Part shown: piece by piece, positions 1 through 64,000 of the stretch
Layout: every line of letters starts with the position of its first letter
How positions within the stretch are numbered: position 1 is the stretch's first letter
Position numbers and translations under genes: made by a program
Notes under the pieces: model-generated
The model's database searches: none
What the model was told of the DNA's origin: nothing
Seen by the model: the letters and a program-made list of their open reading frames with translations, nothing else
Assembly (NCBI GenBank): GCA_963812135.1
Contig: CAWETU010000001.1
Coordinates: 1,984,001 to 2,048,000 of the forward strand
Direction of reading: 5' to 3'
DNA length: 64,000 bases
Source of the DNA: Vulcanimicrobiota bacterium
GTDB lineage: Bacteria; Vulcanimicrobiota; Vulcanimicrobiia; Eremiobacterales; Eremiobacteraceae

Positions 1-2656
1 TAACAAAGCCAGCGTGGAGTTCGGCGGCGTCGGCGGCCGCTTCTCGTATTACGGCGGCTTCGCGGCCGTCAATCAGAACTACCGCTACATCAACAGCAGC
101 AACGGCGCGGGCACGGGCGGATACTTCTATCCGCTCAACGTTCCGACCGGCTCGGCCGGCGTGTATGCGGGCGGCACCGCCACGTTCGCGCCCGGCCAGT
201 CGTACGGCATCTATCAGACGCGCGATCGCGAGAACGTCGTGAACCTGCACTACTCGCTGCCGCACGGCGTGAACAGCGACGACATCCAGTTCCTGTATTT
301 GACGAGCGAGCTGTGGGCCTACTACTATAGCTCGATCGACGACCTCGGCGGACCGACTCAGGTGAGCACGACCAACGGCGGACAGCCGATCCCGTGGTCG
401 GACGGCACCGTCTACAACGGCCCCGTGTACAAGCCGGTCAACACTTCGGTGAGCCTGTACCCGACGTACATCTTCCCGAGCTCCGCGATGCACCAGCCGT
501 TCAGCGCGCTGCCGGAGACGATTCGCGACGGCAACGACAACGGCGTCGCCATCACCAAGCTGCAGTATCAGCGCAACTTCGACAGCCGCTCGTATCTGCG
601 CATCTTCGGCTACACGCTATACTCGAATTGGTTCATCAACGGTCCGGTGAGCGCGTTCTTGCCGTTCGGCGCGGAAGTCGCCGACTACGAATTGCCGCTG
701 CACCAATACGGCGCGAACATCACGTACTCGAATCAGCTCAGCGACCAGCACTTGCTGACCGCTTCAGCGTTCTGGACGTATGCGGGCGTTCAGCGCTACT
801 CCAGCACCAATGGCTTCCCCGGCTCGAGCCCCTTCCGGCCGATCACCAACTACATCGACGCCGCAGGCAATTGCTACAACGCGGCCGGCAATATCGCGAG
901 CTGCTTCGACAGCGCCAATCGCGGCTTTCCGATCTCGGCCGCGCCGGGCGCGCCCAATAACCCGATGCCGTTCACGGCGCCGGGCGGTTCACCCGCAGCG
1001 CTCGCAGGCGCGCAATGGGTCGTCACCGAGAACGGCTATCGGGCCAACCTGAACCAAGTCGATCCGGAAACCACGGCGCTCGCCATCAGCGACAATTGGA
1101 AGGCCAGCGATCGCATGACGATCACGCTCGGCGCGCGCGAGGAAAAATACGTGTTCCAACTGCCCGACACGGTGGACGGCTATCCGGCGCGGCCCTTCTG
1201 GTTCGCGGCCTACAACCGCGAGTTTTGCGTGGTGCCGGGGGTGCTCACCCCACAGCGCAAGGCCAATCCGGCCGAAACCTGCGCGGCCGATTTCCCGGGC
1301 AGCACGCCGGTCACGCTGACCAATCAGAGCGGCGGCAGTCTGACGCACGCGGTGTTCGAGCCGCGCTTCGGCATCACGTACGCAGCCGGTCCGTCCGACG
1401 TGTTCCGCGGATCGTGGGGCATCTTCGCGCGGCCGCCCGATTCGCGCGACGCCGCGTACAACACCGTCCAGCAAGATCTCGCGACGTTCGTCGGCGTCAA
1501 TCTCGTGCCGTACGGTTACACGTCGCCGCAGCACGACATCAAGCCCGACACCTCGAGCAACGCCGACCTCTCGTGGGAGCATGCTTTCCGGGATAGCGAT
1601 GTGAGCTTCAAACTCACGCCGTTCTACCGGAGCACGCAGAACCAGCTGCAGCAGTTCGTGCTCAATCCGCTCACGGGATTGTTCGGCAGCCTCAACGTCG
1701 GCACGCAGACGTCGACCGGCGTCGAGTTCGCGCTCAATAAAGGCAACTTCAGCCGCGACGGCTGGTCGGCGCAGCTCGCTTACACGTACATCCACAGCAC
1801 GATCAAGTACTCGAACTTCCAGAACGGACGCAACGTCATCGACAACCTGAACACGTACATCACGCAGTACAACGCCTACACGCAAGGCTGCGTCGGACTG
1901 ACGACGCCGACCTGTTCGGCGACGGGCGCGCCCAGCGCGCTCGCGTTCCCCTGTTTCACCGCGGGCGTCGGCCACAACGGCGTGTGCGCGCCTGGCGACG
2001 TCACCAATCCGTACTTCACGATGGCGACGCAGCCGCTGTTCGATCGCAACGGGGCGTACACGACCTACGACCTCATTCCCGCGCCGTTCTTCGCGGCCAA
2101 CGGATACGAGACGCCGAGCGTGGCCTCGCTCATCGTCGGCTACAAGCGCGGACCGTTGACCGTCACGCCGAGCGTGACGTGGAGCTCGGGCGCCAAGTAC
2201 GGCTCGCCGCTCTCCTGGCCAGGCTATGCGCCAGACACGTGCGCGAGCAACGGCACGGGTGGCGCCGCGACGCCATCGTGCAGCGGCCAGATCTTCATCC
2301 CCGACGTGTACACCGGCAAGTTCGACAACCTCGGCGCGTTCAACGAGCCGTCGCGGCTGACCGCGAACCTGCAGATCGGCTACAAGCTCTCGCCGGCGGT
2401 GACCACCACGTTGACGATGACGGGACTGGTCGACACGTGCAACCAGCGCGGCTATGTGTGGGATTATTCCAACGTCTGCGTGTACTCGAGCTTGCCGTCA
2501 GGCATTCTCGCACCGGCCGGCAATTTCTCGGCAGCTCCGCCGGTGCAGCTCAAGTATCCCTACGCGATGTGGCTCAACAACAACAACACCGGCTTTGTGG
2601 GCACGAGGATCCCGTTCCAAGCGGCGTTGACCTTCGAGTTCAAACCGAGCTTCTAG
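1..2656 (+). CDS. TonB-dependent receptor-like outer-membrane beta-barrel (5' end outside window)
   Basis: Frame is open from the window edge. Amphipathic beta-strand segments (EPRFGITY, DLSWEH, GVEFAL, AQLAYTY) and a C-terminal Phe. Confidence 0.75.
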   Translation, partial: NKASVEFGGVGGRFSYYGGFAAVNQNYRYINSSNGAGTGGYFYPLNVPTGSAGVYAGGTATFAPGQSYGIYQTRDRENVVNLHYSLPHGVNSDDIQFLYLTSELWAYYYSSIDDLGGPTQVSTTNGGQPIPWSDGTVYNGPVYKPVNTSVSLYPTYIFPSSAMHQPFSALPETIRDGNDNGVAITKLQYQRNFDSRSYLRIFGYTLYSNWFINGPVSAFLPFGAEVADYELPLHQYGANITYSNQLSDQHLLTASAFWTYAGVQRYSSTNGFPGSSPFRPITNYIDAAGNCYNAAGNIASCFDSANRGFPISAAPGAPNNPMPFTAPGGSPAALAGAQWVVTENGYRANLNQVDPETTALAISDNWKASDRMTITLGAREEKYVFQLPDTVDGYPARPFWFAAYNREFCVVPGVLTPQRKANPAETCAADFPGSTPVTLTNQSGGSLTHAVFEPRFGITYAAGPSDVFRGSWGIFARPPDSRDAAYNTVQQDLATFVGVNLVPYGYTSPQHDIKPDTSSNADLSWEHAFRDSDVSFKLTPFYRSTQNQLQQFVLNPLTGLFGSLNVGTQTSTGVEFALNKGNFSRDGWSAQLAYTYIHSTIKYSNFQNGRNVIDNLNTYITQYNAYTQGCVGLTTPTCSATGAPSALAFPCFTAGVGHNGVCAPGDVTNPYFTMATQPLFDRNGAYTTYDLIPAPFFAANGYETPSVASLIVGYKRGPLTVTPSVTWSSGAKYGSPLSWPGYAPDTCASNGTGGAATPSCSGQIFIPDVYTGKFDNLGAFNEPSRLTANLQIGYKLSPAVTTTLTMTGLVDTCNQRGYVWDYSNVCVYSSLPSGILAPAGNFSAAPPVQLKYPYAMWLNNNNTGFVGTRIPFQAALTFEFKPSF

Positions 2657-3414
2657 GAGCGGAGCCAGAGCAGCGCTGCGGTCGCGAGCAACAGCAGGCC
2701 GAAGCCTGCTTTGAGCGCGGTCTCGGGCAAACGGTGGGCAAGCACGACGCCGAACGATACGGTGCACACGCTGCCTGCCGCGAGCGCGAGACCGATCGGC
2801 CAATGGATGTCGCCGGCTCTGCCGTAAACGACAAGGCCGAAGATCAGCCCGGGAACCACCAGCGCCAAGCCCATGCCCTGCGCGACCGTTTGCGTCATAC
2901 CGAACGCTAAGGTGAGCGCGGGCACCGAAAAGACGGCGCCGCCGACGGTGAACAACCCCGACAGCGCGCCGCCGAACAACCCGACGATGCCGGTCAACGG
3001 CCACGGCAAGACGATCGCCTTGCGCTCCCTGCCGCCGCGCCATTCCGCGTACGCGCGCCACATGTAATAGACGGCGAGCACCACAAGAAAAATCGCATAG
3101 CCTCGGCGCAACGGCGCGCTCGGCAGCGTGACGGCGATCCGTGCGAAGACGTAGGTGGAGGCCGCGGCGGTCAGCGACATGAGCGCGACGATGCGCCCGT
3201 CCATGCCGCCGCGCCGCCAATACTGATAGAGCCCTATGAGGACGGTCGGCACGATCATCACGAGCGACGTGCCTTGCGCGTGCTGCTGATCCATGCCGAA
3301 AGCCAGCCCCAGGACGGCGATGGCGATCAGCCCGCCGCCGATGCCGAACAGGCCGCCAAGCAGGCCGAGCACCAGCCCGATGGCCAGGAACACGAGGTAC
3401 TCAAACGGCGGCAT
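2653..3414 (-). CDS. TauE/SafE (TSUP) family membrane protein
   Basis: GLLGGLFGIGGG and AQGTSL motifs repeated in both halves; multiple hydrophobic segments. Confidence 0.85.
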   Translation of the reverse strand: MPPFEYLVFLAIGLVLGLLGGLFGIGGGLIAIAVLGLAFGMDQQHAQGTSLVMIVPTVLIGLYQYWRRGGMDGRIVALMSLTAAASTYVFARIAVTLPSAPLRRGYAIFLVVLAVYYMWRAYAEWRGGRERKAIVLPWPLTGIVGLFGGALSGLFTVGGAVFSVPALTLAFGMTQTVAQGMGLALVVPGLIFGLVVYGRAGDIHWPIGLALAAGSVCTVSFGVVLAHRLPETALKAGFGLLLLATAALLWLRS

Positions 3415-3517
3415 TGCCGGGCCGTTACCGGGCGGCGAACTCCTCGCCTTCGGGCGATTCGAGTTTGGTCATACTGTCAGGTGGGATACCGCGGCTCGGC
3501 GGCGTATTGGCCACTTC

Positions 3518-3967
3518 GTGCGCCAGCTTAACGCCCTCGTACTAGCCTCGCTCGTCGCCGTCATGGCGGCGGGTTGTTCATCCACGGTCACTACCACGAC
3601 GAATGATCCCGATGCGCAAGGCGTCATGGATACGCTGATACCGGCGGCCTTCGGCCATTGGGATGTCAACGCGCTCGTCGCGGTGGCGGATCCGGCGGTG
3701 TACACACCCGAGCGCGTGCAACGTGCGCGCTTGTTTTTCGGCGAACTCTCGTCGAAGCTCGGGCCCATGGTCGCGTATAACAAGGCGCACGGGACGACCC
3801 AGATCTCCGGCAGTGGCGCCGATCAGATCAAGAAAGCGTCGTATGATGCGATTGTCGTCTTTAAAAAAGGCACGGCCACGATCCACGTCGAGGCTGCGAA
3901 GAAACAGGGCCGCTGGCTGATCGAAGACGCAAGCGTCCAACCCTCGCAACATCTGCTCGTCCACTAA
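3518..3967 (+). CDS. Putative lipoprotein
   Basis: GTG start, hydrophobic stretch, then lipobox-like MAAG-C. Start shortened relative to the ORF track. Confidence 0.6.
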   Translation: MRQLNALVLASLVAVMAAGCSSTVTTTTNDPDAQGVMDTLIPAAFGHWDVNALVAVADPAVYTPERVQRARLFFGELSSKLGPMVAYNKAHGTTQISGSGADQIKKASYDAIVVFKKGTATIHVEAAKKQGRWLIEDASVQPSQHLLVH

Positions 3968-4042
3968 CTCGTGACACAGACCTGGCACGGATTCGCCAGA
4001 AACGTGCTTGGTAGCAGCTACTCCGAAAGCGAAGGGTACTGC

Positions 4043-4076
4043 GGCCCGCATTCATGCCCGTGAAGTGCGGGCCTTT
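4043..4076 (+). terminator. Intrinsic terminator-like hairpin
   Basis: GGCCCGCA-TTCA / TGAA-g-TGCGGGCC stem followed by TTT. Confidence 0.5.
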
Positions 4077-4123
4077 GTGTGGAGCGGAGGGTTGGGCGAG
4101 ATTCGCGTGGCATACCTGACCGC

Positions 4124-5071
4124 ATGAAAAGCTTTGCGATCGTTCTGCTTGCAGCAATCGTCCTTTCCCAAACTTCCGCCCAAAGCCGCGCGGCCACGAG
4201 CCCTTGGAGCTCGACTGCCACGATGGGTTGGACTCAGTATGCGATGGCGGGCGCGCGCGTCGGCCATAAGATCTACCTGATCGGCGACCGCCAAGCGCTG
4301 CACATCTACGACATCACCGCCAACTCGTGGTCGACCGGCGCCGCGGTGCCGAACAACCAATACGGGCCGATCGTCGCAACCGGCGGGAAGGTCTACGTCA
4401 TCGGCGGCGCGACCGGCCCACGCATCACGAGCGATGTCCGGGCGTACGATCCCACCGCGAACAGCTGGACGAAGGTCGCGAGTCTGCCCTCAGCGCGCGG
4501 CGCGGGCGCTGCGGCGGTGCTGAGCGGCAAGATCCACCTCGTCGGCGGCCGCGCGTATCAAGGCGCGACGCTTGTCGATGTCACCGATCATCTCGTCTAC
4601 GACCCTGCCACAAACGCATGGAGCAAACTCGCGCCCATGCTGACCGCGCGCGATCAACTCGCGCTCGTTCCAGACCCGACGGGCGGCAAACTCTACGCCA
4701 TCGGCGGCTGGAACACGACCACCGTGAACCCCTCTGGCGGCAACGAAGCGTATAACGCCGCGACCGACACGTGGACGAAGATGCCGAAGATGCCGACGCC
4801 GCGCATGAACATCGGCGCCGCATTGCTCAACGGTTACATCTACGCCGCCGGCGGCGCGACGAACCGCGTGATGTACTCGGGCGTGGAAGCGTACAACGTG
4901 CAATCAGGCAAATGGACCGTCACCGCGCCGCTGCCGGCCGCGCGTCCGAAGGCCAGCGCGATCGCGTACAACGGCACGCTCTATGTGACCGGCGGGAACG
5001 TCTGTCAGGACGGCGCGTGCTATGGCACCAATAAGTTCTGGACGTACACGCCCGTGGCGCCCAACCCATAG
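4124..5071 (+). CDS. Secreted Kelch-repeat beta-propeller protein
   Basis: Signal peptide MKSFAIVLLAA; repeated KIYxxGG...YDPxxNxW Kelch motifs. Confidence 0.88.
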   Translation: MKSFAIVLLAAIVLSQTSAQSRAATSPWSSTATMGWTQYAMAGARVGHKIYLIGDRQALHIYDITANSWSTGAAVPNNQYGPIVATGGKVYVIGGATGPRITSDVRAYDPTANSWTKVASLPSARGAGAAAVLSGKIHLVGGRAYQGATLVDVTDHLVYDPATNAWSKLAPMLTARDQLALVPDPTGGKLYAIGGWNTTTVNPSGGNEAYNAATDTWTKMPKMPTPRMNIGAALLNGYIYAAGGATNRVMYSGVEAYNVQSGKWTVTAPLPAARPKASAIAYNGTLYVTGGNVCQDGACYGTNKFWTYTPVAPNP

Positions 5072-5118
5072 AATCGCCGGAGAGGTTACGCGCCGGACGA
5101 GCCTAAGTCTGCGCAACG

Positions 5119-5763
5119 ATGCCCCGCTTGTCCATCGGTTTTTGGTTCTGCGCGGCGATCGCGATCATCGCCGCCGCTCTCGCCAATCCATGCGTTGAGT
5201 TCGCTTCAAATGCGGGCTGGTTCGGGCATGGAGTCTTCACGGACCGTAGCAACGTCGACGTCATCCCGACCCTTGTCGTTGGGATCGCGCTCCCCGCTTT
5301 GCGTTTCTTGCGACGGATCACCGAACTGCTATTCCCCGCGGGCGCCGGACGCGTGCAAACGTGGCTCCGACTTGCCAGCCGCGTTCTGCGCGTGCGGAAC
5401 GTGCTGTCGTTCGTGCCGGCCGCCTTCGGCATGCAGCTGCTCGTGCTGTTCTCGATGGAGTCCCTTGAACAACTGGCGGTGCGCGGGCACCTCCTAGGCG
5501 GCATGCTCTGGCTCGGCGGCCCAATCGCGGTAGGTCTGTTGGTTCACGCGCTCTTCTGCGTCGCGACGGCGTTTGCGCTCGCCAGGATCATGCAAGGGCT
5601 CGAACACGGCGCGGTGCGCGTCGCACGGCTGATCTGCAGCGCATTGCTGTCCGCCCGCGACATTCCGCCGATCATCTTGCGCCGGGATCTGACGACCAGC
5701 CTTCCGATATCGCCGCTGCGCTGCAGCACCGGCGAACGCGCGCCTCCGTCCTTCGCCCGCTAA
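5119..5763 (+). CDS. Membrane protein with C-terminal RAPP motif (candidate arrest/monitoring peptide)
   Basis: About 4 hydrophobic segments; ends GERAPPSFAR. Confidence 0.65.
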   Translation: MPRLSIGFWFCAAIAIIAAALANPCVEFASNAGWFGHGVFTDRSNVDVIPTLVVGIALPALRFLRRITELLFPAGAGRVQTWLRLASRVLRVRNVLSFVPAAFGMQLLVLFSMESLEQLAVRGHLLGGMLWLGGPIAVGLLVHALFCVATAFALARIMQGLEHGAVRVARLICSALLSARDIPPIILRRDLTTSLPISPLRCSTGERAPPSFAR

Positions 5764-5805
5764 CCAACTCTTCGACCTCACGTCCGGACGGAGCACGTAC
5801 TCACA

Positions 5806-7050
5806 GTGCGTCAACCCAGAACGCTGGGGCGCAGGACGCTCGCCATCATCGTGGCGGGCGTCGCGCTCATCCTCATCGCCGGCATCGTCATCATGTGGCG
5901 ATCGGGCAAACACTATGCCGGCAATATCGCCGCCAGGCTGACGATGGGCGATCAGCCCGTGGACATCTTGCTGATCGCAAACAACGGGCGCGATCTGAAG
6001 GCGAGCGATCCGCTAGGTCTTGGATCGGCGGCCGGCCAGGCCGACGTCATCCTGCTTGCGCGCGTCGACCCGAAGGCGCACGCGATCTACGCGATCACCA
6101 TTCCGCGAGACGCGTTGGTCGCACAGCCGCAATGGCACAACTCCGTGCCGAAGATCAAGACGCTATTCTTCATGGGAGATCAAGAGACGCCGCCGCGCGG
6201 TCCGCAGTACCTTTCGCAAGCCGTAGCCGCGTTGACTGGGTTACCGGTGGATGGGTACATCGCCGCGAATTTCGCCGGGTTCAAGGAGGCGGTCGATTTC
6301 GCGGGCGGGCTGACCGTGAACGTCAAGCAACGTATCTACGATCCGCAATTCAGCCATGCAGATTTCCGGCCGGGCATCCAGCACATGAACGGCGCCCAGG
6401 CGCTGGCGTTCATCCGCGTGCGTCAAAATCAAGCCGGCAACTCCTACCGAGTCAACGACTACGAGCGCATGCAGGCGGAGGTCGAGGTGCTCGGGCTGTT
6501 GCGCAACAAGCTGCTCGACCCGCTACGAGCGTCGACGCTGTTGCCGGCATTCGTCGAGCACATGAAACACGACGTCGCCACGAGCTTCCCGCACGACCAA
6601 CTCGTCCGCATCGGCGTCGCGATGGCCGGCGCACCAGTATTCCAGGTGCCGCTAGGGTCTGTTGGAGACTCGATGGTGTTGGCGCGGGCGAGCGTGCCCG
6701 GCATCAATCATTCCGGCACGATCGACGAGGCGGAGTACGTCGTCCTCGATCCGTCAGAAGTGCAACGGCATCTCGCGGAGTTCGGATCGCGCTCGTCGAG
6801 CACGGGATTGCCGCCCTTCGCCGATCCCGCCTCGATGCACATCGACCTGCACGGTTCGAAACACCTCGCCCTGCATTTCGAGCATCTCGGTTTCGTGCAC
6901 GTCCGCGTCGTCGGAGGAGCGACCGGAGAAGAGCGTGTCGTCTACCCCAGCGCGCAGCCTGCGACCGGCTGGCAAGTCGCGCGCGCGATGGGCGTCGGGA
7001 ACGTGTACGTCCAGCCTGGCGACGGCACCGTTGTCACGGTCTACGAATAG
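5806..7050 (+). CDS. LCP (LytR-CpsA-Psr) family protein
   Basis: N-terminal TM; ADVILLARVD, IPRD, ALAFIRVR and DYERMQ motifs. Confidence 0.85.
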   Translation: MRQPRTLGRRTLAIIVAGVALILIAGIVIMWRSGKHYAGNIAARLTMGDQPVDILLIANNGRDLKASDPLGLGSAAGQADVILLARVDPKAHAIYAITIPRDALVAQPQWHNSVPKIKTLFFMGDQETPPRGPQYLSQAVAALTGLPVDGYIAANFAGFKEAVDFAGGLTVNVKQRIYDPQFSHADFRPGIQHMNGAQALAFIRVRQNQAGNSYRVNDYERMQAEVEVLGLLRNKLLDPLRASTLLPAFVEHMKHDVATSFPHDQLVRIGVAMAGAPVFQVPLGSVGDSMVLARASVPGINHSGTIDEAEYVVLDPSEVQRHLAEFGSRSSSTGLPPFADPASMHIDLHGSKHLALHFEHLGFVHVRVVGGATGEERVVYPSAQPATGWQVARAMGVGNVYVQPGDGTVVTVYE

Positions 7051-7133
7051 ACCACCGAGTCGGCCTACGCCGTCAGGTCAGCGCTCGCGTGTGAGTTCGA
7101 GGAGTTACCTCTAAACAGTGTAATCCGTCACTC

Positions 7134-8222
7134 ATGCGCGTCGCTCGCATCTTCGGCATCGACATCTACATCGATCTGAGCTGGTTCATCATCTTCGTGC
7201 TCGTCGCGTGGATGCTCAGCAGCGACGTCGGGCCGCTCCGGACGGCTGGGCTGTCCGCCGGCGAGCGGTGGGCATTCGGAGTCGTCACGTCGCTGCTCTT
7301 CTTCGGGAGCGTGCTCGCACACGAGCTTGCGCATTCCGTCGTCGCGCGCATGCGCGGATTGCCGGTCACGCGCATCACGCTGTTCATCTTCGGCGGCATC
7401 TCGCAGATCGGTGGCGCGTTTGACAGCGCGAACGCTGAGGGGTGGATCGCGTTCGTCGGGCCTCTCACGAGCGCCGTTCTCTCCGGGCTCTTCTACATCG
7501 TCGCGCAAGCGCTGGGCGCGCACTCGGCGTTTGGCCTGGCTGCCGGCTACCTCGGCTGGGCCAACGGAGCGCTGGCGATCTTCAACCTGCTGCCCGCCTA
7601 CCCGCTCGACGGCGGCAAGGTATTGCACTCGCTCATCTGGCGCGCGACCGGCGATCGCCGGCGTGCGACGCGCGTCGCAGCCGGCATCGGTCAGGCCATC
7701 GCGCTCCTCATGATCGCGCTCGGCATCTTCATGTCGTTCACCGTCAGCTTCTTCAGCGGATTGTGGTTTGCGCTGATCGGCTGGTTCCTGTACCAAGCCG
7801 GACGCTCGGAGGCGTCGACGTCCGAACTCGCCGCAGCACTGAAGGGGCAGACCGCACGCTCGATCGCGGTGACACCGCCTCCGGCGCTGTCGCCGGGCGA
7901 TACCGCCGGCACGGCGATGGCAGCACTCCTTCGCAGCGGGCAGCGTGCGGCGCCGGTGGTCGCCGATGGACGGCTCGTGGGCATCATCACCTTGACGGAT
8001 CTGGCTCGAGCTCACGCGGGCTCAGCTGACGCGCCGGTGTCCGCGTTGATGACGCCGATCGACAAGGTCAAGAGCGTCGCGCCTTCGGGGGACGCGATGG
8101 ACGCGCTGAGTCTGCTCGCGCAGACCGGTTATCACCAGCTCCCGGTCATCGACGATGCGGGGACGCTCGCCGGATTCATCACGCGCGAGGGATTGTTGCA
8201 GCGTCTTGCGCTAGCAGGGTAA
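7134..8222 (+). CDS. Site-2 protease (M50) with tandem CBS domains
   Basis: HELAH zinc motif, NLLPAYPLDGG, C-terminal CBS motifs (LVGIITLTD, LPVID...GFITREG). Confidence 0.92.
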   Translation: MRVARIFGIDIYIDLSWFIIFVLVAWMLSSDVGPLRTAGLSAGERWAFGVVTSLLFFGSVLAHELAHSVVARMRGLPVTRITLFIFGGISQIGGAFDSANAEGWIAFVGPLTSAVLSGLFYIVAQALGAHSAFGLAAGYLGWANGALAIFNLLPAYPLDGGKVLHSLIWRATGDRRRATRVAAGIGQAIALLMIALGIFMSFTVSFFSGLWFALIGWFLYQAGRSEASTSELAAALKGQTARSIAVTPPPALSPGDTAGTAMAALLRSGQRAAPVVADGRLVGIITLTDLARAHAGSADAPVSALMTPIDKVKSVAPSGDAMDALSLLAQTGYHQLPVIDDAGTLAGFITREGLLQRLALAG

Positions 8223-8230
8223 AAGAACGC

Positions 8231-8956
8231 ATGAGCAATCACAAACATCGCAGTCATGAGGAGCTCTACTCAGCAGCGGGCAGCCGTAAGACACGAGCAC
8301 ACACGCCCGTCGATCATCGCGCGGGAGGCCCGGCGTTGACGCTTCACGCGGGGCCGACCGAGTGGGCGGCAGTCGAACTTATCCACGTGAGAGCCGACCG
8401 CGCGCCGGCTGCGGTCGCCGCGAGCCAAACGCTGATCGAGCTGCTCGGGAGGGAAGTCGACGTGCGTTCGGCCGCGATCTTCGTGGCAAAACACGAACGC
8501 CGCGTCGCGACGTTTGTTTGGCTCACCGGACACGAGGATTACTCGAAGCTCCGAAACGCCTGGGACGAACACCATCTCGAGCGCGAACACCGCGAAGCCG
8601 TTGAGAAGCGGGATCTGTCAATCTGTCGCGTCAACGCGGTCGCCGGCGATCCGACCATCAGGCCGGGCACCCACACCGTGTGGGCGATCGAGAAATTGCC
8701 GCTCAGCGCGTCGCGTGCTGCCGAAGTATTGACGGTGATCGAGCGTTCGCGACCCGCGGGTTTCGTCGGCGCTGTGGTCTTCGGCGCGGACGACGGCACG
8801 CACAGCTACTTCGGACACCGCTGGGAACATAAAGAGAGCGTCGAATCATTCCGCGGCTCTGCGGCGGCCGTCCAAGCGATCGGACCCGCCGGAAAGACCG
8901 GCGACGCCTTCGAGCTCTACCAGCCGGTGTGGACGTTCGCACCGGTCGCGACCTGA
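8231..8956 (+). CDS. Hypothetical protein (possibly two ABM-like alpha/beta-barrel domains)
   Basis: ATG ORF of 241 aa starting 8 nt after the previous gene; family not recognised. Confidence 0.55.
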   Translation: MSNHKHRSHEELYSAAGSRKTRAHTPVDHRAGGPALTLHAGPTEWAAVELIHVRADRAPAAVAASQTLIELLGREVDVRSAAIFVAKHERRVATFVWLTGHEDYSKLRNAWDEHHLEREHREAVEKRDLSICRVNAVAGDPTIRPGTHTVWAIEKLPLSASRAAEVLTVIERSRPAGFVGAVVFGADDGTHSYFGHRWEHKESVESFRGSAAAVQAIGPAGKTGDAFELYQPVWTFAPVAT

Positions 8957-8964
8957 TACGCATC

Positions 8965-9318
8965 TTATAAGTGGAGTAGGCTCTCCCAGTCAGAAGGCAC
9001 ACGCCCCGCGGGGCCGGGCACGGGCTGGCTCAAAGGATGCGACTGGGGAGCGGGCAAGTCCGGCCCCGAAAAAAATTCGCCAGTGCGATAGTCAAAGAAC
9101 CAACGTTCCCCGGGTTCATAGCTTGTGATGATCGGATGGCCGGCAGCGGCGTGGTGCTTCGACGCGTGCTGGTTGGGCGAGTTGTCACAGCAGCCGATGT
9201 GCCCGCACTGCGCGCAGCGCCGGAGGTGTAACCACCACGCGTTTGTCGCCAGGCACTCAACGCATCCCGTACCACTTGGTTTTGCGGTGAGATCGATACC
9301 GCTTCTCTCGAGTTTCAT
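8965..9318 (-). CDS. UBP-type zinc finger protein
   Basis: CVEC...HLRRCAQCGHIGCCDNSPNQHASKH; ATG overlaps the upstream stop (ATGA). Confidence 0.88.
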   Translation of the reverse strand: MKLERSGIDLTAKPSGTGCVECLATNAWWLHLRRCAQCGHIGCCDNSPNQHASKHHAAAGHPIITSYEPGERWFFDYRTGEFFSGPDLPAPQSHPLSQPVPGPAGRVPSDWESLLHL

Positions 9319-9755
9319 GCGAGGCCGACCTGCTTCATGAACGTCTGGTTGTCCCAAAAGAGATACTCTTCGTCCATCACGCCGTCTTTCCAATGACCGA
9401 CGGTGCACATGGGCAGCTTGTAGGACTTGCCCGTCGGAGGAATCGTTTTCCCATCGCCTACCGGCATCGGTTTCGTGAACGTCCCCTCCATCAAACCGAT
9501 CACGCATGTCCAATCACCGGAGCCGAACTTGACCGGATGCACGCGAATGCGGTTATCCGGCGCAAAGACGAACTGCGCGCCCAGATCCTTGATATGCTGC
9601 TCGATGCCTTTGGTCGTGTGACCGTCGGGCCAATGCACCAGGATATCGTTCGCGTGGCTACGTGAGAGCTCGTCCCATTTCTGATTCGTGTAGACGTCGA
9701 AATCCAAGTCATCGAAGATGGCGATGTGGTCGAGAGTCGCTTGCTCATCGGTCAT
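9315..9755 (-). CDS. SnoaL-like ester cyclase
   Basis: HWPDGH, GTFTKPMP...PPTGK, EEYLFWD; SD AAGGAGG before ATG. Confidence 0.85.
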   Translation of the reverse strand: MTDEQATLDHIAIFDDLDFDVYTNQKWDELSRSHANDILVHWPDGHTTKGIEQHIKDLGAQFVFAPDNRIRVHPVKFGSGDWTCVIGLMEGTFTKPMPVGDGKTIPPTGKSYKLPMCTVGHWKDGVMDEEYLFWDNQTFMKQVGLA

Positions 9756-9769
9756 GGTGCCCTCCTTAC

Positions 9770-10813
9770 TCAGTGACCAGCCTCGGCGTGGATCTGACGA
9801 ACTTGCGGAATCACTTTGCTCCCGTACAGCTCGATGCAGCGCATGAGCTTCTCGTGCGCGAGCGTGCCCGCGCTGTATTTCATGTCGAAGCGAGCGATGC
9901 CCAGCATCTTCGCGGTCGCCGCGATCTTGCGTGCGACCGTGTCGGGCGAACCGCAGTACAGCGAGCCTCGATCGGCCTCCTGATCGAACTCTGCGCGTGT
10001 GATCGGTCCCCAACCGCGTTCGGCTCCGATCCGGTCGCGCATGACTTTGAACGGCGGCCAGAGCTCGTCTTTCGCCTGCGCGTCAGTGTCGGCGACATAG
10101 CCCGGTGAGTGGACGCCGACCGGCAGCGACGCCATGCCGAGCTGCGCGAGGGCTTTGTGGTACAGTTCGACATACGGCGCGAATCTTTTCGGCTCGCCGC
10201 CGATGATCGCCAGCATCATAGGTAGGCGGTAGCGAGCAGCGCGGACGACGGATTCGGGACTTCCGCCGACGCCGATCCATGTCTTGAGCGATCCTGACTC
10301 GATCGTGGGAAACACGCGCTGGCTCGTCAACGACGACCGCGTATTGCCTTGCCATGTCACCGGCTCTTGCGTGATCAGGGCCGCGAACAGGTCGAGCTTT
10401 TCGGCGAACAGCTCCTCGTACTGGCTGAGATCGTAACCGAAGAGCGGGAAAGACTCGGTAAACGATCCGCGCCCAAGAATGACCTCGGCGCGGCCGCTCG
10501 AAATGGCGTCCAGCGTCGCGAAGCGTTGAAACACACGGACAGGATCGTCCGAGCTGAGCACGGTGACCGCGGAGCCTAGCCGGATGCGCTTCGTGCGCGA
10601 AGCGATCCCGGCCAACACGACCTCGGGAGCCGAGATCGCGAAGTCACCGCGGTGATGCTCGCCGACACCGATGAAATCCACGCCGAGCCTGTCGGCGAGC
10701 ACGGCCTCTTCAACGACGTTGCGGATGACCTGCGCGTGCGACAACAATTTGCCGTCGGGGCCGGCGGTGACATCGCCGAACGTATCCAAGCCGAGTTCCA
10801 GCTGTTGCACCAT
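9770..10813 (-). CDS. LLM-class flavin-dependent oxidoreductase
   Basis: GVGEHHR, GSAVTVLSSDDPVRVFQRFATLD, GRGSFTESFPLFG. Confidence 0.92.
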   Translation of the reverse strand: MVQQLELGLDTFGDVTAGPDGKLLSHAQVIRNVVEEAVLADRLGVDFIGVGEHHRGDFAISAPEVVLAGIASRTKRIRLGSAVTVLSSDDPVRVFQRFATLDAISSGRAEVILGRGSFTESFPLFGYDLSQYEELFAEKLDLFAALITQEPVTWQGNTRSSLTSQRVFPTIESGSLKTWIGVGGSPESVVRAARYRLPMMLAIIGGEPKRFAPYVELYHKALAQLGMASLPVGVHSPGYVADTDAQAKDELWPPFKVMRDRIGAERGWGPITRAEFDQEADRGSLYCGSPDTVARKIAATAKMLGIARFDMKYSAGTLAHEKLMRCIELYGSKVIPQVRQIHAEAGH

Positions 10814-11055
10814 GCCGCGCCACCTTCGCATTGTCCCAGCGTGAGCCTTCGAAGCAGCGGTTCGCGGAAATCCAGGATGCAGAAACTCGAACGCATGCAC
10901 TACGTCCGATCGGAAAACAGACCGAGCGGTATGGATGGAAACGGCGCTCAATCCGCAAACCGAGCCAGCCCGCAGAAAACCCCCGCTATGATTTGAGCAC
11001 GAAAAATGTTCGCTTTGCGTTGAGGGTGCTAGCGGCGGATAGGGAGAGTGAGTAA

Positions 11056-11910
11056 ATGCCGATCTTCAAAACGCGCGATCACACGGAGATCTATTTCAAA
11101 GACTGGGGAGAGGGTCAGCCGATCGTCTTCAGCCACGGCTGGCCGCTGAATTCGGATGCGTGGGAAGACCAGATGTTCTTCCTCTCATCGCATGGCTATC
11201 GTTGCATCGCGCACGACCGGCGCGGCCACGGCCGATCGAGCCAGCCGTGGAATGGCAATGACATGGATACCTATGTCGACGATCTCGCCCAACTCGTCGA
11301 GAAGCTCGATATCAAGGACGCGATACACGTCGGCCACTCGACGGGCGGTGGTGAAGCGACGCGCTACGTCGCTCGTCATGGGAAAAGCAGGCGAGCAGCC
11401 GGCTTGGTCATCGTTGATGGCATACCCCCGCTAATGCTCAAGACGCCGAACAACCCCGCTGGCACGCCGATCGAGGTGTTTGACGGACTGCGCGCGAGCG
11501 TGCAAGCTGACCGCTCGCAGTTCTGGAAGGACTTGAGCGCGCCGTTCTACGGGGCCAACAGAACCGGTTCGAAGGTCTCACAAGGCTTGCGGGACTCGTT
11601 CTGGCTGGACGGTATGCTATGCGGCTACCCCGGCGCGTATCTCTGCATCAAGGTCTTCTCTGAGACCGATTTCACCGAGGATTGCAAGCAGATCGACGTT
11701 CCGACGCTCATCGTGCATGGCGACGACGATCAGATCGTTCCGATCGCGGCGTCGGCGATGCTTTCCTCGAAACTGATCAAGAACTCAGAGCTCAAGATCT
11801 ACAAGGGCGGCCCCCACGGTTTGCCCTCGACGATGAAGGACCAACTCAACAAAGACCTCTTAGAATTCGCGACGCAAAAGGCTGCGTCAAGAACGCTCGT
11901 CGCGCACTAA
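11056..11910 (+). CDS. Non-heme chloroperoxidase-like alpha/beta hydrolase
   Basis: [20 protein letters not shown] nucleophile elbow, HGDDDQIVP. Confidence 0.92.
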
Positions 11911-11925
11911 CACAACGCGCCGCTG

Positions 11926-11955
11926 CTCCACCGCGGCGATATCGCCGCGGTGGAG
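11926..11955. repeat. Perfect 30-bp palindrome between co-oriented genes
   Basis: CTCCACCGCGGCGAT|ATCGCCGCGGTGGAG. Confidence 0.85.
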
Positions 11956-11983
11956 AGCCTACGACGCGGAGACGCCGCACCAC

Positions 11984-12367
11984 ATGCTCCACCTCGCACA
12001 GTTCACCGACTACGCCCTGCTCTTTCTGAGACTGATGGTCGGCGCCACTTACATCAAAAGCGGCTATAGCGATCTTAAGGATTCGGACGCGCGCAGCAAG
12101 AGCATCGGAATGTCGAAGGGCTTCACGATCTTTCTCGCCGCGGCAGAGCTCGCGGGCGGTGCCGGACTTGTCGTGGGCGTGCTCCAGCAGCTCGCCGCGA
12201 TCGGTCTGATTTTGATCATGCTCGGCGCGATCCAGAAAAAGATCTTCGTCTGGAAGACCGGGTTCTGGGGCGATGATGGGTTCGGCTGGTCCTACGACCT
12301 GACGTTGATCTCCACGCTTTTCGTCATCCTGTTCACTGACGGCGGCAGATTTGTTCTGCTACCCTGA
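11984..12367 (+). CDS. DoxX family membrane protein
   Basis: LFLRLMVG, AELAGGAGL, GWSYDL pattern. Confidence 0.8.
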   Translation: MLHLAQFTDYALLFLRLMVGATYIKSGYSDLKDSDARSKSIGMSKGFTIFLAAAELAGGAGLVVGVLQQLAAIGLILIMLGAIQKKIFVWKTGFWGDDGFGWSYDLTLISTLFVILFTDGGRFVLLP

Positions 12368-12371
12368 TCGC

Positions 12372-12801
12372 TTAGGCTTCGTACGGCGCGCCATTCCCGG
12401 TCGAGCAGTAGTCGTCCAGACTGTTGAGATAGTACCCCCAGCTGAAATTGTAGACGCCGTAATAATCGTCCGCGAGCTCGACGGCGTAATATTGCCAGAA
12501 TCGTAGACGCGTGTGGCTCTCGTCGGTCGCTTCGAGATCGAACCTGAACGTGCTGTCGGTCCAGTTGTCGTGGCCGCCGACGCATCGCCACAGCAGGTGT
12601 TTTGTTCGCCTGCAGCTCTTCGATCTTCATGTCGGGATTGAAGTCGCTGTGGAACGTGAAGTGCACGACCGCTCCGACCGCGGCATCGGGCGCCGAGACT
12701 TTCGTGCTCCACCACGATGCCAGGCCACGCTGCGTCGTCAGCGCGGCCCAGACCGCGTCGGGTTTGGCCTCGATGTCGAGGACGTGATGGATCGTCTTCA
12801 T
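12372..12801 (-). pseudogene. SRPBCC/AHSA1-like protein with a 1-nt frameshift (real or sequencing error)
   Basis: VWAALTTQRGLASWW N-terminus. Removing one base from the T4 run at 12600-12603 continues as HLLWRCVGGHDNWTDS...WGYYLNSL...GAPYEA*. Confidence 0.75.
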
Positions 12802-14538
12802 GGGACGCTCGTCATCGGCGGCTGCTTCCACGCGCCGCTCAGAATAGCGTCTTTCGGCCAATAGCAACGCAGGATGACCAGAAACGGCCCTGCAGGTGCC
12901 GGCAGCCAGTTGGATTCCTTGTCCTTGCCCGGCGAGTCGTGTTGGAAGTACAGCGTGATGCCGCCGTCGGCATCCTGTTTGAGGGTTGGGAGCATTGGCG
13001 AGTTGATGAGATAGCGATTGATCGGATTGGCGACGAGCAGCTGCTGCGGAAGATCGTATATCGTCAGCGACCAAAAAGCGTGGACCGGGGGAAGGCCGTC
13101 TTTCGCGAAATGGACGATGTACTTGTTCGTGCCTACCAGCGGTTTGCCGTCCGCGTCCCTCTGGTAACCGAGATACACCGCCTCGGCCGCCGTGTTGCCA
13201 AGGATGCCGTATTGCGCACCGACCGCACGGTTCAGGTAGTTGTCATGCATCTGAGCGCGCGTGCCGAACAGATCGTTGGCTGAGGTGCTGGCCGCTCGCG
13301 CTGCGTCGATCTCCTTTTGACCGGCCGCCATCCCGGCGCTAAGTTCAGCTTGGCGCGCCGTCGACAAGGACGCCGGATCGAATGGCTTGTCCGGCACGAT
13401 GCCGATGCTCGCCATGTGCTCGCGAAATATGACCTCGCTCGGAGCGGTAGGGCAGAACCGCAATACGAACGCCAGAACATTGAAGAATTTCAAGGAAGTG
13501 CGTTCATCGTTCGGCGGCAGCGGCGCAATCCACGTGATCGAGGGTGGAACCTCCGGCCCCGGTGCGTTTAGGTAGACAGAAAGCGGGCGCACCACATACC
13601 CAGCTTGAATTTTTTTGACGTTATCCAGATCCGCTGGGCCGAACAATTGAGTCCGGATGAGGGCGATGGCGAACTCTGTCTCCGAGCGCACCAACTTCTT
13701 GATCCCTTTGGGGATCGAACCGCGCCATTCCGGACCGGCGATCAAGAAATCGCCACCCGAGTTGCCCGTGGTGCGCGATCCCAGGTAATCGAAATTGAAC
13801 GTGTACTGGTCAACGAGTTGGACGGAGTAATAGCGGCTCTGCTCGATAGCCGGTAGCGTGAGCACCAGAGGCTGCACGCGCAAGTCGAGCGCGATGAACG
13901 AATATGGCGTGTCTGAGTTGGGCGTTTGAACGGTCGTATCCGCGGGCGTGTAGACGCTCGCGGTGTTGTAGACGAGGTTGAACGACGTCTTGTACGCCGG
14001 GCTCTTCGGATCGATGAAGTAGCCGAACATGATCCGATAAAGGTCGACCATAGGGAAACCGTAGATGTACGCTTGCTTGGCGATGTCTTTTGGTTGAATA
14101 AAAATCACCGCCCGAGTTGCCAGTGGTGCGCGATCCCAGGTAATCGAAGTTGAACGTGTATTGGTCCACCAGCTGGACGGAATAGTAGCGGCTCTTCTCG
14201 ATGGCCGGCAGCGTGAGCACCAAAGGCTGCACGCGCAGATCGAGCGCGACGAACGAATATGGCGTGTCTGAGTTTGGCGTCTGGACGGTCGTATCCGCCG
14301 GAGTGTAGACGCTCGCAGTGTTATAGACGAGGTTGAACGATGTCTTGTACGCCGGGCTCTTCGGATCGATGAAGTAGCCGAACATGATCCGATAAAGGTC
14401 GACCATAGGGAAACCGTAGATGTACGCTTGCTTGGCGATGTCTTTTGGTTGAATCGGGGTGGCCGATTGCGCCGCTTGCGCCGTTGATGAGAGACAGAGG
14501 ATGGCGACGGCGATCGTCAAGATCCGAGCAACAGTCAT
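12798..14538 (-). pseudogene. DUF1254/DUF1214 secreted protein disrupted by an out-of-frame 355-bp internal duplication
   Basis: Signal peptide, AYIYGFP, TPNSDTPYS, FWSLTIY, NWLPAP; SD AGGAG before ATG 14538. Confidence 0.8.
13745..14454. repeat. Tandem 355-bp duplication (13745-14099 / 14100-14454)
   Basis: Manual alignment: about 26 mismatches, nearly all synonymous; 13987-14099 is identical to 14342-14454. Confidence 0.9.
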
Positions 14539-14703
14539 TCGCGGACTCCTCTTAATGGTCGTCATTGATTTTGCAAAAAGGGGAATTGGACAGAGGGGAT
14601 GAGACCACCAGCCGCACCTTGCCCTAAGAGCACGTAGCATCTGAGCAGGGCGACTTCGCGAGCGCACAAAACATCTTCGCGCCTGTGAATCGACTTGCCT
14701 GAT

Positions 14704-15696
14704 ATGAAAGGTACCCGCGGGTACGCACTGCTCATCACTGCGCTCCACGCGCTGGGCATCGCGTTGCTCCTGCCCGTCGTCGTCGCGCATCCGGCCGTGC
14801 TCGGCATCGGCTTTTTGGCGTACACGTTGGGTCTGCGTCACGCCTTTGACGCCGACCACATCGCGGCGATCGACGGCGTGGTGCGCAAACTCGTGCAAGA
14901 GCGGCGCGATCCCTTGGGCGTGGGATTCTTCTTCTCCCTAGGGCATTCGACGGTGGTCTTCGTGCTCGCGCTGGCGATGGTGGCCCTCACCCGCGCAGCC
15001 ACGTCGTTGCCGGCCTTGCGCGAAATCGGCGGATTCGCGGGCATGTTGATCTCCGGCGGGTTCTTGGTCCTGATCGGCATCATCAACCTGATCATCTGGT
15101 TCGACATCCTGGTGCTTTTCCGCAAAATGCAACACGCGCCCGATGCAGGCAAAGGCGCGCTTGACGGCGTCTTGACCGCCGGCGGCATCGTGGCGCGTTT
15201 CGCCAAGCCGCTCTTCGCGCTCGTGAAGTCATCACGCCAAGCATATCCCATCGGCTTCCTGTTCGGCCTCGGCTTCGATACGGCGAGCGAGATCGCGCTA
15301 TTGGGCATCGCGGCGGCGGCGGCCGCCACGGCACTGCCGTTCGTGAACGTATTGGCGCTGCCGCTGCTGTTCGCGGCCGGCATGACGTTGATGGACACGC
15401 TCGACGGCGTGTTCATGACACGCGCGTATCACTGGGCGTTCTCAACGCCGCTGCGCAAAATCTATTACAACCTGACCGTGACCGCGCTGTCGGTGGTGGC
15501 AGCGCTAGCGATCGGCGGGCTCGAGCTAGTTTCAGTTCTTGGGCGCACGCTGGGCACGACATCCGGTTTTTGGGCGAGCACGCAACAGGTGGATTTCGGG
15601 TCTGTCGGCTTCGGACTGGTGGTGCTGTTCGCGCTGACATGGCTATTGGCCGCCGGCGTGTGGCGCTTCGGCAGGTTTGAGGAGCGCTCTACGTAA
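14704..15696 (+). CDS. NiCoT (HoxN/HupN/NixA) nickel/cobalt permease
   Basis: RHAFDADHI signature, FSLGHSTVV, LFGLGFDTASE. Confidence 0.93.
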   Translation: MKGTRGYALLITALHALGIALLLPVVVAHPAVLGIGFLAYTLGLRHAFDADHIAAIDGVVRKLVQERRDPLGVGFFFSLGHSTVVFVLALAMVALTRAATSLPALREIGGFAGMLISGGFLVLIGIINLIIWFDILVLFRKMQHAPDAGKGALDGVLTAGGIVARFAKPLFALVKSSRQAYPIGFLFGLGFDTASEIALLGIAAAAAATALPFVNVLALPLLFAAGMTLMDTLDGVFMTRAYHWAFSTPLRKIYYNLTVTALSVVAALAIGGLELVSVLGRTLGTTSGFWASTQQVDFGSVGFGLVVLFALTWLLAAGVWRFGRFEERST

Positions 15697-15706
15697 CGCG
15701 CCCCGG

Positions 15707-16972
15707 TCAGTACGAGTCGGGCGGTACGTTTGAGGGCGGCATCGCCGTTAGGTCAGCGCTGGTCATCGACGTTTCAACGCTGACAAATGGGCGCGGCGTT
15801 TGCGAAAAATCGAAACAGTCGGAGAGATCATCCGCGCGGCGGTCAGTCGTGCCGATCACCGGCAAGCCGAACACCGTCTCCGTGAACTTGAGGATGCTGC
15901 CGAATTCATGGCGATGGTGCGAGACGTAGCCGCGCTTCGCGTAGGGTGAGATGACGATCATGGGCACGCGAAACCCAAGCCCCATCGCGTCGAGTTGCGG
16001 CGGCGCCACGTGATCGTACCAACCTCCCCAATCATCCCAGACCACGATCATCACGGTCGACTTCCAGAGCGGGCTCTTGCCAAGCGCATTCGCGATCGAT
16101 GCGACCCATTGCGGCCCTAGGTCGGTCCGAGCGGCGAGCGCGCGCCCGCCGATCCCGTACTGCGAGTGATCGGAGCTGCGAAAGTCGGGCGTCACCCATG
16201 ACACCGCCGGCAGCGTTCCCGCGGCGATGTCTGCGAGCACCCGCGTCTGCGGCGTGACCACGTTTGCGCCCCAGTCGCTCCCGTACCGGATATGCTTTAT
16301 GGCGTCGAATGCCGACCAGATGGAGCCGAGATCGTTCGACGTGGGCGCGTACGAGCGCCACGAGATGTGGTGCGCATCGAGCACGTCGGCGAGCGTGGGA
16401 TAGTCGAAGCAAGGAAAGACTCTTCTGCCGTCCGCGCCGTTGGGACCAAGCAGCGCGACCGTCACGCCTTTAGGCGAATCGCATCCCCACCAAAACACGT
16501 CGCTCGCGGTTCTATTGGGATTGTCGACGGCCGTGCCGGATTCGCCCGAGATCAGATACTGATGTGCGGGAAAACTCGGCCCACCGACCGATTCGAACGT
16601 CTCGTCGGCAAAGGTGTACGTGCGAGCGAGCGTCCAGTATGGTTTGGTTTCGCTTTGCGGCACAAACGCATACGGGTAGTCGCCGTCTCGTTTCGGCAGC
16701 GTGCCGATGGTGTTAAAGCCGTCCATCTTCCCGCGGTCATACGAATTGAGGAACGTCTGACGAGCATGGTCGACGTCGACGGGATCATTCAGGCTTACTG
16801 TATGAAGCCGGACAATCGACCCGTCGTGGCGCTTGCCGGTTTGCGCCGTATCCGCGCCCGGAAAGCCGTTGAAGAGATTGTCGACGCTCCGGTTTTCTTG
16901 AATGACGATGATCACGTGTTGGATCGTCTGGGAGGGAAGCGCAAGCAGCGCGAACACGATGGCGAATATCAT
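15707..16972 (-). CDS. Secreted phosphoesterase (phospholipase C/acid phosphatase family)
   Basis: [41 protein letters not shown]. Confidence 0.9.
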
Positions 16973-16997
16973 GACGGCGTACCTCCACCGTTTTAGG

Positions 16998-18876
16998 TCA
17001 CTTGTACGTCGGACTTGAGATGCTGATGCTGATGTTCGCCGCGCCCTTATTGCAGGTCAGCGTCGTGCCATCGCTGTGAAGTTCGCAGATCTGCGTCACC
17101 GTCGCGAAATTGTACGGGCCCAGGCTGGGGTTGGCGACAGACGTGTATTCCCATGGGATGAGCGCCTTGATATATCCGTGGGGGAACGTCGTACTCGGCT
17201 GCGCTCCAGACCACACGTCGTCCGTCAACATGAGCAAACCGCCCTTCCCTGAGACATACGATCTCACTTGCGTCCATGGCGGGTTCAGGAGTGGCGAACC
17301 CGTTCCGGTCAAGTGCCAGAGATTGTTCTGCCACGAATAGTATCCCGTCGCCGTGAACTGCGCGTCCCTCTCGCGCACCTTTATGTATTGGAATGACACC
17401 GTGTCGGGCTGGAGATACACGTTCGCGTAGAAGCCGACGCCCGGGTATCCTTGCACGTGATGAAAGTCGCTCGGCGCCGGGGGCGGGGTGGCCTGGGTCG
17501 CAGGGACGACCTCGAACAACGGCTGACTCGGCGCCAAAACGTTGAACGTGATCGTCGCCGTCGCGTGCGTGACGGTGTCTTGCGCTTCGATCGTCACACC
17601 GCTTGCCGCCGTGATAGGCGCCGTGTACGTGACTGTCTTGCCGCTGGTCGAGGAGAGCTTCCCTTGGCCGCTCGCGTTCGTCCAATGGGCGCTGGCTCCG
17701 GAGAACGTGAGCGTCACCGGTTCGGCGACTCCCAGATCCAGGCGCGCTCGGTTTGCCGGCTCGGTCGCGACGGTTTCTGATGGTGATCGTCGCGGACGGC
17801 GAGGGCGACGGCGTCGGAACAGGATTGCCGTTCGGCTGCGGCGCTTGCGTCAGCGGTTGCACGGAGTCGGTCCCTGGATTGTTCACGACGTTCGAAAAGG
17901 GAACGGGAGCGCCGGCGCCCGGGGGACCCAGACCGATCGTGCGCGTGCTGCTGACCTGATCCGCGGCGAGGACGCGCACTTCATAGGTGCCGGGCGTCGC
18001 GAAGTTGCCGGTGGTCACGAAGCGCACGTAGACCCGAGCGGAGTATCGGCTCCAAGGCGTCTCGCCTGACGCACTGCGTTCGGGCGGCGCGAATGGGACC
18101 AGTTCTCGGACGAGCTCGTCGAACGTGGGCGGAGGCTGCATCATCTCGTCGCGCAGCTGCTGCATCTGGAGAATGGCCTGGCCCGTCGGGCCGAGGCGGC
18201 TCAGTGCACCGTCGAAGGACGGCATTCCCGGAACTTTTGCGGCGACTTGGTCGTACTGCGCCCGGATGCTCGTGTAGACGTCGGCATTGAGGCGAGAGCG
18301 AAAATCGGGGATGACGCGATCGACGATCGCGCGCTGGGCGCTCGGCATCGCGCTGTAGGGCAGACCGGCCTGGATCTCCCACGACAGGACCTGCAGCGCG
18401 CTGTGATTGAGGGCGAATGACGGGGCGCGCGCGTTGAGCGCTCTGAAGATGTCGGCGGCCGCGCCGCGCAGCGGCGCGACCAGATAGCGGTGTCCGGTCG
18501 GGCTGTGCGCGTGCGCCTTCATGCAGAAGACGTCGACTGTGAACGTATAATCGCCCGGCGGCAACAAGACCGTTCCGTCGACCGAATTGCGCAGCGCCGC
18601 GGTGAGGTTGGGCGGGGCGCCGGACGTGAACGGCGCGCCCGGCAAAGGCGCAGTCGGGTAGGCATCGCTGGGCGACACCACGACCGGCAGTTGAGCGCCG
18701 ATCGTCTTGCCGAACGAGGAGAGCGCGGCACGAACCGCGGCGTCCTGCGCAGCGCCGGCCGGATTTGGAAACGGGAATTGCGCAACGCTCGCCGTGGACA
18801 TCGCAAGCACGAGCGCGCAGCTCGCGATCAACGCGAGTGCCAATGCCGCGCGGACCTTCACCGCAAGCCGCCGCAT
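16998..18876 (-). pseudogene. Secreted hypothetical protein, frameshifted near 17781
   Basis: Signal peptide, P/S/T linker (PTPSPSPSAT); the coding frame switches to SETVATEPANRARLDLGVAEPVTLTFS and continues to the stop at 16998. Confidence 0.65.
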
Positions 18877-18918
18877 GGCGAGCGTTTCGTCACGCGGAGA
18901 ACGAGCGCCTCGCCAATG

Positions 18919-19068
18919 TCAAGCTCGCCGCGAGATGGCAAAGCGGAACGTGATGAAGGCTATCGCAGTCCTGATCCACGCGAGCAACGTGCGTTCTTCG
19001 GGGAGCCACGTGCGATCTGAGCAGTCTTGTCGAGTAATCGATTCGTCGGGGTCCGGCGGCTGCTTCAT
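18919..19068 (-). pseudogene. Truncated DUF202 (YidH-like) remnant
   Basis: 49-aa ORF containing ERTLLAWIRTAIAFITF; stops after the first TM. Confidence 0.6.
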
Positions 19069-19865
19069 CGCCCCTTGGGCGGCGCCGGCGAGCGTTCAAT
19101 AGCCTCGCTCTTGCCCTCGTACGTCGCGATCTCTTGCGCGAGGATCGGTACGCCCGAATCCAACGCGTTCGCGCCTTGTGAGACGCATAGCTTCAGAACC
19201 GTCATGATCTCCTCGGCGGTTGCGCCGAGCGCAAGCGCCGCCTTGATATGGCGACGCGTGCCAGGCGCATACATGTGGGTGATGGCCGCGTCGAAGGCGA
19301 TGCTGATGAGCTCCATGAACTTCGGCGGGAAGACGCCGGCTGTATAAACGGCTGCGCCGGACGCGAAGAACTGGTCCGTCCAAACGGGATCAAGGTCATA
19401 AAACGGGTCCCAGGCCGTGTTCCATTGCCCAATGGCACGCATTTGGTCACACGCGGGTGTCGGCTGCTTCGGCGCTGGCGATGACGCCGGCTTACCGGCC
19501 GCTTTCAGCTCCTCAAGGAGGATCGGCGCGCCCAAGCTCATCGAGTGTATCGAGATGCTCGCCGCCATCTTGAGCACTTCGAGGATCTCTTTTTGCGTCG
19601 CGCCTCCATGCAGCGCTGCCCGAATATGGCGGCGCAATGCGGCGCCGTCGAGATCGGTGATCGAGGCGTTGAGGCCGACGGCGATCAGCTGAATGTCTTT
19701 CGCGGACAGCGCGCCGTTGGTCCACGGGTTGATCGCCATCGCGGCGTACTTTTCGGTCCATTGCGGGTCCCACTCGCGCAGCAGATCGAGCGCTTTTGCC
19801 CATCGGCCAGCTTCTGCCACGGCTTCGATCGCAGGCGTCGCGCCCGTCGGTGTGCTCGAACTCAC
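19065..19865 (-). CDS. Carboxymuconolactone decarboxylase/AhpD-like protein, two tandem domains
   Basis: Duplicated RRHIxAALxxGATxxEI motif. Confidence 0.85.
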   Translation of the reverse strand: MSSSTPTGATPAIEAVAEAGRWAKALDLLREWDPQWTEKYAAMAINPWTNGALSAKDIQLIAVGLNASITDLDGAALRRHIRAALHGGATQKEILEVLKMAASISIHSMSLGAPILLEELKAAGKPASSPAPKQPTPACDQMRAIGQWNTAWDPFYDLDPVWTDQFFASGAAVYTAGVFPPKFMELISIAFDAAITHMYAPGTRRHIKAALALGATAEEIMTVLKLCVSQGANALDSGVPILAQEIATYEGKSEAIERSPAPPKGR

Positions 19866-19890
19866 GTCAGTCCTCCCAGCTTGGCGATAA

Positions 19891-20196
19891 CTAGATCGAA
19901 ACGAGGATCTTCCCGGCTTCGACTTTCACTTCGTATTTCGCAACGCCGACGGCCGAGTTGCCGACGACCTTGCCCGTCGTCACGTCGAACTTCATCCCAT
20001 GAGCGCGGCACGTCACGACGTTGCCCTCAAATCGTCCCCACCCTAATGACGCGCCGGCGTGAGCGCAGGAATCGTCGATGGCGTATATGTGTCCGTCCAC
20101 GTTGAACACCGCCACGTCCCTGCCGTCCACCGTGGCGGTCGTGCCCTTGCCGGGCGGCAGTGCCTCGACTTTCATGACTTCGACAAAATTCGGCAT
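19891..20196 (-). CDS. Rieske [2Fe-2S] ferredoxin
   Basis: CAH...CRAHG ligands. Confidence 0.9.
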   Translation of the reverse strand: MPNFVEVMKVEALPPGKGTTATVDGRDVAVFNVDGHIYAIDDSCAHAGASLGWGRFEGNVVTCRAHGMKFDVTTGKVVGNSAVGVAKYEVKVEAGKILVSI

Positions 20197-20197
20197 T

Positions 20198-20587
20198 TCA
20201 GATCTCTGCTTCCAGCGGCGGAAACGCTTTCGGGTCCGGCTGGAAAAGCGCGAAGACATTGCCCTGGGGATCCTCGGCAACCGCGTACCAGCCCGTCTTC
20301 GGTACCGCCGTCTTCGGATGCACTACCTTGCCGCCGAGCTGTTGCAGCCGCTCCAACCTTTCGTCCAACGAATCGACATGCACGTAGTGCACCCAGCTGC
20401 GTGGTCCCTCGATAGGCCGATGCAGTAATCCGCCGCGAATCGCGCCTGGCTGCGGCGCCGTCTCGATGAAGAAATAATCCACGCCGACCGCCTTCTCGAT
20501 GTGCCAATCGAACAGCGTCCGGTAGAACTCCACGAGTTTCTCCGGCTCGTCTGCATAGATCTCGAAATGCGTCACTGAGTCGGCCAC
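20198..20587 (-). CDS. VOC/glyoxalase family protein
   Basis: HFEI, FYRTLFDW, DPQGNVFAL; SD GGAGG. Confidence 0.9.
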   Translation of the reverse strand: MADSVTHFEIYADEPEKLVEFYRTLFDWHIEKAVGVDYFFIETAPQPGAIRGGLLHRPIEGPRSWVHYVHVDSLDERLERLQQLGGKVVHPKTAVPKTGWYAVAEDPQGNVFALFQPDPKAFPPLEAEI

Positions 20588-20602
20588 GATACCTCCGATG
20601 GC

Positions 20603-20632
20603 GAGGCCCCGTTCGTCGCGAAGCGGGGCCTC
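20603..20632. other. Intercistronic GC-rich hairpin
   Basis: GAGGCCCCG...CGGGGCCTC inverted repeat, no U-tract. Confidence 0.55.
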
Positions 20633-20656
20633 CCGGTACGGACGCTGCGTTGCGCG

Positions 20657-21799
20657 CTAACGGCCCGCTGTGCTCGTCTCAGGCGGCACCATGCAATAGG
20701 CCATCGGATGCGAATCCGACGCCTCCGCGCCCACCCCTTTCTTGCCGGTGGTCTTCCACACCAAGAACCCGGGCTCGCCCTCTTTGCGGTTGGGCGGCAG
20801 TCCGAGCTTGAGCAGGGTCTCGTCGATGCTGTTGTACCACGTGCCGACTTGCATGATGGCTCGGGCTTCTTCGTTGGTGGCGACCTTTCGGCCGTAGGCG
20901 TTCGCAAGGTTCGCCATCTGCTCCACTTGCTTGGCCGATTGGAATCGCTCGCCTTTGACGCGCCAGAGGTTGTCCTCGTTGCCCACGCGGACGTGGATGC
21001 CGAGCACGACCGCCATCGCGCACATCGGAATCACGCCGCGCATCGTGTTCTCCCAGCATAGCACCGAGCCTTGGGGCGAGCGGCGCAGGTACTCCATCCA
21101 ATCGAATGGGTTGCGCCCAGCGCATCCCCCGCCGATAGCGACGAGGCAGTGGTTGAGCGGACCCATATACAGACCCTGGCGGATCAGGCGCTCGACTATC
21201 TCGAGCTGGTGGATATGTCCGAGCATGAAATATGGCTGGATGCCGTTCGCGCGCAGCCGCTTGAGATGCTCGATGTAAAAGCCTGGTCCGGCGTCTGCCC
21301 AGAGTCCAACCCAGGCTTCACGCGCCTTCTCGTCATTTTCCAGGTGTGTACCCTTGATGTCGTCCGTGCTCCACATCTGAACGACGTCCATCATCCCCGT
21401 GCCGATCGCGATCGTCACTTGATCGGGCTTTGGGTTGAGCTCGGTGAGCATGTGGCGCGTGTCGTAGTCCAGCCATTTCGCCGCCGCATCGCCTTTGGGC
21501 GCGAACGAAATCGAGCCGCCGACCGACAGGATCATCTTCGGCACCGCCTGCTTGAGCATGCCGATGAACTCGTTGAACTGTTCGAAATCCTTGGACCCTC
21601 GCCCGGTCGCGGGATTGCGGACATGGATGTGCAGGTGCGTCGCGCCGGCATTTTGGCAATCGATGGCAGCCTGAACTTGCTCTTTCCAGGTCACGGGGAT
21701 GTCGGCATCGCCTGGGATCCACGCCGGGCCGTACGGCGCGGCCGTGATGATGAGCGGTTGCATGTTCTCCGGGTACAGAGAATCGTCGTTGAAATACAT
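20657..21799 (-). CDS. BKACE / 3-keto-5-aminohexanoate cleavage enzyme family (DUF849)
   Basis: LIITAAP, HIHVR, HVRVGNEDNL. Confidence 0.9.
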   Translation of the reverse strand: MYFNDDSLYPENMQPLIITAAPYGPAWIPGDADIPVTWKEQVQAAIDCQNAGATHLHIHVRNPATGRGSKDFEQFNEFIGMLKQAVPKMILSVGGSISFAPKGDAAAKWLDYDTRHMLTELNPKPDQVTIAIGTGMMDVVQMWSTDDIKGTHLENDEKAREAWVGLWADAGPGFYIEHLKRLRANGIQPYFMLGHIHQLEIVERLIRQGLYMGPLNHCLVAIGGGCAGRNPFDWMEYLRRSPQGSVLCWENTMRGVIPMCAMAVVLGIHVRVGNEDNLWRVKGERFQSAKQVEQMANLANAYGRKVATNEEARAIMQVGTWYNSIDETLLKLGLPPNRKEGEPGFLVWKTTGKKGVGAEASDSHPMAYCMVPPETSTAGR

Positions 21800-21870
21800 A
21801 CTCGACCTCTACCGTTCTGCGTTTCCGCGAAATCCGCGGTTCGCTGACTTTGCAGACGCTCGCGCGAGTC

Positions 21871-21972
21871 CCTACGGCTTTGCTTAATAGTAGTAGGCAG
21901 TTCGCGCGAACGCATCAACCTCTCTGGTTATGAAAAAAGCGCCGACCCCTTTGCGGGACCGGCGCGTTCTTC
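21871..21972 (-). repeat. Copy A of ~100-bp terminator+promoter module
   Basis: Homologous to 23488-23587; hairpin plus U6 at 21933-21965 on the minus strand; -10-like TACTAT. Confidence 0.75.
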
Positions 21973-21995
21973 TCGTCTTGATTTTCGACGTTCGG

Positions 21996-23432
21996 CTATC
22001 GCTTCTTGATCGGTGGCGGGTTCCATGATCCGTCGATCACTGATGGCGGGGTCGTGTTGGCCCAATAGAGGCGGAAGTCCGTGTAAAACGGGCCGCTCGG
22101 CGCGGGCAGCCAGTTGTTCACGTGCGTTTTTGGTTGCGTGTGTGAGATGTAGATGTCGGTCGAGCCGTCCGGGTTCACATCGAGCTTGGGTTCGCTGAGA
22201 CTGCCGACCTTGTACCGGTTCAGAGGATTCGGCACGAAATATCCGAGGCCTTGGTACATCGTCAGCGACCAGAAACCTTTGACCGGCGGAGTCTGTCCCT
22301 TCGCGAAGTGGATCACGTAGTTGTTCGCGCCGGACATCGGCTTGCCGTCTGCATCAACTTTGGCGATCGGATATACGGCGTCTTGTGGGATGTTGGCACC
22401 AAGGCCGATGAGCGCGTAGTATGCGCGCCGCACATAGTGCGTACCGTATGACCCGCCGCCGGTGGAGATAAGCCAGCCGTTCGTTTCGCGGGCGCCGACG
22501 GCAGCCGGCGTAGCTGCGTCCGATATTTCCTTCTGTCCGTTCTTCACAACCGCTTTCATCGCGTTCGCGACGATCGGGTCGGCCTTGCTGAGGTCGAACG
22601 GCTTGCCCGGCACGATGCCAAGCGTGGCTAGCTCGGCTACCATCGGCGCGTTGTCGGCAGGCGGAGGATACTTGCCCATAAGCGCCGCTAGCCTGGAGAA
22701 GAATGCTTGCGCACTCATGGCGGCGATCTGCGCGGGCGGCGGCGTTTTCATGTCGATCGAGGAGCTCACAGACGTGTTCACCGGCGGCGCGTAGCTCTTG
22801 CCCCATTGCGAAAGCGGCGTTAGCGAGAGCTGCGCTTGCAGCTTGTGGACGTTTGCGTAGTCGCTCGGGCCGTAGCACGCGATGCGACCGATGATCCATA
22901 TGGACGAAGTCGGCGCTTGGATCTTGGTCAGCCCCGCCGGAAGAGTATCGCTCCAGCCCGGCCCGACAAGCGCGAAATCTCCACCCTTCTCGTATCCTGT
23001 TCTCGTGCCGGGCGACTGAAAGACGTTCGTCCACATGTCTAACATGGGCATCAGGAAGTATCGGTTCCCCAAATCAGGTACGTGGAAGACGATCGGCTCT
23101 TTTGTCAGATCGACGAACGCCGCTGAATAAAGTGTGTCGGCGTTCGGCGCCACGACCGCGTGATTGTCAGGCAGTGGGAACTCGGGGACGTTCGAAAACT
23201 GGTTGATAGGCGCTGGAAAGAACGTCGTGGGCTTGGGCACATTTGTGGCCTGCTCTTTGGTCACGTCCACAAGCACAAGCGGGAAGCCGTAGACATACGC
23301 ATCGAGGGCTGCCTTGTTCGCTGCATCCTGAGTCATCGCCGCGCTGACCGGAACCGCGGCGGTGAGCGACGCGATCAAGACGCCCGTCGCCGCAATCGCA
23401 GCCATGCGCGCATATATTCTTAGATGGAACAT
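21996..23432 (-). CDS. DUF1254/DUF1214 secreted protein
   Basis: Signal peptide, AYVYGFP, APNADTLYS, GFWSLTMY, NWLPAP; SD AGGAG. Confidence 0.9.
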   Translation of the reverse strand: MFHLRIYARMAAIAATGVLIASLTAAVPVSAAMTQDAANKAALDAYVYGFPLVLVDVTKEQATNVPKPTTFFPAPINQFSNVPEFPLPDNHAVVAPNADTLYSAAFVDLTKEPIVFHVPDLGNRYFLMPMLDMWTNVFQSPGTRTGYEKGGDFALVGPGWSDTLPAGLTKIQAPTSSIWIIGRIACYGPSDYANVHKLQAQLSLTPLSQWGKSYAPPVNTSVSSSIDMKTPPPAQIAAMSAQAFFSRLAALMGKYPPPADNAPMVAELATLGIVPGKPFDLSKADPIVANAMKAVVKNGQKEISDAATPAAVGARETNGWLISTGGGSYGTHYVRRAYYALIGLGANIPQDAVYPIAKVDADGKPMSGANNYVIHFAKGQTPPVKGFWSLTMYQGLGYFVPNPLNRYKVGSLSEPKLDVNPDGSTDIYISHTQPKTHVNNWLPAPSGPFYTDFRLYWANTTPPSVIDGSWNPPPIKKR

Positions 23433-23487
23433 TTTTAGCCGTCTCCTTTGCACAAGTCCACAGCGCTTGGCAGCCGCAAGGCTAGGT

Positions 23488-23587
23488 CCTCCCGCTTTCG
23501 CTTAATCGTACCAGGCAGCTCGCGCGTACGCCTCGGTTTGCATCTATGACAAAAGCGCCGACCCATTGGTGGATCAGCGCTTCCTCT
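23488..23587 (-). repeat. Copy B of ~100-bp terminator+promoter module (directly after tRNA-Asn)
   Basis: Shares AAAAGCGCCGACCC and GCTTAAT.GTA..AGGCAG.TCGCGCG.ACGC.TC with copy A. Confidence 0.75.
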
Positions 23588-23663
23588 TGGCTCCCCGAGT
23601 TGGACTCGAACCAACGACATTCTGATTAACAGTCAGACGCTCTACCAGCTGAGCTATCGGGGA
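23588..23663 (-). tRNA. tRNA-Asn(GTT)
   Basis: 76 nt, TCCCCGA...TCGGGGAG-CCA; anticodon loop CT-GTT-AA; GGTTCGAGTCC T-arm. Confidence 0.97.
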
Positions 23664-23750
23664 AAGCTGGGTAATGCCCGGGCTCGGGACAACTCCAGCA
23701 TTATAGCAAACAGGCCTCTGACCTTCAAGCCTGGGCGACTCCTCGTGCAC

Positions 23751-23800
23751 GGTCGAATAAATTCGACCGCTACATGAGGTCGAATAAATTCGACCGCTAC
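23751..23800 (-). repeat. Two tandem GTAG-type REP copies (23751-23773, 23778-23800)
   Basis: Both read GTAGCGGTCGAATTTATTCGACC on the minus strand. Confidence 0.9.
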
Positions 23801-23802
23801 CT

Positions 23803-26112
23803 TTATCTACCGCGGAAGCCGCCGCCACCGCCACCACGGTAGCCGCCGCCGCTGAAGCCGCTGAAGCCGCTCGAGCCCGCGCCGCGCGCGCTGTAGTCGC
23901 GATTGAGACTGCTCATCGTCGACGAGGACATCGACTGCGGATGGTAGCCGGATGTGCCTGCACCGGTGTAGTTCGGATGGCTGAAGCCGCCGGACGATCC
24001 GGAGGGTGGATGATATGCCGACGAAGACGTTGTCGTGGGATGATACTGCGATGTCGAGGTCGTCGACGGATGCGAGACGTTCGACCAGCTGTTGCTGCTG
24101 CCGTTGTACTTCTGCCACGAGCCGTTCTGGTTGCTGTACACGTTGCCGTCGTGGCCTGCGTACACGTCGCCATTCGAGCCTTTCGCGACGGCCGTGTTGC
24201 CGTGGGCCGTCGAGCTCGCGGCTATCGAGCCGTTCGCGGTGGTCGCATGGCCCGAATAGGCGTTCCCATACGGCGTCGAAACCGCGCTGTGGCCCCACGA
24301 ACCATACGGATTGCTATGCTGCACCGTCGCGCCGCCCACGCCGTAGCGCGGATTGTAGAACGAGCCGCCGGCCACGCTGCCGTTCGGCCCGTACGCCGCG
24401 GCGCCGCGCGCGTACGTTCCCGTCGCCGGGTTGTACGCGGCTCCTGCGCTGTAACCGCCGTATGGTCCGTAGGCAGAAGCGTAGTGACCGTACGCGCCGT
24501 ACGCGGAGTTGTAATACATGCCATACGTGCCGGCGTACGGGTAATAGATCGGTAGCGCGCCTGGGAAATATGCAGGCGGCCAATAGTACCCTGTGCCGTA
24601 CATGTACGAGCCGCCCCACCAGTAACTGCCGAGATAGCCCGCGGTGAATCCGAACAGCAGCGGCGCCGCAACGTTGTAGGTCGTGGCCGTCGACGTCTCC
24701 TCGACGACGTTGACCGCCGTGCCCTGATTATCGTAGATGGCCACGAACGTGTCTTGGTACAGCGGTGAATTCGGCGGAATCGTGTAGATCACGTGCGGCA
24801 CGCTGGCAGCGACCGACCATGGCCCCGTCGGCGCGCTCGCGGTGAACCACACGCCGTTGTAGCAAGCGTAATATGATGAATCGCTCACCTTGATGACGTC
24901 ATAGGACGTGTTGGTCGCGTACTGCAGCGCCGTGCCTTGGATCGGCGCGAACTGCGGCGCGCCGGGAGCGTACGCGACGTTGATATGCGTGCTCGCCGGA
25001 TCGACTTGTGCGATCTGCGGTGCGGCCGCGGCTGCGCCCGCGTATTGCGACACAGGCGTGTTGGGCACCGAGACCAGCACGCGACCGCGCGGGCTATTCA
25101 CGGGTATCTTCGAAAAGTCCGCAGGGAGGCTGTTGGTGGCGAAGGTCCACGGGCCGTTCAGACTTGCCGAGCTGAACCAGCGGCCGGACAAGAGCACATA
25201 CCATTGCTGCGTCGGACCGTATTGGAACAGATCATTGTCGGAGTTGCTCACGTACTGAAGCTTCGTCCCCGCGATCGCCGCGAGTTTCGGCGCTCCGTCG
25301 ATGAGGATCATGTCCGCGGGTTTGGTGGCGGCGAACACAACGGGCGCCTGCGCCGGACTCATCATCGGCGCGTTGAGATGGTCGCGGATATCGGAGAAGT
25401 TCGCATCGTTCGGGATCTGCGAGAAGCTGCCCGGCGTGGCGACGGGTGCCCACGGCCCTTGCGGCGAGGTGGACGCGATCCAGTAATCGCCGTCCAGCAG
25501 ATAATATTTCGCGCCGTCGTAGATGACGTTCCAGTTGGTGTTAACGGCGTATTTGAGGTTCGTGCCTTGGATTGGCGCGAGGATCGGGTCCCCGTTGAAC
25601 ACGACGAGAATCGCCGGTTTCTCGCTTTCGAAGATCGGCGGCGGATCCGTGTTCAAGGGCTGCGACCTGGGCAACGCCTTTGCCGCATCCATGCTGGCAA
25701 GCACGCTCGCCAACGGTATAGTCTTATTGGTGAACTGCACGGTGCTGCGAACGAGTCCGTCGAGTTTGCTCGACGTCGCTTGGTTCTGGTCCGGCCAATG
25801 CGTCACCAGCACTTTGGCGTTCGTGATCTGCACCGTCCCGGCGTTGAAATCCGCCGCAGTGAACGCGGTGAACGTCGCCGTGCCATATGTCGGACCCGCA
25901 GCGCCGCTCGGCGTGATCGCGACCGCTGCGATGCCGTCGAGCACCGTGTAATTGTTCCATGACTTGACCTGCGGCTGATAGACGACGACCTTCGCGGCAG
26001 ATCCTTGGTACGTGTGCGGCCATGAGGGAGCCGTCACGCCGGCGGCGAGGACTGGCAATCGCGCGGCGCAGAGCGCGCCCGCGACGAGGATGACCGCGGC
26101 GACCTTACGCAT
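23803..26112 (-). CDS. Large secreted protein with three internal repeats and a Tyr/Gly/Ser-rich C-terminus
   Basis: Signal peptide; three P..A.I.GT.L.Y..N...W.....GPW modules; low-complexity tail. Confidence 0.8.
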   Translation of the reverse strand: MRKVAAVILVAGALCAARLPVLAAGVTAPSWPHTYQGSAAKVVVYQPQVKSWNNYTVLDGIAAVAITPSGAAGPTYGTATFTAFTAADFNAGTVQITNAKVLVTHWPDQNQATSSKLDGLVRSTVQFTNKTIPLASVLASMDAAKALPRSQPLNTDPPPIFESEKPAILVVFNGDPILAPIQGTNLKYAVNTNWNVIYDGAKYYLLDGDYWIASTSPQGPWAPVATPGSFSQIPNDANFSDIRDHLNAPMMSPAQAPVVFAATKPADMILIDGAPKLAAIAGTKLQYVSNSDNDLFQYGPTQQWYVLLSGRWFSSASLNGPWTFATNSLPADFSKIPVNSPRGRVLVSVPNTPVSQYAGAAAAAPQIAQVDPASTHINVAYAPGAPQFAPIQGTALQYATNTSYDVIKVSDSSYYACYNGVWFTASAPTGPWSVAASVPHVIYTIPPNSPLYQDTFVAIYDNQGTAVNVVEETSTATTYNVAAPLLFGFTAGYLGSYWWGGSYMYGTGYYWPPAYFPGALPIYYPYAGTYGMYYNSAYGAYGHYASAYGPYGGYSAGAAYNPATGTYARGAAAYGPNGSVAGGSFYNPRYGVGGATVQHSNPYGSWGHSAVSTPYGNAYSGHATTANGSIAASSTAHGNTAVAKGSNGDVYAGHDGNVYSNQNGSWQKYNGSSNSWSNVSHPSTTSTSQYHPTTTSSSAYHPPSGSSGGFSHPNYTGAGTSGYHPQSMSSSTMSSLNRDYSARGAGSSGFSGFSGGGYRGGGGGGFRGR

Positions 26113-26134
26113 TTTTTTCTCCATCGATTCTAGC

Positions 26135-27067
26135 CTATCGGCCTGCATATGTCCGCTTGACCGGGAACAGGAAACTCATCACGATCTTCAATTGCGTGCT
26201 GGGTGCGCCGTTCGGCCGTACGACATTGCTATAGTATTGCGCCCCAAGCTGCATCGGCGTCGTCGCGAGCCTGAACGTCTTGGTCAAGCCAAAACCAACC
26301 GGTACGGTCCAAGCCTGGCCCGGCGTTGCCGCGAAGTTCGCGGTGATGTTCGGCGCGGTCGAAAGCGTCCAGCCTTTCCCGAAGTTGAAGTTGACGAACG
26401 GCTGGATCAGCATCGAGTTGAGGGCGGGATTCGTCGGGCTCGATCCGCCGATGCTCCACATCTGCGTGACGAGCGCGCCCATGACAAAGTTGCCTGGCAT
26501 GATCAGCCCGACGGCGTCGACACCGGCGCCGGTCTGATGCGATCCAACCGGTCCGAGGTTCGGTGACGCGGTCGCGAACTGGAAGAGCGGTCCTGCGCCC
26601 CACGTAACGGTCGCCGGCTTCGCGGGTGTGAAGTACACCTGCTGTTGGATATCGCCGAATCCGGTCAGTGTTGGACAGCCGATCGTGGAATTACACTGCG
26701 ATGGGGGGAGCGAAGAGGGCAGGTCGATGATCGGCACGATCGTGCGCGAGATGACATTCCACTGTTTGCTCAACGCGATCGGGATGACAGGCTGGATATT
26801 CACGACCGTCTGCGTGCGCTGATACGGGCCCTGGCCATAGTAGAAGTTGGCCTGGATCGGCAGCACGCCCAGATTGCCGACCGGGTTTTGCGATTGCTTG
26901 ATGAGCGCTTTTGCGGCAGCCTCGGCGGCTGCCGCGTCAGCTGCTGAAGGCGCCCCCGCGGCGGGCGCCGGGCTCGGTGGAGTCGGCGGCGTGGCGTCGG
27001 CAAGCCCCGCCAACGGTGTGAGCGTGATGAGCGTCGCGACCACACTAGCCAGCCAGTGATTTTTCAT
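26135..27067 (-). CDS. Putative outer-membrane protein (family often labelled 'neuromedin U' in bacterial annotations)
   Basis: Signal peptide, QNPVGNL, NIQPVIP, WNVISRTIVP, WGAGP, QPFVNFNF. Confidence 0.7.
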   Translation of the reverse strand: MKNHWLASVVATLITLTPLAGLADATPPTPPSPAPAAGAPSAADAAAAEAAAKALIKQSQNPVGNLGVLPIQANFYYGQGPYQRTQTVVNIQPVIPIALSKQWNVISRTIVPIIDLPSSLPPSQCNSTIGCPTLTGFGDIQQQVYFTPAKPATVTWGAGPLFQFATASPNLGPVGSHQTGAGVDAVGLIMPGNFVMGALVTQMWSIGGSSPTNPALNSMLIQPFVNFNFGKGWTLSTAPNITANFAATPGQAWTVPVGFGLTKTFRLATTPMQLGAQYYSNVVRPNGAPSTQLKIVMSFLFPVKRTYAGR

Positions 27068-27074
27068 ACGCGCC

Positions 27075-27938
27075 TCAGAGCTTGAACGTGTACCCGAGCG
27101 CAGGCCCGCCCAAGTTGAGGTTGTGGATCAATTTCGATCCGCCCTGATCGTAGTACAGGTTGCGGTATACCAATGTGATCGCGGTATGCTTAGTCCCATA
27201 GCCGATGCCGCCGACACCCTGCCACGTCAACGGTGCGTCGCCGGTGCCAACGTCGGCATAATACGGTATGAACCAATGTCCGTCACTGCCGAGCGCGTAT
27301 TTCCCCTTCACGCCGATGATGGCGTCCCAGATGCTCGCGCTTTCGAAGTGGCTTCCGGACTGGCTTAGAATTCCGAGCGGACCAGAGAAATTCCAATTGA
27401 CGCTAATCGGTGCATACATGTAACGACCGCCTGCAAGCGCTTCGATGTTAGTGTGTGCGCTATGCCCGAGGTTAAACGTTCCGGCGAGCGTCCACAGCGT
27501 CGAAGCAAATCTGACCTGCGCATTGGTGTTGATGGGGATCATGACACGTCCGCCGGGACCGCTTATCGTCGTCACGCCCGCATTATCGATACCAAGATTC
27601 AGATAGATCAGGTCCGTCGCAACGCCCCATGTTCGGTTGTGCGTTTCGGCGGTGAACATGAACGCGGAGTCAAGCTTCGGCACGAACTGGCTCGGCGTGA
27701 CCGTGAAACCGGCTGCCGGTCCGGTGCCCTGCGGACCGGTCGGCACGGTGAAGTTCAGCTCACCGTGGATCGTCGGCGCCCAGATGTAGGGCGTGATGCT
27801 GGATTCCCATTGATCGGGCGCGGCCGTCGTATCGGCCTTGACCTGCGTGGCTAGCGTGAGCCCGAAGGCTCCAATGATAAAGGCGCAACAGAGCGCACTA
27901 ACGCGGCGAGTCGCCGCGACATTGTGTAATCTCGGCAA
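27075..27938 (-). CDS. Putative outer-membrane beta-barrel protein
   Basis: Signal peptide, ITPYIW, DAIIGVKG, GPALGYTFKL terminal strand. Confidence 0.7.
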   Translation of the reverse strand: MPRLHNVAATRRVSALCCAFIIGAFGLTLATQVKADTTAAPDQWESSITPYIWAPTIHGELNFTVPTGPQGTGPAAGFTVTPSQFVPKLDSAFMFTAETHNRTWGVATDLIYLNLGIDNAGVTTISGPGGRVMIPINTNAQVRFASTLWTLAGTFNLGHSAHTNIEALAGGRYMYAPISVNWNFSGPLGILSQSGSHFESASIWDAIIGVKGKYALGSDGHWFIPYYADVGTGDAPLTWQGVGGIGYGTKHTAITLVYRNLYYDQGGSKLIHNLNLGGPALGYTFKL

Positions 27939-28104
27939 GGAAACAACCCCCTCTTCAGCTATGGGTTTCTATTTGCGCGTGGCGGCGCGATTTCTCTGCT
28001 AATCCGCTAATACTACGTGGCACTTAATACATGACTTGCAAAGCACACGCGAACTCCGAACATTTGGGGGCAGGCGGTCACTATGCGGTAGGGAAGCCGC
28101 ACAG

Positions 28105-28416
28105 GTGGCTATCCGGAAGCGTGCGACTTCTAAGAAGCGCGATTTGAACGGGTCAGCGGGCCGGGGGACGCCGCGGCTTCCTGTTGTCGAGAGCACACCG
28201 ATAGCGCCCGAGGGCCGCTCCAAATACTCCACCATCTCACACACGCTGCCGCTCGATCTCGTCGATCACTTGCGTGCGTTCGCCCACTACCAGCGCGTGA
28301 GCGCCAGCTCGGTCATGGAATTCGCTCTGCGGAATCTTTTCAGCAGACGGGACGATTCTCGACTCGGCGCCGCCATGCGGCGCGAAGGCGCCGGCCCCCG
28401 CAGAAAACGCTCGTAA
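28105..28416 (+). CDS. Small ribbon-helix-helix-like protein (paralog 1)
   Basis: TISHTL strand followed by helices LRAFA..QRVSASSVMEFAL; start codon uncertain. Confidence 0.55.
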   Translation: MAIRKRATSKKRDLNGSAGRGTPRLPVVESTPIAPEGRSKYSTISHTLPLDLVDHLRAFAHYQRVSASSVMEFALRNLFSRRDDSRLGAAMRREGAGPRRKRS

Positions 28417-28609
28417 CCCGGACTAGAGTTCAAAAGCGCTGAGCACAGCCCTGATTTGTGCTTACTGCTACTTGTTGCCCCACATCTTCCCAGAACCTTC
28501 GCGCTCGCCGAAAACGTCGCTGTTAGTATGCCGAGGGAAAGCTGCCAAATGCCGCAAGCGCCGTCGTACAGGGCCAGGCGGGCGTCTTCCCAACAACTAA
28601 TAGCAGGCA

Positions 28610-28627
28610 ACTACCATTTATGGTAGT
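28610..28627. promoter_or_regulatory. Candidate operator palindrome
   Basis: ACTACCAT-tt-ATGGTAGT just upstream of the second RHH-like gene. Confidence 0.4.
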
Positions 28628-28647
28628 ATCCACTTGTGGAGGGCGGG

Positions 28648-28899
28648 TTGATCATCGGACAAACAAAAGTGTCCACGAACGGCCGCAAGGGCCATACGGA
28701 CGCATACAAGCCCCAGATAAAGTTATCCGTCAACGTGTCTGCCGACCAAGGCGAGCGTCTTCGTACTTTGGCCTTCGAGCAACGCGTCAGCGAGAGTTCG
28801 ATCGTTCAGGTAGCGCTGCACCTCTTCTTCGGGCAAGGAGAGGATGCACAGTTGGGTGCCACGTTGCGCGCGCACGGCGCGACGCTTCGACGCAAATAG
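28648..28899 (+). CDS. Small ribbon-helix-helix-like protein (paralog 2)
   Basis: KLSVNV strand, LRTLA..QRVSESSIVQVAL; GGAGG before TTG. Confidence 0.6.
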   Translation: MIIGQTKVSTNGRKGHTDAYKPQIKLSVNVSADQGERLRTLAFEQRVSESSIVQVALHLFFGQGEDAQLGATLRAHGATLRRK

Positions 28900-28905
28900 C
28901 TTAAG

Positions 28906-30291
28906 CTATCCCGGGGCAGCGAACGCGAGCGCTTGCCGCAGGCAATCGCTCACGCCCACGCCTGCGAGGTAGTTGCCCGCGAGGCGCAGCCCAGGAATCC
29001 GATCGACCGCCGTCCTGATCCGCTCGACCCGTCCGCGATGGCCGAGCGTGTATTGCGGGATCCCCTCGTTCCATCGAAATCCGGCCAGCACGTGCGGTCT
29101 GACATCGCTGATGCGCATGATTTTGGCCAGATCCGCGTGCGCGATGCGCGCGAGCTCTTCATCGCTGCATTCCGTGATACTCGGATCCAACGAACCGCCG
29201 AGAAACGCGGTGCAGAGCAGCTCGTCGCTTGGGGCACGATCGGGAAAGAGCACAGAGTTCCACACCGCGCCGAGCACACGTACGCCTTCACCGCGGCATG
29301 CCAAGAAGCCGAATCCGTCGAGCGGCGCGGCGACGTTCGCCTTCAGGTATGTGAGCGCGACCTGCGCAATGGGCGCATACTCGATCTCGCGCAATGCCCT
29401 CGCCGCTTCGGGCTCTATCGGTTCCAACAACGCTGCAGCTGATGGGGCGCTGGTCGCGATGATGACCTGCGCCGCGTCGATCTTGCCTTCTGGCAGCCCT
29501 TGGCACTCGAGCGTAAAGCCGGCGCCGCGCTGATCGATGCGCGTCACGCGAGCATTCTCATAGGCGTGACCAAAGAGACTATGGGCGAGCGCCTCGAGCA
29601 GGGTTGCGTTGCCGCCTGCGAAACTGACCGGGCCCCTCGGTCGGCCTAAGTCGACCGCATTGGGTCGATTCGAATCGACCGCTACATTCCTCTTGCGTGC
29701 GAGGACGCCGCGCAGAACGCTGCCGTTTTCCGTTTCGAACCGCACGAGCGCCGGCATCGTGCTGCGAGCCGACAGCTTTGCAGGGTCGCCCGCGTAGATG
29801 CCTCCCAGCACCGGGGTGACCAGCGCATCCAGGACTTCGGGCCCGGCCCGACGTCCGACGAACGAGGCGACGGTTTCGTCTGCAGCGTCGGTGCGCGCGC
29901 GCACGAACGCCTCCCCGAAAAGCCGCCATTTGGCGCCGGCCGAAAGCAGTCGGCTCGAGATGAATTGGGCTGGAGAGGCCGGCACTAGGATAAGCGCGCC
30001 GTGGCGGTAGATGTAACGCTTCGCCCCTTCGGTTTTCCCTTGGACAAGTTGTCCTTCAACTCCGAGATCGCGGCATAGCTCGATCAACTGTGGTGACGGC
30101 AGCAAGCTTTGCGGACCGCGATCGACCAGGTACGGTCCCTGGCGAAGCGAGCCCATAACCCCGCCGAAGCCGGAGGATGCCTCGAGCACGACGGCATTGT
30201 GGCCCGTCTTGCGCAGTGCGTACGCCGCAGTCAGTCCGGAGATGCCGCCGCCGATAACTGCGACGTCGACGTTCTCGAACGCGCCGCTCAT
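28906..30291 (-). CDS. hemY: HemY-type (copro/proto)porphyrinogen oxidase
   Basis: GGGISGL FAD motif, GIYAGDP, GFGFL, IPQY, GNYLAGVGVSDC. Confidence 0.92.
   Translation of the reverse strand: MSGAFENVDVAVIGGGISGLTAAYALRKTGHNAVVLEASSGFGGVMGSLRQGPYLVDRGPQSLLPSPQLIELCRDLGVEGQLVQGKTEGAKRYIYRHGALILVPASPAQFISSRLLSAGAKWRLFGEAFVRARTDAADETVASFVGRRAGPEVLDALVTPVLGGIYAGDPAKLSARSTMPALVRFETENGSVLRGVLARKRNVAVDSNRPNAVDLGRPRGPVSFAGGNATLLEALAHSLFGHAYENARVTRIDQRGAGFTLECQGLPEGKIDAAQVIIATSAPSAAALLEPIEPEAARALREIEYAPIAQVALTYLKANVAAPLDGFGFLACRGEGVRVLGAVWNSVLFPDRAPSDELLCTAFLGGSLDPSITECSDEELARIAHADLAKIMRISDVRPHVLAGFRWNEGIPQYTLGHRGRVERIRTAVDRIPGLRLAGNYLAGVGVSDCLRQALAFAAPG
29639..29685 (-). repeat. REP copy (29663-29685) plus a degenerate tandem copy, inside hemY
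   Basis: GTAGCGGTCGATTCGAATCGACC then ATGCGGTCGACTTAGGCCGACC; translated VAVDSNRP-NAVDLGRP. Confidence 0.8.
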
Positions 30292-31271
30292 GTCGTCGTG
30301 ACGCCGCGCGCGAGCTCGGCTTGATTGGCGAGGCACGCGATGAACGACGGATGGCATTGCACCGTCGGAGCGCGTCCGAATTCGGTGATGCCCGCAGCCG
30401 TCGCGGCGTCGGCGTATTGGATATCGATCTCGTTGAGCGTCTCGACATGTTCGCTCACGAACGCGATCGGCACGATACAGATCGCGCGCGCGCCGTCGGC
30501 CGCCAGCTTCCCGATCAGCAGCTCCGTGGCAGGCTCGAGCCATTTCTCGGGACCGAGGCGGCTCTGGAACGACAGATGCGTCGGACCCGGATGCGCGAGC
30601 CTGCCGACGGCTGCCGCCATCGTCTTCTTCACCTGGTCGAGATACGGATCGCCGCGCTCGATGTAGCGCATCGGCAGCCCGTGCGCCGAGAAGATCAGAT
30701 GCACGCCTTGCGCGGGCGCCCTGAAGCTGTCGAGGGTGCGCCGCGTGACGTCGACGAGCGCCGCGATATAGTCGGGGTCCTCGCAGTACTGCTCGACGAC
30801 GCGCAATTCAGGTTCGTAACCAATCTCGCGCATGACGCGCCTGAGCTCATTCAAGCTCGAGCGCGTGGTGGAATACGAGTACTGAGGATACAGCGGCAGA
30901 AAGACGAGCTCTTTGACGCCGTCGGCCTGCGCGGCACGCAGCGCGTCTTTGGAGTACGGCTGCCAATTGCGCATCGCCAGGTACACCGGCATCGGCCGGC
31001 CTCGCCGACCCAGCTCATCGCGCAAGGCTTGCGCTTGCGCCTCGCTTTGCGCGCGCAACGGCGAGCCGCCGCCGATGGAGGCGTACAGCCGGCGCGAGTA
31101 CGGCGCGCGCAGCGTGGAGATCGCCCATGCGGTCGGTTTGATCAGCGGCTTCGGAACGGGGATGTTGTCCGGGATGAGATCGACGAAGAAATTATAGAGA
31201 AACGGTCTGACGTCGGCCAGCGTCTCCGGCCCGCCGAGCTGCGCAAGGACGACGCCGGTGGCGTCAGCCAT
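30288..31271 (-). CDS. hemH: Ferrochelatase
   Basis: LGGP, IGGGSPL, PLYPQYS, FSAHGLP, FQSRLGP.KWLEP, FVSEHVETL.EID. Confidence 0.95.
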   Translation of the reverse strand: MADATGVVLAQLGGPETLADVRPFLYNFFVDLIPDNIPVPKPLIKPTAWAISTLRAPYSRRLYASIGGGSPLRAQSEAQAQALRDELGRRGRPMPVYLAMRNWQPYSKDALRAAQADGVKELVFLPLYPQYSYSTTRSSLNELRRVMREIGYEPELRVVEQYCEDPDYIAALVDVTRRTLDSFRAPAQGVHLIFSAHGLPMRYIERGDPYLDQVKKTMAAAVGRLAHPGPTHLSFQSRLGPEKWLEPATELLIGKLAADGARAICIVPIAFVSEHVETLNEIDIQYADAATAAGITEFGRAPTVQCHPSFIACLANQAELARGVTTT

Positions 31272-32286
31272 GGGACTTCGGGGCTTCGACGAATGCCGCC
31301 GCGCACTCGATCGGCGTTTGCGGCAAGATCCCATGACCGAGATTGAGGATGTGGCCCACCGGCCCGGCAGCTTCCATCGCCGCAAACGCAGCCTCGGCGA
31401 CGCGCACCGGCGTGCTCAGCAAAATCGCGGGGTCTACGTTTCCCTGGAGGGCGACCGCGCCGCCGGCCATCGCGCGCGCGTCCGACAGGTCGATGCGCCA
31501 GTCGACGCTGAGCACGTCCGCGCCACTTCGCGCCATCGTCTCGAGCACGCCGGCGCAACCGTTGACGTAGAGGATAGCGGGCACGCCGGCCGCGCGAACG
31601 CGCTCGATGACGCGGGCCTGATACGGAAGTGCGAACTCCTCGAACGCTCGCGGTTCGAGCTCGCCCGCCCACGTATCGAACACCTGGATGGCTTGCGCAC
31701 CCGCGCCCACCTGGGCCGCCGCGTAGGCTGCCGTCGTCGCCGCCAGTTTGTCGAGCAGCGCGTGGAACGTCTGCGGCTGCGAGTACATCAGCGTCTTGGT
31801 GGCTGCGAAGTTCTTCGAACCTCCGCCTTCTATTATATAGGAGGCTAGCGTGAAGGGTGCCCCCGTGAAGCCGACCAGCGCGGCGCGGTCGAGCAGCGCT
31901 CGCTTGCACAGCCGCAACGCTTCCATGACGAAGGGTGTGGCGGCCAGCGGGTCGGGGACCCGGAGGCGCTCGACGTCGTCGCGATTATGGATCCGCCGCT
32001 CGAGCTGCGGTCCGGCGTCGCCGAACGCTACGGGGATGCCCATCGCCTCGACGGGGACCAGGATGTCGGAGAACACGATGCACGCGTCCATGCCGAAGCG
32101 CTCGATCGGCTGGAGCGACACCTGCGCGGCCAGCTCGGGCGTCTTGCACAGCGTGAGGAAATCGACGCGTTCGCGCACTGCGCGATACTCCGGCAGATAG
32201 CGCCCCGCTTGGCGCATCATCCAGACCGGCGTGCGATCGACCGGCTGGCGTGCACACGCGGCGAGGAATCGTTCAGGCGCGTTCAT
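31264..32286 (-). CDS. hemE: Uroporphyrinogen decarboxylase
   Basis: PVWMMRQAGRYLPEYR, FSDIL, QGNVDP, NLGHG. Confidence 0.96.
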   Translation of the reverse strand: MNAPERFLAACARQPVDRTPVWMMRQAGRYLPEYRAVRERVDFLTLCKTPELAAQVSLQPIERFGMDACIVFSDILVPVEAMGIPVAFGDAGPQLERRIHNRDDVERLRVPDPLAATPFVMEALRLCKRALLDRAALVGFTGAPFTLASYIIEGGGSKNFAATKTLMYSQPQTFHALLDKLAATTAAYAAAQVGAGAQAIQVFDTWAGELEPRAFEEFALPYQARVIERVRAAGVPAILYVNGCAGVLETMARSGADVLSVDWRIDLSDARAMAGGAVALQGNVDPAILLSTPVRVAEAAFAAMEAAGPVGHILNLGHGILPQTPIECAAAFVEAPKSHG

Positions 32287-32303
32287 CGGTCGACGTATTT
32301 GAC

Positions 32304-32322
32304 GGGCGAGTAAACTCGACCG

Positions 32323-32326
<4 letters not shown>
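32304..32326 (-). repeat. REP copy overlapping the metK stop codon
   Basis: AA-GTAG-CGGTCGAGTTTACTCGCCC; the TAG within GTAG is the stop. Confidence 0.8.
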
Positions 32327-33567
<1,241 letters not shown>

Positions 33568-33576
33568 TGCTTTGAT

Positions 33577-34932
<1,356 letters not shown>

Positions 34933-34960
34933 CTATGCCCGAGGGCTCGACATGGGGCGG

Positions 34961-35611
34961 ATGGAATGGCCGCTTGTGACGCTTTCGACACAACCGATCG
35001 ACGCATACGCCCGCGCGCTCGAATCGGCCGATCCCACGCCGGGCGGCGGCAGCGCGAGCGCGGTCGTCGGCGCATTGGGCGCGAGTCTCGCCGCGATGGT
35101 AGCGCGACTCACCGCTGCTTCGCCAAAATTCGCCTCCGCGGCGCCGCGCATGGAAACGATCGCGCACGAAGCGACGCAACTGCTCGACGCGATGCTCTGG
35201 GCGATCGACGCCGACGTCAAAGAGTTCGATCGCGTGAGCGCGGCATACAAGATGCCTAAATCGACCGAGCCTGAGAAGACGGCACGCACCGCTGCGATTC
35301 AGGGCGCACTCATCGGCGCCACCGATGCGCCCATGAAAGTCGTCGAGCTTGGCCTGAAGCTCGCGCGCGTGGCGGTCGAGTTGGTGGACGCGGGCAACCC
35401 GAACGCGATCAGCGACGCCGGTTGCGCGGCGCTCTTCGCCCAGACCGCCGCGCGCGGCGCGTCGCTCAACGTGCGCATCAACATCAAGGCGCTGCACAAC
35501 GCGGAGCTTGCGCGCGAGTATCAGACCAAGCTCGACGATTTGCTCGCCCAGATCGGTTTCCTGACGGAAGTCGCGATCGTCAAGGTCGAGCGCGCGACGC
35601 GGCTGGCCTGA
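34961..35611 (+). CDS. Cyclodeaminase/cyclohydrolase (FTCD C-terminal domain family)
   Basis: PTPGGGSASA, GNPNAISD, LNVRIN; start uncertain (34961 or 34976). Confidence 0.88.
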   Translation: MEWPLVTLSTQPIDAYARALESADPTPGGGSASAVVGALGASLAAMVARLTAASPKFASAAPRMETIAHEATQLLDAMLWAIDADVKEFDRVSAAYKMPKSTEPEKTARTAAIQGALIGATDAPMKVVELGLKLARVAVELVDAGNPNAISDAGCAALFAQTAARGASLNVRINIKALHNAELAREYQTKLDDLLAQIGFLTEVAIVKVERATRLA

Positions 35612-35615
35612 ACCG

Positions 35616-36470
35616 ATGGCAGGAGCGCGCGTCCTCGAAGGACGGCCGATCGCCAACCGGATCCGCGACGACGTCTTCGAGCGCGCCAAAGCGCTGCGCG
35701 AGGTCGCGATCGTGCCGCACTGCAGCACCTTCGTCGGTGAAGGCGACAAGGAAGGCGCGTTTTACGCCGAGAGCTTGCGCAAAGTGGGCACGCGGCTCGG
35801 CGTCGAGGTCTCGGTGCACACCATGTCGCTCGCCGACGGCACGCGCGGTTTCGTCAACGCGATCAGCGAGGCGGCCCGCAATCACAAAGTGCACGGTATC
35901 ATCGTTCAGCGGCCGCTGCCGCCCTCGCTCGACCTGTATGACATCAACACCGCCATCCCGGTCGAGAAAGACGTGGATTGCGCGAGCCCGCTCTCGCTCG
36001 GTTGGCTCGCGCAGGGTATGCCGCATTTTGCGCCCGCGACCGCGGCAGCTGTCATCGAGATGCTGCGCGAGCCGGGGTTGATTCCAATCGCGGGAACGCG
36101 CACGGTCGTCATCGGCCGTTCGCCGGTCGTCGGCCGGCCGGTCGCGTACATGTTGACGTCCGCCGACGCGACGGTGACGCTGTGCCATTCGAAAACGAAG
36201 GATCTCGACTCGATCTGCCGCAGCGCCGAGATCCTCGTCGCCGCCATCGGCAAGCCGCGACTCGTCGATGCGAAGATGATCAAGCGCGGCGCTGTCGTCG
36301 TCGACGTCGGCACGAATCTCGTCGACGGCCAAGTCGTGGGCGACGTCGATTTCGAGTCTGTGTCGCAGCTCGCCGGCGCAGTCACTCCGGTGCCTGGCGG
36401 GGTGGGTGTGGTCACGACGTCGATCTTGCTGCGCAACGTCGTCGCGGCGGCCGAACACGGCACCATCTGA
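35616..36470 (+). CDS. folD: Methylene-THF dehydrogenase/cyclohydrolase
   Basis: HGIIVQRPLP, KDVD, GRS..VGRP, TPVPGGVG. Confidence 0.93.
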   Translation: MAGARVLEGRPIANRIRDDVFERAKALREVAIVPHCSTFVGEGDKEGAFYAESLRKVGTRLGVEVSVHTMSLADGTRGFVNAISEAARNHKVHGIIVQRPLPPSLDLYDINTAIPVEKDVDCASPLSLGWLAQGMPHFAPATAAAVIEMLREPGLIPIAGTRTVVIGRSPVVGRPVAYMLTSADATVTLCHSKTKDLDSICRSAEILVAAIGKPRLVDAKMIKRGAVVVDVGTNLVDGQVVGDVDFESVSQLAGAVTPVPGGVGVVTTSILLRNVVAAAEHGTI

Positions 36471-36573
36471 CGGGACAAGGGTTTCGCCTTCACGGCCGAC
36501 AACTTCGCAGCGTGCTCGACGCAGTCACGCATCGGCCGGCGCTGCGCATCCGGATGCGCGCGAGGCCGACGCG

Positions 36574-37149
36574 ATGAGCGCTCGCGGGGCGGGCTCGACT
36601 ATCCCACCTGTGCCGGAGCAGATCGCATTCGTCGAGGACGCGATGGCGAAGTTCGGGCGTCAGACGTACAACTACGCCTATCGCCTGACCAACAACGAAG
36701 CGGACGCCCGCGACCTCACTCAAGAAGCATTCATCCGCGTGTTCAAAGCCTGGCAATCGTTCCGGCCAGGCACGTCGTTTCTCGCGTGGATCTATCGCAT
36801 CGTCACCAACCTCTACCGCGACGAGCTGCGCAGGCGCAAAGGCGTCTTCGCGCAACCGCTGCCCGACGACAACCAAGCCCACGAGCAGTCCGCGCCGCGC
36901 CACGATCCGATCGAGACGATGCACGAGCAACAGCTCTCGGCGGGCATGGAGCGCGCGCTCGGCGGGCTCACGCCCGAGCAGCGCGCGGTGATCTTGCTCG
37001 CTGACGTCGAGGAACGCTCGTATCAGGAAATCGCCGATGTGATCGGCTGCTCGATCGGCACCGTGCGCTCGCGACTGCATCGCGCGCGTGCTCAATTGCG
37101 CCGGTTGCTTGAAAAAGAACGAGCGGCTCGGAGCGCTCAGCCATCATGA
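36574..37149 (+). CDS. ECF sigma-70 factor (RpoE-like)
   Basis: ARDLTQEAF, AWIYRI, SYQEIA, GTVRSRLHRAR; start uncertain. Confidence 0.9.
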   Translation: MSARGAGSTIPPVPEQIAFVEDAMAKFGRQTYNYAYRLTNNEADARDLTQEAFIRVFKAWQSFRPGTSFLAWIYRIVTNLYRDELRRRKGVFAQPLPDDNQAHEQSAPRHDPIETMHEQQLSAGMERALGGLTPEQRAVILLADVEERSYQEIADVIGCSIGTVRSRLHRARAQLRRLLEKERAARSAQPS

Positions 37150-37297
37150 CCCGCATTGCGGTACGGTTTGGGCCTGTTTCGCGCCACGGGAACGCTTGGC
37201 ATTCCACGCTCGTTGATAAAGATGAGGGAGTTTGCGCCACGGCGCGACCCCCCGCTTTTGACGCGCATCCCGCTCGACCCGAGGAATCAACCGACTG

Positions 37298-37786
37298 ATG
37301 AACTGCAACGACTGCCGCCCACTGCTCACCGACTACGCGCATCACGAGCTTGATGCCGCGCAAGACGCGCTTGTCTTCGAGCATCTGCAGACGTGCCAGC
37401 AGTGCCGCGCGGCTTGGCAGGCGGAACTGGATCTGACCGAGTCGATCCGTTACGCGTACTCGGAAGAGCGCGATCTTCCGATGTCAGTGGTGGCCGGCGT
37501 CCGCATGTCCATGCGCGGCGCCAAAGGCGCGACGTTCTTGGACCGCGTGCGCGCCGCGCTGCGGCCGGCCGTTCTTGCGCCCGCCGCTGTCGTGGTGCTC
37601 ATCGTCGCCGGCGCGCTGCGCTATGGGCCGATGGCACTGCATCCGACGTCGTCGCAACTGTCTTCATCGTACTTCGTCCGCCAGCACGTCGCGCAGACGC
37701 TTGGCTCTCCCTCAAGCGATCGCAGCTGGTCGGCGTACGTGCTGACCTCGGAGAACGCCAAGAGCGGGCAGACCGGTGCGCCTTAG
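37298..37786 (+). CDS. Zinc-binding (zf-HC2) membrane anti-sigma factor
   Basis: HLQTCQQC motif plus one TM; SD GAGG. Confidence 0.85.
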   Translation: MNCNDCRPLLTDYAHHELDAAQDALVFEHLQTCQQCRAAWQAELDLTESIRYAYSEERDLPMSVVAGVRMSMRGAKGATFLDRVRAALRPAVLAPAAVVVLIVAGALRYGPMALHPTSSQLSSSYFVRQHVAQTLGSPSSDRSWSAYVLTSENAKSGQTGAP

Positions 37787-38802
37787 CTCGTTCCTTTTTC
37801 GCGCTCGCCGCAGCCGCCGTCTTAGTAGCCGGCGCGCCGCGCGATGTCCGCGCGGCTTCCGACGGCTACACGCTGCTCAAAGAAGCGGTCATCGCGGACG
37901 ACCACGTGTCGTTCTCCGGCACCGTGACCTCTTTGATTTACGGCGGCAACGCGACGAGCGCGACCGTCGTGCACATCGAGCACAAAGCGCCCAACGACTG
38001 GCGTCTTTGGTATGTCGCGCCGGCGGACGCGTACGGCCGGCTCATCATCAGCAACGAGTCAGTCGCATATCAATACGAACCGTCGAAGGGCAAAGTCTTC
38101 AGCAACGATTGGGCGTCGCTCGCACCGTTCGCCGCTACGCTCGACATCGGGCGCATCAAGCGCAACTACGCGGTGCAGGCGTCCGATCACGCCGAGGTCG
38201 CCGGCCGCCCGGCACGCACGCTTTCTCTGGTGTCGACTTATTCGCACGCCCTCGTGCTGCGCATGTGGGTCGACAACGCGACCGGCGTCATCCTGCGGCG
38301 CGAGACCTATCACGGCGACGGCACGATCGCCACTCGGACCGAATTCGACAGCATCCGCTTCGTCAAAGATCTGCCGGACGATCTCTTCAAGATGACCGTG
38401 CCCGCGGGCATGACCTTGACGCCGGGCGCGGAGTACGGCGCTTCAACCCCAGCGATGGATACGCTGACCAGCGGGTTGCCATTTAAACCCGTGGGTCCGC
38501 GCGAGCTGCCCGACGGCTTCACCTTCGAGAAGGGCTCGACCGCGCAGCGCGGCGGCGTGCAGACGGTGCAGTTCGTGTATTCGGACGGTCTACGCAGTTT
38601 GTCGCTGTTCGAGAACGCGACCGGCCGCTATCCGACGTTCGACGATCCGGCTCCCAAGGCGCTCGCGGTCGGCAAGCAAGACGGCAAGTACACGCTCGTG
38701 GACGGTCAGACGCTGTTGACGTGGAACGCGGGCGGCTTGAACTTCATCATGGTCGGCGATTTGCCGCTCAAAGAACTCGCGCACATCGGCGCATCACTCT
38801 AA
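37776..38802 (+). CDS. MucB/RseB-like periplasmic sigma-E regulator (apparent +1 frameshift at 37795-37799)
   Basis: VAGRPA, WVDNATGVILR, LPDGF, YSDGLRSLSLFE. Removing one T restores the signal peptide MRLSSFLFALAAAAV. Confidence 0.8.
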
Positions 38803-39828
38803 CCAGCGAAGCACCGCGTCGGTCATCTCGCGCAGGTGGCGGTCGTGCGGCGGCGTGGCCGCGGGCACGGGTGCGCGTTTTTTAGCGTCGCCGAAGCAGA
38901 CCGCCATCGAGCGGCCGGCCGCCCGCAGGTTGGGCAACGAATAGCCGCCTTCGAGGATGAACGCCAGCGCGGCATCGTGCTCGGCGGACGTCTGCGCCAA
39001 GAGCGCGCAAAGCGCGTCGACCGCTTCCCCCGTGACCGGCAAACCCGCGATCGGGTCGCCCTCTAAGAAATCAAAACCTGTCGACACCAAGATCGTCTTG
39101 GGCTTGATCGCGCGCGCGAGCGGCGGCAGCAACTTCGTCCACGTCGCCACGAAGTCGTGGGTCGACGTCGACAAATCGAGCGGGATCTGAATCGAGAAAC
39201 CGGTGTCAACGTACCGCGATTCCGTGAACGCGCCGGTCCCTGGATACGCCGGCGAGGCATGCGTCGAGACAAAGCCAAGCGCTACGCCGGTGTCCTGCAG
39301 CGCGCGCTCCACCCAGACTTGCGTGCCGTTGCCATGATGGTAATCGAAATCGACGATCAGCGTCGCGCCCTTGTTCCGGCGCGCGTCATCCGCCGCAATG
39401 GCGATATTGTTGAGCAGGCAGAATCCCATGCCGCGATGGGGCTCGGCGTGATGGCCAGGCGGGCGGACCAGCGCGAACGCCGGATGTCCGGGCCGCGCGC
39501 CCCGCGCCGCATCGACCGCCGCGCCCGCGGCGAGCAGCGCGATTCGGAACGAATCGCGCCCGACCGTCGCGTCGCCGGTCGGCAATTCTTCGACGACGCG
39601 TTCGGGCAGCGAGTCGCAAAAGCGCTCGATCAACGCGACGTAGGCGGGTTCGTGCACGCGCTCGATCAGCTCCCGGTCGACGAGCGACGGCGAGCGGTAC
39701 GACTCTTGGGATACGCCGCCTTCGGTCAGGCCTTCGATCAGCGCGCCGAGGCGTGCGGCGCGTTCGGGATGCCCCTCGCCCGTGCGATGTTCGAGGAAAC
39801 GCGGGTCATAGATGACGTCGAGCGGCAT
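38794..39828 (-). CDS. Histone deacetylase family protein
   Basis: HPE...RL, RPPGHHA, GFCLLNN, DFDYHHGNGT, LEGGY. Confidence 0.93.
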   Translation of the reverse strand: MPLDVIYDPRFLEHRTGEGHPERAARLGALIEGLTEGGVSQESYRSPSLVDRELIERVHEPAYVALIERFCDSLPERVVEELPTGDATVGRDSFRIALLAAGAAVDAARGARPGHPAFALVRPPGHHAEPHRGMGFCLLNNIAIAADDARRNKGATLIVDFDYHHGNGTQVWVERALQDTGVALGFVSTHASPAYPGTGAFTESRYVDTGFSIQIPLDLSTSTHDFVATWTKLLPPLARAIKPKTILVSTGFDFLEGDPIAGLPVTGEAVDALCALLAQTSAEHDAALAFILEGGYSLPNLRAAGRSMAVCFGDAKKRAPVPAATPPHDRHLREMTDAVLRWLE

Positions 39829-39836
39829 CAGATTCC

Positions 39837-39859
39837 GGTCGAATAAATTCGACCGCTAC
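39837..39859 (-). repeat. REP copy immediately after the TPR gene stop
   Basis: TGA|GTAGCGGTCGAATTTATTCGACC. Confidence 0.9.
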
Positions 39860-41365
39860 TCACTGCGAGAGTTGTTTGATGTAGGCGCGTGCCTTGTTCG
39901 CTTCGTCGCCGTTCGGCTGGATCGCGAGGAAATTGCGGTACGCCGCCACCGCGTTCTGCTTGTCCCCGAGCATCCGAGATGAGTCGCCGAGGAAGTACCA
40001 CACCTGCGCATCGGGGTGCCTGGGATCCTGATGGGTAGCGATCGCGGCGAACGCATCGCGCGCCGCGCGATAGTCTTTCAAGGTATAGAATGCGATGGCG
40101 AGATTGAACAGCGCCGTCGCCGAATGCGTCAGCTCGAACGCCTTTTGGAAATCGTCGCGTGCCTGGGGCCATTTGCCCATGGTCCCGTATGCCTGGCCGG
40201 CGAAGAACAGCGCGTCGGGATTCGACGGATCCTTCGCAAGGATCTTGTTGAATATGTCGAGCGCCTTTTGCGGGTTCTTGAGGAAGCCGAGCTGGAGACG
40301 GCCGTACTCGAACAGGACCCGCGGGTCATCGGGCGTGATCGCCAGCGCCTGCTCGAACTCTTGCGCGGATTGCGTGTAGCGCTTTTCGCCCTGATCGTAT
40401 TCGGCTTGCAGGACGTATGGCTCGATCGCCTTCGGATGGTCCTTTTCCGCGACCGCGAACTGCTTGCGCGCCTCGTCGACCATGTGCTTGTTCAGGTACA
40501 TCTCGGCGAGATCGTCTTCCGGCTCGACCGCGTCAGGTTGCATCTTGATGATCTGCGTGAGGACCGCGGCCGCTCCAGCGATGTCATTCTTCGAGGCGAG
40601 CGCTTCGGCTTTGCCGTGGAGCGCGTCCAAGTTCTTGGGATCGTCTTTGAGCACGATGTCGAACTGCGCGATTGCAAGATCGGGATTCGGCTTCTTGTCC
40701 GCCAGATACGAACGTCCGAGGATCAAGTGCGCGCGCGCGTCCTTCGGATCGATGGCCAGCGCTTTGTTGACGCTGGCGCGGCCCTCGTCGAACATGCCCT
40801 TGTCGAGCTGCACGGTGCCGAGCTCGAGATAACCGAACGATTCGGTGGGGTGCAGCGCGACGGAGCGATTGGCGACCTTGAGCGCGTCGTCGAGCCGTCC
40901 GACGGCGAGATACGCATCCGTCAAGCTTGAGAGCACCGCGACGTTGCCTGGGTCGGCGATCTCCGCCTTTTCGAACGCGGTGAGCGCGTCCGCTATGTCG
41001 TTGAGGTCGCGATTGGCGACGCCGATGTAGAACCACACCTGCGCGTCATTCGAGCCTAAGCGGACCGCTTCTTCAAGCTGATCGCGGCCGTCTTTGGGCT
41101 TGCCCTGCTCGATCAACAGCACGCCAAGCTCGGTGTGCGCGTCCTTGTCGTTCGGATTGTCTTTGACGGTCTGCTGCAGCGTGGCGATGCGCTCGAGCGG
41201 GTTCTGCGTCGGCGACGCCGAGGGCACAGGACTCGCGGTGGGGGCCGGTTTGCCTTTGGCTTGCGCCGCTGGCGATTGCCCGAACGCGACGATCGCGCAC
41301 GCGATCAGACAAAGGATGATGAATGTGGGTCGCAATGTGGCTCCTATGGTTGCAACGCTACGCAT
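39860..41365 (-). CDS. Secreted tetratricopeptide-repeat protein
   Basis: Signal peptide and many TPR units (A...LG...A...P). Confidence 0.88.
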
Positions 41366-42338
41366 TGGCGCGGCGTTCCTTCACGAGCGCCGTGAGCTCG
41401 GGAACGATTTGGAAAAGATCGCCGACGACGCCGAGGTCGGAGAATTCGAAGATCGGCGCGTTCGCATCCTTATTGATGGCGATGATGGTGCCCGACGAGC
41501 GCATGCCGACTTTGTGTTGGATCGCGCCCGAGATGCCGACGGCGATGTAGAGCTGCGGCGACACCGTCTTGCCGGTCTGGCCCACCTGATGCGAGTGCGC
41601 GATCCAGCCCGCGTCCACCGCGGCGCGCGACGCGCCGACGGCACCGCCGAGCGCATCGGCGAGCGCCTCGATGATGTCGAAGTGTTCGGGACCCCCTAGC
41701 CCTCGTCCGCCTGAAACGACGATGCCGGCCTCCTCGACGCTCAGCTTGCCCGCTTCTTGCGAGACCTTCTCCTCGATCGTGGCCTTGTACGTCTTGCCCG
41801 TGGGGCTCGCAAGCTGCTTGATCTCACCTTTACCCGGCTCTTGGCGCGCGATGAAGCTGTTCGCACGGCACGTGATGACGCCATACTCGGAGTTCTTGAA
41901 TCCGATCGTCGAGATGACCGAGCCGCCGAACTTCGGCGATTGGACGTGCACCACACCGTCCTTGACCGAGATGTCGGTCGCGTCGGTGATCACGCCGCTG
42001 TTGAGACGCACGCCGATACGCGCCGCGATGTCTTTCCCGAGATTGGTCAGCGGGGAGAGCAAGATCGTCGGGCCGAGCTCGCGCAACAGCGCTTCGACCG
42101 CATCGACAGCGGGATCGTTGAGGAAGGCGTCGAGTTGGTTGTCTTCGCCGACGTAGATCGCGTTGATGGGCGCTGACTTGAGCAGTTCGGCCGCTTTGCC
42201 AGCGCCTTTTCCGAGCACGACGGCGGCGGATGGCACGCCGAGATCTTTGGCGATGTCGGCGCCGCGCGTGCACATCTCGAGGCCGATGCGCCGGATCGCG
42301 CCATCCTCATGTTCGACGAAAACGAGCACGGATTTCAT
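41358..42338 (-). CDS. etfA: Electron transfer flavoprotein alpha subunit
   Basis: [33 protein letters not shown]. Confidence 0.96.
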
Positions 42339-42340
42339 GC

Positions 42341-43132
42341 TCAGACGACCTTCTTCGCGATGAGGAAATCGAGGATCTGTTTGGCGCCTTCCTTGGGATC
42401 GGTCGCGGTGATGACCGTGCCCTTTTGGCGCGCGCCGACCGGCGCGAACGCTTCCACTTGCGTCTTGGCGCCCGCGTCGCCGAGTTTGGCCGGATCGGCG
42501 CCGATGTCGGCGAGCGCCGGCGTTTTGATCTCCTTTTTCTTCGCGCCCATGATGCCTTTGAGGGTTGGGTAACGCGGCTCGTTGATCGACTTGGTCACCG
42601 AGACGAGCGCGGGCAGCGGCGCTTTCACTTTCAGGTAGCCGCTTTCGGTTTCGCGTTGCGCTTCGATCGCGCCGTCGGCCACGGTCAACTTCTTCACGTA
42701 GGTGACGCACGGGACGCCGAGATGCTCCGCGATGGCCGCAGGCACGACGCTGCAGGCCGCGTCGGTGCTCTGCGTGCCCGAGAGCACGAGATCGAAGCCG
42801 ACGCTCTTGATCGCCAGCGCGAGCGCGTAGGCGGTCGCCATCGTGTCGCTGCCGCCGATCGCATCGTCAGAGAGCAGCACCGCATTGTCGGCGCCCATGC
42901 CAAGCGCTTTGCGCACGACGTCGGTGCCGCTGGCGGGCGCCATCGTGAGGATGGTGACGGTGGTGTCGCCACCAATCGCTTCCTTTATCCTGAGGGCTTC
43001 CTCGATCGCATATTCGTCAAAGGGGTTGAGCACGTTCTCGATCGACGTGCGGTTGAGGCGCTTGGTGGCCGGGTCGAACGTCTTTTCGGCGTTCGTGTCG
43101 GGCACTTGTTTGACGGTAACGACGATCTTCAA
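42341..43132 (-). CDS. etfB: Electron transfer flavoprotein beta subunit
   Basis: VKQVPD, NPFDEYAIEEA, NEPRYP. Confidence 0.96.
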   Translation of the reverse strand: MKIVVTVKQVPDTNAEKTFDPATKRLNRTSIENVLNPFDEYAIEEALRIKEAIGGDTTVTILTMAPASGTDVVRKALGMGADNAVLLSDDAIGGSDTMATAYALALAIKSVGFDLVLSGTQSTDAACSVVPAAIAEHLGVPCVTYVKKLTVADGAIEAQRETESGYLKVKAPLPALVSVTKSINEPRYPTLKGIMGAKKKEIKTPALADIGADPAKLGDAGAKTQVEAFAPVGARQKGTVITATDPKEGAKQILDFLIAKKVV

Positions 43133-43272
43133 CGGGCGGCTGCTCCAGAATGAAGGCGACCTCGCGGTCGCCGGATGTGGACGGAGTCGGGAACATACTG
43201 GGTTTCTTGGCCCGGCTGTCCCGAACCCTGCCGCCGGGCGGTATGCGGGCGGGCGTCTGAGAAGCTCGCAGC

Positions 43273-43900
43273 ATGCTTACGCACACGTTTTCAAAACTAG
43301 GGCGCAATTTCATCGGTCTCGCTTGGGACGGCGAAGCGCTGTGGGCGGGCGACTGGGATTCGCAGACGCTCTTGCGCTTAGCCGCGAATGGCTCGGTTGG
43401 AGAATCGTATCCGGCGCCCGGCAGGCCGGTCGGCCTGTACGTTTCGCGAGGGCACGATCACGGCGGTGATCGGCAATCCTGAGACCGACGACCGGTCGAT
43501 CCATCAGTTTGACGCGTCGCGCCACGTGTGGTCGGACGAAAGTATCCGCTGTCCGGACGACACCGGATCTCACCTATCGTGGAGTGGAAGCAAGTTGTGG
43601 CTGAGTCAACGCTATAACAAGCGCGTTTTGCAGCTCGGCGCCGACGGCTCGGTGGAACGCACGATTGAGATGCCGAGTGAGGTCGTCGGAATCCATTGGA
43701 TGGGACCGACGTTGTGGACGAACTTGCGGATCAGTAAAGGCACGTCCGATATCGGACGACTGGAACCTAATGCGGAGAAACCCGAACTGGTCGATCACTA
43801 CGACCAGGGGTTCGTTTCGCTGGGCTATGACGGCGGTGGTTTTTGGATGAGCGATCTGCGCGGCACCACCATCGCGCGCGCGGTGCCGCCGGGTCTCTAG
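43273..43900 (+). pseudogene. Beta-propeller-like hypothetical protein with +1 frameshift near 43438
   Basis: GLAWDGEALW repeats continue in the other frame (LSWSGSKLW, GIHWMGPTLW, LGYDGGGFW). Confidence 0.7.
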
Positions 43901-43906
43901 CCGGCG

Positions 43907-44713
43907 TCATGCGTGGTTGACGAGCATCCCAAGCGCCTCGAGCTGGACGCCATCTGGTCCGCGAATGTCCGGCGATCGATAACGTGCGTGCAGAAGCGTC
44001 TCTCGCCACGCGCTGATAGCAGCGACCCGCTGGCCTTCTATATACAAAGCGTTTCCAAGGTAGAAATACACCTCTTGAAAATCCGGCTGCTCCGAGACGA
44101 TGGCGCGCAGACCATTGATCGCGCGTTGGAAGTCGCCAAGGCTGGCTTGGTGCAACGCGGCAAGAAGTCGTGGACTGGCTGCTTGAGCTGAATCGGAATT
44201 GAAGCCTACACCCCATTGAGGATTACGAACATTCGAATCGTAATATGCGGCGAATGCCGCGCGGTATTTGCCCTGGCGAAAGAGCGGATCACCATCGGGG
44301 TTGCTCGTGTCGCGATGCGGCAGGCCATCCGTGGCGAAATGATCCCACGTCTCGCGCCACAAATGCCGCGCCTCGTCTACATCGCCAACCTCGTAGAGAT
44401 CGTCGCTTAGGTGGAAGATGAGGTCCGTGTAGGTGCGATAGCGTTCTGGAGAGTTCGTCGGCAGCAGATGCAGTGCAGTCCGAGCCTCGGCGATCGCGTT
44501 GCGAAGGTCGCCGTAGCGCTCATAGCACAGGGCCATCACCTCGTGCCCATACGGCTGACCGATTGCGGGATCGACGATCATCGGCGGCGGCGTGCAAGGG
44601 ATGCGCGGCGGTGGCGGTTCGGTTGCTGAACGCGCGTCCTTGCTAAAAACGACAAGAACCGAGAGTGCCGCCAGCCCCGCGAGGCACAAACGGGCAGTCG
44701 ATGCGCGCTGCAC
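43907..44713 (-). CDS. Secreted TPR-like hypothetical protein
   Basis: Signal peptide, PDF.EVYFYLGNALY TPR-like segment. Confidence 0.6.
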   Translation of the reverse strand: MQRASTARLCLAGLAALSVLVVFSKDARSATEPPPPRIPCTPPPMIVDPAIGQPYGHEVMALCYERYGDLRNAIAEARTALHLLPTNSPERYRTYTDLIFHLSDDLYEVGDVDEARHLWRETWDHFATDGLPHRDTSNPDGDPLFRQGKYRAAFAAYYDSNVRNPQWGVGFNSDSAQAASPRLLAALHQASLGDFQRAINGLRAIVSEQPDFQEVYFYLGNALYIEGQRVAAISAWRETLLHARYRSPDIRGPDGVQLEALGMLVNHA

Positions 44714-44719
44714 CCGTGC

Positions 44720-45667
44720 CTACTGAGCGGCCGGAGGCCTGGTCACAACCGTCAGGAAGTTCTTGATCGCGGCGTTGAGCGCGCCTGGCTGGTCGAGCAT
44801 GATGAAATGCTTCGAGTTGGCGATCGTCTCTACGGTGACGGTCTTGGCGCCCGCGTATTGCGACGCATAGTAGTCGTGGATGGTGGCGGCCAGTTGAGCG
44901 GGAGTCAACCCGCGCAGCTGGTTATTCATGTAGGGGGCGTCCGCCGACACGGGCGCAATGACGAGTAGCGGCGCGGTTATTTTATCGAGGCCAGGCCTCA
45001 GGTCCTCAAGCGACATCTCGGTTGTCGCGCCTGCGAGCGTCGTCCGATCGCTGCGTAATGAATGATCGGCGACGATCTGCGCTTGCGTGGCGTCCGTGAC
45101 CATGGTCGCCGCGGTCGAGCGCGTTTGGTTCTCGTACAACCAATCGGGTGCGGATGCAATCCCATCCGCGAGTTGCGAGACGTTCTGCGCCCGCTGTTGT
45201 AGAGTCTGTCCGGGCTGCAGCGGCGGGAAGTATGGCGTTTCGTCGACGATCACCGCGCCGGCAAACAGGTCGGGATGCTCTTCGAGCAACCGTAGCGCGA
45301 TATGGCCGCCGAGGCTGTGACCGACGAGCACGGGCGATTTGAGGTTCTCTTGGCGGATCAGGTTCATGATCGCCGCATCGGCCTGCTGGATGTAGGGCGG
45401 GGGCGACGGCGGCAGTCCGTCAAAACCGGCCATGTTACCGGCATAGATCGTGTGATCCGCGGACATCTCCGCGATGGTGCTCGACCACGTCCACGAATTC
45501 ACTGAGAGGCTAGGCAACATGATGATGGCGGGTTCGCCTTGGCCGTAGCGATCGAAATGCATGTTGCCGATAACAAAGCTTTTCGCCGGCGTCGGGATCG
45601 GCTGCGCGTTGGCGCGTGTGAGACCGGTGATCAAACAGAGCACGACGAACAGGGCGATACGAATCAT
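44720..45667 (-). CDS. Secreted alpha/beta hydrolase
   Basis: GHSLGG, SKHFIMLDQP. Confidence 0.85.
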   Translation of the reverse strand: MIRIALFVVLCLITGLTRANAQPIPTPAKSFVIGNMHFDRYGQGEPAIIMLPSLSVNSWTWSSTIAEMSADHTIYAGNMAGFDGLPPSPPPYIQQADAAIMNLIRQENLKSPVLVGHSLGGHIALRLLEEHPDLFAGAVIVDETPYFPPLQPGQTLQQRAQNVSQLADGIASAPDWLYENQTRSTAATMVTDATQAQIVADHSLRSDRTTLAGATTEMSLEDLRPGLDKITAPLLVIAPVSADAPYMNNQLRGLTPAQLAATIHDYYASQYAGAKTVTVETIANSKHFIMLDQPGALNAAIKNFLTVVTRPPAAQ

Positions 45668-45733
45668 ATGTGTCGTTTTGGCTTTTGCGCGTGGGGGTGC
45701 CTCTCGAACAGGGCCATGCCACTGCCACTTTGA

Positions 45734-46882
45734 ATGCAGCCCGCCATGAAGATCGCGGTCATCGGCGCGGGCATCAACGGTCTCTCATCTGCGTGGGGGC
45801 TCGCGCGCGATGGCCACGAGGTGAGCGTCTTCGAGCAAGGTCCGATCCCGAATCCGCTTGGTTCATCGTACGACCAGAACCGCCTCATCCGCTATCCGTA
45901 CGGCGCAAATCTTGGATACACGCGCTTGGTCGCCGCCGCATACGAGGCGTGGGATCGCCTGTGGTCCGATCTCGGAGAGACGTTCTACGTCCGCACGGGC
46001 ACGCTGGCGATCGCGCGCGACGAGACCAGTTGGACCGATCAATCCGCCCAGACGTTGACGCAAGCCGGCGTCGAAACGCGACGGCTCCCGCCGGCCGACA
46101 TCGAACGCATCTTCCCGATGCTACGCACCGAAGGCATCCGCTACGCGTTGTACCTGGAATCTGGCGGCGAATTGTTCCCGACGCGCATCATCGAGGCGCT
46201 GGCGCGCCACTTGCGCAAACTCGGCGTGAGTATCTCAGAGAACACGCCGGTGAAATCCATCGATGTCGAGCGGGCGCGTGCAGTCCTATACGATGGATCC
46301 GTAGTCGACGTGGACGCGCTGGTCGTGGCCGCAGGGCCATGGGTGGCGCGCCTGCTGCCTGAGATGGCGAGCCGCGTCACGCCGTCGCGCCAAGTGCTCG
46401 CGTATGCAGAACCCCCGCGACAATATGCAGAGCATTGGAAGCATGGACCGATGCTCATGGACCTTGACGGCGCTGGATTCTATCTCGTGCCTCCCGCGGG
46501 CGGCACGGATCTGAAGGTCGGCGACCATCGCTTTAGCCTGACCGGGCAACCCGACGCCGATCGCGATCCGTCACCGGCTGAAACGCAGGCGGTGTTCGAG
46601 CAGGCGCGACGCGTGCTGCGCGATTTTGATCAATATAAGATCAAAGCGACGCGGACGTGCTTTTACACGGTCGAGTCCGGGGAGCGCTTTCTGGTCGAAC
46701 GCCAAGGGCGTTCGTGGCTGGTCAGTGCGTGCTCGGGCCACGGGTTCAAGTTCGGTGCGCTGACTGGGCTCGCCGTCGCCGACGGCATCGCTGGTAGACG
46801 TTCCGCCGACGAGATCGCGCGCACGTCCGCCGGAGAGAGTCCCGGGGTCACGATCCCAGGGCGCCATTCGGAGATCGCATGA
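45734..46882 (+). CDS. FAD-dependent oxidoreductase (sarcosine oxidase/SolA-like)
   Basis: VIGAGING, CFYT, CSGHGFKF. Confidence 0.87.
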   Translation: MQPAMKIAVIGAGINGLSSAWGLARDGHEVSVFEQGPIPNPLGSSYDQNRLIRYPYGANLGYTRLVAAAYEAWDRLWSDLGETFYVRTGTLAIARDETSWTDQSAQTLTQAGVETRRLPPADIERIFPMLRTEGIRYALYLESGGELFPTRIIEALARHLRKLGVSISENTPVKSIDVERARAVLYDGSVVDVDALVVAAGPWVARLLPEMASRVTPSRQVLAYAEPPRQYAEHWKHGPMLMDLDGAGFYLVPPAGGTDLKVGDHRFSLTGQPDADRDPSPAETQAVFEQARRVLRDFDQYKIKATRTCFYTVESGERFLVERQGRSWLVSACSGHGFKFGALTGLAVADGIAGRRSADEIARTSAGESPGVTIPGRHSEIA

Positions 46883-47961
46883 CGGTTCTCGAGTGGGTTG
46901 AGGTGGCGGCCGGCATCGCACTTGTCTGCCTCATGCTCTATGATATTTTCGCCTCGGTTGTTGTGCCCAGAGCGGTGTCGGCGACGTTCCGCACGAGCGT
47001 TCTCGTCGTGCGGGGCTCGTGGCGGCTCTGGCGCGACTACGCGGTCACGATCAAAGACGCCGACAAGCGCGAGGACTTCCTCGGACGCTTCGCGCCGGGC
47101 GTCTTGATCGGATTGCTGATCGTATGGCTCAGCGGCCTGTTGCTCGGATATGGCTTGATCTTCTATGGGCTCCGCGGCCACACCCAACCGCCGCTGCACT
47201 CATACATCGATGCGGTGTATTTCGCCGGGACCTCGCTGCTGACGATCGGCTACGGCGACATCGTCGCCACCGATACGATCGCCCGTCTCTTCACGCTCGC
47301 CGCCGGCGCCACGGGGCTCGCGCTGTTCGCGCTGACCATCTCGTTCATCTTCTCAATCTTCGGATCGTTTCAGAATCGCGAGGTCTTCATCGTCATGATG
47401 GGCGGTCGCGCCGGTGCGCCGCCCTCGGGCGTGACACTGCTCGAGACCGTTTCGAAATACAAAATCTTTGAGGATTTCGCGCAGAGCATGCGCGAGGGCG
47501 AACGCTGGGCGGCGTCGGTGCTCGAGTCACATCTCGCCTATCCGGTGCTCGCGTATTTCCGCTCGAGCCACGATGACGAGTCGTGGATCGGTACGCTCGG
47601 CGCCTTGCTCGACGCGTCGACCATGCTCATCACGCTGACCGACAGTCCGCTCGTCGGGCGCGCGAAACTGCTGCACCTTATCGGCGTGCATCTCGTGCGC
47701 GACCTCACCCGCTATTTCCGCGTTGCTGTGATCGAGACGGCGGGCATCGAGCGTGGCGAATTCGACCAAGCGTGTGCTCAATTGACCGCGGCGGGCTGGG
47801 AAGTGCGATGCGACGACGCGGCATGGAAGAGCTTTTCAGAGTTGCGCATGCAGTACGCCGGCCCGCTCAACGAAATGGCGAAGTTCTGGATGACACCGCC
47901 GTCGCGCTGGATCGGGGATCGCTCGGAGATCGGCAAGCGCATGATGCACGCGGCTTCGTAG
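46879..47961 (+). CDS. Potassium-channel (ion transport 2) domain protein
   Basis: TIGYGD selectivity-filter motif; HLAYPVLAYFRS. Confidence 0.85.
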   Translation: MTVLEWVEVAAGIALVCLMLYDIFASVVVPRAVSATFRTSVLVVRGSWRLWRDYAVTIKDADKREDFLGRFAPGVLIGLLIVWLSGLLLGYGLIFYGLRGHTQPPLHSYIDAVYFAGTSLLTIGYGDIVATDTIARLFTLAAGATGLALFALTISFIFSIFGSFQNREVFIVMMGGRAGAPPSGVTLLETVSKYKIFEDFAQSMREGERWAASVLESHLAYPVLAYFRSSHDDESWIGTLGALLDASTMLITLTDSPLVGRAKLLHLIGVHLVRDLTRYFRVAVIETAGIERGEFDQACAQLTAAGWEVRCDDAAWKSFSELRMQYAGPLNEMAKFWMTPPSRWIGDRSEIGKRMMHAAS

Positions 47962-48032
47962 GGCAAACCGGCGGGCACCCTGAAGTCTGACACCTCACGG
48001 GGCATCACTCATCCCACATCGGAGTTTCACTC

Positions 48033-48638
48033 ATGCACGTACGTTTTGTCGCGGCGTTGTCGGCGGTCGCCCTCATTTCGGCATTGGCATGCCTGCCCGC
48101 ACCGGCCGCAGCCGACACCACATGGGCAGCCGATCCGGGCCATTCCCTGGCCGAATTCAGCGTGCTCCATCTAGGCGTCACGCATGTGCGCGGCTCAATC
48201 CTTATCAGCCAAGCGAGCGTCGTCACGCCGAGCGGCACTAATGTGCCGTCCTCGATCGTCGCGGCACTCGACCCCGCGAGCATCGATACGCGCAATTCGG
48301 ATCGCGATAACGATCTGCGAGGCCCTGATTGGCTCGATGTCACGCGCTTCAAGACGATGTCGTTCAAGAGCGCGTCAGTGACTGCGGGGCCGAACGACAC
48401 ATTCACCGCGGCTGGCGATTTGACGATTCATGGCGTGACTAAACCCGTGACGCTCGCGGGCCATATCGACGGCACGACCGTTGACGGCAGGGGACATAAT
48501 CGCGTGTCGTACTCAGCGACGACGACGATCAAGCGTCAGGACTTCGGTTTGAGCTGGGCGCAGCAGACGCCGGGCGGCACGTTCGTCGCGGGCGACAACG
48601 TGGACATCTCGATCACCATCGAAGCCGTCGCCCGCTAA
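48033..48638 (+). CDS. YceI family protein
   Basis: Signal peptide, DPGHS, SIDT.N.DRD..LR, GDLTIHGVTKPV. Confidence 0.92.
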   Translation: MHVRFVAALSAVALISALACLPAPAAADTTWAADPGHSLAEFSVLHLGVTHVRGSILISQASVVTPSGTNVPSSIVAALDPASIDTRNSDRDNDLRGPDWLDVTRFKTMSFKSASVTAGPNDTFTAAGDLTIHGVTKPVTLAGHIDGTTVDGRGHNRVSYSATTTIKRQDFGLSWAQQTPGGTFVAGDNVDISITIEAVAR

Positions 48639-48692
48639 GCGGTGTGTCGAGGGATTAAAACCTGCGAGGGCAAACGGAAACATCGTCATCGT

Positions 48693-48994
48693 GGGATGAT
48701 GGTGAAATCGGAAGACACAACGGACTTCCAATTGGAGCCGGGGGCCGGGAAACCACCTCTGGGATGCGCTCAAAGTCGGTGAACTCTCTGCTCGAAAGAG
48801 CGTGACAACGCCGAGCCAAGCTCCCGAGACGGAGAAGGTGTAGAGACTGGACGGGCGCGACCTACGGCGTGATAGACGCTACGGTCAAGGCACAGTCCGG
48901 ACCACACAAATGCCGTCAGGCAGTGGCGAAAGCCATAGTGGTGCGAAAATCCGTTGCCCGCAAGGGCGTCCGGGTTCGAGTCCCGGTCATCCCA
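48693..48994 (+). tRNA. tRNA-Leu(UAA), intron-containing (exons 48693-48727 and 48946-48994)
   Basis: Acceptor GGGATGA/TCATCCC-A; spliced anticodon arm ACGGA-CT-TAA-AA-TCCGT; long variable arm; GGTTCGAGTCC; no encoded CCA. Confidence 0.92.
48728..48945 (+). ncRNA. Group I intron (218 nt, no ORF)
   Basis: U at the 5' splice site and terminal G; P3 GCGCTC/GGGCGC; R element GGTGTAGAGACTGGACGG; S element AAGGCACAGTCC; GAAA-capped helices. Confidence 0.9.
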
Positions 48995-49924
48995 TGTTGA
49001 TCTTCTCGCGTAGATAGCCGATCAGTAGGTCGGCTTCGCTGACCAGAGTTGACCGCTTTTGTAGCGGCGCGCGATCTCGTCGAGGATGATAAGCCCGGCC
49101 GGCATGATGTCGGCCCGGAACTCCGGCAATCCATGCAACTGTTTGCGCTGTTCGATCGGCAACGACACCGTCAGCCGAAAAAGATCCTCCAGATCCGCGC
49201 GACGCAACGCTGCGACGTGCACGTCGGAGGCGGCATCGTACGCGTTTAGCATGCGCGCCGCGGTGTCAGCGGTTCCGCCGACAAAGACGAGCTGAGCGTC
49301 CGAGCTTCGCTCGGGTTCTACATCAAACTCAAGCCTTACGGCGGTGCGGCACGCGCTAATCTCTTCCGCCGTCGGCGGATCGTGCTTGAAGAAGCGTTCG
49401 GTCATGCCCACCGCGCCAACCGGCAACGAGCTCACCAGAACGTCGTTGTTCGGGGTGGTTCTGGTCGCGATCTCAGTGCTGCCGCCCCCGATATCGACGA
49501 CCGTGAGCGGTCCGAGCGGCGCGTGACCGGTCTGCTCGAGCGCCCAGCACGCGCCGTCGAACGACGCGCGGGCTTCTTCTTCTCCCGTGAGGATGTGCAG
49601 CTCTGTTCCGGTGATCGCGTGGACCTGCTCGGCGAACTCAGCTGCATTGGTCGCCTCGCGAAGCGCGGCCGTGCCGATGACAAAGCGGCGATCGGCGCGC
49701 CTTGCCAGCCCGGCGAATTCCGCGATGGCGGCGGCGGTCCGCTCCATCGCCTGAGGCGCGAGCAGCTTCGACGCGCTGACGCCTTCACCCAACCGAGTGC
49801 CGCGAATCGCGTGATGTTCGACCGTGATCGGTCGAATAAATTCGACCGCTACATTCTTTTCTGGGACTTGGGCGATCAAGAGCCTGCACGAGTTGCTGCC
49901 GGCGGCGATCACGGCGCAGCGCAT
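48987..49924 (-). CDS. Ppx/GppA family phosphatase (apparent -1 frameshift near 49045)
   Basis: GSNSCRL, TRLGEG, TAALREATN, EEEA, DIGGGSTE, GGTA, RADI; restored end VSEADLLIGYLREKINMG*. Confidence 0.85.
49830..49852 (-). repeat. REP copy inside the Ppx/GppA gene
   Basis: Exact GTAGCGGTCGAATTTATTCGACC, translated VAVEFIRP. Confidence 0.9.
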
Positions 49925-49927
49925 GGC

Positions 49928-50374
49928 TCAGCGCTTCTTTCGCGGCGGTTTCTTCGGCGACTCCCGGTACTGCCGGCGCGCGCGCATCTCAAACGGAAGC
50001 AGCCGGTCGGCGCGCGGCTCTTTCGCCTCGTGCGCGCGGCTAGCGATGGCGCCCTTGGGATCCCAGTCTTCGGTCTGGCGCAGATAGTCGATGATCTTCT
50101 CGTCCAAGTTGGAGTCGTCGGCAGGCCGGACTTCCGAAGCAGGCGCGGCTTGTTCAGGTTGCTCGGTCAGCGCCCCGTCAGCCAGGCGCAGCGTCAGCCA
50201 ACCATCCTTCTCGGAAACGATAAACGGCAGGTTTGGCCGGCGCTTGCGCGACGCGGCACGACGAACATCGCCGTGACCGGGTTCCGACGAGGGAAGATTC
50301 GCGATGCGGCCGTCATCGAGACGCACAACGCAGCCGTAGCGTCCGCACGACAGAACCGTTCCGTTGATCTGCAC
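49928..50374 (-). CDS. Hypothetical protein with degenerate S1/OB-fold-like N-terminus
   Basis: GTVLS..RYGCVVRL.DG; located next to a divIC-like gene. Confidence 0.55.
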   Translation of the reverse strand: MQINGTVLSCGRYGCVVRLDDGRIANLPSSEPGHGDVRRAASRKRRPNLPFIVSEKDGWLTLRLADGALTEQPEQAAPASEVRPADDSNLDEKIIDYLRQTEDWDPKGAIASRAHEAKEPRADRLLPFEMRARRQYRESPKKPPRKKR

Positions 50375-50676
50375 TAGGGAGATGCTGGGGCCGGCGTCGC
50401 GATCTGAATGAAGACTTCGTGCGGCTTCGTGAGACCCAGCTGCTCGTGGATGAGCGGCACGAGGTACTCGGGATCGCGCGACAGGATGATGTCGCGGCGC
50501 AGCTTGACCGAGCTCGCGCTCAGCTGCTGGTTCTGATCCTCGACCGCATCGATCTGTTTGTGCAGCTGATAGTTCTGGTAGCCGACCCGCCAGGCTTGGC
50601 CCGTGAACGACGCGACGACCAGCAGCACCGCGGCCAATCCGACCAAACGGCCGGCGGTCGACATCACGCGCATCAT
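50374..50676 (-). CDS. Septum formation initiator (DivIC/FtsB-like)
   Basis: TM plus coiled coil plus DPEYL....EQLGL.KP.EV; start uncertain. Confidence 0.75.
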   Translation of the reverse strand: MMRVMSTAGRLVGLAAVLLVVASFTGQAWRVGYQNYQLHKQIDAVEDQNQQLSASSVKLRRDIILSRDPEYLVPLIHEQLGLTKPHEVFIQIATPAPASP

Positions 50677-50749
50677 CGTGCGCTCGCGCTTCTTGCGGGC
50701 GGCGCCGCCGAGCGGCTTGTTCGCCAGCCGGCTGATCTTGAAACCGAGG

Positions 50750-51724
50750 CTACCGCGCCGCACGGTCCAGCGCCATCTCTTCGTGCGCACCGATTTTGCG
50801 ATACTTCTCGTACCGCCGATCGATGAGTTGCTCGGGCGAGAGCTTGATGAGCTGCGCCAACGCTTGTTTGTCCGCCTCGAGCACCGAGTGTATCGTGGTC
50901 ACAGGGTCGCGATGCGCGCCGCCCATCGTCTCCATGACGACCGTGTCGACGATGCCGAATTCGAACAGATCTTCCGACGTCAGACGCAGACGTGACGCGG
51001 CTTCGTCGGCCTTGCCAGCGTCGCGCCACAGGATGGTCGCGGCGGCCTCAGGCGACGCGACCGAATACACCGCATGCTGCAGCATGAGGACGGTGTCGCC
51101 GACGCCGATCGCGAGCGCGCCGCCGCTGCCGCCTTCGCCGATCACGTTGACCACGATCGGCACGCCCAGTCCAGCCATCAACTTGATGTTCGTCGCGATC
51201 GCTTCTGACTGGCCGCGCTCCTCGGCGCCGATGCCCGGATAGGCGCCCGGCGTATCGATGAACGTGAGCAGCGGCTTGTGGAACTTCTGGGCGAGCCGCA
51301 TGATGCGCGCCGCCTTACGATACCCTTCCGGATGCGCCATGCCGAAACTGCGATACAGATTCTCTTTCGTATCGCGGCCCTTTTGCTGGCCGAGCACGAA
51401 CACGGGCACGCCATCCAAATACGCATAGCCGGCGACGAGCGCCGGATCGTCACGGAACGCGCGGTCGCCGTGCAGTTCGACGAAGCCGTCGAGCTTGCTG
51501 ATATAGTCCATCGCCAACGGCCGGCGCGGATGGCGCGCGAGATGCACGCGTTGCCATGGCGTGAGATTGCCGAAGATCTCGAGCTCGAGCGCAACCGCTT
51601 TTTCTTCGAGCGCTCTGATCTCGGCGGAGAAATCGACGCGCTGCGTCTCGTTGAGCTTCTTGAGCCCGTCGATCTTCGCTTCGAGCTCGAGCAGCGGCTT
51701 TTCCAGCTCGACGATGACGTTCAT
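50750..51724 (-). CDS. accA: Acetyl-CoA carboxylase carboxyltransferase alpha
   Basis: ARHPRRP, ELHGDR, PEGYRKA, IDTPGAYPG, GEGGSGGALA. Confidence 0.97.
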   Translation of the reverse strand: MNVIVELEKPLLELEAKIDGLKKLNETQRVDFSAEIRALEEKAVALELEIFGNLTPWQRVHLARHPRRPLAMDYISKLDGFVELHGDRAFRDDPALVAGYAYLDGVPVFVLGQQKGRDTKENLYRSFGMAHPEGYRKAARIMRLAQKFHKPLLTFIDTPGAYPGIGAEERGQSEAIATNIKLMAGLGVPIVVNVIGEGGSGGALAIGVGDTVLMLQHAVYSVASPEAAATILWRDAGKADEAASRLRLTSEDLFEFGIVDTVVMETMGGAHRDPVTTIHSVLEADKQALAQLIKLSPEQLIDRRYEKYRKIGAHEEMALDRAAR

Positions 51725-52617
51725 GAAGCTTTCGATTTCGGGCGGCGGATTGCCGGAGTCGGTCGACTGAAGTCGACCGCTACAGGGGTGGTGAAAAAGC
51801 GCAGCGCGTTCGCGAGCGCGGCCTTCATGTCGGCGCGACGCACGACCATGTCAACCTGACCGTGTTCGAGCAAGAACTCGGCCGTCTGGAATCCGTCGGG
51901 CAGCTTCTGCCTGATGGTCTGATCGATGACGCGCCGTCCGGCGAAGCCGATCGCCGCGCCGCTCTCGGCGATGATCACATCTGCTTGGAAACCGAAGGAA
52001 GCCGAGACGCCGCCGGTCGTGGGATCGGTCAAGATCGTGATCAACGGGAGCCCGAGCGTGCCGAAGCGTTCGACCGCAGCGCTCGTCTTGGCGAGCTGCA
52101 TGAGGCCGATCATACCTTCTTCCATGCGCGCGCCGCCCGATGTCGTCACGATGACGCATGGCACGCGCCGGCGCGCGCACTCCTCGATGAGTAACGTGAC
52201 TTTCTCGCCGACGACCCCGCCCATAGTGCCGCCGCGGAAGTTGAAATCCATGACGCCGAGCCCGACCGGAATCTGCTCGACCGTGCAAAATCCGACGATG
52301 ATGGCTTCGAGCAATCCCGATTTGGCGCGATCGCGTTCGGTCTTCTCTGGATAGGTGGTGCGGTCGGACCATTGGAGCGGATCGCCGGTGACCAGATTCT
52401 CCGCGATCTCGTCAAAGTCGCCGTCGGCGAGCAACGCGATGCGGTCGAGCGCCGGCAGCCGGAAATTATGGCCGCATTTGGGGCAGACGCGCAACTTCGC
52501 CTCGAGGTCCTTGATGAAGAGGCGGTCGCCGCAGGATGGGCAGATCTCCCAGAGCTTGTCGTCGGAGGGTTGCGGTCGTGCGCCGCGCCGGCGTAGCCAA
52601 TTCGGTGTTGGCATCAT
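51721..52617 (-). CDS. accD: Acetyl-CoA carboxylase carboxyltransferase beta
   Basis: CPSC...CPKC zinc finger, GGTMG, SGGARMEEG, PTTGGVSAS, FQTAEFL. Confidence 0.96.
   Translation of the reverse strand: MMPTPNWLRRRGARPQPSDDKLWEICPSCGDRLFIKDLEAKLRVCPKCGHNFRLPALDRIALLADGDFDEIAENLVTGDPLQWSDRTTYPEKTERDRAKSGLLEAIIVGFCTVEQIPVGLGVMDFNFRGGTMGGVVGEKVTLLIEECARRRVPCVIVTTSGGARMEEGMIGLMQLAKTSAAVERFGTLGLPLITILTDPTTGGVSASFGFQADVIIAESGAAIGFAGRRVIDQTIRQKLPDGFQTAEFLLEHGQVDMVVRRADMKAALANALRFFTTPVAVDFSRPTPAIRRPKSKAS
51761..51783 (-). repeat. REP copy in the accD 3' end
   Basis: GTAGCGGTCGACTTCAGTCGACC, translated VAVDFSRP. Confidence 0.85.
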
Positions 52618-53315
52618 GCGCGGCCTCCGAAATAGACTTTGGATAGCTGCTTCAGATAATTGACGATCTCCCCGCTGTTGAGTTTGCTCGTCCCCGCAGT
52701 CCGATCCGTGAAAACATATGGAAATTCTTTGACGTGCGAATACTTCCCTTTGAGTATCACCTCGAGCCCGATCTTGAATCCGATCGGATCGAGCTTCACG
52801 CCGTCGATGACGCTGCGTTTGCAGAAGAAAAACCCAGACGTGATATCTCTCACTCGCGTCAATGGCCGCGCGAGCGCGATCGCTACGCGCGACGTGATCT
52901 TGCGCCGCCACGGCCAGTTGGTGATGCCGCCGCCTTTGACGTAGCGGCTGCCGATCGCCAACTCGCATTCGCCGCGTTGGATGGCGCCCACGAGCAGCGG
53001 CACGATCGCCGGATCGTGGCTGAAGTCGGCATCCATCACGCCGATGATCGGCGATGTGCATGTCGCCCAGCCGTCGATCACGGCGGACGAGAGCCCGAGT
53101 TTGCCGGCGCGATGGACGCAGCGCACGGGATACTTCGCCGCAAGCGAGTCGACGAGCGCGCCCGTGCCGTCGGGCGAGTTGTCGTCCACGATGACGATCT
53201 CGCCGTTGATGCTGTTGGCTTTGAACACGCCGGTCAAGGCGTCGATCAGCTTTTCGATGCCGAGCGCTTCATTATATGTGGGGACGACGACCGAGACGTC
53301 ATAGGGCGTAGTCAT
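52614..53315 (-). CDS. Polyprenol monophosphomannose synthase-like GT2
   Basis: PTYNE, VDDNSPDGT, MDADFSH, GSRY. Confidence 0.9.
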   Translation of the reverse strand: MTTPYDVSVVVPTYNEALGIEKLIDALTGVFKANSINGEIVIVDDNSPDGTGALVDSLAAKYPVRCVHRAGKLGLSSAVIDGWATCTSPIIGVMDADFSHDPAIVPLLVGAIQRGECELAIGSRYVKGGGITNWPWRRKITSRVAIALARPLTRVRDITSGFFFCKRSVIDGVKLDPIGFKIGLEVILKGKYSHVKEFPYVFTDRTAGTSKLNSGEIVNYLKQLSKVYFGGRA

Positions 53316-53372
53316 GTGAATATTGCGTTCTTTGCGTCGAAAAGTGTCACCTGGGCGCGAGCCGGCGCTTGC

Positions 53373-54104
53373 TCACCACCAGCCTCGGCGTGCCGCCAGT
53401 GCGGCGAGCATCGCGGACGCAGCGGTCTCCGTGCGCAGAATAGTCGGGCCCAGCGATACGAGCGGGCAACCGCTCTCTTTCGCGGCCGCGACCTCGGCGT
53501 CGGTGAGCCCGCCCTCGGGCCCGATCGCGATCGCGATGCTGCGCGCCTCACCGATCCCGTCGACCGCCGCGGCAAACGAACCGGGCGCGGCGTTCTCGTA
53601 TGCGACGAGCGGCGGCGTGTCGAGGTCCGACGCGCAAAGGGCGTCGACCCAGGCTGTCGGCTCCGCGACTTCGGGAAGGTAGCGGCGGCGCGACTGCTGC
53701 GCTGCCGACCGAGCGATGCGCCGCCAGCGTTCGATCTTCGCATCGTTCGCCTGGGCGTAGCTGCGTTCGCAGATCACGGGTACGATGCGGCGCGCACCGA
53801 GCTCGACCGCTTTCTCGACGACCTCGTCGAACTTCGCGCCTTTGGCAATCGCCTGCAGCACGGATACCACGACCGGCAATTCGCCGCCGGTCTCCGCACG
53901 CGGTGTGATGATGCGCGCTTGGACATGCCCGCGCGCGACGTCGCTGAGCGTCGCGTCCCACGCGGTGCCATCTCGCACGATCACAAGCGGATCGCCGCTG
54001 CGCATTCGCAAGACCTCGATGGCGTGATGCGCGTCGTCGTGGCGCAACTCGATGTGTTCCCCGGCTTTGCATTCGCCATCGGCAAAAAACCGCGGCGCGC
54101 TCAT
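53373..54104 (-). CDS. rsmE: 16S rRNA m3U1498 methyltransferase
   Basis: VLRM, KAVELG, IGPEGG, LGPTILRTETA. Confidence 0.95.
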   Translation of the reverse strand: MSAPRFFADGECKAGEHIELRHDDAHHAIEVLRMRSGDPLVIVRDGTAWDATLSDVARGHVQARIITPRAETGGELPVVVSVLQAIAKGAKFDEVVEKAVELGARRIVPVICERSYAQANDAKIERWRRIARSAAQQSRRRYLPEVAEPTAWVDALCASDLDTPPLVAYENAAPGSFAAAVDGIGEARSIAIAIGPEGGLTDAEVAAAKESGCPLVSLGPTILRTETAASAMLAALAARRGWW

Positions 54105-54979
54105 GGCTTGCGGTGCTCGTAGGCGAACCAGGGACCGCGGCGGCGCTCGGACACAAATTCAAGGCGGGCTTGTGCGAACGCGGCGAGCGTGGCGAGTCTA
54201 CCTCGAGCGGCGATGCCGCTGGTGATGAGGTAGCCACCGCGCACGAGTTTTGCGGCGAACGCGCGAGCCATCTTCTGAAGAACCTCTGCAGTGATGTTCG
54301 CGACGATGAACGCGGCGCGCGGAAAAGCGGCCGGCGTCCGATCGGAGCGCACCAGCGCACGCGCACGAAGTGCGTTCGCCTTAAAGTTGTCCTTCGCCAC
54401 ACGCACGGCGATGGGATCGTCGTCGAAGGCGTAGGCGAGCGCGCCACGCTGCACCGCCGCGAGCGCGAGAATGCCCGATCCACATCCCGCGTCGATGACG
54501 ACGTCGCCGGGCGCGATACGTGCGAGCAGCAGCTCCGCCGCCGCAGCGGTCGTCGCGTGGCGTCCGGTGCCGAATGCCATGCCGGGATCGAGCCACAGAA
54601 CATCCGCGCCGTGCGGCGGACGAAAACTCCGCGCCCATGACGGAGCCACCCACAGGCCGGCGGCGAGGCGCAGCGGCCGATAGTGCCGTTTCATCTCGGC
54701 GGCCCAGTCGCGCTCGGCGACGCGCGCGTGACTCAATAAAGCGCCCCGCAAAATCGACTCTGATTGCAGCGATCTCAGACGCCGGCGTAAGCTCTGGAAC
54801 AGCGCGACAGCTTGCACGCCGTCGCGCACGAACGCGCTGGCCGTCACGAACCGTGATGCTTCGCGCTGCTCGAGAGCGATGGGAGCGCCCGTCACGTCGT
54901 TCAACAGGGCGCGCGCGGGTTCGGCGTCGGCCGCCCGAGCCTCAAGCGACAGGCGTCGCCATACCGGCTGCGCCATCAC
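54101..54979 (-). CDS. prmA: Ribosomal protein L11 methyltransferase
   Basis: LDPGMAFGTGRHATT, DAGCGSGIL, VANI. Confidence 0.93.
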   Translation of the reverse strand: MMAQPVWRRLSLEARAADAEPARALLNDVTGAPIALEQREASRFVTASAFVRDGVQAVALFQSLRRRLRSLQSESILRGALLSHARVAERDWAAEMKRHYRPLRLAAGLWVAPSWARSFRPPHGADVLWLDPGMAFGTGRHATTAAAAELLLARIAPGDVVIDAGCGSGILALAAVQRGALAYAFDDDPIAVRVAKDNFKANALRARALVRSDRTPAAFPRAAFIVANITAEVLQKMARAFAAKLVRGGYLITSGIAARGRLATLAAFAQARLEFVSERRRGPWFAYEHRKP

Positions 54980-56079
54980 TCGTTGCCGAGCGCGCGTTTG
55001 ACTTTCTTGAAAAGGTTCGGTTCTTGGATCTCTTCACCGCCGGCTTTGGCGTATGATTCGAGCAGTTCGCGCTGCTTGCGCGTCAGGCGCGAAGGCACGA
55101 CGACATTGATGTCGACGATGAGATCGCCGCGGCCGCTCGCGCGGAATCGCGGCAGACCGCGACCCGGAATGCGAAAGCGCGTGCCGCCCTGCGTACCGGC
55201 AGGCAGCTCGAGCGATGCGGCGCCGTCAAGGCCTTCCACCTCGAGCCGTGCGCCCAGCGCCGCCTGCGTGAACGACACGTCCGTGTCGCAGTGCAGATCC
55301 GCGCCGTCGCGTTCGAAGGTGTCGTGCGGCTCCATCGCGAGAAAGACGTACAGATCGCCGCTCGGCGCGCCGCGCTCGCCGGCCTCGCCCAACCCGGCGA
55401 AGCGCAAACGCGTGCCCTCATCCACGCCGGCGGGCACCTTGACCGAAAGCTTCTTCTTCAGCTCGCGCCGCCCGCGACCGCGACATGATTTGCATGGATC
55501 GGTGATGACGCCGCCCGAGCCGCCGCAGCGCGGGCAAACGCCTGTCGTCACGAACTGCCCGAGCATCGTGTTTCGCATGGACCGCACTTGACCGCTGCCC
55601 CGGCACTGCGGACACGTCGTGGGCGCGCTCTTGTCGGCCGAGCCGGTGCCCGCGCAGACGTCGCAGCGGCCCAGATGCGTGTAGGTTATCTCGTGTTCGG
55701 CGCCCGTCATCACATCGTCGAGCGTGACGGAAAGGTCGTAGCGCAGGTCGGCACCGCGTTGCGGCTGCGTTCGCCCGCGTTGACCGCCGAAGAACGCTTC
55801 GAAGAGATCGCCGAATGGCGCGAAGTCGCCGAAGTTAGGCACGCCCTGCGTGTCCGTGTGGCCGAACCGGTCGTATTGCGCCCGGCGCTGGATGTCCGAG
55901 AGCACGACGTACGCCTCGTTGATCTCTTTGAACCGCGTTTCCGCCGCGCCCTTATCGCTCGCGCCGACGACGTCAGGGTGATGGCGGCGTGCCAGATCGC
56001 GATACGCGCGCTTGATCTCCGCATCCGTCGCGGTGCGGGAGACCCCGAGCACTTCGTAATAGTCGCGTTTGACCGGCAC
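54976..56079 (-). CDS. dnaJ: Chaperone DnaJ
   Basis: J-domain HPD and four CxxCxGxG repeats. Confidence 0.97.
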   Translation of the reverse strand: MPVKRDYYEVLGVSRTATDAEIKRAYRDLARRHHPDVVGASDKGAAETRFKEINEAYVVLSDIQRRAQYDRFGHTDTQGVPNFGDFAPFGDLFEAFFGGQRGRTQPQRGADLRYDLSVTLDDVMTGAEHEITYTHLGRCDVCAGTGSADKSAPTTCPQCRGSGQVRSMRNTMLGQFVTTGVCPRCGGSGGVITDPCKSCRGRGRRELKKKLSVKVPAGVDEGTRLRFAGLGEAGERGAPSGDLYVFLAMEPHDTFERDGADLHCDTDVSFTQAALGARLEVEGLDGAASLELPAGTQGGTRFRIPGRGLPRFRASGRGDLIVDINVVVPSRLTRKQRELLESYAKAGGEEIQEPNLFKKVKRALGNE

Positions 56080-56081
56080 TG

Positions 56082-57161
56082 TTAGACTTGCGCTTCGTCT
56101 TGGAAGAGCGTATTGAGACTCTCAGCCACGTGGTTGACGAGCGCGAGCAGCCGAGCGTACTGCATGCGCCGCGGACCTAAGATGCCGAGCGCGCCCGCGT
56201 TGCGGTCGCCCACTCGATACGGCACGGTCACGACGCTACACTCGTTCATGTCTGCACTCCCGAGCTCGCGCCCGATGCTTACCGTCGCGCCTTCGTGCTG
56301 CAGCGATTCTTGCAGCCACCGATAGATCGTCTGCTGGTCCTCCAGTAGCTCGAGGATCGCGCGCAGCTTGCGGAAATCGCGGAACTCTTGCTGGTCGAGC
56401 AGGTTGTTCGCACCGCCCGAGAACAAGCGCCGATCGATCTCGGCGTCGCCATGTTCTGCGACGATGCCGGCGATCGCGCGCAGCAGGTCTTGGGGCAACG
56501 CTGTCTCGCGCGCGAGCTCCGCGAGCGTGCCGCTCGATATATCGCTCAGCCTGCGGCCGGCGAGGCGGGCGTTGAAATTGTTGCAGGCGCGCGTGAGTTG
56601 ATCGGGATCGACGTCGGTGGCGACTTCGATGGTCGCTTGCGCGGCGATGCCGAGATTGGTGACGAGCACGACGTGCACGTGGCGCGCGTTCACCCAGATG
56701 AGCTGCAAGTGTCGAAACGTCTGGCTGTCGAGCCGCGGCGCGACGGCGAACGCGATGTTGCGCGTCAGGTTGGAGAGCACGTGCGACGCGTGGTCGACCG
56801 CGCTGTCGAGCTGCGTCCGCGCACGATGGATCTCGGTGTTGATCAGCTCGCGCTCTTCCGCGCTCAGTATCTCGGGTTGGATGAGACGATCGACGTAATA
56901 GCGATAACCGCGATCCGATGGAACTCGCCCAGCTGAGGTGTGCGGCTGGTCGAGGTAGCCTTCGTCTTCGAGCGCGGCCATCTCGGCGCGCACGGTCGCG
57001 GGGCTGACTCCGAGATTGTATTTTTGGGTGAGCGTCGCCGACCCGACCGGCTCGCCGGTCGCGATGTATTCGTACACGACGGTACCCAGGATCGAGTGCT
57101 TCCGACGGTCCAGCTGCGGACCATCCGGCGGGGCAGGTTTCTTCTTCTCTTCTTTTGCCAT
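56082..57161 (-). CDS. hrcA: Heat-inducible transcription repressor
   Basis: EPVGS, SPATVR.EM, QPHTSAGRVPSD.GYRYYVD, GP.RM.Y. Confidence 0.96.
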   Translation of the reverse strand: MAKEEKKKPAPPDGPQLDRRKHSILGTVVYEYIATGEPVGSATLTQKYNLGVSPATVRAEMAALEDEGYLDQPHTSAGRVPSDRGYRYYVDRLIQPEILSAEERELINTEIHRARTQLDSAVDHASHVLSNLTRNIAFAVAPRLDSQTFRHLQLIWVNARHVHVVLVTNLGIAAQATIEVATDVDPDQLTRACNNFNARLAGRRLSDISSGTLAELARETALPQDLLRAIAGIVAEHGDAEIDRRLFSGGANNLLDQQEFRDFRKLRAILELLEDQQTIYRWLQESLQHEGATVSIGRELGSADMNECSVVTVPYRVGDRNAGALGILGPRRMQYARLLALVNHVAESLNTLFQDEAQV

Positions 57162-57187
57162 TAGCAGTCAGCACAGGAGAGTGCTAA
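57161..57187. promoter_or_regulatory. CIRCE operator
   Basis: TTAGCAGTC-N9-GAGTGCTAA, one mismatch to the consensus. Confidence 0.93.
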
Positions 57188-57304
57188 TCCTCGGATACGC
57201 CGCCACGAGGACGCACCCCTCCCGCGGGACGGTTTCATCCGCGGCTCATGCGCTTCTCACGCGGCTTTCCGGCGGCTTGGAGCTGCCGGCGAGACAATAG
57301 GACC

Positions 57305-58240
57305 ATGTTCCGCGCTGTCACCATCGCAACGTTGCTCTCGTTCTTCTCGGGCTGCGCGCTCGCGGGCGCATCGGCTGCCAACGACGCGCCAGCTTCGATC
57401 GTGTCCGGCGGCATCACGCGTGACTATTTCGTGCACGTGCCGGCGTCGTACGATGCGACCCGCCCGACCGCGCTCGTTCTCATCTTTCACGGTGGCGGCG
57501 GCGAAGCGCGTGGCATGGCTCGCCTTTCCGGCATGGACGACGTGTCCGATCGTCACGGTTTCATCGCGGTGTACCCGCAGGGCATCAACCGCCAGTGGAA
57601 AGATGGGCGCACCCAAGTCTTGAGCGGCAATGACGACGTCGCGTTTATCTCGTCGTTGATCAGTGCGCTCGAAACAAGATACCGCATCGACCCGAAACGC
57701 GTCTACGCGACCGGCATCTCGAACGGCGCCTTCTTCTCGTTCCGGCTCGCATGCGACTTAGGCAGTGAGATCGCAGCCATTGCACCGGTCGCCGGATCAA
57801 CGCCGGTCGGCTTTCACGACGCGTGCAAGAGCCAACCCGTTTCGGTGCTCATGATCAACGGCACTGACGATAAACTCGTGATGTTCGACGGCGGCCGCGT
57901 CGGCGGGCCGTTCGTCAATCAGGGCGAGTCCATTCCGGTCGCGCAGACGTTCGCGCAGTGGTTGAAAACCGACGCCTGCTCGGCGCCGCCACGCCAAACG
58001 ACGCTCCAAGATGCGGATCCGTTGGATGGCACGACGACGATGGTGCAAGCGTACGACCGCTGCCGCGAGGGTTCTGCGGTGTGGCTTTACACGATCGAGG
58101 GCGGCGGCCACACCTGGCCCGACGGGCCGCAGTATCTTCCGAAATCGATCATCGGAAAAGTCAGCTATGACTTTGACGCGAGCGAGACGATCTGGCAGTT
58201 CTTCGAATCGCATCCAGCACGCCAAGCCGTCACATATTAA
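57305..58240 (+). CDS. Secreted esterase (PHB depolymerase/LpqC-like)
   Basis: FHGGGG, VYPQG, TGISNGA, GGGHTWP. Confidence 0.88.
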   Translation: MFRAVTIATLLSFFSGCALAGASAANDAPASIVSGGITRDYFVHVPASYDATRPTALVLIFHGGGGEARGMARLSGMDDVSDRHGFIAVYPQGINRQWKDGRTQVLSGNDDVAFISSLISALETRYRIDPKRVYATGISNGAFFSFRLACDLGSEIAAIAPVAGSTPVGFHDACKSQPVSVLMINGTDDKLVMFDGGRVGGPFVNQGESIPVAQTFAQWLKTDACSAPPRQTTLQDADPLDGTTTMVQAYDRCREGSAVWLYTIEGGGHTWPDGPQYLPKSIIGKVSYDFDASETIWQFFESHPARQAVTY

Positions 58241-58363
58241 CCTTTCTTCATTATTCGTCCCGTAATGTGGCACAAACGCTTGTTCGTAGCTGCTACTAGC
58301 TGTAAGCTGTTTGGGACACGGCGGCTTCGTGGAACGTTAAGTGAACGACGGAGGTTCTGCGAG

Positions 58364-58594
58364 TTGAAGAAATACGAATGCGGACGGTGCTCGTACTCCT
58401 GCGATGGATTGCAAGAGTTCGGCGATCATCCGTGTTTGGGAACGAACCCCGTGCTTGCGTCGCTCAGTCGCGTGTTCTATTTCCCGGATTTCAAAATCGA
58501 CCTGAGAGCGGTCGTCAGAGAGAGCATCCAGAAGGCCCGGCTCCGCCTTGCCGTAGACGGCATCGAAGACTCGCTGCGACGGGGCGAGCTCTAA
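58364..58594 (+). CDS. Small protein with N-terminal zinc-finger-like motif
   Basis: GGAGG then TTG; YECGRC-x12-HPC. Confidence 0.45.
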   Translation: MKKYECGRCSYSCDGLQEFGDHPCLGTNPVLASLSRVFYFPDFKIDLRAVVRESIQKARLRLAVDGIEDSLRRGEL

Positions 58595-58598
58595 GCGG

Positions 58599-59855
58599 TC
58601 AGGCGTCGGCCGCGCCCTTCTTGAGAGAGAACACCACTTGGTCCCATTGCCACAGTCGCTGAAAGAACTCGCGAGCGCCATCGCGTTCGCCTGACTCGAG
58701 GCAGATTTCTTCGATCGTGCGCTTGCCATCGATCGCGGCCAATAACCGCTCCTCGCGCGCGTCGATTGGCAGATAGAGATCGTTGTCCGTGTGGTTGCGG
58801 TTGATGACCACGGCCGACGCTCCCGTAGGAAGCCGGTCTCGGTCTCGCACCGCAAGCGTATCGGGTAAGCGAATCGGCGTGTAACCAAGCCACTCGTCGC
58901 CAGCGAAATCGACCGACGCGTCCTTTGATGGTCGATCCGCTCTATATGCCACGACGCTGTGACGGACCATGGTGCCACGGAACAGTTCCATGACGGCGTA
59001 TTGCTCGTGCGGCGGCAGTGCAGTGAGCTTTGCCGCATGCGGTGTCGACATAATCGCGCCGCACGAAGGAAGGTACGGCGCCTGGCGCACCCAGCGCCCG
59101 AACTGCAAATCGGCGCGAGCGAGGAACTCCATAAGCTGTGGAACCGAGTACGCTCGGTCCTGAGGATGAAGCAGTGCGTCGGCAACGCCATCGGCGTTTG
59201 CAAAGTCTGGCGATGCGCGTAGGAGCGGCGCAAGCGGATGGTCCGCCGGGAGGGCGCGCAGCGTAGCCGCGAGCTCGCGGATCTCTGATGTGGTCGAGCC
59301 GATGCGCAGGCGGCGACAATACTCTTGAAGCATGTAGACGCCCGCTCGACCGTAGGGCGCGTAGACCATCAGGCTGATCGCGCCGGCCGGCTGGAGCACG
59401 TCGCGCAACGCTCGCAGACCTGCATCGGGGTCGACCAAGTGATGCAGCACGCCGGTGCATACCACGTGCTCGAACGACCGTCCAAGTTCGGCGACGCGCT
59501 CCACTGGGAGCTCGTGCACTTCGAGATTGTCGAGCGCATGCTTGCGCTTCAACTCGCGCGTGTGCGCGATGCTTGTCGCGCTTACATCGATTCCGATCAC
59601 TTCGGCGCGAGGCCAGCGCAGTGCGTAATGCGCTGCCTGGATCGTACCGCAGCCGGCCACAAGTATGCTTCGGTCTTCGCGGTAAGGCTCGGCGGGCCAA
59701 AAGAGATATGCTTCGACGCGACGGCGCTGGTCATCCCACGAACGGCGATATGCTTCGAGGTCGTCTATGGGCGGCGGGTAGGGGTGATTTTCATAGAATG
59801 CGCTCACCTGCGCGGCGATTGCATTGTCTGAGCCTTCCATGCTCCGTTGATTCAA
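58599..59855 (-). CDS. Class I SAM-dependent methyltransferase
   Basis: FYENHPYP, ILVAGCGT, CTGVLHHL.DP, DALLHP. Confidence 0.87.
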   Translation of the reverse strand: MNQRSMEGSDNAIAAQVSAFYENHPYPPPIDDLEAYRRSWDDQRRRVEAYLFWPAEPYREDRSILVAGCGTIQAAHYALRWPRAEVIGIDVSATSIAHTRELKRKHALDNLEVHELPVERVAELGRSFEHVVCTGVLHHLVDPDAGLRALRDVLQPAGAISLMVYAPYGRAGVYMLQEYCRRLRIGSTTSEIRELAATLRALPADHPLAPLLRASPDFANADGVADALLHPQDRAYSVPQLMEFLARADLQFGRWVRQAPYLPSCGAIMSTPHAAKLTALPPHEQYAVMELFRGTMVRHSVVAYRADRPSKDASVDFAGDEWLGYTPIRLPDTLAVRDRDRLPTGASAVVINRNHTDNDLYLPIDAREERLLAAIDGKRTIEEICLESGERDGAREFFQRLWQWDQVVFSLKKGAADA

Positions 59856-59888
59856 TTAGGTCCTTAAAAAAGCTCTGTGGGTCGGAAC

Positions 59889-59920
59889 AAAATGCGAAGG
59901 GGCGCGCCGAGCGCGCCCCT
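59889..59920 (-). terminator. Terminator-like hairpin after the arylsulfatase gene
   Basis: AGGGGCGCGC/GCGCGCCCCT stem with a short downstream T-run on the minus strand. Confidence 0.55.
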
Positions 59921-59946
59921 CCACGTCCGTTCGCCGAATGCGAATC

Positions 59947-61464
<1,518 letters not shown>

Positions 61465-61558
61465 TTTGGCCTTTCCTTATGGTTAGGTGGTCAGAGTTAG
61501 AGTCCGAGGGGCTTCGTCAAAGGCGTTTCGTACCTTCGTTAAAGTCCTTAATAATAGG

Positions 61559-62314
61559 TCATACCTGCGAGGAGTCTTTGGGTTTGAGTTCAGCGCGTAG
61601 GCCCTCACCCAGCGTCGTATGCGCCTTTTCGCCCGCTTTGAGCTCAGCGGGTTCCCAGGGTTCCCACTCTTCCCAGCCGAGCGCCTGCGCGGTCAACCGG
61701 AAGCCGAACCCAAAGATCCACGCGATGCCAGTCGACACGATGACCGACAACCCCATGGCATCTTTGAGGATCAGATAGAGCGCCGCAGTCATCGCTGCGG
61801 TGAGCACGAAGAACCCGCCTCGAACCAGCTGCTGCGGAATCACGCCGCACGAAATATCGATTATATATCGTCCGCCGGTGGTGCCAATCACGCCAATCAG
61901 AATCGCCGCGCCGTATCCCAGGTGGGCCGTGACGGCTGCGTCCGCTCCGACGATCGCATACCACGGCAGCGAGAATGCCGTCATAAACTGGAACAGGCCG
62001 TCCTGGAACTTTATCTCGGCACGCAGGGTGATGAGCAGTGCCACTCCCGCGGCTGCGAAGCACGCGATCAGATACCAAGGATTTACGAGTGGCGACGGTA
62101 CCTTGTTGAGGAGTACGTCGCGCAAAACGCCGCCGCCGATTCCTCCGGCGTATGCCAGCAGGAGGACGCCCACCATAGTGAAGTGCTTGTAATGGCTCGG
62201 CCTACGAGCCAAGAGCGCACCGTTAAACGCGTTGGTCGTCGCAGCGATCAGGTCGATGTAGCCGAGCGTCCCAAGCGTCAAGAATCCGAACTGGGTGAGG
62301 ATGAGCGGCGTCAT
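61559..62314 (-). CDS. TRIC/UPF0126 family membrane protein
   Basis: GGGVLRDVLL and GGRYIIDI repeats. Confidence 0.8.
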   Translation of the reverse strand: MTPLILTQFGFLTLGTLGYIDLIAATTNAFNGALLARRPSHYKHFTMVGVLLLAYAGGIGGGVLRDVLLNKVPSPLVNPWYLIACFAAAGVALLITLRAEIKFQDGLFQFMTAFSLPWYAIVGADAAVTAHLGYGAAILIGVIGTTGGRYIIDISCGVIPQQLVRGGFFVLTAAMTAALYLILKDAMGLSVIVSTGIAWIFGFGFRLTAQALGWEEWEPWEPAELKAGEKAHTTLGEGLRAELKPKDSSQV

Positions 62315-62315
62315 G

Positions 62316-63209
62316 CTATGCTTTCGAAGCCCCCGCGGCCGGCGCGGCCGAACGATGGAAATAGATGCGGAAGATGACAGTCACCACGAATTGTATGATG
62401 AGATAGGTCAGTACGGCGGCGCCGACGAGCGTACCCGGAAAGCTCGCCGTGGCAATCACTGCACACGACCCGACGTTGCGCAGTGCCGTCGCGATACTGA
62501 GCGTCCGCCGATACTCGAGCTCCGGACCACCAAGCAGCCAACCAGTGAAAACCGCGAGAATCGAGATGACGAGCGCCGCAAGCATGCCATGCGAACCATA
62601 GACAGACGAAACGGATTCGACGATCGTCTTCCCAAGCAAGACGAGCAGCGCGATCACCGCCAATGCGAACAGCACGGTGAGCGGACGCTGCAGCTTCTCG
62701 GCGAGCGCCGGAGCTCGATCCGCCACGAGCATCCCTATCAGCAGCGGCACGAGTTGGAAGACAACAAGCGTCACCACGAGCTGCACGGCCGGCAGATGGG
62801 CTTGCGCGTCCGGCGGGAGCACGAGGCGAGCGGTCAGCGGGATCGTGATGATGGAAAGCGCTGGCATGATGAACGCGAGCGCCGCCGCGAAGCCAAGACT
62901 GCCGCCAGACTTGCGCGCCGCCGCTCGCACCAAAAACGGGACGCCGGGCGCAATGGCCATCAGCAAGATACCGATCGCGATGTCGCCTTCCACATGGAAT
63001 AAGCGCACGGTGACGACACCGAACAACGGAACGATGATGAAATTCGCAAGCACGGCGCGTGCGATCAGGCCGAAGTCTTTCAGCGCCGCCATGAGATGCG
63101 CGCGGTTGATCTCCATCCCCGCGCCCAGCATCAGCGAGACGAGCATCACGACCGCGATGATCTTCTGCGGACTCATCCACACGCTCCTTAACTCTACGAG
63201 CTGAGGCAT
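62316..63209 (-). CDS. Bile acid:sodium symporter family protein
   Basis: MLGAGM, LANFIIVP, LMAIAPG, ATALRN. Confidence 0.8.
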   Translation of the reverse strand: MPQLVELRSVWMSPQKIIAVVMLVSLMLGAGMEINRAHLMAALKDFGLIARAVLANFIIVPLFGVVTVRLFHVEGDIAIGILLMAIAPGVPFLVRAAARKSGGSLGFAAALAFIMPALSIITIPLTARLVLPPDAQAHLPAVQLVVTLVVFQLVPLLIGMLVADRAPALAEKLQRPLTVLFALAVIALLVLLGKTIVESVSSVYGSHGMLAALVISILAVFTGWLLGGPELEYRRTLSIATALRNVGSCAVIATASFPGTLVGAAVLTYLIIQFVVTVIFRIYFHRSAAPAAGASKA

Positions 63210-63283
63210 TCGTCAGGTCCCCGCCATTCCCGCGCGGATTCTCAAAAAGTAATAGATGCGACCTCGCACCTACGAATAGCCGG

Positions 63284-64000
63284 CTATCTAAGGAAGGCCG
63301 AGACCTCTTCGAGCGAGTGGACGCGCCGGGCCGGCGGCAGCGATGCCATGATGCGCCTGCCATACGCCATCGTCTCCAGCCGCCCGTCGAGCACGCACAT
63401 CAGCCCCTTGTCCGAGCGGCTGCGGATGAGCCTTCCGAGGCCTTGTTTGAGCCGCGTGATCGCGGCAGGCACCATGAGCGCGTCGAACGATCCGACGCCG
63501 CGCGCTTCCAGCATTTGCGCGCGCGCCGCGATGATGGGGTCGTCGGGCGGCGGGAACGGGATGCGGTCGATGATGACGCACGACAGCGCTTTGCCGATCA
63601 CGTCGACGCCTTCCCAAAACGATGCGGTTGCGAACAGTACCGGGTGCTCCTCGGCCCGGAACCACTCGAGGATCTGCGATTTGGGCGATTCGCCCTGCAC
63701 GCGGTATGGGAAGGGAAGCGTCGGCCCTAGCGTCGCGGCGACCTCGCGCATCACCGCATACGAGGTGAAGAGCACAAATGCGCGGCCCTGGGTGGCGTGA
63801 AGCACGCCGTCGATGATCTGCGTCGCGCGTTGCGCGAAACGCGGATCCTTCGGGTTCGGCTTTTCAGGCGGCAGATAGAGCATCGCCTGTCGTTCGAAAT
63901 CGAACGGCGACTCGAGCGCAAGCTCGTCAACCGGCGTGTTGTCGAGCCCGACCTGGCGCTTGAGATAGTCAAACGTGTCTCCCGTGGCGATCGTGGCCGA
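63284..64000 (-). CDS. DinG/YoaA family helicase, C-terminal part (5' end outside window)
   Basis: VLFTSY, SFWEGVD, IDRIPF, KQGLGRLIRS; the frame continues to the edge (SATI...SPFD). Confidence 0.92.
   Translation of the reverse strand, partial: SATIATGDTFDYLKRQVGLDNTPVDELALESPFDFERQAMLYLPPEKPNPKDPRFAQRATQIIDGVLHATQGRAFVLFTSYAVMREVAATLGPTLPFPYRVQGESPKSQILEWFRAEEHPVLFATASFWEGVDVIGKALSCVIIDRIPFPPPDDPIIAARAQMLEARGVGSFDALMVPAAITRLKQGLGRLIRSRSDKGLMCVLDGRLETMAYGRRIMASLPPARRVHSLEEVSAFLR

Follow-up and report, generated by a model that had tools for sequence, protein, structure and literature searches.

REP hairpins translated within loops of housekeeping proteins in an Eremiobacterota genome: old sites that appear to have been overwritten in place

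The window, a 64,000-nucleotide stretch of the genome of a soil bacterium of the Eremiobacterota (G000, 98% complete) in which genes were called with a hexamer model built for the present analysis, encodes three housekeeping proteins with translated copies of a short palindromic repeat (Table 1). These are HemY, encoded in a hemE-hemH-hemY run (the neighbors are URO-D and ferrochelatase), a Ppx/GppA family phosphatase, and AccD. The initial annotation placed one copy in each of these proteins, and a degenerate tandem copy in HemY; all are indeed present, on the minus strand, in sense orientation and in frame. The repeat was described as a 23-nt palindrome; it is a genuine repeat, but the unit is 24 nt long, with a conserved final G, and comprises a 5' tail and a stem of 8-9 bp with a loop of 2-4 nt. 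A search of the window at up to three mismatches yields 10 matches (seven copies and three palindromic shadows) compared with 0.49 in shuffled sequences. A scan of the window with Rfam covariance models at gathering scores yields a single tRNA match, the REP hairpin matching no family.

Table 1. Genes and REP copies in the window (positions within the window)
Feature	Position	Strand	Remarks
Tandem intergenic REP pair	23750..23800	-	27-nt spacing; between a 773-aa gene and tRNA-Asn
hemY, protoporphyrinogen oxidase family, 461 aa	28906..30291	-	Pfam PF01593; PDB 2IVD, E 5e-79
hemY degenerate tandem copy, NAVDLGRP	29638..29661	-	8-codon duplication, missing in the 92%-identical homolog P0124
hemY REP, VAVDSNRP	29662..29685	-	sense frame; old insertion common to sister species
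REP at the metK end	32303..32326	-	GTAG gives the metK TAG stop (32323-32325)
Intergenic consensus REP	39836..39859	-	immediately 3' of the stop of a TPR-protein gene
ppx/gppA, Ppx-GppA phosphatase family, 300 aa	49022..49924	-	Pfam PF02541; start backed by orthologs
Native ppx 8-nt stretch identical to the REP left arm	49817..49824	-	24 nt downstream of the REP; direct repeat
ppx consensus REP, VAVEFIRP, residues 26-33	49829..49852	-	inserted at a codon boundary, strand 2-3 loop
accD, acetyl-CoA carboxylase beta, 297 aa	51721..52614	-	Pfam, orthologs; overlaps the accA start
accD REP, VAVDFSRP	51760..51783	-	C-terminal tail

Genome-wide, 207 copies of this GTAG-type REP are present, mostly as singlets (the spacer between the arms in the family motif scan is 6 nt). 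The unit has the features of the GTAG-tagged REP stem-loops (20-40 nt, a stem of 6-13 bp and a short loop); the unpaired tail is 5' and adjoins the hairpin, and reads GTAG in 168 of the 207 copies and GGAG in 16. The motif is far above chance expectation, with 110 exact, 59 one-mismatch and 50 two-mismatch matches in the genome against 0, 0 and 0-3, respectively, in three shuffles. Single copies make up 162 of the 182 REP clusters and only three clusters contain both orientations; in the sister genome G005, 120 of 135 clusters are single and one is inverted. The copies are divided among intergenic regions (113), positions across a stop codon (38), coding sequences (46) and positions no more than 30 codons from a called start (10); stop codons are supplied by 37 copies.

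The suggestion that the family invades genes and is accepted in loops or tails of their products is borne out by the 46 translated copies (22%), which are found in 33 genes and are restricted to variable loops, linkers and tails (the hosts at loops and linkers include ValRS, CarB, CysRS, FabH, SelB, and the KGD and E2 linkers), although the density of REPs in coding DNA is only 0.047 (about 5%) of that in non-coding DNA. The copies do donate eight residues, but there is no single peptide or frame: all six registers are used, and those that are stopped in the consensus are occupied only by variants without that stop. Relative to the mRNA, coding copies are mostly in antisense orientation, and the commonest peptide is the antisense GRINSTAT (27 of 46). 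The common strand and frame originally reported thus hold for the window and not for the genome, where only 7 of the 46 coding copies are read as VAV[DE]xxRP; the strand is shared in the window because nearly all REPs there are on the minus strand, as are these genes.

In Ppx, the REP is a clean indel of eight residues in a predicted surface loop, as the initial annotation had anticipated. The loop consists of 18 aa here compared with 10-12 aa in 54 of the 60 parsed homologs (81 examined); in an AlphaFold model built from a 118-row alignment (single-sequence input gave a pLDDT of 33), the loop spans residues 20-33, with a pLDDT of 62 over residues 21-30. As originally noted, the copy is identical to intergenic copies (23-mer matches at 23751, 23778 and 39837). 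There is no target-site duplication at this junction, the single one inspected. The native ppx sequence forms a direct repeat with the REP left arm, and judging from this arrangement, the insert could collapse across the repeat; the 10-residue loop of one homolog (P0004), seen at the protein level only, ends in NVAV-EHH. The RNA-library contigs all come from relatives, and the single one that spans the ppx site lacks the 24 nt.

HemY contains an old REP-derived loop that was tandemly duplicated. With the first copy, the loop is no longer than in REP-free relatives, and the Myxococcus PPO loop is about equal in length to the REP-bearing one. Thus, the first HemY copy added no length, which partly corresponds to the outcome that the initial annotation had set against insertion, whereas Ppx was lengthened. 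A REP-like peptide is present in 16 HemY homologs among the 120 listed, is retained in homologs with 63-92% identity, and shows base-pair-like covariation of residues 4 and 6 in 14 of the 16 proteins. This retention could reflect domestication, which counts against the view of these peptides as near-neutral by-products.

Alignment of the loops in sister species shows that, in Ppx, ValRS, CarB, CysRS, HemY and the KGD linker, these species hold REPs in the same loops but in other frames or strands, with four same-loop coincidences against 0.08 expected (P=5e-7); the ortholog checks cover 35-36 of the 46 coding copies and about 88% of G005. Non-coding sites common to both genomes are also in excess (36 against 5.1 expected), 34 of them in the same orientation. 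The tail differs at 42 of the 57 orthologous sites and, at 39 of the 57, reads GTAG here versus GGAG in G005; the swap involves 11 of 13 coding pairs between these genomes and non-coding sites as well, and GGAG predominates in sister species. In the stem, positions 5-7, 9-11, 18-20 and 22-24 differ at just 0-4 of the 57 sites, and identity amounts to 91% in the REP body, 39% in adjacent bases (ungapped) and 58% at fourfold sites. Pairs of orthologous copies share slightly more bases than shuffled pairs do (21.26 versus 20.84 of 24), and therefore the identity is partly due to plain inheritance. Of the register pairs, only one (CarB, G000 versus G001) is compatible with flipping of the hairpin in place. 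On the strength of these comparisons, old REP sites appear to have been overwritten in place.

Different REPs in the same loop might instead result from independent insertions into a few dozen permissive loops, with each lineage undergoing a burst of its own variant and with no preference for sites already holding a REP. Compatible with this possibility, the CysRS, FabH and CarB loops are already long or variable in REP-poor relatives, most register pairs are unreachable by flipping and call for separate events, and the Ppx loop is empty (10 residues) in G006 but filled in its sister G005. Nevertheless, this explanation is unlikely, given that 1250 variable segments separate the compared proteomes and the overlap remains significant even if only 100 are usable (P=0.009), and that site sharing and the tail swap extend to non-coding DNA. 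Slightly less likely still, the hairpins could be selected cis elements, either protein-binding sites or mRNA structures, with the tail sweep and the paired stem changes following, copy by copy, an altered specificity of a host binding protein. The conservation of REP bodies well above neutral sites, the near-perfect state of the copies even though no RAYT was detected, the covariation in HemY, and the strand polarity described below, which suggests a chromosome-level role, all speak in favor of selection, as does the number of paired changes in coding copies (25 against 5.7 expected under independence). The compensatory changes originally pointed out in the hemY and accD copies (GATT/AATC, GACT/AGTC) are present, but conservation of the hairpin specifically within genes finds no support. 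Paired and unpaired changes number 25 and 26 in coding copies, and 50 and 69 elsewhere (Fisher p=0.41), and because paired changes are as common outside genes, they do not demonstrate in-gene selection. Furthermore, paired variants circulate as sub-variants of the family, and template switching is described as homogenizing the arms of inverted repeats without selection (PMC8604942). Also at odds with a cis-acting role, the related genomes G002, G003 and G004 retain only 3-6 copies each, along with decayed remnants, and the coding copies are mostly antisense to the mRNA.

A very improbable reading is that of an element resembling the Rickettsia palindromic elements (RPEs) that donates one functional peptide, VAV[DE]xxRP, in one frame. 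This frame is the one used by each of the window's three coding copies, the proteome search yields the motif five times in called genes (six with Ppx) against 0.4 in shuffles, and the peptide is retained in the 16 HemY homologs; against this stand the small share of this frame among the coding copies, the unrelated peptides from other frames in orthologous loops, by which the reading is largely refuted, and the lineage-specific first residues of the peptide (GAV or GAA in sister species). The chance that an assembly or base-calling artefact at palindromes is responsible is negligible. The assembly does contain low-quality poly-C tracts (C1 1.345 and 2.312 Mb) and probable single-base errors, but a contig from a separate run, possibly from the same source sample, matches 49812-49993, which includes only 17 bases to the left of the REP, with one difference, homologs of other origin have the same inserts, several assemblies agree, and the tail variants suit the reading frames that they occupy.

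Thus, the probable explanation is that the intragenic copies belong to a GTAG/GGAG-tagged REP family long established in the genus, whose resident sites have been overwritten. A putative RAYT/TnpA(REP) HUH nuclease, now lost or acting in trans, would have cut and rejoined single-stranded REP DNA, placing the copies mostly after a T. The 8-codon unit with its four open registers would preserve the reading frame, and purifying selection would have purged structured regions, leaving coding DNA with its low REP density. A resident site could then be revisited, that is, overwritten by a newer variant, tandemly duplicated, or collapsed across short repeats, and therefore the loop peptide would be replaced with its position kept. 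The peptides would be near-neutral by-products without a functional motif. More tentatively, and with odds somewhat against it, the single-copy REP may be a homing loop editor that returns to sites already occupied by a REP, among them loops of essential enzymes, and overwrites them in another frame or on the other strand; its spread in this lineage would have been strand-specific over the terminus-centered half of the chromosome, ignoring the replichore switch. If so, family-wide variant sweeps would alter residues of dozens of unrelated proteins at the same time.

The search for the RAYT/TnpA-REP nuclease proposed in the initial annotation came up empty in this genome, where no cognate RAYT is identified by Pfam, family protein, family profile or local tblastn, and none was found in G005, G006 or G002. 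The G001 RAYT is flanked by a different hairpin. RAYT genes of family members (e.g., metagenome loci L247-L250) lie between inverted clusters of sister hairpins of 25-28 nt, which share the tail and the outer stem of the present unit, but the exact 24-mer is absent from all 80 metagenome RAYT loci among the matches listed. REPtrons may be missing from genomes with GTAG REPs (Di Nocera, PMC3733652).

Translated in-gene REPs per se are published and ordinary. The RPEs, invoked in the initial annotation as the best-known precedent, are likewise palindromic repeats that became part of the reading frames of unrelated housekeeping genes, at surface positions of the proteins, but were first reported as elements of ~150 bp with a conserved peptide (PMC10969869), in contrast to the 24-nt unit and six alternative peptides found here. 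A closer precedent is the catalogue of intragenic GTAG REPs by Di Nocera, De Gregorio and Rocco (2013), which includes in-frame copies of 7-8 residues in several frames, at least 70 rows of such copies in Opitutus terrae, TAG stops contributed by the GTAG tail, sub-families whose stems differ by complementary changes, and two Xanthomonas species with different REPs at about the same position in recB (PMC3733652). More than half of those REPs form dimers or groups, whereas the present ones are mostly singlets; compared with what is described there, a new phylum, a new sequence family, the half-chromosome polarity and the register changes in orthologs are added. The near-perfect hairpin of ~23 nt with a GTAG guide resembles the S. 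maltophilia group 3 REP (PMC3116915, PMC8266576, bioRxiv 10.1101/279083). The inverted REP clusters flanking RAYT genes of family members recall REPIN-RAYT systems, but inverted doublets are nearly absent here, the searches of this genome yielded no RAYT, and GGAG is the dominant tail in sister species. In Pseudomonas chlororaphis, extragenic positions are conserved while the REPIN sequence changes and 'may be overwritten' (REPORTH, bioRxiv 10.1101/2024.10.14.618302); those are extragenic doublets of differing types, as opposed to singlets of one family, some of them translated, that change frame and strand. The advance over published work is accordingly comparative, namely register changes in orthologs and a tail variant sweeping old sites. 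In the REP literature considered, no transposition product has been caught so far, and coding copies are useful witnesses of REP spread because, unlike in intergenic DNA, the conserved protein on either side pins the junction down to a single codon; coding copies show one and the same site as filled, empty, duplicated, re-registered or apparently collapsed. If overwriting is correct, the loops of core enzymes repeatedly receive new sequence from a selfish repeat, and adaptation need not be invoked where such loops undergo parallel amino-acid changes.

Over half of the chromosome (a one-strand domain at 0.99-2.39 Mb), one strand holds 99 of the 108 REP clusters, a polarity for which the overwriting model does not account. 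Neither transcription nor the replichores explain it: dnaA and parS are located at C1 308-315 kb, and genes, tRNAs and hexamers change polarity near 1.5-1.7 Mb, where the REPs do not. No relaxase or comparable clue is found beside the right polarity boundary (29 G005 proteins). The empty site of the G001 RAYT (C1 ~1.001 Mb) is near a boundary, but this RAYT belongs with another REP family, and the proximity is taken to be coincidental. An excess of poly-C on one strand of the polarized segment, considered as a global bias, stems from the two low-quality spots mentioned above.

The palindrome is a REP, a 24-nt hairpin repeat that, as delineated with a weight matrix, consists of a GTAG tail and an 8–9 bp hairpin with a conserved terminal G. 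In the genome under study (G000; 2.79 Mb, 64% GC), 211 copies score at least 18, versus 0–1 in three hexamer shuffles; subtraction of three that lie on small duplicate contigs, and of one located where contigs overlap, leaves 207, of which 138 are preceded by T, and 162 of the 182 clusters are single-copy. The window, C1:1984001-2048000 of G000, contains seven copies (three coding, one providing the metK TAG stop and three intergenic) and 10 matches at up to 3 mismatches, versus 0.49 in shuffles. Among the 32 family genomes searched, G001, G005 and G006 have 141–166 matches each, G002–G004 have 3–6 each, G015 has 40 matches of a variant REP, and the remaining 24 have 0–3. By their database names, the relatives belong to Eremiobacterota/Eremiobacteraceae. 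In the HemY and AccD tree, G001 falls outside the clade of (G000,(G005,G006)) plus (G004,(G002,G003)), a placement suggesting that the REP family probably dates from the ancestor of the genus and has decayed in one branch.

A search of G000 for RAYT (TnpA(REP), the HUH nuclease assumed to move REPs), proposed in the initial annotation, detected none. The RAYT genes of family members are flanked by inverted hairpin clusters in which tail and outer stem match those of the G000 REP and the loops are longer, and we infer that a RAYT of this type built the G000 family. A clade of RAYTs of about 150 aa is found, at differing chromosomal sites, in the Eremiobacteraceae loci L078, L080, L082, L083, L084, L088, L090 and L091; inverted clusters of a GTAG/GGAG hairpin flank each of these RAYTs, every one having a hairpin of its own.

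With genes called by a hexamer model of our own, 46 of the 207 copies, spread over 33 genes, are translated; the Ppx copy had to be assigned by hand, as the model calls the start too late. A further 37 copies end 37 genes by supplying the stop (28 via the TAG of GTAG, 9 via the loop, on the opposite strand), one copy spans a stop in another way, 10 are no more than 30 codons from a called start and of uncertain class, and 113 are intergenic. The REP density inside genes is 0.047 of that outside, with 86% of the DNA coding. Orthologs support 35 of the 46 coding copies; the hosts, named via G005 orthologs, include ValRS, CysRS, CarB, FabH, SelB, KGD, an E2 subunit and PBP1c. The use of a single strand and frame, claimed initially, holds for the three window genes but not genome-wide: the sense register VAVEFIRP accounts for 7 of the 46 copies and the antisense register GRINSTAT for 27, followed by the antisense VEQARPLQ type (5), SGRIYST (4), RSNKFDR (2) and ERSNSFDR (1). 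Two of the frames contain a stop in the consensus, and these are occupied solely by variants without that stop. In G005, 37 of 152 copies are coding, in five registers. A triple array was classed as intergenic owing to a frame break; its G005 ortholog (AddA-like helicase-nuclease, locus L108) is open throughout and has a REP in the same place, so the count of 46 is probably too low by three. Five copies encode Pro/Ala-rich linkers of a fused E2-E1 2-oxoglutarate dehydrogenase, the second linker of which contains GRINSTAP-frame copies in G005 and G006. Insertions in ribosomal protein L4 and the error-prone polymerase DnaE2 are specific to G005.

Coordinates of REP copies and other features
Feature	Sequence	Position	Remarks
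REP in hemY	window	29662-29685; 29638-29661	minus strand; VAVDSNRP; degenerate tandem copy NAVDLGRP
REP in ppx	window	49829-49852	minus strand; VAVEFIRP
REP in accD	window	51760-51783	minus strand; VAVDFSRP
metK stop from REP tail	window	32323-32325	
8-nt direct repeat in ppx	window	49841-49848; 49817-49824	
Ppx C-terminus	window	49022-49050	WSAKPTY
Additional base, contigs of one run	window	49045-49046	
DUF1254/DUF1214 duplication	window	13747-14401	300 nt, 355-nt spacing, 92% identical
tRNA-Cys(GCA)	window	1591-1684	94 nt; ARAGORN
Triple REP array	G000 C1	2159925-2160027	
Five REP copies	G000 C1	1750374-1750673	39-nt spacing; VEQARPLQ frame
Poly-C tracts	G000 C1	1345195-1345390; 2312218-2312465	
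One-strand REP domain	G000 C1	0.993 Mb to ~2.39 Mb	on circle; ends C5 ~20 kb
Skewed region	G000 C1	2.20-2.37 Mb	
REP in ribosomal protein L4	G005 L153	10097-10777	+11 aa
Two coding REPs in DnaE2	G005 L149	6043-9372	

The in-frame copies reported in HemY, Ppx and AccD are present at the positions and with the peptides stated, and Pfam supports the three gene identities. The expectation that the peptide is a loop indel is borne out for Ppx but only in part for HemY. The Ppx loop between strands 2 and 3 has 18 residues in G000; of 81 homologs examined, 60 could be parsed, and 54 of these have 10–12 residues there. Removal of the eight REP codons restores the usual length, a contig of 91% identity lacks 24 nt at the REP position, and in the predicted structure, a confident fold overall (mean pLDDT 95), the peptide falls within a loop of low confidence. 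The same loop contains a REP in another frame (SGRIHST) in G005 and none in G006. In the 88% identical homolog P0004, the loop has 10 residues and ends in NVAV-EHH, which, judging from the protein, would fit a collapse between the two copies of the 8-nt direct repeat. Where the G000 Ppx ends in WSAKPTY, a conserved VSESDLL-like motif follows in homologs, and the additional base in contigs of one run suggests a one-base assembly error.

A REP-derived peptide is found in 16 of the 120 HemY homologs listed. The HemY loop has 20–21 residues in single-REP relatives and, without a REP, 20 in G004 and 23 in G002/G003; the Myxococcus PPO loop is of similar length. Given that single-REP loops are as long as REP-free ones, the 8 added residues in G000 stem from a tandem duplication. 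In G001, the same loop carries an antisense copy. The AccD tail has 30 residues in G000 (VAVDFSRP copy), 26 in G006 (perfect GGAG copy), 23 in G002–G004 (decayed copies), 15 in the REP-free G005 and 14 in G011; the G005 accD gene has a probable one-base frameshift.

Comparison with 2.36 of ~2.7 Mb of G005 identified 23 internal REP sites among 1695 ortholog pairs: 9 are G000-only, 4 G005-only, 6 common with the same register, and 4 common with different registers (ValRS, CarB, CysRS and the KGD linker). Ppx, overlooked by the ortholog script, is a fifth site of the last kind. With 1250 variable segments available, chance would produce 0.08 different-register coincidences (P=5e-7). Permissive loops alone would be an unlikely explanation of the sharing, given that the overlap is significant even with 100 usable loops (P=0.009). 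CarB displays three registers across four species, and ValRS of G002/G003 has an empty site, 7 residues shorter. The CysRS and FabH loops are equally long in REP-poor relatives, so either the REP replaced sequence or the relatives' loops may be decayed copies. Outside coding sequence, G000 and G005 have 36 junctions in common versus 5.1 expected, 34 of these in the same orientation. Tail position 2 differs at 42 of 57 one-to-one orthologous sites (T in G000 and G in G005 at 39), among them 11 of 13 coding pairs, and most stem positions differ at 0–4 of the 57. Identity, calculated from 64 pairs prior to de-duplication, is 91% for REP bodies, 39% for adjoining bases (ungapped, a low estimate) and 58% for fourfold sites. 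Because GGAG prevails in G001, G005 and G006, GTAG seems to have swept across old sites in the G000 lineage, converting GAV to VAV. Thirty-nine separate point mutations at the tail without selection are implausible, and the simplest reading is overwriting of old sites by newer copies; orthologous pairs are slightly more similar than shuffled pairs, which counts against pure overwriting.

The compensatory stem changes noted initially are real and exceed expectation, with 25 paired double changes in coding copies (5.7 expected) and 50 in non-coding ones (7.9 expected); among HemY homologs, residue 4 varies jointly with residue 6 in the way expected from the 12:17 base pair (D-S 9, D-N 2, E-T 3; 2 exceptions). 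Functional hairpins are nevertheless an unlikely explanation, as are permissive loops alone. The rate of paired changes is equal inside and outside genes (p=0.41), and the AccD-type inner stem variant is also seen in G001 and G005 REPs. Sub-variants in circulation, or template switching, which is reported to homogenise inverted-repeat arms (PMC8604942), account for the paired changes with no need for in-gene selection. Beyond the directly observed REP unit, distribution, registers, indels, site reuse and tail swap, we consider fairly probable a scenario in which RAYT would place the copies, frame-preserving events would survive in tolerant loops, and overwriting, duplication and collapse of resident REPs would follow. 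TnpA(REP) is described as binding and cutting single-stranded REP with GTAG as guide (PMC8266576).

The G000 repeat is a GTAG REP with an unproven cognate RAYT, unlike REPINs (inverted REP doublets) and the Rickettsia palindromic element. Di Nocera 2013 (PMC3733652) reports GTAG REPs inside genes, read in several frames, along with TAG donation and a single instance of different REPs at roughly one site, and a 2024 preprint (bioRxiv 10.1101/2024.10.14.618302) suggests overwriting of extragenic REPINs. Translated and TAG-donating REPs are already known; here, the evidence of site reuse is unusually clear. A literature search combining Eremiobacterota with "repetitive extragenic palindromic" retrieved no paper, and nothing closer was retrieved on overwriting within proteins, concerted evolution of REPs or REP strand bias, with most subscription papers outside the reach of the searches.

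The window lies within a domain of 1.40 of 2.73 Mb, centred opposite dnaA/parS, where 99 of 108 REP clusters are on one strand, compared with 39 of 78 outside it. This polarity is matched by 0 of 200 permutations, is independent of gene strand and does not follow the replichores. The collinear G005 has the same polarity (contigs C3 46:1, C4 47:2, C2 35:21), and strands are mixed in G001 among the 100 of 141 copies listed. The single rRNA operon is located at the right boundary of the domain (C5 start). Downstream of the operon, the skewed region combines lower GC content with strong local GC and AT skew, of sign opposite to that expected from gene orientation and mirrored in G005.

The two long poly-C tracts of C1 resemble low-quality consensus. 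The partial duplication seen in the DUF1254/DUF1214 gene, which splits the 5' part of the gene over two frames, may be genuine or may stem from faulty assembly. The tRNA-Cys(GCA) of the window is not reported by Rfam at the gathering score, and a second, normal tRNA-Cys is encoded elsewhere in the genome.
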